64,000 nucleotides of DNA. Origin: Vermamoeba vermiformis. Taxonomy: Eukaryota. Where the stretch lies: NCBI GenBank assembly GCA_045837725.1, contig JBEWZL010000163.1, positions 1-64,000 on the forward strand, given 5' to 3'. Below the pieces are notes generated by a model, which saw only the letters and a program-made list of their open reading frames with translations, ran no database searches and had not been told where the DNA came from. Shown here piece after piece: positions 1 through 64,000 of the stretch. The translations under genes and the position numbers were made by a program. Each line of letters starts with the position of its first letter. The first letter of the stretch is position 1.

Positions 1-11
1 TGATCATTCAC

Positions 12-887
12 ATGACCAGAGACAACTTCAAATTCAGCAAGAAGAAGAAATGCTACATCATTAGTCCAGACTTCAAGGAGAAGAAGCTCAGAAAGTTTGT
101 CAAGAAGATTCCTTTCCCTGCTGACTGTAATCCATTCTTCAAATTCTTTCTTGAGAAAGTTAGACCATTTTTGGTTCAAACTGACGAAGATCCTTTGGCT
201 CTTTGGCTTGGCTTTCAAAATGGCAACCCACAAGATCCTTCTGCTATGACTAGAGCTGTAGCCAAGTGCTGCGCAAAGATTATTCCTGGCACTCACATGA
301 CTTCTTTGCGTTGGAGACACTTGCTTGTCACTTTGGCCTACTTGGACGAATACATGGCTGGACTTGGCTCTCAGCAACAGTTTCTTCAAATGTTGGCCAA
401 TGTTCAAAACCACGATGTCGGCACTTTGATGCGCTACTACAATGATGCTGACGTCAATAACCAGGCAAACACTCTCATCAATCGCTTCAATGAAGATTAC
501 CTAGCCACTGAACAATCCAATGCTGCTGCTGCTCATGCAAGAAATGCCATTGGTTCCCATGATGATGGATCACAACTTGACTCTGCAGATGAAGTCCTTG
601 AAGACTTGCAGTCAATGTCTGAAGAAGAAGTCATCTACTCAGACAAGTACAGAGCCCAGTCTATTTCAGGCAAAATGTACAAAAACGGCCACCTCTACTA
701 TCAAGTGCAATGGGAAACTAGAGATCCAACTTGGGAGAGAATCACCAGCTTGAAGCAGTTCTTAGACTTGGTTGATCAGTATGAAGTCAAGATTTATACT
801 GAGCTTGAAGCTATTGTTCGAGCTAGTCCCAAGAAAAGAAAGAGATCTGGCAAGACCAAGGCCAACAAAAAGCCAAAAAAGCAGTAA
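12..887 (+). CDS. Tyrosine recombinase (Crypton/DIRS-like catalytic C-terminus) fused to a chromodomain and basic NLS; probably 5'-truncated by the window edge
   Basis: YR-like motifs LRWRHLLVT and LANVQNHDVGTLMRYY (R-H...H...Y); acidic linker; chromodomain-like YRAQSISGKMYKNGHLYYQVQWETRDPTWE...LVDQYE; PKKRKR NLS. Confidence 0.75.
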   Translation: MTRDNFKFSKKKKCYIISPDFKEKKLRKFVKKIPFPADCNPFFKFFLEKVRPFLVQTDEDPLALWLGFQNGNPQDPSAMTRAVAKCCAKIIPGTHMTSLRWRHLLVTLAYLDEYMAGLGSQQQFLQMLANVQNHDVGTLMRYYNDADVNNQANTLINRFNEDYLATEQSNAAAAHARNAIGSHDDGSQLDSADEVLEDLQSMSEEEVIYSDKYRAQSISGKMYKNGHLYYQVQWETRDPTWERITSLKQFLDLVDQYEVKIYTELEAIVRASPKKRKRSGKTKANKKPKKQ

Positions 888-998
888 TAACTAAATTTTC
901 CTGCTTTATTTTTCATCTTTTTACTATATACAGTCTTATACAGTCTTTATAGATAAATAAACTATCATTTTACTTATATTTGCTGGTTTTTTGACTGC

Positions 999-1094
999 AG
1001 GCAGGCCAAATTCTTGGCCCTGCCTGGAACTATTAAGCATGCTAATTTCTCCACTACTTTGAAACAAAGGCAGGCCAAATTCTTGGCCCTGCCT
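999..1094. repeat. Two copies of a 27-bp palindromic hairpin AGGCAGGCCAAATTCTTGGCCCTGCCT
   Basis: Identical copies at 999-1025 and 1068-1094, each nearly self-complementary. Confidence 0.85.
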
Positions 1095-1189
1095 TTTAAC
1101 TTTGTGGCTATCTATGCTAGTCTCATGTAGTATTTTACAGGCTTTGCCAGCGATGTTGCGTACAAGTTTTAGCCTGGAGTAGTATGTTT

Positions 1190-1475
1190 CTTATTAGGGG
1201 GGCAAGCCCCCCTAAACCCCCCATAATTAAAGGGGCCGCATTCGCGCCCCTAACGCCCCTTAAGATCATTTTGCACGCATTTTTGGCCATTTTCGGCAAT
1301 TTTACTGCTTTATTTCATATTAATATGCATGTACGTCCATATAATATGGTGATTCTTATTATTATTAGGGGGGCAAGCCCCCCTAAACCCCCCACTGGCT
1401 CACTTCGTTCGCCAGGGAATCTGCCCCTAACCCTCTTGCTTTTCTAGCCCTAACTTTACTCTTAGCCCTAACTCA
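1190..1475. repeat. Duplicated GC hairpin TATTAGGGGGGCAAGCCCCCCTAAACCCCCC followed by degenerate CCCTAA repeats
   Basis: Copies at ~1192-1222 and ~1363-1392; further hairpins GGGGCCGCATTCGCGCCCC and CTGGCTCACTTCGTTCGCCAG; CCCTAAC three times at 1426-1472. Confidence 0.75.
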
Positions 1476-3949
1476 ATTTACTCCCTTACTAGGATAGCCA
1501 CTGAAGTAAGACTGGTGCCGTTTTGAAGGCCTTTTGAAGTTCTATCCAACCATGCATCTAACTCTGGGATTGCTGCTACAAACCATATTTTCAACTTTAC
1601 CAAGGCACAGACCTTGGTGCAGACTCAGATCCAGGGATCAAATTGAGCTAACTTCAACACAGATCTGTTATACTACTTATATTAGCCATTACTCATTGCT
1701 TAAACACTTATTCCGAAGTCAAATACCAACTTCGGCACTTAATGTTTGGCACTGACTCTTACCAAGGGATTGGATCAAGCTGACTTCAACTCAAATCTGT
1801 TTTATTCTTCATATTCACTATGATTCCTTGGGTGAACATTGATTCTGAGGTCAAATCATAACTTGGGTACATGATTTTGAATCCTGGGTTAGGGTTGCCT
1901 CCTTTTGCCTATTATCAACTTGACATTTCAGCTTGAATCTATCAGATACACTGTTTATATCATGTTTTAATATGTTTCTGATTGATTTGACATAGATTTG
2001 AATCCAATCTCAAAGTTACAGTATGGCTGATCAGGGACTCAAATTCTTGAAGTGTAGGTCAACAATCGGAACAAGACAATACTATTATGATAAATATACA
2101 TAATTATAGTAACATAAGAATATGAAAGAGATTCATCAATCCAATATCACAGCTCTGAGATCCAGAGGCTAGCAGGATGCGTCAAAGGCTGCAACCATGC
2201 GATCTTTGTAGATATGGCATGGATCAATGACAATTCATATGAATATACTATTGTCCAATTATAAGCTGATTCTGAAATAAAAAAGCTGATGTCCAGATCT
2301 GGTGAGAAGGTAAACAAATTCTGGCTCTGTATTTTGGCTGTCAGAGACATGAGCAGATCAAGGGGTCCTATTGATATGGCATATATAACTAATAGTAAGG
2401 ACATCATGTACCAAATATGAATGGATTCTGTTGCCATGATGCGTAGACCAAATGCTAGCCCTAAGCAGTGAATGCTTCACTGCCACAAGCTTTTGCAGGC
2501 CTTCATGTGACACATCACAGACAGATCTTGATCACCAGTTTGGTATGCAAGGAGTCCTATGACTGAACTGTATATCAAAAGGAGTTCTGGATCTGCAAAG
2601 GACTTGGCGCAGGAGAGGCTGCAAATCTTTCACAAATACCTTAGCTCCAATACACAGATCCTTCTCTGTAACAGGAGTTTTTGCCATTTCCTGAGTGGTT
2701 GTATGAACTTCCACCACCTCCTGTAATCACCCCTGAAGGAACACCACCAACTCTGGATGAATCAGCCTGGCCAAAGTGTGTGAACCTAATCTGGATTATC
2801 AAGTTTTGGATGGAAGTGCAGCGGTGAGTGGTGCTGAAGAGTGGCTTGTGCCACATGAGCAGCTGTTGAATGATTGGCCAGGAAATTAACCGCTCGGAGG
2901 TGAGGGGCAGACCAAATATTTCTGTCATCCCAGAATGCATTCTTGCGTTGGATCAATGACACATGTAAATTACTCAATGAAATTTTATCAACTTTATACA
3001 GTTATCCACAAATAAGGCGCATGCAGCACTGCTGATTGACCACCGCAAATGGACAGCAATCACTTCTTCAGGGGCCATCAAATCGTCGTCGTTCAGTCTT
3101 GACATGTGGCAGCTTGGCCTCGAGATCGTGCTCATCCTCATCGACCATATGCGTGTTGTTCGTAGTGTTCGTGCCACTCACTGAGCGCACACCAGGGCTG
3201 CTTGGTCGACGGAATTTGTGGGAAATTTGATGAACAGATCAATATCTTCTTCGGTACTCGGTTTGACTCGTGTCACTGCGGTGTTTGCAATTGTGTGCGT
3301 GGATTGCCATGAACTGGCGCTGCTGGGACCATTGGTAGGTGGGTTGACCTGTTTCTTGTTGACAGGCACGTGCTTGGGCTCGTCAAAGTCAGGCTCAGGC
3401 GTGTCAGGCAAGTCACTCGTGTTGACCGCACTTTGACACGTGTCACTGCACGTGCTCTGATAGGCGTTTAACTCTGCTATCAACGCATCCTCGTCCGCAC
3501 AGTGCTCGTCCTCTTGATCACTGGTGGTGCACTCTGAGCACGTGCCTGCTTGCCCTCTCTCGACCAGGGCACTGGGTCCCTCAACTTGCGCGATGAGCTC
3601 GTGAAGTGCTGGTCATTCCACTTGATCTGATACATCTCGCATGCTGCACGCATCACCTGTGGCTGGTCAGTGCCACTCACACGCACATATCAGCACGCAC
3701 CTTGTTGCTAGAGCTTGGGTCGATCAGTGCCAGGTGCCGCACTTAGCTGCGCATTTAATTGCTGCTCTTGATTGCTTGCGGCACTTTAAAAATAACGGAG
3801 AGATCTCTTTATGGGAGCACTTTTACTATGTACAAGTCGCTATTATTGCTTGAACCATTACATTTGAAAATTGCTCGCGTGAGGTCTAGCGTTCTAAAAT
3901 AGCTAATCTCGATCCGCGAGGATTCAGTAAGTAAATTGAATGGAACTCT

Positions 3950-6900
3950 AGTTATATAAGCATATGTTAATAAATACATCATCATTATGAGCCAATAAAT
4001 TAACTTACATAATCTCTGCTAGCATATGTTCTCGAATCAATCCGCTCAAGTTGCGTCGTTTTTCATCGCACTGTCAACTGATTGAGCCGCTATATAAAAA
4101 AACGCGTTAGTACGTATGTAATATGATCTATTTTCAATACCTACCAGCCTTTTCTTTGTACCAATAAAATATTGAGCGCGATCAGATCACGCGTGCCTCG
4201 TGTCCATTCTTTCGCTTCCACCATAATGTATTGACAACGATTTTAATACATTCTAAATATTCTATAATGCACTATATATACTCACATTTCGTATTTCGCA
4301 GCCGTACTTTTGTCGGGGTTGATCCAAGATATAAGGCACCAAGCCACGTCACGTAAACAGGCCATCTAAACAAAAAGAATATTAAAATAAGTAATAAGTG
4401 CGTTATTGAATGTATTTTACTTACTTTGAAAGCCATCAGCAGCGAAATTTTAACATCGGATCGATCCGAATTGTTGCACTCAAAGGTCACACTGACCTTT
4501 ATCGGGCTATAACAACGTTATTACGTGATAGGTTAAACGATTTTACCTTACCTCGATCCATCAGTTCGCACATTTAAAATTTCAACGCGCTAGATCTCGT
4601 CACCGAATCCATCTACAAATTTATCCAAGACGGTTCTAATAATAATAAATGATGTTAGTACCTTATAATAATTTAAAACACTGTTTGACTTACTTTAAGC
4701 GCGAGTGATGCGCGCAATTATAATTTAAAAGTTTGATCCTGTGTACGACGCGAGGCCCACTGCAACCTATTTTTCAATGTTAATATTAATATCAGTTCAG
4801 CAAACTGTAATAACGATACAAAACGGGGAATACTTACTGTTAGAGCGTTCTATGCGCTACATCAAAACTTCTAAGATCTCGTACCTTCCGCGAATCCGTT
4901 CAAGTTGCGGATCGTACTTTTCAACTATAAGGATTATTTCATGCAATCTATTAGTAAATCATATTAGTAATTGTATTGTTTAATCGATTTGTGCTACTTA
5001 CGTCATTCCAACCTTCGCATTATGTGAGAATTGAGCGTCAGATAGCGCGTGCAACAGATCCGTGAAAACACTATAACGCGCTTAAACTATAAAAGAAACG
5101 ATATTAATGCGTTCCGGCTGATGCAAATAATTTCTACTTACTTTTAGCGCGATCGATGATGCGCGCAATAATTGCCGAAATTGGGGATCAACGAGGGGCC
5201 CCTCGTGGATCAGAGTAAAAGCATATTGAATCAACGCATTGCTCTGTAAAATACTCTATATTAGTACCTTAAAATAATAAATTATAACTATTTAACTTAC
5301 TCTTATGCTCTTAATGGCCCGCCAAGAAAATTTAGCGGATCAAGCCCGTACTTCTCAATCAGCTCCATCGGGCTCGATCGTTCGTGTGAGCATTCCTATT
5401 AATATAACGCGTTAGTACTTGGCTTGTTAATCGTAAATATTTACTTACCTTCAATATCTTTGTCTTCAACGGGAATTATCAACGCGCAAAGTAGACGATC
5501 TAGATCCGTGTTGAGTAACTTGTACCGCCTAAATAAAACGCATTAGATTATTAAATAACAATAGAATAAATGATTTAAACTACTTACGGTTGATTAATTA
5601 CCGGGAATCGAGAGATGGGTTTCGCGCTCGATCTAAAACTCGCACCAAAGTTCTGACTTTTAAATTGCCTATTAAATAACGATTAATATATTATGTTAAT
5701 TATAAAATAAACAACAATTTAAATTTTACACGAGCCCGAAGCTCGATCCGTATCTCGTAATTATTTAAATTACAAGAGTAATTTTAAATTTGAAAATGAC
5801 GCGTTCCTTGCGTCTAATTGAATGTTGTTATTATTGAAAAGTAACTTACGGAATATTTCGATGCGTCCAACGCATCCGATCTCGCCAACGTTACCGAACC
5901 CGTCGACGAGCAGTGGTGACCGTCCCTACAGAGTGATACGAACGAAAAGCACTACCATACGATATTACGACCATTGGTGGTCGAGATCTCGCGATCTGAA
6001 AGTGAGTAGAACTTTCGATCGCGCTAAAATTTCCTACGTAGAGTCTATATTAAAAAATAAACGTTAACATTAAGTAATTAGCGCCTTTGAACGCTATTTT
6101 ACTTGAGATTCGGATAAAACACGAGCACTAAGCTCGATCCGAATCTCGCAAGATTTTATTCAAAAAAATAAAAATCAAATTAAGAGTTGAATTATTTTAC
6201 AAATGGTGGAAGGGTATTTTTAAAAATATTACCTTGATTAAACTCGGTCACTGACCCGAGATTCGCACGACTTTAGATCCCGCTTTGAGTATCGCGCTGG
6301 AACGACGCTGATTGTCGTTTGGCGCGCGTGCATTGATAACAAACAACATATATAAATAACCAAATCGACCCTTGTGGTCGATCCGTCTAAGGTTTTAAAA
6401 ATACGTTCAAAATTGACGCGTGCGAATTTGACTTATCCGAAATGCCTCGCGCTGAAACGACATTGAAGTCGTGGCGCGTCACTAACAGGTGCTGATAATC
6501 AATACTGTCATTTGAAATAGCATCTACCTAATAATAGCAAATAAGTTCAATGTTTAATTCGACCCTTGCGGTCGATCTGTCGCAGACTTTAAGAAAAATT
6601 GACACGTGAGATCGGAGCTAAGTTCGAAATATTTATTAGTGCTAATAAAATATTAAGCGATCTGAGATCGCGTGTCTCGCATTCATTCCTTCACTCTTAT
6701 CTTAATGTTCTGTATTAAAAACGACGTTAGTACGTTCTAAAGGGGTTAATTATATATAATTAAACATACTTGCATTATTTTGAGGCAGCCGTACTTTTGC
6801 TGGCGATCCAAGTTGCGTCAAGGCAAGATCAACGTGTAATCAGGCCAGCTAAACAATAAATCGATTTTAGAATAATTAGTAAAAGCATTATTGAATATAA

Positions 6901-7520
6901 TTTACATACTTTAAGCCGTCAGAGCTCTTCACTAAAAAGTTCACGGACAGTCGACTTCGTGATCTAGAACGTCACGTCTGCGAATTTGCTTAAATAACCT
7001 ATGAAACAACGATTAATATATTGTATATTGTATTAATAATGTAATGAACAACAATTTGAATTTTACACGAGCACGAAGCTCGATCCGTATCTCGTAATTA
7101 AAATAACGAAATTATACAATATTTATATAAGAGGTGAGTGTATAAATATTACCTCGATTTGTCTTGGTCTATGCACAGAGATTCATGCATCAAGTCTTGA
7201 TCTCGCATTTTATCGCGCTGAAAGATATTTGGCGTTGATCCAAACCTCCAAATTAACTCGCGCTGAACGGCCATTCCGACCGTGGCGGCTACTGTCCGCT
7301 GTTAATAATCAAATAATAATAATATTACGACCCTTGTGGTCGATCTGTTGAGTTGCTAAGGGAAATGACGTGCGGAACTTCAGCATCGGCTCTAATCCGC
7401 CTTTACTAACTCGCTGGAACGGCTTTTGATGCCGAAGCGCGTACTATCAGGTGTAAATTAATATATAATAAATCAACCCGGCCTTGTGGTTGATCTGTTG
7501 TCTTGTGGTGCAGGATTAAC
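3950..7520 (-). other. Intron-dense, ORF-less, CpG/GATC-rich tract (spliced non-coding locus or decayed gene) with internal duplications
   Basis: Minus-strand GT...TACTAAY...AG introns, e.g. 4090-4140, 4636-4693, 5244-5300, 5396-5448; the exon checked (~4009-4089) has stops in all frames; 4165-4500 resembles 6644-7000. Confidence 0.55.
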
Positions 7521-8817
7521 GGTCACTTCCTTATTTAGTCACCACGTGGCCAAGACCGTCGTGTGTCGACGGTGAAAACCGACGTGTGTCGAGCGGCACG
7601 TGCTGCCAAAAATTGTGCTGGGATAAATCCTGGCACGATATTTCACACACGGTGACCGTTTTCATTAATTCGCAAGAACGCCAAGACCACCACAACCACA
7701 GTGGCCATGTAATTAATTTTCTTGTTATTTATTTTCTTGTTGTGACAACAACGCACCAGCAACAGCCAGGCCAAGTTTACCGTTGTGCACGATCGGCTGT
7801 CTGTTGCTCGTAACTTGTACTTGTACGTGCGTAGTGCACTGAGGTGAGTTTTCCTTCATTAATAACTTGGGGCAGAATTGATAATGGATTAGTTCTTATT
7901 TTTTAGATTTTTCAGCAGATGCGATCGGTTACAGGCCACGCGTTCTTCGAGCTCACTGCTGGGTCGGCACTTACGTGTTTCTGCGACTTAATTCAAAGAC
8001 GCACCCTTTTCGGGTGCCAGCCAACAAGTACGCTGCGTTTGGTAAGTACGAGAATTTTAAATCTGTAATTTTTAGATGCGCGGCATCTAATTTTTATTTG
8101 TTTATGTAGTGCTACTGGCCGCCTTGTTAGCGCCACGCGTTCCGAGAGCTTCAGTAGGACTGCTGGCTATCAAGCAACCTGTGTGAGGTAAGTCAGGTTG
8201 TTCTTAACTTCGATCCAACGAATCTGACCAGTCACAGGCAGTGTTTCCAACGCATAAACGGCAGAGGTACCAGCGCTAACCTTGCACCAGTCAGCATTGC
8301 CCAGCGCACCCATCAACCAAGCAGTGCCGTGCACGGCAACGCACTGACACCACATGGCACTCATGACAGGCCACTGCACGCTGCAACAAGCTTCTCATCA
8401 AACCCACGTCAGGTGCGTCGAATGATGTGTACGCATACTAGTATCAGCACTAACCTCACACCAGTAGCTTTGCCCAGCGCACCCATCAGCCGAGCAGTGC
8501 AAGTTCATTGAGCTGTTTGAGCACGCTGTTCACATTCACTGCCACACTGCGCATCACGCGTGACAGTTTAGCAGTGACAGCGCACTGCATGCTGATGACA
8601 CCGCACGCACCACTGTGCGCACTGCAGCAAGCTGCTCATCAAGCCTGATCACACACCATGTCATGAGCCCTCACCACACATCATGCTGTTCCGTGCTGGC
8701 ACTCACGCTCTCTGCCTCTGTGACTGGCTTGGGCACTCTCTCATCGCACTCTGTGCCCTGTCACTTCCTTGCCTGTGTCCAGCTAAATAAATAAGACGCA
8801 GATAGTTATGTCCCTGA

Positions 8818-9227
8818 GTTTGAAGGCTACACCCTTGTTCTAGCTTGTAAGGGTGTAGTTTCAAGGACTACGCCCCTGTTCTGGCTTGTGAGGGCGTAGT
8901 TTCGAGGACTACACCCCATTCAAGGTCACAAGGGCGTAGTTTTGAGGACTACGCCCCCGTTCTGGTTCGCAAGGGCGTAGTTTCAAGGACTACACCCCCG
9001 TTCTGGTTTGCAAGGGTGTAGTTTCGAGGACTACGCCCCCGTTCTGGTTCGCAAGGGCGTAGTTTTGAGGACTACGCCCCCTTTCTGGTTTGCAAGGGCG
9101 TAGTTTCGAGGACTACGCCCCCGTTCTGGTTCGCAAGGGCATAATTTCAAGGACTACGCCCCTGTTTGAAACTTCAGCCTCGTTCTAGTTCGCAAGGGCG
9201 TAGTTTCAAGGACTACGCCCCTGTTCT
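8818..9227. repeat. Tandem array of ~10 copies of a ~41-bp palindromic unit GTTTCGAGGACTACGCCCCCGTTCTGGTTCGCAAGGGCGTA
   Basis: Read directly; TACGCCC/GGGCGTA stem in each unit. Confidence 0.95.
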
Positions 9228-9310
9228 GCGGTGTTAGGGTGTTATTTGCCCTTCAGAACGCGAAACCCTAAACTGTAGTAACCTAATAAATACTATAAAC
9301 ACCCTTTAAT

Positions 9311-9655
9311 GCCTTTGCACCTGAGGCCGTCAGACCGTCTGACGCACCCCCCCTTGCCTGAGGCCATCAGACCGTCTGACGCACCCCCCCTTGCCTGAGG
9401 CCGTCAGACTGTCTGACGCACCCCCATCCCAAGGCCGTCAGACCGTCTGACGCCCTTTGCTGTTGCAGTGCATGACTGAGGGTGCAGGTGCAGGTGCATG
9501 TGCAATGCCTTTGCACCTGAGGCCGTCAGACCGTCTGACGCACCCCCCTTGCCAGAGGCCGTCAGACGGTCTGACGCCCTCCCCCTGTCCCAAGGCCGTC
9601 AGACTGTCTGACGCACCTCCCATCCCTAGGCCGTTAGACCGTCTGACGCCCTCCT
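9311..9655. repeat. Array of ~8 palindromic units GAGGCCGTCAGACCGTCTGACGCACCCCC
   Basis: CGTCAGAC/GTCTGACG inverted repeat in each unit; block itself partly duplicated (9311-9460 vs 9507-9655). Confidence 0.9.
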
Positions 9656-9747
9656 GCTGCACCAAGCACAAGGTTACCCATGTTTGAAGTACAATTTTAT
9701 TTTAAAAACTGGCCAGCCCTGGCCCTAAACACCCTTTAATCACACAG

Positions 9748-9866
9748 AAGACCAAGTGCTTGTTCAATGGTATGGCTGGCCTAAGAGGCAGGATTGGACA
9801 TGGGAATCAAAAGAACTAGTACAAAATCACAATGGAGAGCTGTATAATCAATATTTTTTATTGTAA
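9748..9866 (+). CDS. Chromodomain-encoding terminal exon (gene or remnant)
   Basis: After a CAG acceptor: DQVLVQWYGWPKRQDWTWESKELVQNHNGELYNQYFLL*. Confidence 0.6.
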
Positions 9867-10366
9867 TTGTGTAACTCTATAAAATTGCACCATAAACTCC
9901 CTCCGCTGACATTGTTGCATAACTGCTCTTATTTGTCTACGCAAGATACGCTTGCTCACTGATAGCTTTTACGTCATTGTCTGAAGGCTTGGACTGGTGC
10001 ATATGGTGTTCTTAATTATGCTCCTGATGGGAGAGTGGTCATAACGAGGCAAGGAGCATTTGGTAAGTTCGTTAAATTTTAAAATAATTTTCGAGAGCGC
10101 GGCATCTAACGTTCACCGTTTGTGTAGGGCAGCTGACCCGAACTACATAGTGCATATTACAAAGAGACTTTGGAGTATGTTTACTACAACTGAGCAGCAC
10201 TAGGTAAGTCAGTTTGAATTAGTTTTTTCGCATCTTTTAACGAATCTCCTGCGCATTCAATCAGAAGTTCTCCCAGCTTTACAACGAGCTCTCACGTGGA
10301 TACGAACATGGTCATTACAACCTGCCGTTGGCACATTACAACCCGTGGTAAGTTAGTGATCAGTCA

Positions 10367-10685
10367 CGACATCGTCTCCCGCTGGAGACGACCTCTGTCG
10401 GACTTAGTTTTTTTAGACATCGTCTCCCGCTGGAGACAACCTCAAAAGACTTTAATTTATTTTTGTTCGTGACCAGCGCGGTCACGAAGTTTTTGACTTA
10501 GTTTTTTTTAACATCGTCTCCCGCTGGAGACGACCTCGCAGGACTTAGTTTTTTCAGATGTCGTTTCCCCATGGAGATGACCTCCTGGACTTTAATTTTT
10601 TAGTTCGTGACCAGTGTCATGAAGTTTTGGACTTTATTTTTCTTAGTTCATGACCAGCATGGGCATGCAGTTTTTGACTTAGATT
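10367..10685. repeat. Interleaved hairpin repeats followed by T-tracts: CATCGTCTCCCGCTGGAGACGACCTC (x4) and GTTCGTGACCAGCGCGGTCACGAAG (x3)
   Basis: Read directly; lies between a GTAAGT donor (~10348) and a CTAAC...TTTAG acceptor (~10741). Confidence 0.85.
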
Positions 10686-10741
10686 TTTGTTACAACCTAT
10701 TGGACTTTAATTTTTAACTGTAGCTAACCCTTTATTTTTAG

Positions 10742-10838
10742 GTTTTTAGTTAAATGGGCTGGTTGGACAAATGATTACAACAAATGGTTACCAGAAGATG
10801 CTTTAGAATGTCCTGACTTGCTACAAAAATTCATGTAA
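10742..10838 (+). CDS. Chromodomain-encoding terminal exon
   Basis: FLVKWAGWTNDYNKWLPEDALECPDLLQKFM* after branch point and AG acceptor. Confidence 0.7.
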
Positions 10839-11799
10839 ATTAATCACTCCCTGATTTTATAAATAGAGAGTACAATTTATAAGTAAAATCAAAGTAAAAC
10901 TGCTGGTGAATGTATGCAGTCAAAAATCACTGTATTATTCATGCTGCCATTGAGTATGCATAAAATAGTGGCAGTAAGCCACATACCATAATTTCTGAGC
11001 TTATTCAGATGCAGCAAATTTAGTTTGAAGACAGATTCACCCGCCTTCAAATTAATTAGCAAAGAGTGAGCCTTTAAGATTATGGAGCAAACATACTCCA
11101 AGATAGAGAAGCGATTTGAATAAACGCACTCAAATCTGCTTCAGATGTGCAACCGAAGGTAGTTGCAGTGTTGGACCTTTGCAGTCCAAATAACTTACTG
11201 TCTTTGGCAGTAATTTTAAAAATAAATAAATGAGTAGTAGTGTTGCGTAATTGCGTCGTGAAAATTAAATTATTCGATCAGAACAAAAGTAATTCGTGAT
11301 GCGTAACACAACACCAACTCTTGGAGGGTTAATATATATATAAGCAATTACATATATGTTATTTTAATGGACGTATAGTCCACCGTAAGTCAAGCATTTA
11401 TGTCAATTGCGGGTGAGCAAATCTGGCAACAGGATCCACGGAAGATATATCAAAATTTGGTGCGTATATGTTAATAACTTGCTCGTTCATAACACAATTC
11501 AAAATTGGTAAACATTCCGATCAATTTGGACTGTGCTACAGAACAGCGAGGTAGAAAATTGAAATCTCTGTACTTTGTCCTGAAGCAAAGCTACTCGTGA
11601 GCATTGGGACTTCACGACCAATTAAAGTGTAATAAAAAAATTTTAGGGTTAGTTGTTCGTAATTTAGTATGTTGTTTCAATCGTTAAGAACTCCGTGTTC
11701 TCAACGAGCAATGTTTCATACGGAAATTTTTGGACACATCTCCTATTGATTTTACTAGGATTTATCCCTCAATGGTTTTTTCGTGTATTTTTTTGGATT

Positions 11800-12445
11800 T
11801 CCATCCCAAAGGATTTCCAAGGATTGCCATTTCTTCCATTGTTTCCATTGTTTCCATTGTTTCTCCCATTAAATTCCTTCCCTAGATTTCAGGATTCCAA
11901 AGATTTTGGAATCTAATAGAAAGTAAAAAGGCTCTAGGGTGCCCACAAAGGCGTTCATGAGACCTTCACTCTGCTCTGGCCTACAACAGGCCCCTAAACA
12001 ATCACAATGAACTAAAAGAATTATTGTATTTTTAATCTTCTACTGAATTACAAATTATACCAATAATTGCTACTGTTGGGGAAGAGAAATGCTTGTTAGC
12101 AACTGCCCAGCCAAGAAAGGTGATCACCTTTCTTTTTAGCACTCAATCCAAAGGCAAAACTAAAAACATGAATAAAATTCTTATTTCAAAGGAATCCAGT
12201 TTATTCCTTTAACTTCTCTTCTCCTTTAAAGCAAACATTTCCATTGTCTCCCATGATTTCCATAGGTTGTCCATTAATTTCCCTTTTTCACCCTAGATTT
12301 TAGGATTTCCAGTTTTTCTATATTTTCAATGGTTTTTCAAGCATTTTAAAGGATTTCCATTGTTTTCCAAAGGGTTTCCCAAAGGATTTCCAAGGATTTA
12401 TATGTTTTTCCATTGGATTTCCATTGTTTCCATTGTTTCCATTAA
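11800..12445. repeat. Low-complexity degenerate repeats (TTTCCATTG / AAGGATTTCC units) in two related blocks
   Basis: Blocks ~11800-11910 and ~12235-12445 share motifs including CCTAGATTT.AGGATT. Confidence 0.6.
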
Positions 12446-13896
12446 ATATCAGGAAGGGGAGTAAAAAATTAAAAAAAAAGCTCTACACTGGTCTAGTTTC
12501 CAGCATCCAGACATCCTCCCAACTAAACATCAGAACAGCTTATGAGCTTTTTTTGAAGTGTAGACATGGATTGTATTGAAATAAAACGGAAAGACAGATT
12601 GAGGTGTGGATCTGCTGGATATGCTGGATCTGCTGGGGCACATCCAGATCTGCACAGCTGTTGCCACCATGAGCCCCTTGGATTTTAGTGTAAATAAATA
12701 AGTAAATGTATGCCATTATGAAAAGAATAGACAGGTCATCTCTATTTTACCTCCATTACTGTAAACTGTGGAATAACTGGTAAAGTGGATATTTTTTTTG
12801 GTTCGTGCATTGGTAGTTCAACAACAATAGGCACAATTAATCAATCCTTCTTTCAAGTAACTGATTTCTTTCACGATCCGCTTGAGAAAATTCACCAAAA
12901 AATTTCTGAGGTATTTGGCAGGTTACAGCAATGTATTTCTCTGATGGCATTCATTAGCAGTTGTTGCTAATAAGGCTGCCTGTAATGCTAGCATTGATCG
13001 AATTAAAACTTTAATGAGATAGGATTCCAAGTTTAGCACTATTTGATTGTATCTTTAATGATAGTCTCAGCTTGCCTAAAAAATAGCATAATATTAAAAA
13101 AGATAAATATTAAAAATAAAAAGATTTTTTGCCATGGTCCAATGGGATATCTCATTTTTTTCTGAAGAGAAAGGGGAATGTTTTCATGAACCAAAACGGT
13201 TTCATGAAAATCATTATTTTAATTGGAATTTTCTGATATTTCTTTTTAAGATTGATTTATTTATTTAGGTAACATTTATTATTATTACTTTATGTAAGAA
13301 TGAATGACCATTAATAAAACGGAGTTGGTTAATCTTATTATTCAGACTTAATAATTCCAGACTTTTGGTGCGTGTATGTTCCTCAAGACTCTGGCCCCAA
13401 ATTAAACTCAAACATGCCAATCAGGGTATTAAGTATTTAAAACGAGTTGAGAAGCAATCAAATAATTTATTTAATTTTTTACATCTGGGGTGGTGCAAAA
13501 CCAAGTACTAAGAGACATAAAAATCCTTTTGATTTAAAAAGGGGCATAAATAAGATTCATGCTTTTATTAGTCCCTATAAAATCATTTTGAATTGATAAG
13601 GACTATTTAAGTTGTTTGGAGAAAGCTCTTGGGCAATTTCTCTTGATTGCCTATCCTTAAGCTCATTTACCACATTTGAAATTTGGAGTGCGTTACTACT
13701 ATCTACAAATCACTGTGCCAGTATTTAAATTGTCAACTTCAGCTCTGAAGGACTTGCTCTGGCTCATTATCACATGAACAATCAGACTTAAAGCAGTTAA
13801 ATGGCAACAAGCAAAAATGAACGATATTTGAACTGTAGAATTTTTATTTAAATTTGTAAGATTGGGATACTTCAAAAACATTTCAATTCAGAGAGT

Positions 13897-15435
13897 TTAC
13901 TTGTACTGGGCAGATTGATAGTTCTCCAGCAATATTTTGCTTTCAATGGACGTTGTAAATTTAGCATGGACCTGGTTTCTTGCTTTTGTGTATTTTAAGT
14001 AATCAAAGTATTGCCAAAATTCATCTGATGTCATATATGTCACTGCGTAAAACCATTTCCGTCCTCCAACTTGAAAGGCTTTTTGTTCAAGGGCCTTTTG
14101 ACATTGCAAAGTATTCTTTTCTTCAGCTGCAATCCCATATATCCCAATATTCAAAAAAAGAGTGTCATTGTTATTTGTTGGGTAAGGGAACAAATTGCGA
14201 CTGGCAAACTGTTTGGGGGAGACAACTGGGCACAGCCACAAGGGATAAACTGTTACATTTTCATCAAGGTAATCAATAAGCTCTTTTGCTTTTGATATGG
14301 GAACATAATAGTCTTGAACATATCTTGTAGTTTCCCGATACTCATCTGTGTTTCTGAAAATCTTGTTGATAATTGATCCAATGTAAAACAAGCTAGAGGC
14401 AGTACTAATCTTGCCAAACAGCAACCGACTCCACCATGAATGAGGAAAATGGTATGAGGCTATCCAAAAGCATCCTAAAGTATAAAGAAAGAATAAGTTT
14501 GGAACTTTCATTCTTGATTTACCTCTATCGTAACGGAAAAGATACTCCTCAGTTTTCATGAATACTTTTTGTCCAATTTTCTGAATCCTCCAAGCAAACC
14601 ATTGAGAAAACCACCACTTTTGAGATATTGTTTCTGAGCCACCATTCTTTGATGTAAATTTTCCATCAATTATAAGAATCTGGTTCTTGTCATACTGGAT
14701 GGCATCCAGAAAATCAGAGCTACTGTCTTCTGATTTGGATTGAAGAATGTTGATAGCAGATTGAACATCCCCAAATTTTGTTAAAGTTAATTCAACATAG
14801 GGTTTTGCTTCCATAATTCTGAACGTAATGGAAGTTATTATTCCTAGTGTATTGAAAGATCCTGCAAGAGAGTAAAAGAGCTCTTCATTTTCATTTTGAG
14901 AAACTGTGAGTAATTCTCCATTATAAGTGACCAATTCATATTCCAGGCAACAACAATGAAAAAATCCATGCCTTTGTGCAAAGTTAGAATCACTATAAAT
15001 ATTGTCATCTCATTACCTGAAGCTGCTACTTTCAATTCCAAGCCCATTGACTGCCCCACCTAATGTTATTTCTCCGAACTCAGGAATGACAGCAGGGCAG
15101 AAGCCTGCCTTTAAAAGTTCCATGGTAACCTTTCTGAATGTTATGGATGGCTCAGCGACACAAACCATTCTTTGACTGTCAATTTTTAAGACACTATCCA
15201 AGTTGGATACAGGAATTTTTGTACTTTTCGATTTGTAAGTTAATGTTCTTAATGTGTGCGCCATTGCTTGGGTTCTACTGGTAGTAACAGACTTGTTCTC
15301 TGAGTATGCATTTGCTGCAACCCTTCTGATGATTTCCACTTTTTTTGAGTGTGGAATTTGGTGCTTAGTCTTTCCAAGTACATAAGTAGTAAACCAAATT
15401 CCAAATATCAATATTAAAATGCCTTCAACAACCAT
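13897..15435 (-). CDS. Delta(24)-sterol reductase-like FAD-binding oxidoreductase (2 introns)
   Basis: PAVIPEFGEITLGGAVNGLGIESSSFRHG, LAGSFNTLG, EYLFRYDRG, YPLWLCP, GGRKWFYA motifs of the DHCR24/DWF1 family; introns ~15016-14972 and ~14522-14475. Confidence 0.88.
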
Positions 15436-16122
15436 TTTTTTGCATGTACAAGACAAGATTAATCTTACCCTTGAACAAAAATATTCAAACAAAAAATATT
15501 TTCTAGTTAAAATAATAATCAGATTATATTCAGCTGATTATCAGAACAGAAACATATCGTCCCAAAAAAAGCTATATTTTTTGGTATCTAAAAATTTGAT
15601 AAAGCCGTTTTAGTTTTGGGAGTTGACTAATTAAGATGTGGTAAATGATGTATTGATTAAGTAGTTTGATGCAAACCAGGAATTTTTAACAAGAATAATT
15701 GTGCTGAATAAATAAATTTGAGTGGAGAAGATTCTTTTGAACTACTACAGACTGGGTAGGTAATCAATTCACAGCAAAATCTGGAAGCTATTTTCATCAT
15801 CTTGCAAAGCCAATGTGGGTGGGAAGAGTTTTCTTTTACTGCAAGCTAACACTGAGATCTGTCCTTATTCCGGTCAGTTAGACTTTGTGACATTAAAATA
15901 AGGTTTGAGGGCTTCAGTAGTTTGGCATGCCAAGTTAGGAAGTATTTCTGGGCCTTTTGTTCACTCAAACACTGTTTTAAAGAGAAGTTGTAAAAGAGAA
16001 GTCATCCAAAATGATGCCAGTGGTTTATGAAAATAGACAAATTTACTCAAAGAAAACAGCATTATAATGATACAATACAAACAATTTGTGCTGGCCAACC
16101 TGCTCATACTTGAAGAAAATTT

Positions 16123-17152
16123 CTAAATTGATAGAATGTACCAGAATAAAGGTTGAATAGCCACAGAAACAAGTTGTGCTTCAGAAAATAAGCCTTTAAT
16201 GTAACGCGGACGAGCGCTGCTAACTCGGAGCCAATCACTTCCAAATCGCCATACAGTGTACAGTTCCAAAAACAAAACAAACTTGTTCACTATAAAGATT
16301 ATCAGACTATAACAATTTATACTATTTCTTACCATCTAAGCTTGAATGGTACAGAAAAATTGCAGTGATAAGGGAAAAAAGAGCTTCAAACAGTTGAACC
16401 GGAAAGACTGCAGCTTTTGGCTCATCTCCACAGCTAAATCTGCGTAAAAGCCCGTTGTATACAAAGAAAATGCGCTGTATGAGGTTAGCAAGGTCAACAC
16501 AAATAACATTAAACTACCTTTGGGTAAAAAACTCCGTATCTAAAATTCTTTCCAAAACAACAGCCACCAAAGAGACAACCTAGCCGAATAAAAACCAAAG
16601 TGGTTGAGAAATTGACCCCAACTACATCCCAAACAGCATTAGGCATCTTTTGCAGTTTGAAGAGAAGGTACATGCTGGGAATCAGAAAACAAAATGTATC
16701 TTGCAAAAATGATCTGGACTTCATACCAATAAATCTCTTAAATACCTAGGAGTTCTTGTAAGACAATGATTATAAAACTGAAGGTCTGGTACCTGAAAAA
16801 CTTCCATAAGAAAGTAATTAACAACCCAAAAAGTTGCATTATATTGAAGAGCTGATACAGTCAAAGCCCATTTTTGAATGTACCAGTATGATACCAAAGA
16901 ACCTACTAAAAAGCCCATATCAAGAAACACAAAATATGGGTGAGTAATTCCACTCAGCAGTTGGTGAAGTAAGAATATGCTGTAACCAAACTTCACACTC
17001 ATTCTTGAAGGTTTTTCAATGTTTTCCAAATCAGCAGTCCCTTCATGCACATGAGAGAAGACAAGTTTCTCAAAACGGCGTTCAGTTAGTGGTCCAAAGA
17101 CTGGTGATGGGACAGATGATAGAGTTGGAACCTTTAAAACTGGATTTGACAT
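16123..17152 (-). CDS. Prolipoprotein diacylglyceryl transferase (Lgt)-like membrane protein, 3 introns
   Basis: Spliced motifs IRLGCLFGGCCFG, FPVQLFEA, YTVWRFGSDWLR, SEAQ match Lgt-family signatures; multiple hydrophobic helices. Confidence 0.7.
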
Positions 17153-17839
17153 TTGCAAAATAGTTGTTGAAAAGTTGCTCTGACTCTCAAGAGAATAAAC
17201 TGAACTTCAAAATCACCCACTTTTCTTTTTTTGTGCTGGAAACATATGAATTCTTATTGGTAAATCATTAAATTGGAAGAATCTACATTTTGCAGTCATA
17301 TAAAAGATTTAGCACTCCAGGTTACATATTTATGTTGCACCAAGATAGTGTTTAATGGGGAGGTCATGCAGATGAGTGTAAATAGAAAGATTAAACTTTA
17401 AAATGTAATATTGGCTCTCATGTAATGCATCCGGATTTACCTACAGCACGGATCTATTCCTGTCAGTGAATCGTGCCCCTGTTTGTTCCCTTGCACATTT
17501 CCAGGCTTAATTCACCACTAGTCCTCAATGCCTATCAGTTGCATTTCAGATAAACTGCAGCTTCCATCTTTATTTAGAGAATGTCTGTGTTACTTTTGAA
17601 ACAAAAACAGGTACTACAGTGGACACCGTAGTGAGTCATCCGGCTAATAAATGAGGCATGGTGTTGAGTTGAAAAGATAAGACTTAACAAGACTTTTTTA
17701 TTGTTATGTACAAATACAGATTCTTTTAACTGACAAAAATCACATCAGTGAATCCGTGGTATGAGGAGTATGGATTTCCATCCACTCCACTAGGGGATTT
17801 ATAATGTGTATATTGTATTAAAAACTGGAGACGGAAAAA

Positions 17840-19755
17840 TCAACTAGTTGAAAGTGGTTTGGGAATGAATTGAACCTTTAAACTGGAGGGGCGGATGGTA
17901 ACAGCATATACAAAATCCAAATCTAAGTAAAATTAGTTAACTAAAACAAAACTTTTCTAACTCACCTTCCACTAATTTTACATGGAATGCCTTCAAAATG
18001 TAGAGCAAAAAACCTGTAGCTCATTAGCTTGAGTTGGTTATCTAGTACCATTACCTCGAAACATTATGTAAGACATTTTAAACCCTGGACATTGCCTGCT
18101 TCCACCTAAATTTCCAATCAGGGAATTATTATGTTATGATGTCTCACTTACTTCCAAAAGAAAAATTGATGTTTTTTTCTCTAGCTATTTGAAAGGTATT
18201 GCCTTCTGGGTAGTGTTCTTCACTTCTTTGGAGCAAATATGGGGAGAATAGAACTAGAGTCTTTTGGGTTGACAGTTAATTAATGAAAGTAGTGTTGAAT
18301 GTATGAAAAAATTGCTTTCGTGGTGTTAATTAGATGAAAAATTAGGAGCATCTAGAACCAAACATTGATATCATTAATCAACACCAATGAAAAGTTTGCT
18401 GGTACCTACACCTTGTTTTATGGTTTCTCCATTTACTTCACTAGTTTGTGCAGATTCTCTTCCCAGAAGAGCTGCAGGGGGCCAAAGCCGCAGGGTTTCG
18501 TCAATAAAGTAGTCAAACTCCGTGAATTTCTCAAAATTGCATTCAGCAACAGATATTTTGGACACCACATCTGCCATAGCCTTTTGAAGGTCCTCATACT
18601 TTGCCAGAGCATACACCTGAAACTGTTAACACTAAATTTTAAATAATGATACTGCACCATCCATTGTAGTGACTTGGCGGTAGTCTCTCCAGTATAAATT
18701 ATAGTTCTGATATCAGCAAGACATTCGTTTTCTGATATTTCACCATTCTCTCGTGCCTCTTGAAGGCTGTGTAACCAGCAATTCTCCTGAATATCAGTTA
18801 GTTTAGAACAAATTGTGAAACAAACTCACATTTTGGCTTAGCCTGGGTTGTTGTAGCACTCTTTTCTCAAATTCTAATGTGTGAGCTAACGCAAGCTTAA
18901 CCTCTTTGTTGTGCTTTGTAGGCAAGTACTTGAGGAAGGGGATGATATCACTCCATGCTACCTGAAATGTATTCTAAGAACAAATTTTGATAATTATTAT
19001 TATTACCAAAGCTGGAATTGAATTGATTATTGTTAAGTAATCTTTAACTAAGTTTGGTTCCATTGAAAAGTTTTGCCACTTCAAGAAAAAATCCCCAACA
19101 ACATCCTAAATGCTGAGTTAGATTTTAAGGCAATAATGGCTGAAACTTCCCATAATTGCCATAGTCAGGTTAAATGTCACATCATGTTCTGCTGCTAACA
19201 ATTCTGATTCCACTAACTTTGAACACCGCTGATGCAAAATAGACTGCAAATTTTCCAACTTTCGAAAGTGTGGGATAAGAATCTGTAATTAAAGGGTGTC
19301 AAACTGGTAAAAAGAAAATGATATTTTGTCAACATTGGACTCTTACTGCTTTATGAATACTGTATTGCCCTCCATTAGCAAAAAAGCAGCTATCCTACCA
19401 AAGAATAAGGAAATTAAGCATTTAAAGGAATATTTACCTCACTGAGAATACTCTTTAGTCGACAATTGGGTCTGACAAAGTCTCTGTCATTTGCCAATAT
19501 TTTGTTAATGAATTGAATATTTCCTGTGTAGATAATATTTTGGCCACAAATGTTGATTGCCATAATTTTCTTCTCGTTCCATTGCTTAGCCCATCTGCCA
19601 GATTCTTGTTAGTATTTACGATTTGGTTGTGTAACTTACTCTTCCAGTGGAGTTAACCAAGCACCTTGCAACAATTTAATAGTATTTGCAACTCTTCCAT
19701 AATATTTGGAAACAAATATCAGAGTAGCAATGAGCAAAAGTATAGTCAATATCAT
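17840..19755 (-). CDS. Cytochrome P450 (multi-exon)
   Basis: N-terminal TM anchor; ETLRLWPP (ExxR); spliced FGSGSRQCPG heme motif; I-helix TGETTA. Confidence 0.88.
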
Positions 19756-19885
19756 GAAATGTTGTCACCACTTGGTTAGTTTGCAACTGATAAATTTCTA
19801 TTCTTTAATTTTCATCCAAAAAAATGAATAAAAATTTTATTTAAATATTGAACACCCTCTTAAAAATCTAACATGCCGAATATTA

Positions 19886-20452
19886 TTATTCTTTCTTGTT
19901 GCCATTCAAGCGCTCAATGAGTTGCAGCGTGTAGTCCTTGTTTTGTCTCACTAACTCTTTCAACTCTTTGAGAATTGTTTCGATCTGCTCAGCCATCCAT
20001 TTTCACTTCCATTTGGTTATCTTTTGAGGATTTCAATATATATTAAGCATCATAGTTTCAATATCCACCAGGAGGATTTTTTGAAGTTATTAGATCTGGT
20101 TTCACTTCGGACACTTCGCTCTTAATTTTTTTCTTTCCATCAAGGTAGTTGTTCAACCATTCATTGCACTTCTTTAAGTCCCAAACCATAGTAGTATTGA
20201 TCTCCATAATGTTTATGGTAACAGAATGAGCTGGAGCAAGTCCTTCAGGGTCAGAGTTGAGGTCAACAATTTTAACGTTTGCATGGGAGCCATTTGAAGT
20301 CCTGTAGATAGCTGTGACATCCCACCAAACATCAGAAGCCTTTGCAGCAAAAATCCTCACTTGCATGCCAGGGGTTGGTTTGTGTGTTGTTCAAGAATGA
20401 CCCAATGGACCGGCAGATGTAAAAATAAAATATTTGAAGCTTACCAACTCAT
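19886..20452 (-). CDS. Hypothetical small protein (model uncertain)
   Basis: 102-aa ORF 20058-20366 plus plausible flanking exons; no recognisable motif. Confidence 0.35.
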
Positions 20453-20483
20453 TGTAAAATACTGCCCTAGCTTATACCAACGT

Positions 20484-20580
20484 ACTACCTTATTAGAAGT
20501 CAATATCCTGAGTTGAGCGAATTATTTGGATGGGTGTTAATTTTTGTTTATTTTTCATTATTTTTTTGGATGTGAAGTCT
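20484..20580 (+). promoter_or_regulatory. Most complete copy of the cluster-wide upstream element (AATATCCTGAGTT...TTAATTTTTGTTTATTTTTCATTATTTTTTTGGATGTGA)
   Basis: Related copies at ~19812-19857(-), 21714-21780, 23290-23340(-), 25128-25162, 29395-29443 (weak), 30764-30808(-), 35828-35868. Confidence 0.65.
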
Positions 20581-20631
20581 TGTATTTTGAGGAATAAGCA
20601 GAAACTATTGTGTTAGCTTTTTGGTTCTAGG

Positions 20632-21393
20632 ATGGCAAAGGTAGCAATTCTTGTTCCTTTTCGTAACCGGCACCAGCACCTTCAAGAATTTCTTCCATTG
20701 ATGGAGCAGTTTCTACATGCTAAACAGATAGATTTCAAAATTTTTGTTTTAGAACAAACGGTAGGCAAGCCATTTAATCGTGGTAAACTTCTAAACTGTG
20801 GTCATGTTGAAGCTAAAAAAGAAGGCTGGAATTATTTGATCTTTCATGATGTGGATACTATTCCTATTGACCCCAGTTTGAATTATGGACCACCTGTCAC
20901 AGCACGGCAAATATATGCCCCTCATGATAATTCTCTGGGAGGATTGGTTGCTGCTATTAACCCAGAATTTTTTGAAAAAGTGAATGGTTTTTCAAACGAA
21001 TACTGGGGTTGGGGTTATGAAGATAATGACTTGAAAATGCGCTTCCTTAATTGCGGGATTGTTCCAGACTATTCTGAGACAAGGTTCAGGAAAGGAGAGA
21101 AGGATCCAGAAGAAATAAAGCAAACTAAAGAGAAGGATGGGTTCATGCAACTTGGGCACATTCACTCCTTTTTTCAAGAAGTTAAAGAAACAGAGGGCAT
21201 TGATATATCCCAAGAATCACTGGAGGTTTTGGAAAAAAAGTTTGATAGCACCAACAAAACACAGCATACTCTAGAAGATTTTAAAAGAAATTCGGAAAGG
21301 CAATGGCAAAGTGGTCTAAATACCCTCAATTATCGTATTGTTTTGAGGCAATTTGTATCGGATAAAACTGAATGGCTACAATTGGAAATTTAA
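20632..21393 (+). CDS. Glycosyltransferase family 7 (beta-1,4-galactosyltransferase-like), intronless, no TM anchor
   Basis: AILVPFRNR, FNRGKLLN, FHDVD, GFSNEYWGWGYEDND. Confidence 0.9.
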   Translation: MAKVAILVPFRNRHQHLQEFLPLMEQFLHAKQIDFKIFVLEQTVGKPFNRGKLLNCGHVEAKKEGWNYLIFHDVDTIPIDPSLNYGPPVTARQIYAPHDNSLGGLVAAINPEFFEKVNGFSNEYWGWGYEDNDLKMRFLNCGIVPDYSETRFRKGEKDPEEIKQTKEKDGFMQLGHIHSFFQEVKETEGIDISQESLEVLEKKFDSTNKTQHTLEDFKRNSERQWQSGLNTLNYRIVLRQFVSDKTEWLQLEI

Positions 21394-21821
21394 CGTTAAG
21401 ATTGTCACATAAAATAAACAAAAACTGTAATGGTAGAAAGTCACAAAGGAATTTGACACACGTACAATTCTTAAACAAACTTTGGCATTGTATACAAAAC
21501 AATTGAAGTTGATAGCATCAGCCCAAATGACACTCATTATCGTGGTGTTTGAACAGCTTGCAGTTGTTGGCAAGTATCTACCTTCATTCAATGCAGAAAT
21601 ATATATTAAATTATCACCCGTTGCACAACAGCAGCAGTGTTTTTTGAGTTATTGTTATTTGTGTACGTAGGCAAAAAAAAATTGTCTTTTAATCTTAATT
21701 AAACTATATACTGACTCCTTATTCGAGGTTAATATCCTGAGTTTATCTTATTATTTGATTGTGTGGTAGTTTATTTCATTTCAACAAAAATAGATCCAAC
21801 ACAGTTCAGAAACATAAACTA

Positions 21822-22909
21822 ATGGCTACCATACGCTCTATCAAAGAAACTGATGATCTTTCTACTGTTTCAACAGTAAGTGCTAAGAAAAAAAACAAAC
21901 TTTCTCACTTCTCATCAGCTCTTGTTAGAAGCTTTTAATGGTGACATTAGTGTTTCTATCGCAAAAAACCTTGTCAATGCATTCAGAAATTCTGGGCTTA
22001 TTGCAATTGAAGATTCTTCAGGGGAGATTATTGGTTGCACGTTGTTATCCGGCCCAGACAGTAGGTGTGAACGGTAGCTACTTTAGTACTAAAACTGCCA
22101 CAGATGATGTGCGTTCAGTGATTGTAATTGCAGTGAAAAAAAGTGTTTGTGGGGTAGGGAAATTGCTTTTACAAGAAGCAATCGCCAAAGTAAACAGAGA
22201 GAATTGTTATAGACTAAGTGCAGTTGTGGTAAGGAAATCTGCTTGGTTTTAAGTTTTTAATGTTGCAAAGGAAGCATCAAATATTCGTTCTCTTGCACTC
22301 CATCTGAAGATGGGCTTCAAAGTTAGATATCCAATTGCAGAAGTGAAAGTACCTAGGATTACCATAGAGGAAGACCCTACTTTTACAGTTCGAAAAATGG
22401 TGTACGGTGACATTCCTCTCCTAGCAGAAACTTGGAATGCAACATGTGGATACTCAATGAGAGGAAACTTGGAGAAGGCTGTAATGAGCTCAATTGAACA
22501 TGACATCTGTCATCAACCACTTGTTGTGGAAAAAGGTACAATACTGTATTGACAGTGATTTAATTTGCTAACTTAAAAAGGAGGAGAAATGTGTGGATTT
22601 TCCCTAGGAGTGAACTTCGCTTCGGCAACGATCGTCAAAGATTTACAATCCCTACAAGCTCTGTTACAATTTGTTACCCAACATTGTTCCGCATCTCTTG
22701 TTCCAACTTTATTGGTTCCTTTGTCTGCTGGTCAAGGTGCGTATTTTCCCCAAATGTTGGTGCTCTACAATCTAATCGCTGCAGTTTTACAATGGATGCT
22801 TGGAAAAAAGTTTGAGATTGAAAAAACTTTTTATTTACTGGCTAACAAAGAAGATTTCTATAACCCATCAAATGATTGGCTGTTTTTTCCTTCTGCATGT
22901 GGTTGGTGA
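21822..22909 (+). CDS. GNAT-family N-acetyltransferase (tandem-GNAT-like, multi-exon)
   Basis: IRSIKETDD start, IAVKKSVCGVGKLLL acetyl-CoA motif, SLALHLKMGF; second GNAT-like half TVRKMVYGDIP. Confidence 0.72.
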
Positions 22910-23432
22910 AGTTGGTTAGAAAATTCTGTGGTTCCAATCACTACTTTGAGCTTCAGTTGAGAAGAAAAAAAAAACATTAATGCATGTGAAGAAAACTTAA
23001 AACAAACAACAATTCACTGCTTGTGCATCAATCTGTGAGTAAGGATTTGAAATTGCTTAAATTGATTTTAACATAAAAAGTAATTTTGTTCCCATTCCCA
23101 ACTTATGTTCTTGAGTTTGAGAACTACAGGACTTATTCAATGGTGAAGCAGTTATCCTAACGCAATCTCATCGGACTGCCAGATCTGCCAGTACAACTGG
23201 CAATTGTAACCAATCCTTAATTGATTAGTTCGGAAATTCCGTGTAAGATCAGTTGATTTCTGTTAAATAGCTCATAATAATTTAATATTCACATCACATC
23301 CACCAAAAAAATAATTGAAAAAATAAACAAAAATTAACCCAACCAACCAACCAGTCAGGCTGTCTGAAAGTATTAAATTTCATTTTATTTATTGAGTAGG
23401 CCAGTCACTTACAATATAAACTAATAGTTGCA

Positions 23433-24188
23433 ATGTCCCACAAGTTAGCAATTGTTGTTCCTTACAGAGACAGACGTCAGCACTTGGAAAGATTCATCCC
23501 ACATTTCCAGAAATTTTTCTTGGGCTCATCCATTGTCTATCATATCTTCATAATTGAACAAACAGACTCAAAACGCTTCAACAGAGCTTCGTTATTAAAC
23601 ATTGGGTGTAAAATAGCAATGTCTCAAGGATTTGACTATTTTGCACTCCATGATGTTGATACTCTGCCTTCTTCAAAAACTATTGATTATTCTTACCCTC
23701 TTTGCCCCAGGCACTTATATGGTCCAAAAACCACAGCAGGGGGTGTAATGTTGATAAATTCTGCCGATTATCTAAAATGTAATGGAATGTCTAACAAGTA
23801 TTTTGGCTATGGGAGAGAAGACTTTGATTTTAGAAAAAGAATGGAAATAGTTGGTCTTTCATTTGATCAGTCTCAACACGTTGAACGTGTTGACTCTAAT
23901 GAGCAGCATGAAATAGAAGTTTCTGGCTGGATTTTACTTCCTCATAAGCACTCTTTTTTGTACAATGAGGGGAGGTTTACTCCTGAAGAGATTGCTGCCC
24001 TTGAGAACGGAACAGAAGGTTCAGACTTTGTGATCGAGCGTTTCCAACAGTCTGACAATTGGATTGTTTTTAAATACTTTGAGGAAAATCCTGACCTTTT
24101 CAAAGAAGATGGGCTGTCATCTCTTTGTTATAAAGAGATGTTTATGTCTACTCAATCTAATGTAACAACAGTAGGGGTCGAACTCTAG
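23433..24188 (+). CDS. Glycosyltransferase family 7, second paralog, intronless
   Basis: AIVVPYRDR, FNRASLLN, LHDVD, GMSNKYFGYGREDFD. Confidence 0.9.
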   Translation: MSHKLAIVVPYRDRRQHLERFIPHFQKFFLGSSIVYHIFIIEQTDSKRFNRASLLNIGCKIAMSQGFDYFALHDVDTLPSSKTIDYSYPLCPRHLYGPKTTAGGVMLINSADYLKCNGMSNKYFGYGREDFDFRKRMEIVGLSFDQSQHVERVDSNEQHEIEVSGWILLPHKHSFLYNEGRFTPEEIAALENGTEGSDFVIERFQQSDNWIVFKYFEENPDLFKEDGLSSLCYKEMFMSTQSNVTTVGVEL

Positions 24189-24650
24189 CTGTTTCAAGTA
24201 AAGTGTCAAAAAATTGAAATTATTTTCTTTAATGTGTAATCAATTATTACATCGAATCTATTCTTCAAACTGCCAGAACGAAATTGATCGTTACTATCCT
24301 TAAATTATTCAAACAAATGAGTTCAGCATTGACACTAGTTCTCGATATTCTTCTTCACTAATGCAATTCCCTGATACTAGGAACTTGATGTACCCATCAA
24401 AAAAATACAGGAGATCTTTTGCATTCAGTGATCAGTATTTCCAAGCATAAATTTTACGTTTATTGTAGCTATTTTTATAACAAGTATGAAATGCTTCTCG
24501 CATGAAGTTTTTGTATTCATACTTTCTGATTGATCTGATGTTGAGCCCTATGCAAAATATTTTATAAAGCAGAATACTTTTCAAACATGATCACAAGAAT
24601 TGTAAAACTTGTATTTATCTGTTTCGAAAACTACAAGGTCTTAAGACGAA

Positions 24651-25040
24651 TTATGATGATGATGCTCGAGAAGAGGAGAGGTAATCTGTTGATGAAACAC
24701 CCATTGGTAACAAGCTGCTTTTTGGGGTATACAAAGCTAGCACAAGAAGAACAACAATGCCAAGCATAACTGTTCCCCAGATTGCAACTAAAATTACAGC
24801 CTTTCGTTGTGGCACTGCATCACCCAAATGTGGCTTTCCGAGGCAGATCCCAAGAGTAGCGTTACAGTAAACATCAGGTATCTTTGTAGCCAACAAACAC
24901 GATTCATCTTTCACACAAGGACTGCACGTATTTTGAACACACTCAGCTGCAAAAGCTTTGCAATCAGATGAAGATGAGCATGTTGGAAATGTAAAAACAA
25001 GAGGGAATAAGAAAAGAGTCAGCAACAGAGAGTAGTGCAT
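24651..25040 (-). CDS. Small Cys-rich type I membrane protein
   Basis: Signal peptide, 8-Cys ectodomain, one TM helix, short tail. Confidence 0.65.
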   Translation of the reverse strand: MHYSLLLTLFLFPLVFTFPTCSSSSDCKAFAAECVQNTCSPCVKDESCLLATKIPDVYCNATLGICLGKPHLGDAVPQRKAVILVAIWGTVMLGIVVLLVLALYTPKSSLLPMGVSSTDYLSSSRASSS

Positions 25041-25250
25041 TTTTAATCAAAAGACCAACAAAAAGTCAAGTGCAGAAATCCTGTTGTCCAAAACAGCAAG
25101 AAATATTTAAAGTTTGTAAACAAAAAGAATTTTTGTTGGTTTTTCAATTATTTTTGATCTGAATACCGTTGGAAAACAGATATTAGCAATTTTTCAGAAA
25201 AAAAATATTTGTTTTGTTAGAAACTGATGCAATTACAAACACTGCAGAAA

Positions 25251-26658
25251 ATGCATAACTGTTACATTTTAGTGCTTTTCTCCCTTATTGGCCTTGGAAG
25301 TGCGTATATGAACATTCAGAGTTCAGTCTTCAATGGAACACTTGCATCATGTAATTGGAATACCAAGGAAAACTTTACTGGAGTTATGTTTAATCCATAT
25401 TCATTGCTGGGTTACTCCAATATTGTTTTTTTGCCCGCTACATTTGGACTGTTAGATACTATAAAGAGCTTACAACAAGGTTTTCTGCCACAGGCTATTG
25501 TGCTAGTTAATCTCTTTCCAGGACCTCCTGGTTACGATCAACTTTCTGCATTTAAAATTGACGACTACAATATTTCCGTACCAATTATTAGTGTGGAATC
25601 AGTTGCCCTTGACATTTGGCTTAAAATAAATGGAACTGACACTGCACTTGCGGTAGAAATTTTTTATGGTAAAAATGGGGGGGTTATTTTCACTATCTAA
25701 CTTTTCTTTAGAGCCTAATCCCTGGATAGAAGTATCTCAAAGTGGTGGTTGGTACTTCTTGAACTATCTTTTAGTTGCAATTTGGGTGGCAGCCCTTGTA
25801 CTGGCTATTTGGCGCTTGGTTCAATTTCTGAAGGCACTTGGATGGAGGTTTTCAGTAGCTGTTGTTAGTTTAGTACTTTGTGTGGTGAACTGCATAAGTA
25901 ACTAGAAAAGATACTTACTCTTTGCTTAATTAAAATAACCATTTCCTCCGTAGTGGACCTTGCATGGTGGGCTCCTGATCCAGCTTGGAGTGGCCGAGCA
26001 TACACAGCAGACATTCAGCTTATCTTTTTGACCCTGTCTATGTGCTTAGCAGTTGTAATTATTTTGATTTCCACTGTTTACTGGTACGTCTTAAATAATG
26101 ATCCCTTTAGAGAGACTAATCATACATTACAGGCATGAGCTAATTTCTTTAGCTGGAATTCAAGTTAAAACCTTTATTACTCAATTCCGTGTTCCTTTCT
26201 TGGTTGTATCCATTATTCTTCTCTCCTTTGAACTGGTGATAGAAGTTTTGAACACTGCACTTGGAGCATCGTTGTTTGTATTTCAAGTGAACATAGCATA
26301 CACTGCAACACTTGCAGCTACTGCTGGTGGAACATTCATTTACATTATCGTTGTTACCATCATGGTTTCAAAATACTTTAAAAAGAAAGGAGGAGATATG
26401 GAACGTGCAAAGATGACAACCATTCGCATGATTGTAAATATTTTTGCATGTGCACTAATGGTTGTTGCAATTATACTTGCTCTCAATAATCAAACAACTA
26501 CTCCCTGGGGAATGAAATACTGCTACTTCATTGGACATTTAGGGGCAGCAATTGGCACTTTAACAACTGTTTTAAGTGTGCAACCTCCTGCTAAATCTCA
26601 ATTAAAATCTACCACCGCTACTTCCATGGGTTCTAGATCAATCAATTCGAACAACTAA
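25251..26658 (+). CDS. Signal peptide + extracellular domain + multi-pass (7TM-like) membrane protein, 3 introns
   Basis: Four consecutive ORF pieces joined by short GT-AG introns; EPNPW before about seven hydrophobic helices. Confidence 0.65.
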
Positions 26659-27066
26659 ATTTTTACACATTCTTGGATTCATAACACTATCTGTTACTAC
26701 TATATTTAATAAACAAAAAGTAACCCAAAATACATGTTGAATATTATTAGGACTCTCAGGGGTATAAATGAAGGTCCTTGCAGTCATTGAAATTATACCA
26801 GCACAGATGGAACTAATACTCTAACAATTTGTAAAATCTGTAAAAAGAAAAAATTATTAGTGATATTCGCTTGCGTGGTGCGAATGTAATGATGATCGGG
26901 ATGAGGATTGGGTTTGGGTATGTCATTATTCGCCAAAACCCAGAGCACGATTACTTTATTTACTCCAAGGTACCCAAAAATGAAAATGGAAATGCTTACA
27001 CAATTGGACTGACACGTCTTTCCTAGACTAATTACAATTTTCTAAAAACTGATACAAAAACCTAAT

Positions 27067-28815
27067 TTATTGAGTGTTGCTTCTATTACGAATGGATTCT
27101 GTTTTTGGTGGCTGTTGAAGCTTAAAAAGACTTGCAAACATTCCTTCCCTCTGCATTAGCTCGCTAAATTTACCCTGTTCAACAACTGATCCTGAATGCA
27201 ATACATAAATGTTGTCACACTTAATAACAGTGTTTAACCTGTGAGCCAAAATTAAAACAGATATTCCGAGTTTTCTCAACCCAATAATTGTTTCTTGCAC
27301 TTGGCGTTCTGCAATCGCATCCAATGCACTAGTTGGCTCATCCAAAAGTAGTAACTTGGGTTTTCTTAATAATGCCCTTGCTAAAGCAACTCTTTGTTTC
27401 TGCCCTCCAGAAAGCGTGGTTGGTTTTATGAAAGTTTTGTATCCTTCTGGTAACTCCATTATAGCATCATGAATTCCGGCTAGTTTAGCAGCATACTCTA
27501 CGTCATTGAGGGAGAACTCTGTAGCCCCAATACAGATATTATCTTGCAGAGTACCGGAAAAAATAAATGGCTCTTGAGGTACATATCCAATGTTAGATCT
27601 TAGGGTGTGTTCTGGAAGCTTCTTAAGATCAACACTTCCAAATGTTATTTCTCCTTCATAATTTTTATAAAAGTTTAACAGCAAACATATAATTGTGGAT
27701 TTGCCTGCTCCACTTGGTCCTACCAGAGCAACAACATTTCCTTCAGGAATACTTATAGAGACCTCTTTTAGAACTTGTTGACTTGAGTTCTTGTACTTAT
27801 AACTAATTGCATTCATTTCCAATGAAAAGTTAGTCAAATTTTCAATGTTTTCTGCAACACCTTCATTGGCATATTTAGTTCCTTCAATAGTGCCAAAGAA
27901 AGTTAAGGCAGCTTTTGATGCTCTGGTAAAATCCATGACTCTTATTGATAAATTCCGTATAACAAAATTGCAATTAATGACTGCTGTAACTAGCACTGAC
28001 ACCTGGCCAACAGTATTTTCTCCTTGTGACAGGGAATAGTAACCTAGCCAGGCCACCAAAACACAAACACCAGTTGAAAAAAGAGTCACCACTGAAGTTG
28101 ACATTGTTTGAATGCTTATGACTTTTCTTTCCACATTTTCCAACTTTTTTAGCTCTTCACCAAATCGAGAAGCAATGTCACTCTCAGCTGAGAACGCCTT
28201 CACTGATTTGATACCATTCAATGTTTCAGGAACAACAGAGACACTTGAGCTTAGAGCATTAAACCTTTGTATTTGAAGCTTTCCAGCTTTTCGTTGTGGA
28301 AACAGAGCAACAAAGAATACAATTATACCAATTCCTAAAACCACAACTCCATATTTCCAGTTATAATAAAATAACAGTATTACATAATACACAACATTCA
28401 AAGCTGCCACTGCAACCACTGGAACTGAATCTTTGGTGACATTTGCAATTACATCAACATCATTGGATATCGATGTTACCACACGGCCAACTACTTTTGA
28501 CTCTAAATCTTCCAAGCAAAGTGATAATAATGTAGTAAGCATGAATGCTCGAAGTTTCAAGGCCAGTTTGGAAGCATAAGAGCTAAAAATTAATAGAGAA
28601 AAAGACGAAACCAGAACAGAGAGTACCGTGTATCCAGCAAACAGATACAAGGTTATGTAAACAGCTTCTGTGGATACGCTTAGAGCGTCTATGTACATTC
28701 CAATTATGAAGGATAATCCAGGTAGAAGGGCTCCATTCAGTAGAGTTATACCTCCTCCTACTGCAAACAGAGATTTATTGGTATAAAGCGAGTAGGCTTT
28801 CAATAACCGGGTCAT
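27067..28815 (-). CDS. ABC transporter, ABCB-type half transporter (TMD-NBD), intronless
   Basis: GPSGAGKS, LSGGQKQR, LLLLDEPTSALD, AHRL; N-terminal TM domain. Confidence 0.93.
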   Translation of the reverse strand: MTRLLKAYSLYTNKSLFAVGGGITLLNGALLPGLSFIIGMYIDALSVSTEAVYITLYLFAGYTVLSVLVSSFSLLIFSSYASKLALKLRAFMLTTLLSLCLEDLESKVVGRVVTSISNDVDVIANVTKDSVPVVAVAALNVVYYVILLFYYNWKYGVVVLGIGIIVFFVALFPQRKAGKLQIQRFNALSSSVSVVPETLNGIKSVKAFSAESDIASRFGEELKKLENVERKVISIQTMSTSVVTLFSTGVCVLVAWLGYYSLSQGENTVGQVSVLVTAVINCNFVIRNLSIRVMDFTRASKAALTFFGTIEGTKYANEGVAENIENLTNFSLEMNAISYKYKNSSQQVLKEVSISIPEGNVVALVGPSGAGKSTIICLLLNFYKNYEGEITFGSVDLKKLPEHTLRSNIGYVPQEPFIFSGTLQDNICIGATEFSLNDVEYAAKLAGIHDAIMELPEGYKTFIKPTTLSGGQKQRVALARALLRKPKLLLLDEPTSALDAIAERQVQETIIGLRKLGISVLILAHRLNTVIKCDNIYVLHSGSVVEQGKFSELMQREGMFASLFKLQQPPKTESIRNRSNTQ

Positions 28816-29479
28816 CTTGAATTTAATGCACACCTGGCATTTTAAGCTACCCACAATTGTGGCCACAAATGTTATTTAATTTAAATTATTGGAAGAAAAA
28901 CAGATGACCAAAAAATGGATGCGTATATTCTGAAGAAATTTTGACAGCACAAGTTAGGAGTTGATTTGCCTTATCCCCTCCCTGCTTTAGCCATCGAAAA
29001 ATATTCCGCTAGGGGAAAAATCTTCTTCCTATGATCTTGTCATCACATTATGTGCAAGCAATAAAATCATCAAGTTGCTCTTTTTAGTTTTTGGTGAAAT
29101 ACCCTTAATTTTGTTGTGCCTTGTCCTCATAATTAAAAGAAACGAGCACACCAAAACCAGAAAAAAACCGTAAAAAAAACAGGGACATCAGCATTCATCA
29201 ATACCTTCATGGCAAATTTTGGTGGTTACCGACTCAGCATTTTGCTGAAACTCTGAGCATAGCAAGATTTTACAGCAATGTGATTGATAGCAATTGTTTC
29301 TTAGAGAACAGGAATGAAGAATCCAAAGCAAAAAATCAACATAAAGTCAGACCGACCCAGTATACCTAAATATTTCAATATCCAGGGTTATTTAATAGTG
29401 TGAACTTAATTTTTGAGGGTTTTTTCAACGCTACTTTTTTTGGCTGTAAAGGCTTGATCATTTTTTGCAATATAGAGGA

Positions 29480-30676
29480 ATGAGGACAGTAATCAACTAC
29501 TCAGCAACGAAATTAAAAGCAGCTCTTGACAAATTATGCCAAGATGAGAATGTTTGCCCCCAAAATATTTTGTACATGACGCTTGGAAACTCTCTACCAC
29601 ACATTATTAGAGATTTAAAAGAGTTTGGAACAAAAGGATTAGTTGTAATTAATGACTTTGAGAAAGAACTAGCCATGCTAATAGGTATGGGCTCAATAAT
29701 ACCAGTATGATGATAACCCTGAACTTAGGATGGCAGGAGTCGGACCTTTACGATTTTGCCCTTGTTCAAAAATCAGCCCCCAGGTTTCCCTGTTATGATA
29801 GTTTTAGGTGCTTTGAAGGAGAAATGTTGTGTACTGGATACAATATGGCTGCAAGCTCGTTTGGTACTGCTTTTTTAAGTTTGCAAACATTAATTAGTTG
29901 GTAGATGCACGCGTAGAAGTTTTATATTCAAAAAGATTAAACCAAAGAAATTACTGGTTTGGCAGCGGTAAGTCTCTCTATTATTATTACACAAAACTAA
30001 CAGAAAAAGATGGATCTGTGCTACTGGGGGCATGCAAGACTGCAAAAATCATCCTTGATGAGGTATACAAATAACTTGATTTATATTTAATTAAATATAC
30101 ATCAAATCTCAGGGTAATGATGCAATTTGTGGTCCGACATGCTACACTGGTGACATTCAACCAAAACTGTACAATATAGAAGGTACTATTATGTTTGTAA
30201 AACTGGTTTAACCCCAATCAGGCAAGACTTTCTTCTCAGTTCAGGCAGTAGGGTATTTCTCAACATGTTTTGGAATAAGATTCAATGGTAAAGAGATTCC
30301 AGTAATTGTAGGTAAGCAATGTGAATCACCAAGAACTCAATCCCTACTATAGAAAAACGAGAAAAATGAACAATTGTCCACTAGACTCCCTTTTTTGTAT
30401 CACATGATTTCAAGATCAATCTTGAGCAACAACGACAATGAAGATGTACATCTTACCAATTTGCAAGATGTGATGGATTTTCTTGACAAATTATGTGGAA
30501 CTCAGTTCCATATTGTCCACATAATGGTAGTTAATGGAAATAGTGAAGATAAGCAAAGGCTATCAGTAAGGAGGTTCATTGATTTTAGTGGAGGTTGTTT
30601 GAATTTGGTAGTTAACATGACTGGTTTACTCCGAGTAACAGCAATCTTGAAGCAAATTACAGTGCCAAAATATTAA
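29480..30676 (+). pseudogene. Degenerate ornithine/diaminopimelate decarboxylase-like gene
   Basis: ILYMTLGNSLPHII (PLP Lys position lacks K), ICGPTCYTGD, GYFSTCFGIRFNGKEIPV; in-frame TAA ~29938 in my splice model. Confidence 0.55.
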
Positions 30677-31877
30677 ATGAATAAATAAATTAGATGCACT
30701 TTTGATTAAAATCAAATACCAGCGTCCTTAGCAATAGACCATCTAATCAATAACAATCAAGAAAGACTATCACAATCAAAAAAATAATGAAAAATAAACA
30801 AATATTAAGCTTGGGACTAAGGAAATCTTAAAACTCATCCCCACTACTGAAGCACTATATTCACTTGAATTACAGCTACAGATCTGTTTTGACGAGATTA
30901 ATTTCTATAAATTTGAATAACATGACATTATGCACTTGTATAGAGTTGTTGACCAATATAATTGTACATTTTGATGGTTATTTTGTTGTGGTAGTGATAA
31001 AAAATCTACCCCAAAAATTTATTCACGCTTATCGCGGCTTCTGTCCTCAATCCTCATCAATTATCAAGCAATTAATTAAGATTATCATTCGATAATTATA
31101 ATAATATATAAAGAAGCATAATTTATCAGTTTACTGGGAGTTTAATATTTTGAGGGTATTTTGGTGAGTATGCACTGTCTTGTCAAAAAAAAATGGTGAA
31201 AAAAAAATTCTATCGCTGATTTGAATTTGCTTTCCACTTAAGTGGATACGTGAAATTTCATTTAATGTTATTTGTAACTCTATGTTATGATTATGTGGCG
31301 AGAAATTTCCTGCTGGTCACATGTTTTTTACTTATTTGTAGGCAAGTTAAAATCGATTTAACTGTTAGCCTCCAATTGCTTTTTTTTTTGGGCAATTTGG
31401 AAATTAAGATTAATTTAAAGTAATTAATTAAATGGTGCGTGTTTGGAGGCAAATACTCAAACTTTTTAATATTTCAATTGCCTTAACTGGGAGAATGCAA
31501 AAGAGATATAACAGTATCCTTTGAGATAAGAATGTATAGATTGTTATCTAACTATAATAATTGAATGGATAGTGTATAGTTTATTTGTTCTGAATCAATC
31601 AAATAAGGTGTAAATATGGTTATATTTATAGTGTTGTGAGCCGAGATTAAACTTGAGATAAGTAATATCCTTAATCACGCCTGCTTCAGAAATTTTTTAA
31701 ATTAATTAAATGTACGGGAAAAATGATTAGCTCAAAGCAGTTGATAATGTGCTGTTAGAAAGGGGTTGGCAAGAATCAGCAGAACAGTATACAATTTTAT
31801 TCAATGCGATAGACAGTTTAACCAATGCCACAAATATGAAAAATTTAGGAGGCTCTTAAAATTTGTCTTGTCATCCA

Positions 31878-32789
31878 CTAAATATTTTCTCCTTCAAATC
31901 CAGCCAAGCACAGTATTGTTTTTGTGAAGTACTGCTTTTCTAAAGGTTTTTGAGTGAACTTAGGAAGCTGAGTAACCTCAGGAAAGTAGGATGTTACTTC
32001 ATAAATTTCGTGTGGCAGATGTGCAGTCATGGCACCACTCAAAAATGCCTTTCTCTTCTTTTCTAATTCTTCAGGTGAGGCAAAGCTACGAGGTGTCATG
32101 CATATGTACAAGCCTAGCCTGATCCCTTGAGGAATAATGGGCTCTTGACCCCAGTGAACTAATCTACTATCCCATAAGACAAAGTCTCCTTTTTTGCACC
32201 GCACTTTAATGGCAGGCGAATCAGAAAAGAACTTTGCAACTTCTTCACTGGAAAACATTTTGGTCCGAGAAGCTGTTCCATAGAATTCCCCATTGGAAGA
32301 AAAAAGGAAATCATGTTTCTTGTGGGACTTGGGAATTACATAAGTCCCTCCAGCTAATTCAGCTTCAGAGTCAGTTAAAGCAAGAAAGCCTTGTACACAT
32401 CCAAAGCCTGGCTTTGTTTGGTCAACATGTGGCCATGCCGGTCTAGCCTCTTCTGGCAATCTTGGGACAGCAACATTGCACCCATCAAAGCTCACTAGCA
32501 AGTCCTCTTCCGCAATATTCCATATTTTTGCAAAGATTGCCATAACATTTTTGTGTGTTCTTGCCTGCCACATGAAATTTTCATGACCAATGGAATGATT
32601 TAGTACCCCATATGCATAGTCAGGACTCAAACTTCTCTTCCAATCCAAAGGATCCTGGGTAATATTATATTTTGATTCTAAGTATTGCCATAAACAACCA
32701 GCAAAATAATTCACTTCTTGTTCTGTCAAAACAGATTGTACAACTGTAAATCCATTATCTTGTAAATCTTGCAAATGTCCACTGTCCAT
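31878..32789 (-). CDS. Phytanoyl-CoA dioxygenase (PhyH)-family Fe(II)/2OG dioxygenase, intronless
   Basis: NGFTVV, WPHVDQ (HxD), KGDFVLWDSRLVHWG, R..LYICM. Confidence 0.9.
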   Translation of the reverse strand: MDSGHLQDLQDNGFTVVQSVLTEQEVNYFAGCLWQYLESKYNITQDPLDWKRSLSPDYAYGVLNHSIGHENFMWQARTHKNVMAIFAKIWNIAEEDLLVSFDGCNVAVPRLPEEARPAWPHVDQTKPGFGCVQGFLALTDSEAELAGGTYVIPKSHKKHDFLFSSNGEFYGTASRTKMFSSEEVAKFFSDSPAIKVRCKKGDFVLWDSRLVHWGQEPIIPQGIRLGLYICMTPRSFASPEELEKKRKAFLSGAMTAHLPHEIYEVTSYFPEVTQLPKFTQKPLEKQYFTKTILCLAGFEGENI

Positions 32790-32917
32790 TCTACAAATTG
32801 TTAAGGAGCAGAAAAATAGTTCACTTGAGTCAACCTATGATTTCCGTATTTCAGTAAACAAAAAAAAAACCTGCAATCAGGCTCACTGGAAGGATTTTAT
32901 TTTAAAACCAAAAAGAG

Positions 32918-33667
32918 ATGACAACTCATTTTGTTGTGGTGGTGACAGCTTATAACTGTGAGAATTACGTTGAAAAGGTTATTTCCTCTATTGGAAGCCA
33001 GAAATATGCCAATTTCGAGATAATATTCATTGATGATGCAAGCACTGACAACACGTATGCAAAAGCAAAATGCTTGGCCCTGAACAACATACACCTGCAC
33101 CAGAATTCGTCACGACAAGGCAGAATTTCCAACATAGTCAAGGCAGTTTCAACATGCAATGAAAAATCTGTTATTGTTCTAGTTGATGGGGACGATTTCC
33201 TTGCTGGTCCTGAAGTACTCTCAAAGCTGAATGAGGTGTACACAACGAAAGATGTATGGATGACTGTTGGAGGGCATGTGGTTGACCCTCCAATGGATTA
33301 CCCACCTGTAAAATATAATTTGTACTACTCTGCTGCAAATGACCAAAAAAGGAATTATAGGGACACAATATGGACTCAACCACACCTGCTAAGTTTCCGA
33401 GCCTCATTGTTTTGGAAAATAAATGACAAAGATATGAGGAATGAAGATGGGACATACATTACTGTTGCCACAGACTGTGCAATGGTGTGGCCAATGTTAG
33501 AAATGTCCAATGGAAGATACTATTCCTTTGTAGGGGAAGTTCTTTACAAATATAATACAGTAAATCCTCTAAGCTTACACTCTAAAGAGGAAAGGCGTAG
33601 AGAGCAGGTTGAGATGGAGCAGCAATTAAGAAAGATGAAACGTTACCCTCCCCTCGATAGTTTGTAG
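32918..33667 (+). CDS. Glycosyltransferase family 2, intronless
   Basis: VVTAYNCE, IIFIDDASTD, LVDGDD. Confidence 0.88.
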   Translation: MTTHFVVVVTAYNCENYVEKVISSIGSQKYANFEIIFIDDASTDNTYAKAKCLALNNIHLHQNSSRQGRISNIVKAVSTCNEKSVIVLVDGDDFLAGPEVLSKLNEVYTTKDVWMTVGGHVVDPPMDYPPVKYNLYYSAANDQKRNYRDTIWTQPHLLSFRASLFWKINDKDMRNEDGTYITVATDCAMVWPMLEMSNGRYYSFVGEVLYKYNTVNPLSLHSKEERRREQVEMEQQLRKMKRYPPLDSL

Positions 33668-33988
33668 CTCTGCATAAAACTTCTGATATTGCAAACAATT
33701 GATTATTGTTTTTATTCTGTTAAAAACTGACAATTTTGTGCCAATTAATAATATTGTTAAACCTCTTGCATCTGCAACATTCAATTAGCAGGCAATAATA
33801 AGCTATTTCCATAATCTATAAACTTCATGCAAAAAAGAAAATTACTAATTCAAGCAAAATTTAGCAAAGGTTCTTGGTCATCATGTTTTACAGCAATTGC
33901 TACAAATTCAAAGGGTTTTTGTTGCCCTATCAATTTTTTACACAGGGAAAAACCTTCTTTTTTGTTTTTACGGACACAACCACAGAAA

Positions 33989-35641
33989 ATGTCATGGGTG
34001 TCCTCCGTTCCTTCCCACTTATTGAAGCAAGAAACTCCTTTTTATCTAATATCAACTAGGGATTTACAGAAAAGAGTCTTACAATTGCAAGCAAGCTCAA
34101 TTCAACTTTATTACCCCTTAAAGTGCAATGCTACATTATTTCTTCTGAAAACTTTAGCTGATTATGGGACTGGGGCAGGTAATTTTGTGCACTAGTCATC
34201 ATTTGTAACTAATGCTTAAAACACCAAAGACTGTACTGATATTTCAGAGATTGACTTGGCTCTGGCAGCTGGATTCAAGCCTAAAAATCTCCTGTTTAAC
34301 TCAGTGGACTTTAACTTGGGAGCCGTGAAATTCATTTTAGAGCATGAGGGCATTGTAGTTGTAGACTCTGAAAAGCAGTTATCATTGATGCATGCTTTGC
34401 CAAAGGAACTTATAGATCAGGGGAAAATTCTTCTTCGGTTAAATATTGATCCCTCCATGAGTCATTTTGGTCAACAGATGGAAACATACATTGAATACTT
34501 GGCTTTAAATAGTATGTAAACTACACCCATATTTGATTTAATTGTAAGTAGATGTAAAGATCAGTGGGCTGCACTGCAGTACGGGAAGTGATATTACATC
34601 TATTGACCATTTTGAAAGTGTAATGGAAAAAATGGAAGAGGCAATTTCTTTGCTAGGTTTGATAAGTGTTATTAAACCAGGACTAACGAATAGAAATAGA
34701 GCACAAACTTGGCTACAAAATGACCACATTGGACATTGGCGGAGGTTTAGGGGTAAATGTGCAATCGTTGGATGATGATTTATTTGACAATTACTTGCAC
34801 ATTGTCCAAAGAATAGCATCCAAGTATCATTCAAAAATTTCTGTACTATCTGAGCTTGGGCGGGCCTTGGTAGGCCCTTCAATTGGTAAGCACCAACCAG
34901 TATTATTGCTAACTTTGCAGCCCTTTTTTCAAAGGTACTGGACATCAAAGGGCAACGCATACTTTGCGACAGTAAGTAAAATTGCAAAAAGAAAGAGGAT
35001 TAACTATAGGGCAGTTCCAGGAAATGCAGTTTTAGCAAAAAATGCAATGCCTTTCAAGAGTACAACAAATTCCATTGTGTTAAAAGGAGACTATAGCTTA
35101 ATATGCAGCCCTCCAAATACTGTTTACTCTAAAATATGTCATCAAGTGGAATATTTACCAGTTGGAAGCTTGATTTATTTTCCATTTTGTGGTGCGTATG
35201 TTCATGCACTACAGGGTGACCTGGCAGGAGTTGGAGGCCCCCGGATGGTAATTGCAAATCGTGTTATGGCAGTAAAACTCATCTTTTTTGTAGATTCATC
35301 TTGAAAGTTGTAGTGTTGTGGATGAGCCATACCTTTACTACCACCCAGATTTGGTGGGCTTGCACTCTCTTAACAGTTTTTCATTAATGTCTCCCAAGGA
35401 TATGTACATTGAGCTGGATCATGCTTTCAGCCATCCCAAAGATTTTTTGGAGAAAACATACCAATTAGGAGGAAGAAATCTAACTGGTGCAAAACTGGAA
35501 GGTTTCCATTTCTGGGAACATCCAACTAGTGAAGTCCTGAAATCACAAATGTGCATACTTATACGAGGAAATTTTTTCTATTCTTTATATTGTGGAAGTA
35601 ATAGTTTTGGAAATGCTAAGTTCAAACTATCTACGATGTGA
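33989..35641 (+). CDS. Fold-type III PLP decarboxylase (ornithine/diaminopimelate decarboxylase-like) with C-terminal extension, multi-exon
   Basis: ETPFYL, YYPLKCN (PLP lysine), LLRLN, GLHC, LDIGGGLG, SELGRALV, CGAY. Confidence 0.82.
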
Positions 35642-35905
35642 CTTGCTGGAATTTGATCTGACCAAGGAATAAATAATCCAAGGCCTCCTTATGATATTTG
35701 AAAAAGACGCAAAACTTATGACTCAAGCAAATTATTGATTGTGCATAATATTGATTTTTCATTTCATGGGTCAATTTTTGTTGGATTAAAAAGATACAAG
35801 CCTATCACTCCTAACAAAATGAATAAAAATTTTTTTTATTTTTCCATTATTTTTTTGGATGTGATGTAGTGGCTTGATTGTTCGTATCTGTTATTTGAAA
35901 GAACA

Positions 35906-37357
35906 ATGTCCCGACTTGTTGTAATCCCATTTTTAGTGATACTGTTACTGCCTGCAGTGTCTTTAAAGCCAACAATTTATTTTACAAGCCCAACTAATTC
36001 ATTCAGTCATTTTCAACCAACCTTTTATCTGTTGCAAGAGCTTTGCCATGCAGAGTGGACCTCCAATTTTAATTTGGTTTTAGTGGCTCACTTGACTTTT
36101 AAAGATAAAGCTAACTGCTCCAGTTTTATTGAGTCAAAAGTAATGTGGCCAGCTGATCTTTTCCCTCAGGAGTTGCCTTACAGTGAAACAGGTAACTGTT
36201 GCAATTCCTTAAACAACCTGACTAAAAATTCATTCAGATGATGAAGATAGCTTTGACTTTTCAAAATTTAGTCATGTTTATGCGGAAGAATTTCATTTCT
36301 TTCGCCAAGTGTTTATGCAGGTTAGTCACAATGTACAATTCTAAACTCATTCTAACCACGATGATCAAAGTCTACAGAGGAGGATATTGCAGTAATTGAT
36401 TCATTTTCTTTTGGTGCATTGGCTGCAGCAAATGAAAAAGGAATGAAAATACTTTCACATGCTCCTACCACCCTCTTTGATGTTTCTTATCCTTGTTTTC
36501 ACGTTGATTCTCCAATGTTTGATTTTCTATTGAATCCTGTTGCATGCTGGCTTCTGTACAGCTCACGAAAGTCTAGCTTCAAGGATATAATTGCTGAGTC
36601 TGGTCAATCTTTTAGTTTCCTCAGTCAAGCAGACCTTCATGTGAGATACAGTACTTCGTGGTTTGAGTCAACTGAAGATTGGAGGCATCCATATATGCTA
36701 CAAATGTCCCCAATATTTTATCATACACATGCAAAAGGAAGAGGAAATGGAATTCTTATTAGCTTTGGTTCAGCTCTTCACCCCAGAGAAAAACTGCAAA
36801 AAATAGTGTCAGATTCTTTACGCCAAATTCCATCTAAAAAAGTTTGGATTTCACAGTTACCATTGTTAAAGGTTACTGAAGGTGCTGGAATTCATGAAGT
36901 GAGATGGTCAAATCAAAGAGAACTGCTGTGCTCAGGAGACTTTGGAGTTTTTATTACGCATGGAGGACACAATAGTATTATTGATGCTCTTTATTGTGGG
37001 GTACCTATTGTGGTGATTCCATTAAATTTTGATCAGTTTGACAACGCAAGGAGAGTGGTAAAAGAAGGTTATGGACATGCATTCGCACGAAACAACAGAA
37101 ATTCAACAGAGCTTGCTTTGAAGTTAACAAGCTTACTTAGCAATCCACCATCAATCATCCAGGATGTTAGTAACAGGTTGCAACAGCACCCCTTAGGGCA
37201 AGTCGAAGCGGCCACAGCCTTGCAGAAGTTGGTATTTGGCAGAAGCAGCAAATCTCCTGTATTTTGGCTTTTGGACGTCTTTATAGTGTTTTTGGCCTTC
37301 ACATTCTGTACTTTTTCAGCTCTCACAATGATAATGTGTTTTAAACATTATAAATAA
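35906..37357 (+). CDS. UDP-glycosyltransferase (GT1; signal peptide and C-terminal TM like animal UGTs), 2 introns
   Basis: WSNQRELL...FITHGGHNSIIDALYCGVPIVVIPLNFDQ UGT signature. Confidence 0.88.
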
Positions 37358-37505
37358 CAATTTGATGGAATACATGATGTTATGTAGAAAGTAGACAAAT
37401 GAATTGTTCAGTCCACTCAACCCACTTCCATTTATTTGAAAAAAATATATATTTTTCTGGATAGTTTGACAGTTGAGAGCAGTTCTTTTATTTATTACTG
37501 GAATA

Positions 37506-38465
37506 ATGAATATGGCTGCATTTTTGGAGAACCAAAGAGATCTCATTCTTCAATTCTTCAAAAAAAACCTAGCCAATGTAAAATATGTTTGCATTCCAGA
37601 CCCACCCTGGTATGAAAACAAAGGAGATAGTGCCATTTACCTTGGAGAAATTGCATTATTGGAAAAACTTGGGATAGAGTTAGTTCCGTGGGATGATTCA
37701 AGAGTACAACTAGTATTGCTAACTGGAGGTGGAAATTTTGGTGACCTTTGGCCAGATGTTCATTTGGCTAGGAAGATTTTCATAAAATTTTTAGCTGATA
37801 AGCCAATCATTATCGCACCTCAAACGGTGTTCTACAGAAACAGCTCTACACTTGCTGATGATGATTCATGGCTGAGCAAGACCCTCAATTCTAGTTTTCT
37901 TTTTTGTGTAAGAGATGAACGGTCCTTCACAGAAAGCAAAAAATTCTCTGCAGCCAGTGCACATTTGTTACCTGATATGGCCTTTATGCTGGATGTCCCA
38001 CAGAGCCTAACCCCACCAATTTATGATGTAATAGTTCTAGCACGCACTGATTTGGAACAATCTAATGCTGGCCTCTGGGAGAGCAAAGAAATCCTTTGTC
38101 AAAAGTTTAATGAACACGGAATCTCATATTTCATCACTGATTGGAGAGAACCGACAACTGATGAGCCATGTTCTATGCAAGATCTCTTTCTTAATCCTGC
38201 TAAAATTGTTGAACAAACAAAACGGTTGGCCAAGAACAGGGTGGATCATGCAATTGCATTGCTATCCAAAGGCAAAATTGTTTTAACAGACAGACTGCAC
38301 GGCCACATATTGGCAACATTAATAGGCAAAAAGAACATTGTTTTAGATAACAGCTATGGAAAAGTTTCAGCTTATATCCAAAAATGGACTTACTCCAGTG
38401 AGGAAGTTCGGTTGGCCACCTCTGTTGAAGAAGCTGTTTCTGCAGTGGTGAAAGAATTGATTTAA
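37506..38465 (+). CDS. Polysaccharide pyruvyl transferase (EpsI/Pvg1-like), intronless
   Basis: NKGDSAIYLGE, GGGNFGDLW, PQT, VRD..S, PDMAF, TDRLHGHILA. Confidence 0.9.
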   Translation: MNMAAFLENQRDLILQFFKKNLANVKYVCIPDPPWYENKGDSAIYLGEIALLEKLGIELVPWDDSRVQLVLLTGGGNFGDLWPDVHLARKIFIKFLADKPIIIAPQTVFYRNSSTLADDDSWLSKTLNSSFLFCVRDERSFTESKKFSAASAHLLPDMAFMLDVPQSLTPPIYDVIVLARTDLEQSNAGLWESKEILCQKFNEHGISYFITDWREPTTDEPCSMQDLFLNPAKIVEQTKRLAKNRVDHAIALLSKGKIVLTDRLHGHILATLIGKKNIVLDNSYGKVSAYIQKWTYSSEEVRLATSVEEAVSAVVKELI

Positions 38466-39869
38466 ACACAGTTGGAAATTTAAATGCAGTTTACTATTTA
38501 TAGATGCCTTAATAAAAGCAAGCAAATTAACCTTAGAGACTTGATTGCTTATTTTTGCACAAAATCTAATTGCAAGCAATAGTAAAATGTGTGCATATGC
38601 TCAAAACAAGCAATTGCTGTGGACAAGAATTCCCAATTAACCACTTCACTTATTTAGGATGGTGACCAATTGTTGAGAATTGACCTCTGAATTAATTGAA
38701 GCAAGCCAAATAGTTCAATTTGATGGATTTGCTTGAGAAAGAAAATAGTTACCAAACCTCAATACATTTACACAAGCTGAAAGTTAGTTGGAATCTTCAA
38801 TTTAACTCGAAGTTGAATTTGTTTAATTTAAAAAACAATGAATTTGCTCCAAAAAAAGGACAATTTTTCCCCTCTTTCATGAAAAAAAAGGCTTCATGAA
38901 AAAAAATGCAGAATCATTCCCAATCATCAAAATCTTCTTGTCTAACTTGTGCCACAACTCCTTCTACCTGAAGAAAAAGACTATGGCATCTAACTTTGAG
39001 TTGCTTGAAATGATTATTGGCAATGCTAATCATGTTTCCTGGCAAATCTCACCCCTCCAAAGGATGTTCCCCTAGCTGTGGCTGTGCCCATGGCAGACAC
39101 TACAAATCCCAGGACTGTCTATCTCAAACATCACTTCAGGGAAGGCTCCTCCAAGGGCTAGCTCCTGCCAACCACCAGGAGTACACCAGTGCCACTTACA
39201 AGACCACGAATCTGTTGCAATTGCACCCCACCAAGTTCCACTTCTCCTCCATCAACACCCTGTGGGTGTTCTGGCGCATTTCAAACTACATTGCACAGCC
39301 ATGAACAGCTATGATGTGGAGTACTCAGAGCCCTACATTGACTTGCTCAAGTGGAGACACTTGAGGAGGTGATGGAGAACACTTGTCACAACCATGAGCA
39401 ATTCAGAGCATGCTTCACTGACATAGGCTGGCCCATCATGGAGAACAAGCCAGAAAATTTGCAAACTAACTCGTGAAGTCACCAATCGTAAAGAATATTG
39501 TCATTCATTGTTGCTCAAACGCCCATTCAAACACAGAAAGGAGTGCACCTCACTTCTTTGCTCAACGATGTGAACAGTATTTGCCTTGAGGACTAGCACG
39601 AGGATGTGCAGTTGAAGTTGCACTAACCATTGCCAGAACGTTGCACAGACCAGGCAAGTCTTCACACAACAATTATTGCCAATGTTGCGGTTTCTTTGTG
39701 GTGACCATTTTCTTTCTCGCGGGCAACTCGATCAGTCGAGCACCAAACGCGAGCACCACTCCTGTATCTCCCTCTTCTGACGTGCTTTGTTAGCTCATGA
39801 CGAGCAACAGATGACTCGCCACCTTATTCTATCAATTAACATCAAAAATATTACAAACGCTAAATATTC

Positions 39870-40373
39870 AAGAAAATCACGCATCGCTGGAGAAGATCTG
39901 ATTGTTAAATTGTCCTGCGGGTGGAAGCAGATAAAAAAAAATTAAATTGTTTTTGTTTACGTACTTTATCGCTAATGCTTTATCGCAGCCTTCGAAGGTG
40001 CATTTGAAAGGCTTTTCGCCTGTGTGGGGACAACAGGTGGCGCCGTAAATGAGAGGCACGAAAAAATGTCTTGTTGCGCCTTCTGTATCGTATTTATAGG
40101 GTCTCCGAAATTAAAGTAAAATTAGAACGGCAAATCCACGATTTTGAACAAAAAAATTCAAGATTACCCTATGGTGGGCGATAATATGCTGCTTGGCAGC
40201 CTTTAGGTAGCGCTTGCTGCATCCTTCATAAGGACACAGGAAGGATTTTGACTCTGTATCAAGATCGAACCTCAGCCTCCACCTTCATCCGATACTTCAT
40301 CGTCGTGATCCGACGATATCTGATCACTGGCTAACACCGTGGTATGAGATATGAATAGGGACTCTACTTGCAT
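39870..40373 (-). pseudogene. C2H2 zinc-finger (TFIIIA-like) gene fragment, frameshifted
   Basis: FLCPYEGCSKRY...H and HTGEKPFKCTFEGCDKA; stop and frameshift after the ATG exon. Confidence 0.6.
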
Positions 40374-40573
40374 GGTGGCGAGCAAGAGGCAAACGGAGAA
40401 ATGAAAAAATTATAAAATGCATTTTACGGGCACGCACGAAAAAGGATAAATAGCTTTGTATATTACCTCGATTATTTATGTTTATGTCTCGGGTAGATAC
40501 TCAACATCGAGGTAATATAATTTAATTCATTCGGCCAAACTAACTTCGGCATAATGGAATGATCACGTGGTCA

Positions 40574-41200
40574 TTTCATGAACCACAACCATTTTTTTTT
40601 TGTTGTTCTCGTTTAACTCCGTGCTAGCAAACTTACATCAAGAACGCGCGCAGCGGAGCTTTCGCGCTAGATCTTGGCAAATTTGAGCAGCGTTTAACGC
40701 CCAATCGCAGTACTGTGCCGACCAACAAGACTGTGAAGCCAAAATAGGTTAAGTACTGAAATAGTATTATACGTATAATATTATTATTCCGAACAACCCT
40801 TTGATATTTGTGCGCATTCTTTAAGCTTCGTTTAACCCTTGGGAACTTCCCACCGCTAAAATTTGTTTTAAGTTTTCGGGCTTAAGTAATGCTACATTTG
40901 AGCAATGCACGTGTTTCCCTTTACTTACACGTGTAAGTCTTCGCCTTTCATGAACCACAGAGCTCTTTTTTTTTTGTTCTCCGGTGAAACGTACATCAAG
41001 ACGCGCGCAGTGGAGCTTTCGTTGCACTAGTTTTTGGCTGAATTAAGCAAGGCACGGCGCCCAATGCATTGAAATGCAGTGCTGCGCCGAACAACAAGCA
41101 CTGCGAAGCCCGCTTAAGTTGCATATGGTAATGAAATAAAACTGTATTATTCTATTTACGTTCTGCACGCTGATATTGGTACGCATTCGTTTAGCTGTAA
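40574..41200. repeat. Diverged tandem duplication (~230-bp copies starting ~40574 and ~40946)
   Basis: Both copies read TTTCATGAACCAC...TACATCAAG.ACGCGCGCAG.GGAGCTTTCG...GCCGA.CAACAAG. Confidence 0.75.
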
Positions 41201-42049
41201 GGCCCCGATTTAGCATCTGTACCGGTCGCGTGCTTGGGAAACATCCCAACGCTAAAATTGGCCCAAAATCGCCGAAAAAGATTTGCAACGCAACTTAATT
41301 TAATTTAATCATACGATAATGCATTTACATCGTTATACGGAACATTTCAATGTAAGTTAGGCATCAGTCGTCAGTCTTTTCAGTTTCATTTTTGACGGAG
41401 GAATCGCCGGCTGTTAGAATGATTCGACAATCTTATTGTTGCACTTACTCGCTTCCATCGGTTCTCTTGCTTACTATATCGGAATATTAGCAGATGAAGT
41501 ATGAGAGGAATCTGTTTACGTACAGAACGTGCTTCGATCTTGGCGGTTGAAGCTGTTGAGCCGCTATTGCAAGCACGCTATTATATCACCAACGTACATT
41601 ACCACGATAGCTTACAACGCCTACTACGAGTTGTTCAACGGTGAGTAAAGAGTTTCGGCGAAAATGGGTTTTTTCGTTGAAAACGTACCCGAAACCAAAA
41701 TAGCTCAAGCTCAAACCAGATCAAAACGCTTTGTGCTTTTTCTAAATGCTTCTGTGACAACAAATTGCACGGAATTCGATTGTATTTGCCGCTGTGCATC
41801 GCTGAGCGCCAACCAACGGCGAATAGGAGCACAAAGAGCTTCGTTTTCGCTTCAGTTTTACCAACCAACAATTGCACCCGATGGAACACATCGCGACCAC
41901 CACATTAGCGAATGCCTATTGTCAATAAGAGCATTACAAAGTGAGTCAAGACCGATTTACGTTTTCTGAATTTGGGAAATCTCGCTAGCGGTACCTTTTC
42001 ATGAACCAAACCACCATTTTTTGTTCGTTCGAATCCTTTAGTCGCCTTG

Positions 42050-42606
42050 CTTGCTTCCTGCCCGCACCAGTCGCAGACATACCGACAGTACTCAACTCGT
42101 AGAACTATTCAGTATCAGACCCGATCGACTGCATGAATTGCGCCATTTAGCTCTTGCCTGCACGCTGCTTCTTCACACGGTGCAAAGTCGTGCGGCACTA
42201 CATCGCAATTGTTGAACACGGCAGCTTGGTCTCGTAAATATACTGCAAGCATAGGGCATGTTCGACATAAACGTGGCGGGATTGGACAAGCGCGGTGTCG
42301 ACCACGAAGATGAAAACTGTGGGGTATTGGCCGGAATGCTTTGGTGATAATGGTGCCCGATGCGACCAATTGAACACTTCAATGACCATAGCGATGAAAA
42401 TAATCTAATAATAAGGATCAGTAACGGAAAGAACGTGCATCCAGGAAGATCGTACTTAACTTGGCGCTCGATTCTCAACGAAGTCCATCCATGACTTGAT
42501 CGAACCTCGTGGCAAATAAATTAAACGAGGTCAATATACCACCGTTAGGGCCCAAACTGCCAGACAATAGGCTTGCTGTCTGGTTCACCAAATTTCGGCC
42601 ACGGAT
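42050..42606 (-). pseudogene. GPN1: GPN-loop GTPase 1 pseudogene fragment
   Basis: Across frameshifts: [65 protein letters not shown]. Confidence 0.8.
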
Positions 42607-43292
42607 CTGTCAATAAAATAATTAGAAAAAAAAATTTTTTAGTGTTACTGTAACTCGAGGTCGTATATTATCTTTAATGTGATAAATTTGATGGTAATAT
42701 AATTTTTTAAGCTAAAAATCGATTTTGAAAGGTACCACTTTCGATGGGATCGATTAAGTCGTCACAATTACACTAGCGAAACTAAGGAAATGAATAGGTG
42801 TATATGGTTTATATTTTCTTACGTTCTACAGTTATTTTTGGTCCGGATTCACTGTTGGTCCGGATTGGTATTGCGTGGGTTTGTCATCGGCGGGAGTCGT
42901 ATTTGTATTAGCCTCGATTATTTTCTACAAATGTGGTCGTGGCTTTAATTGCTAATCTTGTTGACTTGCGACCAGGCAGACAAGATGAAAAAGAAATCGA
43001 GCGCGTGCTTATTTTGACCAACTTCGTTTGAAGTATTTCCATAGGCACCTCCCTAGTATTTCCAGTAGTAATAGCAACCATGAGAAACACGCTACAGATA
43101 ATGTCACTCCGCTAAGCAAATCGGTGCATTCGGCACCTTTGGACTATCAACTCTACCACTAAGGTGAGTAAAAACCTGCAACAGATGCCGAACGCATAAA
43201 TAATATTAAAAAATCGTAAAAAAATATTTTAATCGGTTCTTAATAACAATGCTCATTGTTTGAGCCCTTCTTTAATTTTCATCTGCGTTTAG

Positions 43293-43410
43293 ACGGAGTT
43301 CCAGTCTCCTTGGTGCACGATCTGCCTCTGGGCGGATGAAAAGAGAAGGGTATTATCAACATCGTCATCGAAATCCCTCGCAGTACTCATGCTAAGCTCG
43401 AACTCAAGGA
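43293..43410 (+). pseudogene. Soluble inorganic pyrophosphatase exon fragment
   Basis: GVPVSLVHDLPL...KGIINIVIEIPRSTHAKLE resembles family I PPase SPWHDIPL...VVEIPRWTNAKLE; truncated. Confidence 0.65.
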
Positions 43411-44251
43411 GCCGAGCACGTGAGCGCTGCTGAAGCGTACGTCAAAAATAATTCCATTAAAGCAGTGAATAACAATGCTTTCAATAAACTCGCTGATGGC
43501 AGCAATATATCAAATATTTTAATAACACCTTGGCCGAAACTGTTTAAATGGCAACGGTGTACAGTAGTGCAGATCCCGTAATAAAACTGATCCTTGCAAA
43601 AGACAATGTTTTAGTAGAGCCAAATACAAGCACGCTATTATATCACCAACGTACATTACCACGATAGCTTACAACGCCTACTACGAGTTGTTCAACGGTG
43701 AGTAAAGCGGTTTCGGCGAAAATGGGTTTTTTCGTTGAAAACGTACCCGAAACCAAAATAGCTCAAGCTCAAACCAGATCAAAACGCTTTGTTCTTTTTC
43801 TTAACGCATCTGCGACAACAAATTGCACGGAATTCGATGGTATTTGCGGCTGTGCATCGCTAAGCACCAACCAACGGCGAATAGGAGCACAAAGAGCTTC
43901 GTTTTCGCTTCAGTTTTACCAACCAACAATTGACCCGCTGGAACACATCGCGACCACCACATTGTTGCTTGTCAATTGTCAACAAGAGCAGTACAAAGCA
44001 AGTTAAGACCGATTTACCGCATTATTCGTTTCATGAAACAAAAATAGTTTTTTGTTCGAACTTAAACAGCACTATGCCAGCGCTTAGCACCACAACGCAA
44101 CTGTTCCTAGGAGCTCATATCGACATCGTTAAAGTACTGTTTGCTGAAAATAAAACCGTAATAGCATAGCCATTTGGTTTGTTTCATTCGTATTTTTCGT
44201 TTTTAATGAACCCTAACTAGCAATTTTCTTTGGGTGAGTTTATTTAATTAT

Positions 44252-46747
44252 TTACAATGGATGGTGCTTCTTTTGTTTCTTAAATTGCATATAACCGATA
44301 AGACTCATGCCCGATATGATCAAAATAGAAACAATTAATGTAGCAACCATTCTAGTGGTTGCAGAGCTGGCTTCTTCCTTGGCCTTCTTCAGCTTCTCTT
44401 CAGCAACTTCAAGGTCCTTTTCCATCCGCTTGCGTTTGAACTGCTCAGTGTCGAGTTGCGCTTGCAGCTTCAACGTCTAAAACAAATGAGTTACCTCTGT
44501 CGATTGAGACACGTGTGTACCTTATCGTAGAGCTCCTTCTCTTTGCTATCATCATTTTTATCGTCACTTTTGACAGCAGCAGCGACACGCAAGTCGCCCT
44601 CGTCCCACCAAGCAATGCGACTGGTGTACGACAAGTGTGAATTGTAATCGTCGTCCAAACGGCGGTTGAACGCTTCGGATTTCGGAAAACGCTGCTACGT
44701 GTCAGTTTTGAGCTCACCATCCTCTGTAAGTACTCACCGAATAAGTGCTCTTGCACCACGAGGTACCCATACCGGTCGAATCCAAGTGAACAATGAACGA
44801 ATCGGGCACACCATAAACCCTATCCGCGCATTAGTTAACAACCACCAAAGACAATCAACTGACCTGTAACCAGCGCGCATTAATTCGGTGAAGTGAACGA
44901 TCTTGTCTTGACCACAGCCAACGAATACTTCTTCGAACCTGTGGGCAGCGTGTGAGAACGATGTCAACGAACAGACAACACAAATCAACATACAATGGAT
45001 AGTCGCGAGTTGAGATGTAGTAAGGCTCAAAGCCGCCAGCGTGGCCATTCGAGACTTCAAAGATTTCGGTGGCAGTTTTCCTGCGTGGAAAGTTAGAATA
45101 ATTGCGCCTCTCGGGAGTTTCAAACGCACCATTGCGCGTATGGGAATGCGCGGTGAGAATCGAACTTGACGCTCAGTGGCTGAATGCCAGTCTCGTCACG
45201 AGGATCTTCGTTGTAAATCTTCCACAACTCTTCCTTGTCCTTCGGGAACTTAGTCTCAAGATCGTAATTTGGATGCGAGATTTCTTTGTTCCACGTGATC
45301 AAACCAGGCACAATGTACACCGCCTTAGGCTGTTCTTTAAGTCGTTTTCTGCAGATGGTTAGACAGGTCACTCGGTTAAATGAATGTTATTACTTAATCT
45401 CCGAGAACGATTTGGAGTGACGCATCATTCGATTGGGAACAAAATCGGCCTCGACGTAGAACACATTCGTAGTTCGAGCGAATCTAAAGCAGTTGGTCAG
45501 TGTCTCCTATTAACAAGTGCAACAATCTTACTTGACTCCAATGTTACGCAAAATGTTTACAGGGAATGGCCGATCACCTGTTTGCATGAGAGGGATCTGA
45601 CAGCCACGCATTAATATGATACACGAGTACGCGAATAAAATATCTGCTTACATTGTCTTCTACGACCAAATGAATGTCGACATGACGCCTCATCGCATCA
45701 GAAGTGAACCAATTGCTCAACACCTCCGCGACCTCGCTCTCGTAGTTGGATTGAATGTAAATGGCAGCTGAAATGGGTCCTCGATAGAGCTCGGCCATCT
45801 GTTTGATGCGCACCATACGATCGATCGTGCACATCGTCGTCATGGTAACATCATCACCAACCTAGTCTCGATTAGCTACTCCTTCGAGTCTACCATAATA
45901 TTGTTATACTCACGGGCTTCTCTTCAGCAGTCAAAAAGAATTCATGGATCGGCTTGACCAACTTTCGCGGCAGCTTTGAAAACACGATTGATGAAGCATT
46001 GATACCGATCTCGGTCGGCACATCAAACGTAATGTCTCTGCACGGGCCCGCACACGAGTCCGATGAGTAACCCGCGTCAGATTGATGGCTGCCTGCGATA
46101 AAAAGAAATTAATCAAACTTGACCTGAGCGTAACATTTAATACCTCTGAACCGGCAAATCAACGCTTCTCCTTTAATATCTCTAAATAATGCCCAGCGAA
46201 TAGGTTTAAATGGCAAAACAACCATCATCTATCACAAGGATAAGTTGAGGCGATCGGATGTCAAAAACGATTCAACCACGTACCTCACCAGTAGAGCCTC
46301 TAAAAGCCTCGTCCATAACATAAGATTCGTCAATATATTTAACATCAATGTTCACTGAGGTGCCGGGTTTTTTAGCGACTATGACAATAGTTGAAGGATC
46401 GCTATCTGCGTTATAAAAATTAAGAAAACAGTGCATAATTAGTGGACTAAGTTTCTATCAAGTAAAAGCGCGACGATCAAATTTTCTAAATTATTATTTA
46501 AATTGAAATAATTTTCGGTTTTACCTTCTTTCCAATCATTCCAGCCTGGATTTGCTTGACCACACGTCTCGTGATTTTGAGGCTTCCAATTTTTTACGAC
46601 CTTGTTTGTATCGATGGGAGTGAAAGGGCCGATCTTCGGGTACCATCCTTGGTGGTGGGGAAACCAGCCAGCAGTGCTGCTCAATGCCGGAACCACCAAT
46701 ACGAAAAACGTAACAGCGACAACCGCTAAATGAAGCCAACCTTTCAT
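44252..46747 (-). CDS. Glycosyltransferase family 49 (LARGE/B4GAT1-like) with signal peptide and C-terminal coiled-coil + TM, multi-exon
   Basis: VTMTTMCTIDR...YRGPISAAIY, PVNILRNIG, YVEAD, FVGCGQDKI motifs. Confidence 0.75.
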
Positions 46748-47687
46748 TGTATCGTGGCTGAGTTTGGCACAAAAATACCCAATCAAAAGATAAATGTTTT
46801 GGATGACGTCGCCTTCAGAAGAGGTCCCTCAGAATAATGCGTTGATAGAGAATGGTCCTCGTTCACACTACTACCAGTGTGGTGTATATTGTCGGAGGCC
46901 GATATATCGTCACTCAAGACCACCATACATATCGGCGGTCTTTTTTCCATTTTTTTTGAATTTTGATCAAAAAATAATTTCAGTGTATCAAAGCATCAAT
47001 TATCTTACACATACTACAATATATACGATACTATTGTGTTGTAAATTACACGAAATTGCGACTGTTGGCACGGGCAGATGCAGAACATCCACATCGTGTC
47101 GTGCTCATTCTGTTCTTGTTTTGGTGGAAGTGCCCAACGCAGGCGACAACGGTGTATTACAATATATGTTTCATTTACTCAAAAAACACCTCAGGAACCT
47201 CTGTGGTGATGTTTTGGGGGAGAATAGGTCGAGTGACAATATTGCTCCCGCCCAAAAAACTAGCCGTTTAATGAAATCTCATAAGAACGTGTCATGATTT
47301 ACGTGAAATAAACTCGGGCTCTTTTCCTCCCACACCTAACCTTTTGGGACCTTCAAAAGGTTGTCCCAAACCAATTTAAAACAACTATTTGATATTAAAA
47401 TATAATAGGGTCATATTAAAAAATTTCTTGTGCATCTGACGATAGCCACCGGTAGAAAGTTTACTTGCCAACTTAAGCTCTACACGATCTCTGATCTAGG
47501 TCTCGCGGCGTCTGACTCTCAGAATAACAAACGCACAGAAACCCTGGTGTGTCTCTGCACAGCTGAGAACTTTATCAGAAACAAAAAACCAAACGATCGG
47601 CGACAACAAAGCCACAATTTTTTTTATTTTATTAATTGAAACGAAGTAACCGGTTACTAGCTAGCTAACAACTTACAAGTTACAACA

Positions 47688-49562
47688 ATGTCGGAAACCA
47701 AACGATTGAAATTACGGGTCGATGCGCCCGAGTTTGTGCCTATCGTAAGTCTAATTAAACTTGGAGCTCATTACTTAATAAAATACAAATTAAATATCAC
47801 GGCAACAATATTGCCCTTTACAACACGGTTAGAAATTAATATTAATTAAATTTTTAAAGCCGATGGGCACTAATGCTCAAGTAATGTCCGCTCAAGAAGA
47901 GCGTGTCGAGGAAACGGCAAGACAACTCGATTGACTCTCGGTTGGACGTGAGTCTTGGGAAGATACTCCTACATCCGATCCTCTTCCCAAGACTGAGGAC
48001 TCTGACAGCGGTGAACACTCCGCTGAAGAGTCTGTCATTGCAGAGACGATGGCGCTTATCGCTGAAGAAGATAAGCGTGAGCACGTAAATGTGACGTTCT
48101 TTGGTCACGTTGGTAAGCTCTAGATCTTTAATTCACTGAGAACTCGCACTAATCTCCACGTATAGATGCGGGCAAATCTACGATATGCGGAAATATTCTG
48201 TTCCAGTCTGGAGCGGTCTCCGAGCGTGACATCCAAAAGTACGCGAAGGAAGCTGCAGAGAAAGGAATGGACAGCTGGTTGTGGGCTTACATCATGGACA
48301 TAAACAAAGAAGAGCGTGAGAGGGTAAGTAATAGCCTTATTAATGGCAGGTTATTCCGAATGGTAGTACTAATCGTTGTGCATAGGGCAAGACCGTGGAG
48401 CTTGGTGTCGCTCGCTTCATGACTGCCAGCAGAAGATTCACCATTCTTGACACGCCAGGTCACATCTCGTACCTCACGAACATGATGCTCGGTGCGATGC
48501 TCGCTGATGTCGGCATTCTCGTCATCTCTGCTCGGCGCGGTGAATTTGAAGACGGTTGGGACGGAACCAATTCACCCACGAAGCAACACTTGGCACTCGC
48601 GCGTGCTCTTGGCGTGCAGCGCTTGGTTGTCGTCGTGAACAAGATGGATGAAGTCACGGTGCAGTGGAAAGAAGAGCGCTTCAGAGGCATTGAGCAGACC
48701 TTGCGTCCGAAGCTCAAGCTGCTTGGATTTAACGATCCCAGCATCTACTTCGTCCCTGTGTCTGGCTTCACCGGCGCCAACATCAAGGATCGTGTTGACT
48801 CCAAGGTGTGCTCGTGGTACAATGGTCCCTCGCTCTTTGAAGTCCTAGATGTTCTTCCTGCTGTGACACGCGATCTGAATGCTCCACTTCGCATACCAGT
48901 GATGGACCGTTATCGCGAACAAGGTCTGCACGTCGTGGGCAAGATAGAAACTGGCACTCTTAATCTGAACGACAATCTCGTTCTCATGCCAGGCAAAGTC
49001 CCCGTTCAAGCTGTCAAGATCCTAGCCGACGCAGCGAACAAAGTGCGTGCAGTCGCAGGAGACCAAGTGTGCGTGACGATCAAGTCCAATCAGTTGACAG
49101 AAGAGCAGATCTATCCTGGTCAAGTACTCTGCCCTATTTCCAGCCCCGTGCCTGTGCACAATGAATTTGTGGCCAAGTTGTTCGTGCTGAGCGACGTGTT
49201 GACCAACAATTTGCGCGCCAAGCTACACTGCAATGTTGCGACTGTTGAATGCACCCTCGAAGTCATCATGGCGCGTATCGACCCCAAAACTGATGCTGTG
49301 CTGGAGAAGGTGCCCTCTATTGTCAAGAAACACAGCGTGATCTTCGCGCACATCAAGATCGCGAAGCAGATCTGCATTGAGACCTTTGCCAACACCCCAC
49401 AGCTGGGTCGCGTCTTGTTGCGAAATCAAGGTAAGTCAAGAGCACTGATGACAGTCATCCCTCAACAACTAACGTGCGTTAATTACAGATTCCACCGTGG
49501 CCTACGGAAAAGTCATGGCGCTCGGAGCACCTAAGAAAAAGAAAGATGCTAAAGCCAAGTAA
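47688..49562 (+). CDS. eRF3: Eukaryotic release factor 3-like translational GTPase, 4 introns
   Basis: N-terminal PAM2-like LRVDAPEFVP; GHVDAGKST; ERERGKTVE; ILDTPGH; NKMD; LGRVLLR. Confidence 0.85.
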
Positions 49563-49914
49563 TGAATAGATTAAATCTGCTATACAATCATTCATTTGCG
49601 GCCACCCCTCGTGTCGGCAACATTGGTTATTCATTTGAAAATAAATCTGTTTGCATTAACGGAAAAAGCTTGTCAATTCATAATACCCCTCGAATCGACA
49701 GGAAAGACCAGGGCTCAGTCGCGATGTGGCATGAAAAGACAGCAAAAATTTGCAAAGTCAGCGAACTATGCCTGAAATTCAGATCAACGCCTTTGGAAAT
49801 TTCGAACTTTTTAAGCTTTTAGGCCAGAAAAAAAATATGCTGCGATATATCATTTTAATAGTAAATAACAAGAGAAAACCACGATTGGCATAACGTTAAC
49901 AACAAGGAATCAAA

Positions 49915-51425
49915 ATGCCAGTGCAAAAGTTTGCAATCTGTGCCGTTACGGCCTGCTCTATGGGTGCGATCTTACCGATGATAGTTTCATACGTTGTAAG
50001 CAACATGTTTCTGCACCCTCCACTTCAAGAATATATCGATTTGAATCACCCTGGCCACTTTAACTTAAGTTTTGAAGAGATCGAGTTTCCTTCGCTTGGA
50101 AACGATCCCAAGACTCAAACACTCAGAGGCTGGTGGATTGAAGGGCCCAAAGACGGTAAGAAATTTTTTTAAAAGCTAAATAATGATTTAGCGACGAAAT
50201 ATGGAGCGGATCATCCTCTTTTCCCCGTTGCTTACTAATAACGCAAGAAATTTCAATACTTTATTTTGAAAATAATATTGACTTTAATTAATAGGCTCCC
50301 ATCACTGTTCGAGAACGATTGTCGCTGTTCACGGCCTTGGAATGAATAGAAGAGAATATTTACGCCACGCTCAGATGTGGCACAACAGCGGCTACAATGT
50401 ATTGCTTTTTGATTGCAGAGAGGCTGTAGGAGGCACTAGCGATTCGTTTGGTAAGATTTTAACCCGGAGATTGCAGACGAGCTTTATTTTCGAAATTGAA
50501 TCTGGTTCACAAGTTAACTTCGCGAAACGACACTCACATCAATCCGACTTGTATTGACTCATAGTATCTCTTAGGTTATGGATTTGGCTATGGCATTAGA
50601 GAGCACGAAGACGTTCTGTCAGCTGTTCATTACGCACGATTTGAAAAAGGATCTTCGAAAGTAATCCTGATCGGCATGTCCATGGGAGCTGCTTCTGTTT
50701 TAAGTACGTCATTATTATTAACAGTAATTAATCGTTCGTAATTTCTAACTTTCATTAATAGCGGCTGTTGGGGTTAATCATACAAATGTCGATCTCGTTA
50801 TTGCAGAAAATGGATTTTCGGCCCCCGAAGGTAAATAAAATTAAATACAAACCTCTGTTTAAACAGATATTAACCCGTTTAATCCGTAGATATCTGGATG
50901 TATCACATCGAACGGGCGGTGAAAGGAACACAGGCAGGATTACAAAGCCTTGACAAGGGCGTGTGGAGTCAAATTCAAACATTTGTCACGCCGTTCTTGA
51001 CACCTCGCTGGATGACTAATTTAATCATGCGCATCACGAGGATGAGAATCGAAGGTAAGCACATTATTTAAAGCTTCCGCTTTGGATCAGATCTAATCAA
51101 CACTCCAGGCATGTTTAAACGAACACCTCCTCCCCGAGAGACTATTAATAAAGTAAATAAGCCGATTTTATTCATCGTTGGCAGTCATGATCCTACTGTA
51201 CCAAGCATTCACTCGAAGAATCTATACAAATTAGCTCGTAAGTCCAATACGAACTCCTTGCCTTTTAAGAACAAAATTAACGGGCCTTATCTAGAGCACC
51301 CGAAGTACCTGTGGGAAATTCCTTCAGAGTCGCATTTGCAAGGTTTTGATCTGTATGGCGCGGAAGAATTCCATCAAAAGTTTGACGAGTTTGTTGACCG
51401 ACATTTGCCGTGCAGTGCTAGGTGA
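49915..51425 (+). CDS. Alpha/beta hydrolase (ABHD13/YqkD-like), multi-exon
   Basis: LRGWWI, VAVHGLG, LLFDCR, GMSMGAA nucleophile, PILFIVGSHD, SH. Confidence 0.82.
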
Positions 51426-51584
51426 AATAACAATAACCTGTAAATAATAGCGAAAAACAACGAAAACCAAACAAGTGTACATATATTCAATATCATGTAA
51501 ATAAGTTCGCGATTCAACCAATACAGAGCACAATTTTATTCTACAAGAAGTACTGTACTATTAAACTACATTATAATGCCGTAT

Positions 51585-52625
51585 TTAGTAATAATATTTC
51601 TTCCTCCTCATTGGCGGCAACACACGATCAATTTTGTACTTGTCACGTGCACTCGCTGTGTCTTCTTCGTCCTCGTCTTGTGTCTTCTCTAATGTCCTCG
51701 AATATGATGAGGTCTTAGTGCTCGATCCTCGTGTGCTGAGTGATGCACGCAGGGCTGATGTCCGTTCAGCTTCCACGTCACGATCCACTTGTCGTTCGAT
51801 TTCTTTGTGTCGCCTGAAATTTCAAGCAATAATCAGCAAAAGATTCTCTCGATCACGATATTTATTCCCAAAAATCTCTTTGGTACTTGGATCTAGAGCT
51901 TACCTTTGTTTATCTTGTTCATCGCGCTCAGCTTGACGCCGTTCTCGTTTCTTGTCTTCATATTCTTGTCGGATCTCACTCGCCTGCACGCGTGTCTGAT
52001 GCTGCAGGTCTTTCAATTCCTCTAATTTTCGTTTTCTATCGCTGTCGTAATCGCGTTGTGTCTCATTCAATCGTTCTTCTAGTGCTTTTAACTCCGCTTC
52101 TACCGTCTTAATTTTTCGTTCGCGTTGCTTCTCAAAATAATCTTTTGACTCGTCGCTCGAAGTATTTTTAGCTCGCTTATCGCTATAATAATAGTTTGGA
52201 CTGTATTTAGCGCTGATAAAATTCTTTCGTTCTGATTGATGCGATTTAACTTGCGTATCAATACTGCGGTTGAAATTGAGCTGCATAAAAAATCATTATT
52301 ATACAATAACCCAATGTAACAGGATAATTACATTGATCTTGTAGCGATAGAATTATTTTGTATTAAATAGTAGATTTTTAAACCGTACCTCTTGTTTTAA
52401 ATCCTGAATCCGTTCTTTAACGCGTTCAATTTCTCGCTTTTGACGATTAATTTGCATAGCCATATCATCGTCGAATTTTTTCAATGCAATTAACAAATCT
52501 TCTTCATTGTCTTTCAACTTCTTGATTTTCCTTTCGATCTCTTCCTTCTCGCGCTCCTCTTCTCGTTTATTTGCCAGCACGTTGCTCCTCTCGAACAACT
52601 GCTCCCTCGTATATCGTTGTGTCAT
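51585..52625 (-). CDS. Charged coiled-coil protein, multi-exon
   Basis: Three E/K/R-rich ORF pieces separated by introns. Confidence 0.6.
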
Positions 52626-52739
52626 AATTAGGCGCTGAACTTTGATTGACTTCTCTGACGTCGCCAAATTTCATTTTCGTCACCGATCAAGGACTTGCAG
52701 CACCACAGCACAAGTCTAAATATATTATAATACCACACC

Positions 52740-54335
52740 ATGGGATTCGTATTCTCCTTATTCAAGAAGGTACTTGGAATACGCATAAAGATTGCAATCT
52801 GGATCGAACTTTCTTTCAATGTCTAATAGACGATTTAAATAGGAAGAAAATTATGAAAAAGTACTCGAACAAATAGACCAACAAATACAGAAGATTCAAG
52901 TTCGATTGAAGCAATATCAAGTCAATCATAGGACGAACGTGATCAGATTACTTATAGTGACACTAATATTCGAAATAAGCTATCTTGTATATTGGAAGTT
53001 CTTTTTACACGTCACTACTCCACTAGAGAACTATCTCTGGGCCTCTCCTTTGTTTTTAGCCTTATTATTGTAAGTGCGCCAAAATTTTTATCCATCAATA
53101 CAAAAATTTTTATTTAACGAGGAACAACGCAAAAATATTAACCACACGAATTACGTTGATATACTATGCGCTTTTTTTCGATTTTTTAATTAATTTTTTC
53201 TTTTATTTAGAGCCTATGTATTTAAACGTGTAATCAATCAATACTACGCATATAGAAGCACCAATGATAGTAAGTATAATGCCTCTTTATTTTTCAATTT
53301 TTTGCTGCTCGATCAGATCTGTTGACGTGTACTAAAATACATTTTTAGCTTTGAAGTTAGAGGAGCTACAAAAGAAGCAAGAAGAAAAGGTTAGTAGTCA
53401 TTATAATAGCAGCGATATTGAGCTAATTTCGTCATCAGCTGGAAGAGTACAAAGCGAAAATCAACTTCTCGCATGTGGAGAATGTCATCAACCGATTTGA
53501 CCGCAGAAAGAGTTTGTTGCCCAATCCTCCACCCAATCTTGGCACGCCCACCAGGTACTACAATATCTATATTATGTAACGGTCCTAATGCTATTACAGA
53601 CCTGGTCCCGGACCCAACACTCCGACACGAGGCCCGGGTCCCAATTCTCAAACACCACAGCCTCACATGCCCGTCAATCCCATGCAACAGCCTCAACAAC
53701 CTCAGCCTCAGCAGCCACAAGTGCCGCAGATTCGTCCTCAAATCCCTGGCACTTCACCCGCACCTGTCAATCCCGCACCAGGCCCTCACGTGCCAGCACC
53801 AATCACGGGCCCTAAAGTACCTGTTGGCACTGTGTTCACACCGAATCAAATCAGCAGTAGCAGCGCCGAAGAGGACAAAGGTAAGTGTCAACGGTGTTAT
53901 TGGTGAACAATTAACTGTGACACGTCATTGACACGGACATGTTAGATCGCGGTTTGATGGACAAATTGCTCGATTTCTTCGTCGGAGATTCGCCGAGCAA
54001 GAGCTTTGCTCTAATCTGCAAGAAGTGCAAGGCACACAACGGATTGGCACCGATTGAAGAAATGGACTCGATCCGTAAGTGCACGATGATATTTTTATTG
54101 CACGTGCCAACTCACGTTGCTATTAACAGAATTTATTTGCGGTGCGTGTGGCTTCTTGAATGATTTCAGAAAGGACCAGCCCAACAAACCTGCTGCGACT
54201 AACCCTGCGGCCAACAATAGCAATAACATTAACGCAGCTAACAATAATAACACTAATACTAACACAGCTAACAATAACAATACCAATACTAGTGCTGCTA
54301 GTGCTTCACCTTCAGAGGAAAAGAAAGAGAAATAA
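52740..54335 (+). CDS. LNPK: Lunapark (ER junction formation protein)
   Basis: MG- start, two TMs, P/Q-rich linker, MDKLLDFFVGD...FALICKKCKAHNG...FICGACGFLN zinc finger. Confidence 0.88.
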
Positions 54336-54399
54336 ATCATTAAGTTGATTTTTCTGTACACTATTTTACATTTTTATTTCGTTTTTGATCACTTTTATA

Positions 54400-55190
54400 T
54401 TACACAGTACCATCCAATAGGCTAGTAATCGCTGCCTTGTCGCTCGAACTACTGTCGATTTCATTGTCCGTTGCGAGCATTTTGAAGTTGCACACGGGAA
54501 ATCCATCCGAGCCCACAGTGGCACACCGCCAGTACGCGCGATCAAACTGTTCGTTGTACATCTTCGCTGCTGGCTGCAGACAATAACACATTGTCAGGCC
54601 CTTTTCATTGCTCATGCGTGCTCGTGCATTCTCCAGCACAACTTTCAAATTGCCTTTCGATCGTCCTTCCTCTGATTGGTCATCCCTACAACACATTAAT
54701 ATCTCCAATTTGCGGACTATTATGACCGGTGATATAATTACTTTTCTTTGTTCTTCAGCTTCTCCAAATTCCTACGGTGCTTTGAAGTCGTCGCGTTGTT
54801 TTGTCCGGTGATGTGATCACGGAACTTGGTCACCGTGCCTAATATCAATATTAATGTCTGTTATTATCTTACGCCAGAGCTGTGAGCGTACCTGGATAGC
54901 CCAGATTGATCTTCGTGTCGCAGATGTTGCAGTAAATCGCGTCAAGTGTTTTCGAGACGATAAAATCTTCTTCGCCGTTCGGCAACATTTCTTTCATTTT
55001 TGGGTCATTTAATATCGCTGCCACTACATCTGCTTCTGATTTAGATTTTTGAACTTTGCGCTTCTTGGGCTTTTTCTGTGGGCAATTAAATCAGAGATCC
55101 GATTCTTCGAATTTTCAAACTGACTTACAATATTCCTTAACCAACTGGAAGTCTACACGGTAGACGTACCAGAATTTGGACATGGCTGCT
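54400..55190 (-). CDS. Nuclear zinc-finger protein (C2H2-like + GRF-type finger); 5' end uncertain
   Basis: Spliced KKPKKRK; YCNICDTKI...H...H; CYC...RAYWRC...CNF. Confidence 0.6.
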
Positions 55191-55241
55191 CCCATTTCTC
55201 ATAAATAAGCTCAATAGTAGCCCAGGCTATCGTCTGTTGAG

Positions 55242-55510
55242 TAAATCTGAAGCAAACTGACTATCCCCAAACTCTCAGTGCCTACACACGAGGTTTTTTG
55301 CGTCAAAGCTGCCTCAGGCACTTTCGTGCTCATGCTACACCACAACGTGTTACATGCTACTAACAGTTAGCCTAGCAGGTGATTATGTGAATAAATCTGA
55401 AGCAAGCTGACTATCCCCAAACTCTCAGTGCCTACACACGAGGTTTTTTGCGTCAAAGCCGCCTCAGGCACTTTCGTGCTCATGCTACACCACAACGTGT
55501 TACATGCTAT
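55242..55510. repeat. Two near-identical ~118-bp direct repeats, period 150 bp
   Basis: TAAATCTGAAGCAA...GTTACATGCTA at 55242 and 55392. Confidence 0.9.
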
Positions 55511-55547
55511 TCACACAATAGTTAACTGATAACTCCTTGTACAAAAC

Positions 55548-58485
55548 TTAAAGATTTACACCTTTGAATTTCTTCCAGCACTTCTTGTGTAAGGCAACTT
55601 TGCACTGAATGCACTTGTAGCTAAGGCAATTAATTAGTTTGACAAAAGTACACCTACACATACTTACAGTGTAGAAGAAGATATCTTTTGAGTTTGACAA
55701 AAGAAACAACGCTTGGAGTTGCCAAATTCGTACGCACAGGTGTGGGTGTATGGATTATGCTTTCCACTGGCGTGCACAAGATCTAACGCTTCTATTGTGT
55801 AGTTTCGTTTCCTTTTTGATTGGAATTCCTCTACCAGGGAGCGCGCTAAATTGGCAAGAAATTTCTTGGCAGGAATATCACTGTTGGTGAGTCTTTTGAA
55901 GAGTGTTTCTGCCTGAACTTGAGCAGAGCGCTCCCAATCTGCAAATACTAAGCGCTCTGTTACTTTTCGAATCCGGTAGGGCCACTTAAACTTCTTGGCT
56001 TTGGAGTTATGCTTATCCACAGAACTGAAGTATGTCCGATATTGTTGCACCAAGTGGGGAGCAGAGTATGCAAGCTTTTTCTTTTTGTTTCCATCAATTA
56101 CTTTTTCAGAAATTGAGGCTGCTGTTCCTCGATTACTAGCCCAGTGACAGGTCTTGCCTTGAGGGTCATAGAATGACATGATGATATCTGAGTCGTTTGT
56201 TAAGCTGCGCCATTGTCCTGGCTGTAAACAATGAGCAAGGTTGTTTTGAAACAGGTTAGGGTGTGATGTTCCAATAATGCCAACAGTGTATCCAATATTG
56301 TGCTTTTGCAGGTGCTGCCATAGTGAGGAAAACTCTCTGTCACAAAATACATGATAGTGTGATAAGTTTCGAGTTGTCAGATTGTTCCATTCTTCATAAT
56401 TTGTGGGTTCTCTAATAAAGTCATAAACGTGCCTTTGTTTGTCAGGGAGTCTTGACAATAAAAAACTGACGGCTTTTTCCAAATCGAAATTTGTCTTTGA
56501 TGCTCGTGGAAACATTGTTTTAAATGGTAGAGGTCTTTGCGAAAGTTGACCTGTTTTGAAGGCGTGATATAACTCTCGCCATTTCTTGAACTTGTCTGTT
56601 ATGGTAGCAAACAGTCCATATCGAGGAATGAAGCCAGACATCCATCCACTTTCATCAATAATGACATATTCTAACATTGCCCAAGGGAATGGCTTGCGTA
56701 ATCTGTAAATCTTGTAAATTGACCTTCCTTTCCAAGCATTTGCTTTATCATCTAAAGCAAGGTGGCTGAATGGCACCCATATTTCTGAGTAGGTTTGATT
56801 CAGAGCTGCCCAAACAAAGTACACATCATACCTAAGACCAAAGGTAAGAACCATTACAGTGAGTGAACAACGAACTTACTTTTTGTTCCGGTGTATAAAC
56901 TTGAATTCATCTTTTAGCATTGTTTTAGCAATCCACCTGTTGCCCCACATGGCGCGTGAATGCAAAAAGGAGGCCCAAGAGTCATCAACAGAATGACCTG
57001 GCGATAATTGTTGTGCAATTCTAACACCAAGATAAGCGCGCAAATCGACTGCTTTGATGTGCAGATTTGCATCTGTTGTTTTTTCAATATGTTCAATTAT
57101 GTCATTCATCATAAGTAAGTAACAGTCAAGCTCTGTGACACGTAGTGTTGAAGACAGTTTTGGCTTTCCCAGTTGATGACGTATTGCATTAATTTTTGTT
57201 AAGATGAGCTGGTGCTTTGGTCCTGGGTTTGTCAATGGTTGAGAAGTTTTGGGCTTGAATTTACTCCCATCGTTTTTCCACCCAGACAGTTTTGCTTGAA
57301 GTTTAGCTGCCAGTAATGGTTATCAAAATGATTAATGAATGAGAAATCAATACCTTCTTTCACTGCTGCAGGACTTGCGACTTCTGATGTCTCTTCATTA
57401 TCTTCTTCAATTGATTCACTCATATCATCACTTTCGTTTGCTTCATATTCACTATCTGATATCTCTATTGGATCACTTTGACATGATGTTGAGTCCCATT
57501 CCATAAAATCATTAAATTGCTGTGATTCATTTCCAATAATTCGTGTGGGTCTGGACTTGGTTGGGGATGAAATACGCTGTGTGCAGTACACTAAGATATA
57601 AGCACTTGCAATTCCCTCAAATAACCTCTGCATGAAGTCTTTGGGAGCCTACATTGAGGTTAGAACCTGCAAAATGGCATACTTTGACTACCTTTGAGAC
57701 GACTGCATCATTGAGTTCAAGCCATTGGTTGTTCGCAAGGCTGTAGGTTACGTAGTGACCCTGTTTAGCAGTTCCTTGGTGCACTATTATTGATTTGAGT
57801 TGGTAGGTCTCTGCATGACCACTACAACTGAGCTTTGCTGGAATAACTAGAGTTGACTTGAAGTGAAACTTCGCTTCATTCTTGTTGCCCAGATTATCAA
57901 AACGCTTAAGGTGGAGGACTAATGCAGTGGGGAATGTCAAAAATTTGTGTGAACCCCAGTCCTTATCATTGAATAAGTTAAAATCCAAGTCTTATGCAAA
58001 TGTTACGTACACTGCTGAAAAGTTGAACTAAACTGTCCACAACATTGCCGGGGGCAACTGGAATTGAAATATCTAAATTATAAAGTCAATTGAAATTAAG
58101 TCGAGTTGCAGCAGTCATTTGTACCTATAAAAGGCTCCATTAATTCTGAACCATTACGTTGTAAGGCACCACCAAAAACTTGCTTTATAATTCGCTTGAA
58201 CTCAGAGTCTTCAGTTAACTTGTCCAATAAATTGAGCAGAAACTCTTGTAAATCACGGTGTTCTTTTTGGTAGCTTGCTTTTGATATTTTCAATAGCCTT
58301 GTTAATGGTTCGATATGAATTGTTTTATTACTCTTCATAAGTGTGATAATCTGTCGAAATTCAATCGCAAGTTTGTGTGTAGGTTTTGATGATATAACAA
58401 GCTCACGGAAAGCTTCAATACTAAATAATAGCTGTAAAGAACTGCTAATGTAGCATGTGGCACCAAGGTTTACTACTTTGGCCAT
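55548..58485 (-). mobile_element. Spliced gene encoding ubiquitin-specific protease (C19) fused to piggyBac-like transposase with C-terminal Cys-rich domain
   Basis: USP: NLGATCY, LVLHLKRF, IVHQG...GHY, SAYILVY. Transposase: YLG...MLKDEFKFIHRN, IIDES, VFCDREFSS, PHLVQQY..FSSVD, CFFC...CIQCKVALHKKC. The short introns checked restore the frame. Confidence 0.78.
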
Positions 58486-58589
58486 TGCCGAGGCACTTTT
58501 CGAGGTCGCGTGTGGTTCGGATCTAACACATCAAAAATAAACTGAGTAATCATTAGCCATGTATAAAGTGATAATAACTCACCACTATT

Positions 58590-59565
58590 GTGCGAAATTT
58601 ACTGGAATTTGTTTACAAAGATGGCAGAAAAAACTCAAACAATAGAGTCCGGGTCCCCTAAATCGCCTGTACAAAATCTTCTCAATATGAAGTCGCACAC
58701 CTATCAATAAGATTGTATTAATAAGAGTGTTACAAATCGAAAGTACGACCCGAATAGTTGCAGCACAATGGCCGAACAGATCGGAGGCGTTAATTTTAAA
58801 AAATAATTCAAAATAATTCAAAAGTGCTTGTAATTGCTTACGAGGCACTCTATTATTAATATTATGATTTATCGCGATGGAATTAGTCGTTAATTTTGTT
58901 GTGATGCGAAGATCAGAAAAAACAAATCCAGCATCTGGCTTACCAACCAAAAGTTACGGCACTTCGCATCAATTGCCGTCAATTCAGGGACCACTTTGTA
59001 CAGAAATATAACTTTAAGATATAAGTGTGGTCGTTCTATGTTGAAAAACGTAATTTTATTGTTACAGTCGACTGCGAAATATTATTCTGCGCTGTAATAA
59101 TTAAACTGAAATGCAGTCCCCAATCGCTTATTAGTTTTTGTTCGAGTATTTGCAGCGTTGACATATTTACACCTTTTGATTTTAATATTTCTGCATTTTT
59201 TAATGCGTCCTCGTCTGAAACTCCTAGTTCCGCGGCAATATTTAATAAATATGCGCTTAAATCGTCCTCTAAAAAATATTAATTAATTCTCTGTTCGATT
59301 ACTAGGTTTGTCGCGTACCCTCTGATAAAGATCTCTTTCGCCCAATAATTCGTTCCTCGCCCGCTGGTAATTCTGATTCGCGCGGACTTAATTGAGTTAA
59401 ATCCCCGCTGTAATTATACGTGGGTTCGTTGTTGGTAGTGGAGAACTGATCAACCGGATCGGCGGATTTGTCACCTTTGTTAATCATCATCTCTATTGTC
59501 ATGGTCGGCATGTGGCTTATTGCAGAAGCAGGTGGTGATACTGCCAGGTCCTGTGAAGTCTTCAA
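58590..59565 (-). CDS. Hypothetical protein, multi-exon (model uncertain)
   Basis: ORF 59302-59565 splices in frame into a helical exon (EDDLSAYLLNIAAELG...). Confidence 0.4.
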
Positions 59566-59846
59566 TACTGTAACGCATCTTGCGACGTGATCGACGAGTT
59601 TATCAATTGGAACTTGCTTGCCGCAAATTGAGCACTAAAATAATATTCAGTACATATATCATAGTTAAAGTATTTGAAAAATATCCTACGCTAATTGCGG
59701 ACTCCATTCGTGCTCTTCTGTTTGCGGAGAAAGACAGAAAAGGCCGAAAAAATTCGCAGTTTGACTGTCATTGACCAGCAACGAAATTTGGTGGTGAATT
59801 ATCTGACATGTATTCATATAAGAAATTTATTTACATCTAAGTGCTC

Positions 59847-61864
59847 TTAACAATTGGCAGGTGTGATCTGGTATTTTGGCGGCATCGCGGCACAACGTTC
59901 TTTCATGTGCGAATACGGCTGCATAGTGCTCGCGTCTTTCATCGTCAAAGTGTGCTTGCCCATCAATTCTACAAACAGTAATTGTTAGCACATGAGTACT
60001 TTAGATCCAATTTCAAAACGTACGACAGTAAGGCAAGTTGTCCACCTGACACTGTTTGGGTCGTTGAGTGGCAGACAATTGATACAAGTCCAGCATGTAG
60101 GAGTCGCGGGGAGTGAACTCGGTGACCTAATAGTGACCACATTAATATGCGGGTGATTGGAGTTGATAACGCGTACCTGAATGTCCTCAGTCAAGGCCCC
60201 GAACAGCCCACCAGCCTTGTACATTGACAGCACAAACACGTCGCACACCATGCTCTTGCCGTCCTTGTACACCCAGCGATCGTGTTCGGGCACTGTCAGC
60301 AGCTCTCTGAAGGTAATGTTGCGTTGTTGCAGCAGAGCTAAAATGCCGTAAATGTCCAAATCTTCCGTGCCCAAACCTACGACGCCGTTAGGACTATTCG
60401 CCAAGTAACCATCACACTACTCACGCTTGTTCAATCCCATCAAGATAACGCTGTCGCAGTAGTACCTGTCGATTTCTTGGAACAAAATTGTGACGTAGAG
60501 CAGCACGTGACCATCGAGTGGTGGAGGGTAATTGCCAGACACGGTGTCAATCCAGCTGTCAACGGAGTTAGTTTTATCTCATGAACTCGTTATAACACCG
60601 CGTACCCGTAGATGAAGTTGTGATAGCCGTAAGGCGTGCCTTGCACTGAGTTGAAAAATTCGAGTGCTGCGGTGCTGTTGTACTTGGCTCGAATTTCAGG
60701 TCTCAACTGTGCATATTGTCGGTTAATAAGCTTCAATAGACTATAGTCCCTCATACTTTTAACACGGCTACATCGTGCTGAGCGTCCACTGATCGTTGAA
60801 TCCACTCCTTGTATGGTGTTTTAATGATGCCGAATGGTGGTGGCCACGAGCCATCAGCACCGACTGACTCCATGATATACAGCTGATATGATCGTTAATA
60901 TATTCCGTATTGAAATAGGCTCTTACTTTGCCGTTAATTCGCTGAGCAATGGCAGTATGTGAAGTATGAGAGCCCGTGCCCACCATGATCTGCCGCACTA
61001 AATTAGGTAATGCCCTTCAACAGTACAATAATCAGCTCCGTACCATGGTGCCCACGCCGTCCGTGCGTCTAATAGCCATGTAGTCACCGTCTTCAATCTC
61101 CGACTCGTCGAGATAAATCACGGGCAAGTTGCGAACTGGCAACGTCTCGTTCCAATAATCTTGAATAAATCGCGTGCTAGATACGAACAGTAAGCATTGA
61201 TATAATATAATTATCGTTATGTTACCCGTCCTCAAGCTTCCAGGGACCAACAAACATCATCACGGTGAAGAACACGTCCTCCAAACTGATTAAATGAGTT
61301 AGTTGCTATTGTTAGCCTCATTGTCTATTCTTACGAGCCAAGGAATCCATCGGGCAAATAGAATATTTTCATGCCATTTTGAAGAATGTCGGCGTATTCT
61401 CCGTCAGCAAAATCGGTCAGATCAACTAGGGACAATTTGTTACTATTTGATTAGTTCTATATAAGACTAATCTTGTTTACGTACTCGTATGTTGTCCCTC
61501 GAAGAAGAAGTACTTAAAATAGTAATTCTCGCGGTCTAATACGACATAGGCCTCAGAGCAGTACCAATCAACGGGATCTTTCAAATTGAAAAACAATCGC
61601 GCGCCAGAGTCAGTTATACTCAAGTGAGCTTCGGCATTCTATGAATCATATCAATATTATACTAATCAAGGATGATTTGACCGGTTGTACCTGAAAGCAA
61701 GTCGACTTCCACTTTTGAACCTTTGAATCCAACATTACGGTGGCTTTAAATTGAGGAACAAATTCAAAATAAGGATCTTTCTCGTCCATTGTCTGCCTAG
61801 ATTCGCGAGACTTTAGGTTTCGCACGTAATTACGCCATTGTTGATGCCTTTGCTCATGAGACAA
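59847..61864 (-). CDS. Conserved uncharacterised protein resembling a family I recall from plants and amoebae; many exons, 5' end uncertain
   Basis: GTGSHTSHTA, GTPYGYHNFIY-WID, PEHDRWVYKDGKSMVCDVFV, HMKERCAAMPP. Confidence 0.65.
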
Positions 61865-62459
61865 CTGGAAAATTATTTAATATGAAAATATTTCTAATTT
61901 TTCAAGCGTAATGTTATGTCTATATATTTCAGCAGGATAATTAATTTTTGCGCTGCGAAAGTAAAATTTTTTGATATTTCCAAACTTAAAAATTACGAAA
62001 CATACAGGAAAATAAACTGAATGCGCGCCTTTCTCATAAATATCAAAGCTGTGTAGTTTGTCGTCTATTTTGCGGTATCCATTCGCCAGCAAATTCCCTG
62101 TGGATAAAGCGATCAGATCCAAAAATATTCCATTGCTGAATTACTGTAAGGAGTACCTCTGGAAAAGGCCGCGTAATTGAATCCTACGAGTAGGACTCCA
62201 ATTGAAAATAATATAAGAGCTCTATTGCTCATTGCGGAGTTAATTAAAATATAAACAAACGGGCGAATTTCACCTGAAAAGTTGTGAACCCGCGAGTTTT
62301 TGTCACCCGCACGCCATTAATCAATCATAATTTCGCGTTGTAAAAGCAACGACATATTTCTATATTTATTATTTGTATTTATTAAACCAAAGCAAGGCTA
62401 TTCTACGTCTGTATTATTGAGATCGTAGAGAGCTAATTTTTATTTTGAAGACTTTTTTG

Positions 62460-63245
62460 ATGGCTTCTGCAACAGTCAAAACTCTAATTGCGGTAGCATG
62501 TATAGCAGTATTATTTGGAATTGTTTGTATAATTTGCGGCGTTAGTAGTCAGAGCCTGATCTGCAGCCAAGCGTGCGATGAGCAATGTAAAGGAGAAACA
62601 AATTACGCAAACCCTGCTGTGGACGGAAATAATTTGATAATTTGTCAAGCCTGTGTATATCGAAAGGCCAATATTACAGCCACTGGAAAGTGCGAAACAA
62701 AATACATCTCAAATCAGGACACATCCATCCGCAACATTCTGAACCCAATCGGAGCGTTATTGTTAGCCGTTGGATTAGTAATAGGAATATGCTTGATCGC
62801 AACGACACGAAGAATAATCATTGTGGAGTCGACAAACGCGATCTTGCTCGTGTTCTGCCTTCTGCTCTTCATTAGCGGCACTGCTATGATATCAATTATA
62901 CGCAGCACTGGCGCTAATATGTGCGAAGACATATGCGATGAATTCAGATGCAAGAAAGATCAATACCCGGACTATGCCCAAGCCGCAGTCAACGCCACGA
63001 CAGGACGCACTCGATGCCTTCATTGCAAATTAGCCCCTAAATCTACGACACAATGCAACGCTTTGGACATCACAACGGATCTGGCAATGGTCAGCAGCAT
63101 CGTGTACCCGTTCGCGGCTATGTTTATTCTATTTGCCAGCATTTTGTTGATTATTACGCTGGTGAATTCGAGCAAGCCAAAGAAGCGCAAAGACGAACTT
63201 CAAATGGTGTTCGAGAAGGCACTGTATAGATCCCAACTGAAATAA
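62460..63245 (+). CDS. Four-TM membrane protein built from two TM-Cys-loop-TM repeats
   Basis: Repeats CSQACD..CK...YANPAV...CQAC and CEDICD..CK...YAQAAV...CLHC. Confidence 0.75.
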   Translation: MASATVKTLIAVACIAVLFGIVCIICGVSSQSLICSQACDEQCKGETNYANPAVDGNNLIICQACVYRKANITATGKCETKYISNQDTSIRNILNPIGALLLAVGLVIGICLIATTRRIIIVESTNAILLVFCLLLFISGTAMISIIRSTGANMCEDICDEFRCKKDQYPDYAQAAVNATTGRTRCLHCKLAPKSTTQCNALDITTDLAMVSSIVYPFAAMFILFASILLIITLVNSSKPKKRKDELQMVFEKALYRSQLK

Positions 63246-63465
63246 TGCGGATCTATTTTTGTAAATATTTTCCGTTTCTTGATTTGGTTTTCTGACCAAA
63301 TTTTTGAACGGTTGTACATAGGTGTAATAAATAACATCTTCCTCCGTCCTTGCTTGCTATCTGTATTCACTGAATTTCTACGAAATTAGGATCAAAGCAC
63401 AAAAACTCCTCGCGCTCGGTGAAAAAAAAATTCATACAATTTTGTAAACACGACAATTAACACGA

Positions 63466-64000
63466 TGCCTAAAGTAACGATTGAATTTAACGGCAAGAGG
63501 TAAGCATTCCTTCCTTTTAGTTACTCCCGAGTGCTAACGACTGGATGGTTGTACAGCTACGAGCTCGAAGTTGACTTTGAAGATTGTTTGGAAATATTTA
63601 AATATCAAGTAGAATCTGTCACTAATGTCGAGGCAGCCAGTCAATATTATGACACGATTGATCCTCTCGAGGTAAAATTTCCACAACGAAGTTGACAAAA
63701 AATTATTCTTGAGCGCAAAAAATTCTAATTATAAGAATAAATCCTATTATTGAATTTTGCATCGTGTTCGTTAATTTTAAAAATGTCTTTAGAATCCGGC
63801 AGCGCTAATGAAGTACTTGGTGGAAGAGGTACGTTGCACCTGTTGCTGTCATTTAATAATAATTCAACGATTATTAATTAATATAAGGGCGCTGTATTAA
63901 AACTAAGTAACACTCCCGTGCCTTTCGAGCGAAACCTTCCTCCCATCCAAGGCCCTCCACCCAGTCAAGATCAAATTCAAGGTACACAACGTCTTTAATT
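63466..64000 (+). CDS. Protein with N-terminal ubiquitin-like domain (partial)
   Basis: Spliced MPKVTIEFNGKSYELEVD...FKYQVESVTNV...Q; runs off the window. Confidence 0.55.

Follow-up and report, generated by a model that had tools for sequence, protein, structure and literature searches.

Crypton DNA transposons were reportedly described by Goodwin in 2003. The only enzyme that they encode is a tyrosine recombinase (YR); they have no terminal inverted repeats (TIRs), carry short terminal direct repeats of 4–6 bp, and are thought to leave their sites as circles (Kojima & Jurka 2011, PMC3212892). The sites of YRs consist, according to the same account, of two inverted repeats around a spacer of 6–8 bp, and the extra C-terminal domains of Cryptons differ by clade, for example GCR1_C in CryptonF (PMC3212892). 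The text of that survey mentions no chromodomain, all six of its matches to "chromo" being "chromosome" or similar words (PMC3212892). A full-text literature search retrieved one YR-plus-chromodomain architecture in print, that of Kirc, the captain of the Starship Enterprise, in which a DUF3435 YR is followed by a zinc finger and a C-terminal CHROMO domain (Vogan et al. 2021, PMC8092012). Chromatin-guided insertion has already been proposed for captains of the Enterprise family (PMC8092012; Gluck-Thaler & Vogan 2024, PMC11162782). The first-pass annotation of the DNA analysed here had considered chromodomains not to be standard in Crypton, DIRS, or Starship recombinases, a view that is too strong for Starships in the light of Kirc; because of that description, both the combination of a YR with a chromodomain and the idea of targeting are already in print. 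Outside Repbase and subscription journals, the search found no paper in which a chromodomain is reported for a YR DNA transposon that is Crypton-like or from an organism other than a fungus. Polinton/Maverick integrases are named alongside those of chromoviruses for their fusion to a chromodomain. The integrases of chromoviruses (Ty3/Gypsy) carry it at their C-terminus, where it has a presumed tethering role (Gao et al. 2008, as reported in papers that cite it).

The window, a stretch of 64,000 nucleotides from Vermamoeba vermiformis (GCA_045837725.1 JBEWZL010000163.1:1-64000), opens within a gene that joins a YR to a chromodomain. The best explanation of positions 1 to about 1433, with a probability of roughly 60%, is that they form the 3'-terminal third of a Crypton-like YR DNA transposon, compact at about 4–5 kb, with a single gene and a chromatin-tethering chromodomain. 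The earlier reading of the locus as a mobile element is the best one. The window family resembles the Enterprise captains in combining a eukaryotic YR and its core-binding domain with a C-terminal chromodomain. Unlike the captains, it has no zinc finger between the domains, and no DUF3435 match was obtained for the window protein, for 29 homologues, or among the Pfam families listed for 31 members. Whereas Starships span tens to hundreds of kilobases and carry cargo, the window element is apparently about 4–5 kb long and has one gene. The chromodomain was probably gained independently of that of the Enterprise captains. As in Cryptons, the YR is the only enzyme of a compact element without a reverse transcriptase (RT) or long terminal repeats, judged on L001, the one related locus identified. 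By contrast with Cryptons, the putative ends bear a palindromic word of 22–30 nt and not just direct repeats of 4–6 bp, and of the R-H-R-Y tetrad the family lacks the box-II His. CryptonA differs further, since there is no DUF3504 match among the Pfam families listed and the structure of QRICH1 DUF3504 is matched with a Z of only 6.5. The organization fits the Crypton picture, as a likeness of layout and not as membership of a named clade. Chromovirus integrases likewise serve the integration of a mobile element and carry a chromodomain at their C-terminus; however, they are DDE (rve) enzymes acting on linear DNA, whereas the enzyme encoded here is a tyrosine recombinase.

The coding part of the element in the window is a single feature:
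3..887, + strand: 3' part of the YR-chromodomain gene, 294 codons and a stop codon, with at least about 391 codons of the 5' part outside the window

No stop codon interrupts the reading frame between the window's first base and the terminal stop at 885–887. The ORF had originally been placed at 12–887; its end is correct, but its start is not, as the frame continues back to the window edge and homologues already align from residue 1, so that the in-frame ATG at position 12 is not the start of the gene. The protein P0052 (685 aa) is identical to the window protein in 292 of 294 residues (99%), and residue 1 of the window protein corresponds to its residue 392. Therefore, about 1.2 kb of the gene is located upstream of the window, and what the window encodes is the C-terminal 43% of a protein with 685 aa or more. 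The gene model of P0051, from another contig, suggests approximately 45 more N-terminal residues, and the complete protein probably has a size of about 690–730 aa. All four parts that had been recognized by the first-pass annotation, the catalytic C-terminus of a YR, an acidic linker, a chromodomain, and a tail resembling a nuclear localization signal (NLS), were found in this one frame, and the observation of an ORF joining a YR to a chromodomain is confirmed.

The recombinase part of the window protein comprises the following features, numbered in parallel with the full-length relative P0002 (62% identical):
3..512, + strand: C-terminal part of the YR catalytic domain, window residues 1–170, beginning 6 residues after Arg-I
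81..83, + strand: K27, catalytic Lys of the beta-hairpin in the EK..R box, equivalent to K386 of P0002, at least 90% conserved
315..317, + strand: R105, Arg-II, with Leu at -3 and so no box-II His, equivalent to R464 of P0002, at least 90% conserved
411..413, + strand: H137, His-III position according to the alignment, mostly occupied by Thr in distant relatives; next to the conserved N136 on its N-terminal side
438..440, + strand: Y146, putative nucleophilic tyrosine, equivalent to Y505 of P0002, at least 90% conserved in alignments A1 and A2

The AlphaFold model of the window protein gave no YR match in VIA or Foldseek, because the domain is truncated there and the lists of matches are filled by the chromodomain. 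P0002 was folded for this reason. Its AlphaFold model, calculated from a 31-sequence alignment, has a pLDDT of 81.6 and a pTM of 0.71, and predicts the two-domain fold of YRs for the family. The structures matched in VIA include XerA (Z 15.7), XerH (Z 15.2, 322 residues, rmsd 4.8), the integron integrase IntI (Z 14.8), Tn1549 Int (Z 14.1), Cre (Z 13.8), and also lambda Int; 17 of the 18 best VIA matches are named recombinases, integrases, or type IB topoisomerases. The matches span residues 140–522, which correspond to the core-binding and catalytic domains, and residues 285–529 match the catalytic domains of YRs and topoisomerase IB. Foldseek yielded 19 matches in the PDB with E ≤ 1e-3, XerA (E 1.2e-4) and Cre (E 1.9e-4, TM 0.61) being at the top, and 27 matches in BFVD at the same threshold. 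Most of the BFVD matches are named integrases of phage or archaeal-virus origin; the others include an algal-virus protein named as a Tyr recombinase and virus proteins without a name. The YR fold claimed from the window sequence is thus seen by structure search on the model of a relative (XerA, XerH, Cre), the window itself holding only about 170 residues of the catalytic domain. Xer, Cre, IntI, and Tn1549-type YRs are the best structural matches for both domains (Z 13.8–15.7) and share the conserved R, K, R, H, and Y; however, the sequence identity to them is 8–12% and PF00589 is not matched. Two parts of the protein have no counterpart in the Xer/Cre-type enzymes: some 130 additional aa at the N-terminus and the chromatin-reader tail.

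Standard domain annotation misses these YR genes. PF00589 and the other Pfam YR models match neither the window protein (E ≤ 1) nor any of the 29 homologues (E ≤ 0.01), and they are absent among the 25 families listed of the 30 matched by 31 members at E ≤ 10, the five remaining families each matching at most one member. NCBIfam and PHROGs were silent for nine of ten family members tried. The distant member P0026 matches the phrog_1 integrase with an E of 3.3e-5 and XerC/XerD with E 0.003–0.006. Among 30 named matches in the Atlas, 22 belong to clusters with PF00589 in 15–16% of their members (score 0.96), and the Atlas search with the window protein alone gave scores of only 0.85–0.86, which are leads rather than evidence.

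The catalytic R, K, R, H, and Y are all conserved according to the alignments. The boxes of the family alignment are GGQR (Arg-I), EK..R (hairpin Lys), [TS]P..[FLW]R[RH] (Arg-II), and N[HT][SD] followed by the Tyr. The GGQR box with Arg-I is positioned 6 residues upstream of the window edge, and it is present in the 99%-identical P0052. Residues E385, K386, R389, R464, N495, and Y505 of P0002 are each at least 90% conserved in 31 sequences, N495 corresponding to N136 of the N136/H137 pair of the window protein. The box-II His (HxxR) is missing family-wide, the residue at -3 of Arg-II being Leu in the window protein and Ala, Ser, Val, or another non-His residue in its relatives; therefore, catalytic competence is not guaranteed.

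The C-terminal part of the window protein is organized as follows:
552..638, + strand: acidic linker, residues 184–212, with 10 D/E and 0 K/R in 29 residues and low pLDDT
633..827, + strand: chromodomain of three strands and a long C-terminal helix, residues about 211–275, with cage residues Y216 and W237 and the third aromatic deleted
822..884, + strand: basic NLS-like tail with KKRKR, residues 274–294, with 11 K/R in 21

The match of the window protein to Pfam Chromo (PF00385), with an E of 0.08 and 13.3 bits, is under the cut-off of 25.1; all five of its sequence matches in the PDB at E ≤ 1 are chromodomains. The relatives P0005, P0006, P0009, P0015, and P0019 have significant Pfam Chromo matches in the same C-terminal place, and they align to the recombinase part too. 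Compared with the PDB, a profile of 25 family members retrieves the chromodomains of CDY1, Oxpecker, Rhino, and HP1 with E values of 1e-9 to 1e-8. The AlphaFold model of the window protein has a mean pLDDT of 77.6 and reaches approximately 95 across residues 218–274, with blocks at this level over 221–270. In VIA it is matched best by Rhino (Z 10.3, rmsd 1.4 Å over 61 residues), ahead of Oxpecker (Z 9.4) and SUV39H1 (Z 9.3), and Foldseek matches Oxpecker with an E of 8e-4 and a TM of 0.83. The chromodomain that had been proposed was thus found by structure search on the window protein itself. The composition of the basic tail suggests that it may act as a nuclear localization signal.

The positions of the aromatic cage were read off an alignment to Oxpecker, and they presumably correspond to those of HP1 as well. 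The third position is removed by a three-residue deletion in nine of nine close relatives in the alignment, whereas the aromatic is kept in six of six distant chromodomain-bearing relatives, P0008 being ambiguous. Because of this deletion in the subfamily of the window protein, methyl-lysine reading is unproven, and the suggestion that the domain reads methyl-histone marks is to be taken as a prediction from sequence. It is a serious possibility, although not the probable one, that the element is the same transposon but that its chromodomain binds another protein, RNA, or DNA, or multimerises, instead of recognizing methyl-lysine. Plant-type chromoviral chromodomains are reportedly without cage residues, and chromo-shadow or cage-less chromodomains bind other partners or mediate multimerisation. 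The loss of the third aromatic and the resemblance of the window model to chromo-shadow domains (Z 8.0–8.1) are consistent with such a function. By contrast, the best structural matches of the domain are the H3K9me3-bound Rhino, Oxpecker, and SUV39H1 (Z 9.3–10.3), Y216 and W237 are retained together with the preceding acidic stretch, and the distant relatives keep all three cage aromatics, which speaks against this alternative.

The extent of the proposed transposon was examined with the family alignment A3, a search with which identified one related locus, the metagenome contig L001 of 4347 nt. The protein of L001 is 65% identical to P0002 and 67% identical to the window protein, and its ORF carries a frame shift between 849–1274 and 1205–2923. 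This YR ORF is the sole long one of the contig, and the six other or partial ORFs scanned encode no RT or other enzyme. The 848 nt on the 5' side of the ORF are tandem 44-nt repeats without an RT; a short antisense ORF downstream of the main ORF has no equivalent in the window copy. The two ends of L001 share neither a TIR nor a long direct repeat. The window element contains the following non-coding signals downstream of the gene:
998..1026, + strand: first GGCAGG..CCTGCC palindrome after the stop codon (z -4.4), with similar hairpins at the same relative place in L001
1066..1096, + strand: second copy of the GGCAGG..CCTGCC palindrome (z -4.7)
1193..1222, + strand: 30-nt word, candidate recombination or terminal site, 100% identical to L001 4153–4182
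1364..1393, + strand: identical second copy of the 30-nt word, 171 nt downstream of the first
1423..1433, + strand: probable 3' terminus, GCCCCTAACCC, which recurs unchanged as the final 11 nt of contig L001

The window element and L001 each have two GGCAGG..CCTGCC hairpins after the stop codon of the gene. The core of the 30-nt word is the 22-nt palindrome TTAGGGGGGC AA GCCCCCCTAA, in which 10-nt arms surround AA, and it is followed by C6. The word has only two copies in the window, against 0.00 expected, and it is 100% conserved between the window and L001 although synonymous sites are saturated. Near the other end of L001, at 49–76, there is a related word, G7-AAA-C7-ACA-C6, and a degenerate copy of the 30-nt word is located at about 4238–4272. 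All five copies, two in the window and three in L001, are on the strand of the ORF. IMG/VR contains no exact match to the 26-nt core of the word. Two contigs of sequencing run X1, which bears the organism's own label, track the window to position 1434 and then diverge. The agreement of this divergence with the end of the L001 contig, equivalent to 1423–1433, places the 3' end of the element near 1433, the ends being inferred from one L001 contig and loose contig ends in X1. Contig breaks at position 1220 in X1 and in the metagenome contig X3 were considered as element ends and rejected, as a local exact duplication of 33 nt explains them.

Comparison of the ORFs of the window and L001 gives a pS of 0.83, which is saturated, and a pN of 0.20; the values for the chromodomain alone are 0.92 and 0.19. 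Since pN is low while synonymous sites are saturated, both domains are under purifying selection. Run X1 includes a 1109-nt contig over 111–1220, with a k-mer depth of 481 and 14 differences from the window (approximately 1.3%), and four contigs of the flank with 0 differences and depths of 223–260. The variant differs from the window ORF at nine positions, eight of which are third codon positions and seven synonymous, and its two replacements are exactly those of P0052. This suggests that at least one further, slightly different copy is kept under selection, with the qualification that the depth of Logan contigs is not copy number and that the second "copy" in X1 could be an allele or strain variant. 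Two RNA-seq runs with the species label, of about 13 million reads each, contain no read on positions 1–2948, and the gene is silent in them.

Strong purifying selection on both domains is also what a domesticated host gene would display, that is, an immobile chromatin protein derived from a YR, with a chromodomain serving the host. The family-wide loss of the box-II His and the loss of one cage residue might follow such a change of function, the apparent copy number is low, and host genes derived from Cryptons are known (PMC3212892; PMC13465315). Nevertheless, domestication is unlikely, given that no reads fall on the ORF in the two RNA-seq runs, that the surroundings are gene-free and repeat-rich, and that the catalytic R, K, R, H, and Y are all retained. 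It would also have to accommodate the second variant, about 1.3% different and at about twice the depth of the flank, the conservation of non-coding terminal words between divergent relatives, and the occurrence of at least seven clusters, mutually about 60% identical, on short contigs across many runs.

The gene had been assigned to a CpG-poor, TE-rich compartment. The region 888–13,500 has no ORF of at least 150 aa; 26 of its ORFs reach 70 aa, and the 15 of these that were scanned match nothing in Pfam. It contains many tandem and palindromic repeats. The term TE-rich is therefore fair for this sequence without recognizable genes. A repeat of very high depth occupies 1743–2412. The CpG poverty holds only in part: the observed-to-expected ratio (o/e) of CpG is 0.27 in the ORF, where that of GpC is 1.24, and 0.30 in 1–2000, but it rises to 1.6–1.9 in 4001–8000, and it is 0.23–0.43 at 12–40 kb and about 1.0–1.3 at 40–56 kb. 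The ORF of L001 is likewise CpG-poor, with a ratio of 0.48. The sequence at 12–40 kb is an intron-free, CpG-poor block of genes with an odd composition, full of glycosylation-type genes.

If the gene were a Starship-like captain at the 5' edge of a large element, its cargo would be the downstream DNA, including for example the block at 12–40 kb. The gene is oriented towards the interior of the window, the block is compositionally odd with its many glycosylation-type genes, and the published precedent for a YR with a chromodomain is a Starship captain (PMC8092012). However, the sequence that the window shares with L001 and with other contigs of X1 stops near 1433, the depth falls after 1220 and then swings between 118 and 8046, and CpG-rich DNA at 4–8 kb (o/e 1.6–1.9) separates the gene from the putative cargo. 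With contigs of full-length relatives of 2.7–8.4 kb, and no DUF3435 among the Pfam families listed, a captain is very improbable. A retrotransposon of the DIRS, Ngaro, or VIPER type, with the protein as its recombinase and its RT/RNase H upstream of the window, is hardly likely, for although the upstream part of the window copy is outside the sequence seen, the water-metagenome contig X3 (5176 nt, covering 1–1220) reaches about 3.9 kb beyond the window start where the ORF needs only about 1.2–1.3 kb, and the window protein has a weak Pfam match to RVT_1 (E 0.085), that match overlies the YR domain and is noise at 13 bits against a threshold of 29.6, no RT/RNase H is found in L001 with its 848 nt of upstream tandem repeats, RT is absent from all 29 homologues (Pfam, E ≤ 0.01), and the full-length proteins open with a conserved N-terminal region of their own.

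The Crypton-like transposon would encode a very divergent YR as its sole enzyme, composed of the N-terminal region, the core-binding and catalytic domains, the linker, the chromodomain, and the NLS-like tail. The basic tail would carry the protein into the nucleus, and the recombinase would bind palindromic sites near the ends of the element. The best candidate for such a site is the conserved 22-nt G6/C6 palindrome, which is present in direct orientation near both ends of L001. The element may be excised as a circle and re-integrated by site-specific recombination through Y146. By tethering the enzyme to nucleosomes, the chromodomain would bias integration, most likely to silent, repeat-rich chromatin.

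Guidance of integration by a chromodomain is documented for DDE integrases, and the same has been suggested for one family of giant fungal YR elements. If the interpretation as a chromatin-tethered transposon is correct, the element represents a second, apparently independent fusion, and different transposition chemistries converge on tethering to chromatin. With its single protein of about 700 aa and its 22-nt candidate site, the element would offer a small, tractable system, which could show whether histone marks can steer a site-specific recombinase. The two-aromatic cage of the window subfamily and the three-aromatic cage of the distant relatives provide a natural contrast for this purpose.

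Among 1.84 billion representative proteins, the window protein has only 29 matches at E ≤ 1e-3 and eight at E ≤ 1e-10, the best homologue reaching an E of 2.8e-135, far beyond chance. A word-based search of 5.8 billion clusters identified eight close relatives, all without a name, on contigs of 2–8.9 kb, and a second word-based protein search, with alignment A2 as the query, provided one extra fragment only. The window protein has no match in phage records (tblastn), and no relative of the family was found in IMG/VR. Judging by the sequences retrieved, the family is a rare, divergent lineage of YRs. The chromatin-reader tail of many members is a chromodomain, and the distant member P0022 carries a PBZ zinc finger in its place.

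It can be speculated, tentatively and with some doubt, that these proteins define an undescribed superfamily of eukaryotic YR DNA transposons that is invisible to Pfam (PF00589, DUF3435, DUF3504), lacks the box-II His, and possesses swappable chromatin-reader tails. Its members would recombine at the palindrome TTAGGGGGGC AA GCCCCCCTAA, whose half-sites resemble telomere repeats, and perhaps home to telomere-like or CCCTAA-rich DNA. Eight of the 25 CCCTAA/TTAGGG hexamers of the window are located inside 1194–1471, two of these eight past the inferred end of the element.

In P0022, a distant protein member of this tyrosine recombinase (YR) family, the C-terminal position that the chromodomain takes in other members is occupied by a PBZ zinc finger (PF10283, E 2.3e-5), which suggests that the tails of the family are interchangeable. 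The related element in L001, a 4347-nt metagenome contig, includes one or more extra antisense ORFs (L001 3238–3830, minus strand), flanked by the 3′ hairpins on one side and by the conserved 30-nt word on the other, which have no counterpart in the window copy and no match in a Pfam search.

Eight of the 25 CCCTAA/TTAGGG hexamers found in the whole 64-kb window are clustered in positions 1194–1471, which may represent a telomere-repeat-like target or core. Two of the clustered hexamers, at 1448 and 1466, are located past the inferred end of the element. At 1195–1385 the 30-nt word is duplicated locally (171 nt); this duplication has a depth of 118.6 in sequencing run X1, compared with 481 for the element contig, and is probably absent from most copies.

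The element is immediately adjoined by a high-copy repeat at positions 1743–2412, where the k-mer depth in run X1 reaches 8046, in contrast to approximately 240 in unique flanks. RNA-seq reads from runs X13 and X15 provide only partial matches of 90–95% identity at 3074–3143 and 3557–3601 and then continue into unlike sequence. The reads are transcripts from related repeats located elsewhere and do not derive from this locus. Tandem and palindromic repeat arrays, with units including ones of 41 nt and 37 nt, the latter around the palindrome GGCCGTCAGACCGTCTGACG, are positioned at:
5660–7127
8792–9247
9308–9656
10353–10715

The CpG observed/expected ratio is 0.23–0.43 across positions 12000–40000, a block of long intron-free ORFs that has a sharp edge near 40 kb, beyond which the ratio increases to 1.0–1.3. 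The block may represent an island of transferred or viral DNA, or alternatively a compartment marked by methylation. Its genes include:
13897–15492, minus strand, FAD_binding_4-like
20632–21393, first of two Glyco_transf_7 (B4GalT-like) genes
23433–24188, second Glyco_transf_7 (B4GalT-like) gene
27067–28866, minus strand, ABC transporter
31878–32789, minus strand, PhyH
32918–33667, GT2
36419–37357, UDPGT
37473–38465, polysaccharide pyruvyl transferase

A piggyBac-like transposase ORF (55664–56854, minus strand; DDE_Tnp_1_7, E 3.4e-11) lies within a locally CpG-poor 2-kb bin with a ratio of 0.43. An eEF1A/HBS1-like GTPase ORF with GTP_EFTU domains (48395–49534, plus strand) is located where the CpG content of the window is normal.

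Follow-up and report, generated by a model that had tools for sequence, protein, structure and literature searches.

Plant saponin and steroidal-glycoside clusters co-locate non-homologous tailoring genes (P450, UGT, and possibly acyltransferase). Bacterial exopolysaccharide, capsule, and O-antigen clusters (EpsO, EpsI, PssK, or WcfO type, with MsbA/PglK-type ABC transporters) combine soluble GT2-type enzymes and phosphoenolpyruvate (PEP)-dependent pyruvyltransferases at the cytosolic face with an ABC half transporter, and PMC6801904 describes these pyruvyltransferases as acting on lipid-P-linked sugars with PEP as the donor. According to the same source, a galactosyltransferase acts first in the Pvg pathway of Schizosaccharomyces pombe and a pyruvate cap follows; Pvg1, a Golgi-lumenal enzyme supplied with imported PEP, pyruvylates β-Gal caps (PMC6801904). 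Megavirinae glycosylation clusters are described as having 6-33 genes, among them glycosyltransferases, a pyruvyltransferase (L143, Mg538), an acetyltransferase, and an oxidoreductase (PMC10117803). Bdelloid rotifers, small freshwater eukaryotes for which foreign-gene-rich regions are reported, carry horizontally acquired, prokaryote-like biosynthetic genes, described as being of the antibiotic-synthesis type (PMC11258130).

We analyzed a 64 kb stretch of DNA from Vermamoeba vermiformis (the window), in which an initial annotation had placed a single pathway for a glycosylated, pyruvylated, possibly aminated sterol or lipid at positions 13897-38465, by analogy with plant saponin clusters. Our preferred reading, to which we give a probability of about 40%, is that this block is a genuine eukaryotic island whose core would put together a glycolipid or lipid-linked glycan at a membrane, as bacteria and large viruses do: synthesis of the glycan on the cytosolic face would be followed by capping with pyruvate and flipping by an ABC transporter. 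The product is probably a decorated surface lipid or glycan.

With the bacterial clusters the block shares soluble GT2-type and pyruvyl transferases and an ABC half transporter, and clusters of that kind supply the nearest relatives of its pyruvyltransferase. It differs in being eukaryotic and intermixed with spliced genes, in lacking priming phosphoglycosyl transferase, polymerase, chain-length, and nucleotide-sugar genes, and in having GT7 enzymes, a P450, an ER UGT, and a DHCR24-like enzyme in addition. Like the plant clusters, it brings tailoring genes together in one eukaryotic region, and there is a hint that some of them are regulated jointly, but it has no scaffold-forming cyclase, and its transferases are mostly soluble GT7, GT2, and pyruvyl enzymes rather than UGTs. 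The block pyruvyltransferase is homologous to Pvg1 (PDB 5ax7, E 3.3e-29), yet unlike the Golgi-lumenal yeast enzyme it has no membrane or signal segment, and the galactosyltransferases beside it are of the GT7 family. Large viruses often encode soluble GT7 enzymes like those of the block, and the giant-virus glycosylation clusters bring together similar enzyme classes (PMC10117803); however, the block has no viral core genes. As in the bdelloids described in PMC11258130, prokaryote-like biosynthetic genes lie here in a eukaryote, but the block contains no NRPS or PKS.

Gene content and composition of the block

Five sugar or pyruvyl transferase genes, three oxidoreductase genes, and an exporter gene lie within these 24.6 kb. 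The sole further transferase in the remaining 39.4 kb of the window is a GT49, so five of the six sugar or pyruvyl transferase genes fall inside the block, and we conclude that their clustering goes beyond chance within the window. We searched 31 stop-to-stop ORFs from 12-40 kb against Pfam and assigned families to 12. As initially annotated, PKS, NRPS, cyclase, and housekeeping families were absent from the block in the Pfam search, which found neither a nucleotide-sugar synthesis gene nor a scaffold-forming enzyme there. The flanks contain tandem repeats, a 2 kb duplication, a piggyBac-type transposase, eRF3-like, UCH, and GT49 genes, and little else recognisable.

The introns are short (about 40-65 nt) and of the GT-AG type, which shows that the DNA is eukaryotic and that the genes reside in a eukaryote. 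Intron number per gene ranges from 0 to about 11, and this wide spread argues for stepwise assembly rather than one transfer. Six intronless genes are interleaved with intron-rich ones, and GC3 is uniform (0.29-0.41) in both kinds. The GC content of the block (0.32-0.38) is lower than that of the flanks (0.38-0.52). Catalytic motifs are readable in GT7a, the P450, the UGT, the ABC transporter, and the pyruvyltransferase, and judged by their sequences the co-located enzymes mostly look intact. Predicted topology is mixed, with the UGT lumenal and the remaining transferases cytosolic.

Sugar and pyruvyl transferases

All four annotated glycosyltransferases (two GT7, one GT2, and one UGT) and the annotated pyruvyltransferase scored above curated Pfam cut-offs. 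GT7a (20632-21393, +; ORF 20617-21393) is a soluble, single-exon β-1,4-galactosyltransferase-like protein (Glyco_transf_7N 2.8e-26, 7C 6.5e-14). Its best PDB matches were B4GALT1 and B4GALT7 (E 5e-25); the DVD and WGWG-ED-D blocks align, and the acceptor and donor blocks of B4GALT1 are kept. Nucleocytoviricota make up 76-95% of the nearest Atlas clusters, and identity to viral and metagenome relatives is 30-49%. One GT7 locus (L005) adjoins a giant-virus capsid gene. GT7b (23433-24188, +; ORF 23400-24188), a second soluble, single-exon GT7 (7N 1.5e-22, 7C 2.5e-12), is 33% identical to GT7a.

The GT2 (32918-33667, +; ORF 32906-33667; Glycos_transf_2 8.9e-21) is also soluble and encoded by a single exon; its best NCBIfam models were EpsE, PgaC, and TuaG, with every score far below the model cut-off. 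The UGT (35906-37357, +), a GT1 UDP-glycosyltransferase of the ER-lumenal type, has three exons read by eye, an N-terminal signal, and a C-terminal membrane segment (UDPGT 1.4e-17; ORF 36365-37357), and its best PDB matches were C-terminal domains of human UGT2B (E about 1e-15).

The ketal-pyruvyltransferase (37506-38465, +; ORF 37470-38465; PS_pyruv_trans 4e-26) is soluble and encoded by a single exon. Its best 120 relatives were 30-37% identical, and the named ones among them were bacterial EpsO, EpsI, or PssK. Viral relatives were fewer and more distant (two loci, 28-30%). A haplotype of this gene carried by a metagenome run, X3, which had zero depth over the GNAT-like gene, differed in 24 codons, 15 synonymous and 9 non-synonymous with mostly conservative replacements, which shows purifying selection on the pyruvyltransferase. 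GT7a, GT7b, the GT2, and the pyruvyltransferase all lack a signal or membrane segment, and in each the catalytic domain begins at the N-terminus. In sequence these enzymes resemble viral or bacterial ones, which are their nearest relatives. For these reasons the saponin analogy fits worse than assembly on the cytosolic face in a bacterial or viral style.

Oxidoreductases, Lgt-like protein and exporter

The annotated sterol C24-reductase is in part borne out. The gene (13897-15435, -) has three exons, with introns at about 14972-15016 and a 48-nt in-frame intron at about 14475-14522, and encodes a DHCR24-like FAD oxidoreductase that has a membrane anchor at its N-terminus. Exon 1 (ORF 15013-15537, -) matched FAD_binding_4 below the cut-off (E 8.5e-5). 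The protein aligns end to end with proteins to which their sources give the name delta24-sterol reductase, has invariant blocks in common with them, and shows its alignment gap at a GT..AG segment. However, its 37 matches (E down to 6.6e-42), several of them named delta24-sterol reductase, were only 25-33% identical and included no characterised sterol reductase. Its prokaryotic relatives occur in Patescibacteria, Chlamydiae, Myxococcota, and DPANN archaea; Patescibacteria and DPANN archaea are not known to make sterols. A sterol product is thus weakly indicated, being based on a protein at most 33% identical to its matches in a block that contains no sterol-forming enzyme.

For the P450 (17840-19757, -), a below-cut-off Pfam match on one exon (p450 E 1.1e-3; ORF 18374-18625, -) is strengthened by I-helix, ExxR-type, and Cys-ligand motifs readable across about 12 exons. 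The splicing was read by eye only, with introns mostly of 40-65 nt and one of about 165 nt, and the protein has a microsomal-type N-terminal anchor. The annotated Fe(II)/2-oxoglutarate dioxygenase (31878-32789, -; ORF 31878-32834, -) is a soluble, single-exon PhyH-family protein above the curated cut-off (7.5e-11), with zero matches in PDB sequences and in NCBIfam. It is divergent from the GT2 gene, with 128 bp between them.

The Lgt-like gene (16123-17152, -) encodes a multi-pass membrane protein of 298 aa when its four exons are spliced. It matched Pfam LGT at E 4e-4, below the cut-off (ORF 16509-16745, -), and NCBIfam at E 1.7e-3, without a PDB sequence match. The annotated assignment was strengthened by a score of 36.8 bits (E 3e-9), colinear over exons 2-4, against an HMM of 15 bacterial Lgt proteins with all HMMER filters off; with default filters the match was not reported. 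The exporter (27067-28815, -; ORF 27067-28875, -) is, as annotated, of the ABCB type, and more precisely a single-exon half transporter of 582 aa with 6 TM and an NBD (ABC_membrane 1.4e-35, ABC_tran 6.2e-34, both above the curated cut-off). Its best NCBIfam model was the lipid flippase MsbA, at 320.6 bits against a cut-off of 602, and it is about 23-37% identical to all library relatives.

Decarboxylase-like and GNAT-like genes

Two ODC-like genes had been annotated, and one of them stands. ODC1 (33989-35641, +; seven exons, 463 aa spliced) is a divergent fold-type-III PLP decarboxylase-like gene of the ODC/DapDC family. Orn_Arg_deC_N matched colinearly on three exons (E 0.07, 1.9e-4, and 3.6e-7), above the curated cut-off at 34687-35304 and below it at 34220-34519. 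The gene also matched the NCBIfam lysA model, and the spliced reading frame is open and scored 23.2 bits (E 3.5e-5) against an HMM of six bacterial decarboxylases. An aminated product would depend on this one divergent gene. The probable second candidate (29480-30676, +) was rejected: it had no Pfam or NCBIfam match, no tblastn similarity to ODC1, and no match to the small decarboxylase HMM. By eye, it resembles ODC at the motif level only. The annotated GNAT gene (21822-22909, +; about five exons read by eye) fared poorly, with an Acetyltransf_1 match below the cut-off (E 0.078, 13.7 bits) and an apparent +1 frameshift, also read by eye, near 22050-22075.

A repeated element upstream of three genes

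An element of roughly 45 nt occurs in five copies in the window, all inside the block. Three copies lie 33-48 nt upstream of start codons: at 19801-19847 (-), about 45 nt before the P450; at 20538-20584 (+), 48 nt before GT7a; and at 35827-35873 (+), 33 nt before the UGT. The core, ATTTTTTTGGATG, has three exact matches against 0.01 expected, all in the sense orientation at these sites; the element was noticed post hoc, and the counts refer to the 64 kb window. Scanning with a matrix built from the three sites returned two more copies, both in the block, at 30761-30807 (-; 27.6 bits), with no convincing ORF downstream, and inverted at 23288-23334 (-; 23.5 bits), about 100 nt upstream of GT7b with no downstream ORF on its own strand. 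The next best site in the window scored 11.9 bits. Two of the five copies have no downstream ORF, which leaves room for reading the element as a small repeat instead of a promoter. Its position upstream of the P450, GT7a, and UGT genes is a first hint that they may share regulation. No usable reads came from three RNA runs.

Origin and function of the block

None of 89 viral and metagenome loci bearing GT7 genes (909 kb in all) contained a homologue of any of the 18 other block queries at E 1e-5. Among 80 prokaryotic DHCR24-like loci, an ABC gene was nearby in 10 and any other block gene in none. Thus, no related locus keeping the block neighbourhood was found among the loci compared. This absence of synteny fits an accessory island, in which independently acquired bacterial- or viral-type genes and fast-evolving native genes would have piled up in a permissive, repeat-flanked region with no single pathway. 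The affinities are indeed mixed, with a pyruvyltransferase closest to bacterial EpsO, EpsI, and PssK, GT7a closest to virus-dominated clusters and viral loci, an Lgt of a bacterial family, and DHCR24-like relatives in Patescibacteria, Chlamydiae, and Myxococcota; intron numbers suggest different ages, and repeats, duplication, and transposase lie in the flanks. Bdelloid rotifers, as described in PMC11258130, offer a precedent. We consider such an island the main rival, possible but on balance unlikely, given that the functions are non-random (five glycan-building transferases beside an exporter), that one upstream element is common to the native-looking P450 and UGT and the virus-like GT7, that GC3 is uniform, and that purifying selection acts on the pyruvyltransferase. 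Alternatively, the block could have been left behind by an integrated large DNA virus, such as a giant virus, that carried a glycosylation cluster; this would account for the low GC, the six intronless genes, the Nucleocytoviricota affinity of GT7a, and the capsid gene beside L005, and Megavirinae clusters include pyruvyltransferases (PMC10117803). This origin is very improbable: family searches found no viral hallmark gene in the window, the intronless genes are interspersed with intron-rich ones of the same GC3, the pyruvyltransferase has fewer and more distant relatives among viruses than among bacteria, and no viral locus compared carried a second block gene.

The remaining alternatives concern function. 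The initially annotated saponin-like pathway, in which a sterol would be oxidised, glycosylated, pyruvylated, perhaps aminated, and then exported, draws on the blocks shared with proteins named delta24-sterol reductase, the upstream element common to the ER-anchored P450 and the UGT, and the exporter. We regard it as improbable in view of the low DHCR24-like identity, the relatives in apparent non-sterol-makers, the lack of a cyclase or other sterol-pathway gene in the block, and a UGT whose closest PDB matches are animal ER UGT2B domains and not sterol glycosyltransferases; in addition, there is no second ODC and only a weak GNAT. The same P450, UGT, N-acetyltransferase, and ABCB exporter could instead be phases I, II, and III of a xenobiotic-defence cluster merely adjoining unrelated glycan genes. 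The microsomal-type anchor, the animal-type topology of the UGT, the transporter, and the shared element agree with this, yet it is equally doubtful, as the element also precedes GT7a, the GNAT is weak and apparently frameshifted, and the two GT7, GT2, pyruvyltransferase, Lgt-like, and decarboxylase-like genes fit nowhere in the scheme.

Proposed pathway

Under the preferred reading of cytosolic-face glycan assembly, a lipophilic acceptor in the ER membrane would be modified by the P450, the DHCR24-like flavoenzyme, and the PhyH-type dioxygenase, which are ER-anchored or soluble. The soluble GT2 and the two soluble GT7 enzymes would then add a short glycan on the cytosolic face, ending in β-linked Gal or GalNAc, on which the soluble pyruvyltransferase would place a pyruvate ketal from cytosolic PEP. 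The ABCB-type half transporter would flip or export the product, and the lumenal UGT may then attach one more sugar. An amine, acyl group, or lipid anchor may come from the PLP decarboxylase-like, GNAT-like, and Lgt-like genes. We infer that the genes act on one substrate, and likewise the order of steps, the acceptor, and the product. Counting against this pathway are a neighbourhood kept nowhere among the loci compared, the mixed topology, the lack of nucleotide-sugar and scaffold genes, the apparent frameshift in the GNAT-like gene, the unrecognisable gene at 29.5-30.7 kb, and the uneven intron content.

Three further reading frames lie in the block. An ORF of 110 aa at 20061-20390 (-), not established as a gene, had no family in Pfam or NCBIfam, and a multi-exon gene at 25227-26658 (+), with nothing over the Pfam cut-off, would encode a multi-pass membrane protein. 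At 24651-25040 (-), a frame with no Pfam or NCBIfam family translates to a small protein, rich in Cys, that has a signal peptide and a single membrane segment.

Gene content of the block

We scanned 31 stop-to-stop open reading frames (ORFs) of the candidate biosynthetic block (13897-38465) with Pfam, which assigned a family at E 0.01 or better in 12 and over the curated cut-off in 8. A second Pfam pass covered 79 smaller ORFs, and NCBIfam was run on 26 main ORFs. Profile matches and motifs bore out most of the genes listed in the initial annotation: two GT7 galactosyltransferase-like genes (GT7a, 20632..21393, and GT7b, 23433..24188, both on the plus strand), a GT2, a UGT, a pyruvyltransferase (37506..38465, plus strand), a PhyH-type dioxygenase, a P450, a DHCR24-like enzyme, an Lgt-like protein, one ODC/DapDC-like gene (33989..35641, plus strand) and an ABCB-type half transporter. 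Two entries of that list did not hold up, namely a second ODC, for which there was no match, and a GNAT, which reached only E 0.078. At least 11 distinct enzyme or transporter families are packed in 24.6 kb, and the block thus contains at least three adjacent non-homologous enzyme genes. Two membrane proteins and one 110-aa ORF without assigned function are also present.

The gene at 29480-30676 (plus strand) is probably the one that had been read as the second ODC. It has no Pfam or NCBIfam match and no similarity to the first ODC-like gene, and no decarboxylase HMM matched there in a search of 2063 window ORFs of at least 20 aa, so we rejected it as a decarboxylase. The GNAT-like gene can be read through only with a +1 frameshift near 22050-22075, which could reflect a pseudogene or an assembly error; the two are inseparable here because a metagenome run has zero depth over 21836-22502, which spans the site.

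Identity of the individual enzymes

Both Pfam halves of the GT7 family scored over the cut-off in GT7a and in GT7b. The metal-binding and catalytic blocks of GT7a align with B4GALT1, and the protein matches the catalytic domains of B4GALT1 and B4GALT7 from its third residue on, without a stem or anchor; GT7b was otherwise compared by alignment to GT7a only (33% identity). Whereas animal GT7 enzymes have a type II Golgi membrane topology, GT7a and GT7b lack it and start at the catalytic domain, the short soluble form that prevails in virus-rich clusters. The pyruvyltransferase scored 93 bits against PS_pyruv_trans (cut-off 25.3), keeps 44 invariant columns in an alignment with 10 relatives and matched the solved fission yeast enzyme Pvg1 at E 3.3e-29.

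The DHCR24-like protein aligned end to end with 13 relatives, with 36 invariant columns. When its gene model was checked, a 16-residue insertion relative to the 13 homologues proved to be exactly a 48-nt in-frame GT..AG segment. Its best identity was 33%, to matches with automatic names, in a word-based search that may have missed characterised sterol reductases. For the P450 (~12 exons) and the UGT (3 exons), splice sites were assigned by eye alone. Across the P450 exons, a three-frame print read by eye contains what we take to be the Cys-ligand loop and the ExxR-type and I-helix motifs, and the Pfam match is to one exon, under the cut-off. The UGT has a signal and C-terminal anchor layout, and among solved structures human UGT2B domains are nearest to it.

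Pfam scored one exon of the Lgt-like gene at 20.2 bits, under the cut-off of 24.9. Against a home-made HMM built from 15 bacterial Lgt proteins, the spliced protein reached 36.8 bits (E 3e-9), matching over positions 126-244 of 263 and colinearly over exons 2-4; this score was obtained at a Z of 20000 with the filters turned off, and under default filters the protein went unreported. Several conserved polar positions are replaced in the aligned GN..N.E block. The exon had no match in the PDB, and three genomes reached via the loci yielded no Lgt. Joining seven exons of the ODC-like gene gave an open frame of 463 aa with a colinear match to a small decarboxylase HMM (23.2 bits, E 3.5e-5). Its N-domain matches are colinear on three exons, one of them over the cut-off, and the lysine-bearing block aligns; the C-terminal domain has no Pfam match, and the usual Cys-bearing block was not seen. 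The ABCB-type transporter has the ABC_membrane and ABC_tran domains by Pfam and the Walker A, Walker B and signature motifs in translation, and MsbA scored best among the curated models, under the cut-off. The PhyH-type dioxygenase had no match among PDB sequences.

Layout, flanks and composition

The DNA is eukaryotic throughout the window, and three-frame prints of block genes revealed GT..AG introns of ~40-65 nt. Six block genes are intronless: GT7a, GT7b, ABC, PhyH, GT2 and the pyruvyltransferase. PhyH and GT2 diverge from a common 128-bp spacer (32790-32917), and GT2, the ODC-like gene, the UGT and the pyruvyltransferase follow head to tail in that order with gaps of ~320, 265 and 148 nt. 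The scanned window ORFs include no viral core gene (capsid, polymerase, packaging ATPase and others), and Rfam and tRNA scans of the window gave no match.

Family scans of the flank ORFs (37 and 78 ORFs) recovered only four recognisable families: a GT49 exon (45577-45861), an eRF3-like GTPase (48153-49534, plus strand), an open 403-aa ORF for a piggyBac-type transposase (55664-56875, minus strand; DDE_Tnp_1_7, E 3.7e-11) and a UCH protease (57617-58530). Because the flanks yield only these families and repeats, the block stands out as a run of recognisable enzyme genes with sharp limits. The eRF3-like ORF had a best identity of 45%, to assorted fungi, plants and unnamed records, among the proteins of 670-2000 aa that were searched. 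To the left of the block lie GC-rich tandem arrays at 8792-9660 and 10353-10694 with units of ~41 nt and ~37 nt, plus another array of ~47 nt units. In the right flank, which is otherwise unrecognisable, a direct duplication of ~390 nt (41570-41960 and 43627-44017) is 85-96% identical with a spacing of 2057 nt.

GC content is 0.32-0.38 from ~12 to 38 kb and 0.37-0.52 elsewhere in the window; the peak of 0.52 is explained by the left-flank tandem arrays. GC3 is 0.29-0.41 across all block genes and 0.33-0.43 in the UCH exons. The eRF3-like gene, at 0.62, is far above every block gene. Since intronless and spliced block genes fall in the same GC3 range, we ruled out an inference of recent transfer from composition.

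Affinities of the block genes

The block genes differ in where their relatives lie. The best 120 relatives of the pyruvyltransferase are 30-37% identical, and the named ones are bacterial EpsO, EpsI or PssK, or are labelled with bacterial species; these 120 include neither a eukaryotic protein nor the protein itself. Viral relatives of this enzyme were found in 2 of 13 candidate viral stretches, at 28-30% identity. The nearest Atlas clusters of GT7a consist of short GT7 proteins, 76-95% of them viral and mostly from Nucleocytoviricota, a lead that comes from clusters and not from a tree. An alignment search with GT7a and GT7b returned 9 viral loci (30-41%) and 390 relatives among 593 metagenome stretches, of which 80 loci were kept (33-49%).

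The GT7 loci that we inspected are viral glycan clusters, and in one (L005) GT7 lies alongside a giant-virus capsid gene and a GT25. A phage-like locus with PhoH and dUTPase (L051:5570-19780) carries two GDP-mannose dehydratase-type genes, a GT2, a short GT7, a GT10 fucosyltransferase, two sulfotransferases and a methyltransferase. Three further loci on viral and metagenome contigs (L001:1827-12926, L012:6722-9438 and L016:2722-5573) each have a tandem of two or three GT7 genes with fused Laminin_G_3/ConA-like domains, and these tandems adjoin radical-SAM/SPASM arrays and a methyltransferase, a recurrent viral module.

The DHCR24-like protein had 37 matches at 25-33% identity, and looking up the clusters of 10 such matches yielded no names. 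In prokaryotic genomes, 91 of 123 stretches held relatives of it, and the 80 loci kept (23-32%) belong to Patescibacteria, Chlamydiae, Myxococcota, Planctomycetota and Woesearchaeota. The ABC transporter is 23-37% identical to all relatives found in a representative search; full-length two-half transporters dominate this list, and the ranking is therefore uninformative on origin. No close relative of the source organism appeared in viral contigs scanned with GT7a and with ABC, in metagenome contigs scanned with PhyH, or among the protein relatives of the pyruvyltransferase and the DHCR24-like enzyme.

Synteny in relatives had been proposed as a check on the cluster. Eighteen other block queries found no homologue at E 1e-5 in 89 GT7 loci (909 kb), and in 82 further loci (1.07 Mb; 80 of them DHCR24-like) nothing recurred except a generic ABC gene, in 10 loci of the DHCR24-like set. 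We conclude that the arrangement is not conserved in these loci.

A repeated upstream element and expression

A 40-nt direct repeat (repeat family D12) lies directly upstream of GT7a and of the UGT. Its 13-nt core has three exact matches in the window, compared with 0.01 expected; the third is upstream of the P450, and all are in sense orientation. A matrix built from these three sites found two more copies of what is a ~45-nt element, at 30761-30807 (27.6 bits) and 23288-23334 (23.5 bits), whereas the next best site in 64 kb scored 11.9 bits. All five copies of this element, a post hoc find, fall inside the block. For the last two copies, we found no convincing ORF as a minus-strand gene downstream. 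An ATG lies inside the element (20560-20575, 35849-35864 and, on the minus strand, 19813-19825); it is followed immediately by TGA in the GT7a and UGT copies, which makes a start-stop mini-ORF, and it opens a 5-codon ORF in the P450 copy. If transcribed, this ATG could act as a translational control element.

No RNA run was listed as containing the sequence. Three RNA runs that bear the species label of the best-matching DNA run, with ~13 million records each, gave 37, 37 and 9 reads on 18501-38500, of which 36, 37 and 9 were partial fits at poly-A/T; made without a flanking-gene control, this count is uninformative on expression.

A candidate pathway and its main rival

The P450 and the DHCR24-like enzyme are ER-anchored, and GT7a, GT7b, GT2, PhyH and the pyruvyltransferase are soluble proteins. 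The pyruvyl donor is PEP, a cytosolic compound. According to PMC6801904, lipid-linked sugars are the substrates of bacterial pyruvyltransferases, and Pvg1 caps beta-Gal. Together with the MsbA-like half transporter, these features fit a route in which, at the cytosolic face, a membrane lipid would receive a short glycan and after it a pyruvate cap, and the transporter would then flip the capped product. Because a lumenal site mismatches the cytosolic-face compartment, the UGT could act only once flipping is done or on some other substrate. The nearest known logic to that of the block is that of giant-virus glycosylation clusters, as described in PMC10117803, and of bacterial exopolysaccharide clusters.

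A bolder reading is that the block encodes a hybrid pathway of an intron-rich microbial eukaryote under a cluster-specific upstream element. Virus-type soluble GT7 enzymes, a bacterial-type pyruvyltransferase, GT2, an MsbA-like flippase and the Lgt-like protein would act with a native ER P450, DHCR24-like enzyme and UGT, and a bacterial-style, ABC-dependent route on the cytosolic face would yield a pyruvylated surface glycolipid, anionic in a sialic-acid-like way. We consider this full scheme unlikely, at a probability of roughly 0.2; the broader proposition that the block genes form one pathway is a better prospect, though we hold it somewhat short of even. The chief alternative to one pathway is that acquired accessory genes accreted in a region flanked by repeats, a reading favoured by both the mixed affinities of the block genes and the variation of intron load between genes. 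On the side of one pathway, the cytosolic-face route accommodates the soluble transferases, the pyruvyl donor and the transporter together. The sterol core suggested earlier for the product is possible from sequence: a DHCR24-like enzyme with full-length family similarity is indeed present, but it is one distant homologue, and Pfam scans of block ORFs found no sterol-pathway gene near it.

Plants and fungi have well-described metabolic gene clusters, which to our knowledge are rare in other eukaryotes. If the block encodes one pathway, it would represent a eukaryote with lipid-linked glycan assembly of bacterial or viral style on the cytosolic face and an ABC flippase, and it would offer a genetic handle on eukaryotic pyruvylation. 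Few eukaryotes are known to have pyruvylated glycoconjugates, no more than a handful according to PMC6801904. The repeated upstream element would define a candidate regulon open to direct test, and a cluster finder that relies on PKS, NRPS or cyclase cores would miss islands of this kind. Mere accretion of acquired genes would still provide a compact case in which genes of foreign type have gained introns within a eukaryote.

Selection on the pyruvyltransferase

Water-metagenome runs contain 36-43% of the sequence words of the block. Coverage by one water-metagenome run extends to 28 of the 30 bins of 18501-38500, and 36 of its 44 pieces are at least 99% alike. The same run contains a second haplotype over the pyruvyltransferase. 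It changes 24 codons, 15 synonymously and 9 non-synonymously, and most of the latter changes are conservative. We conclude that the pyruvyltransferase is under purifying selection in nature.
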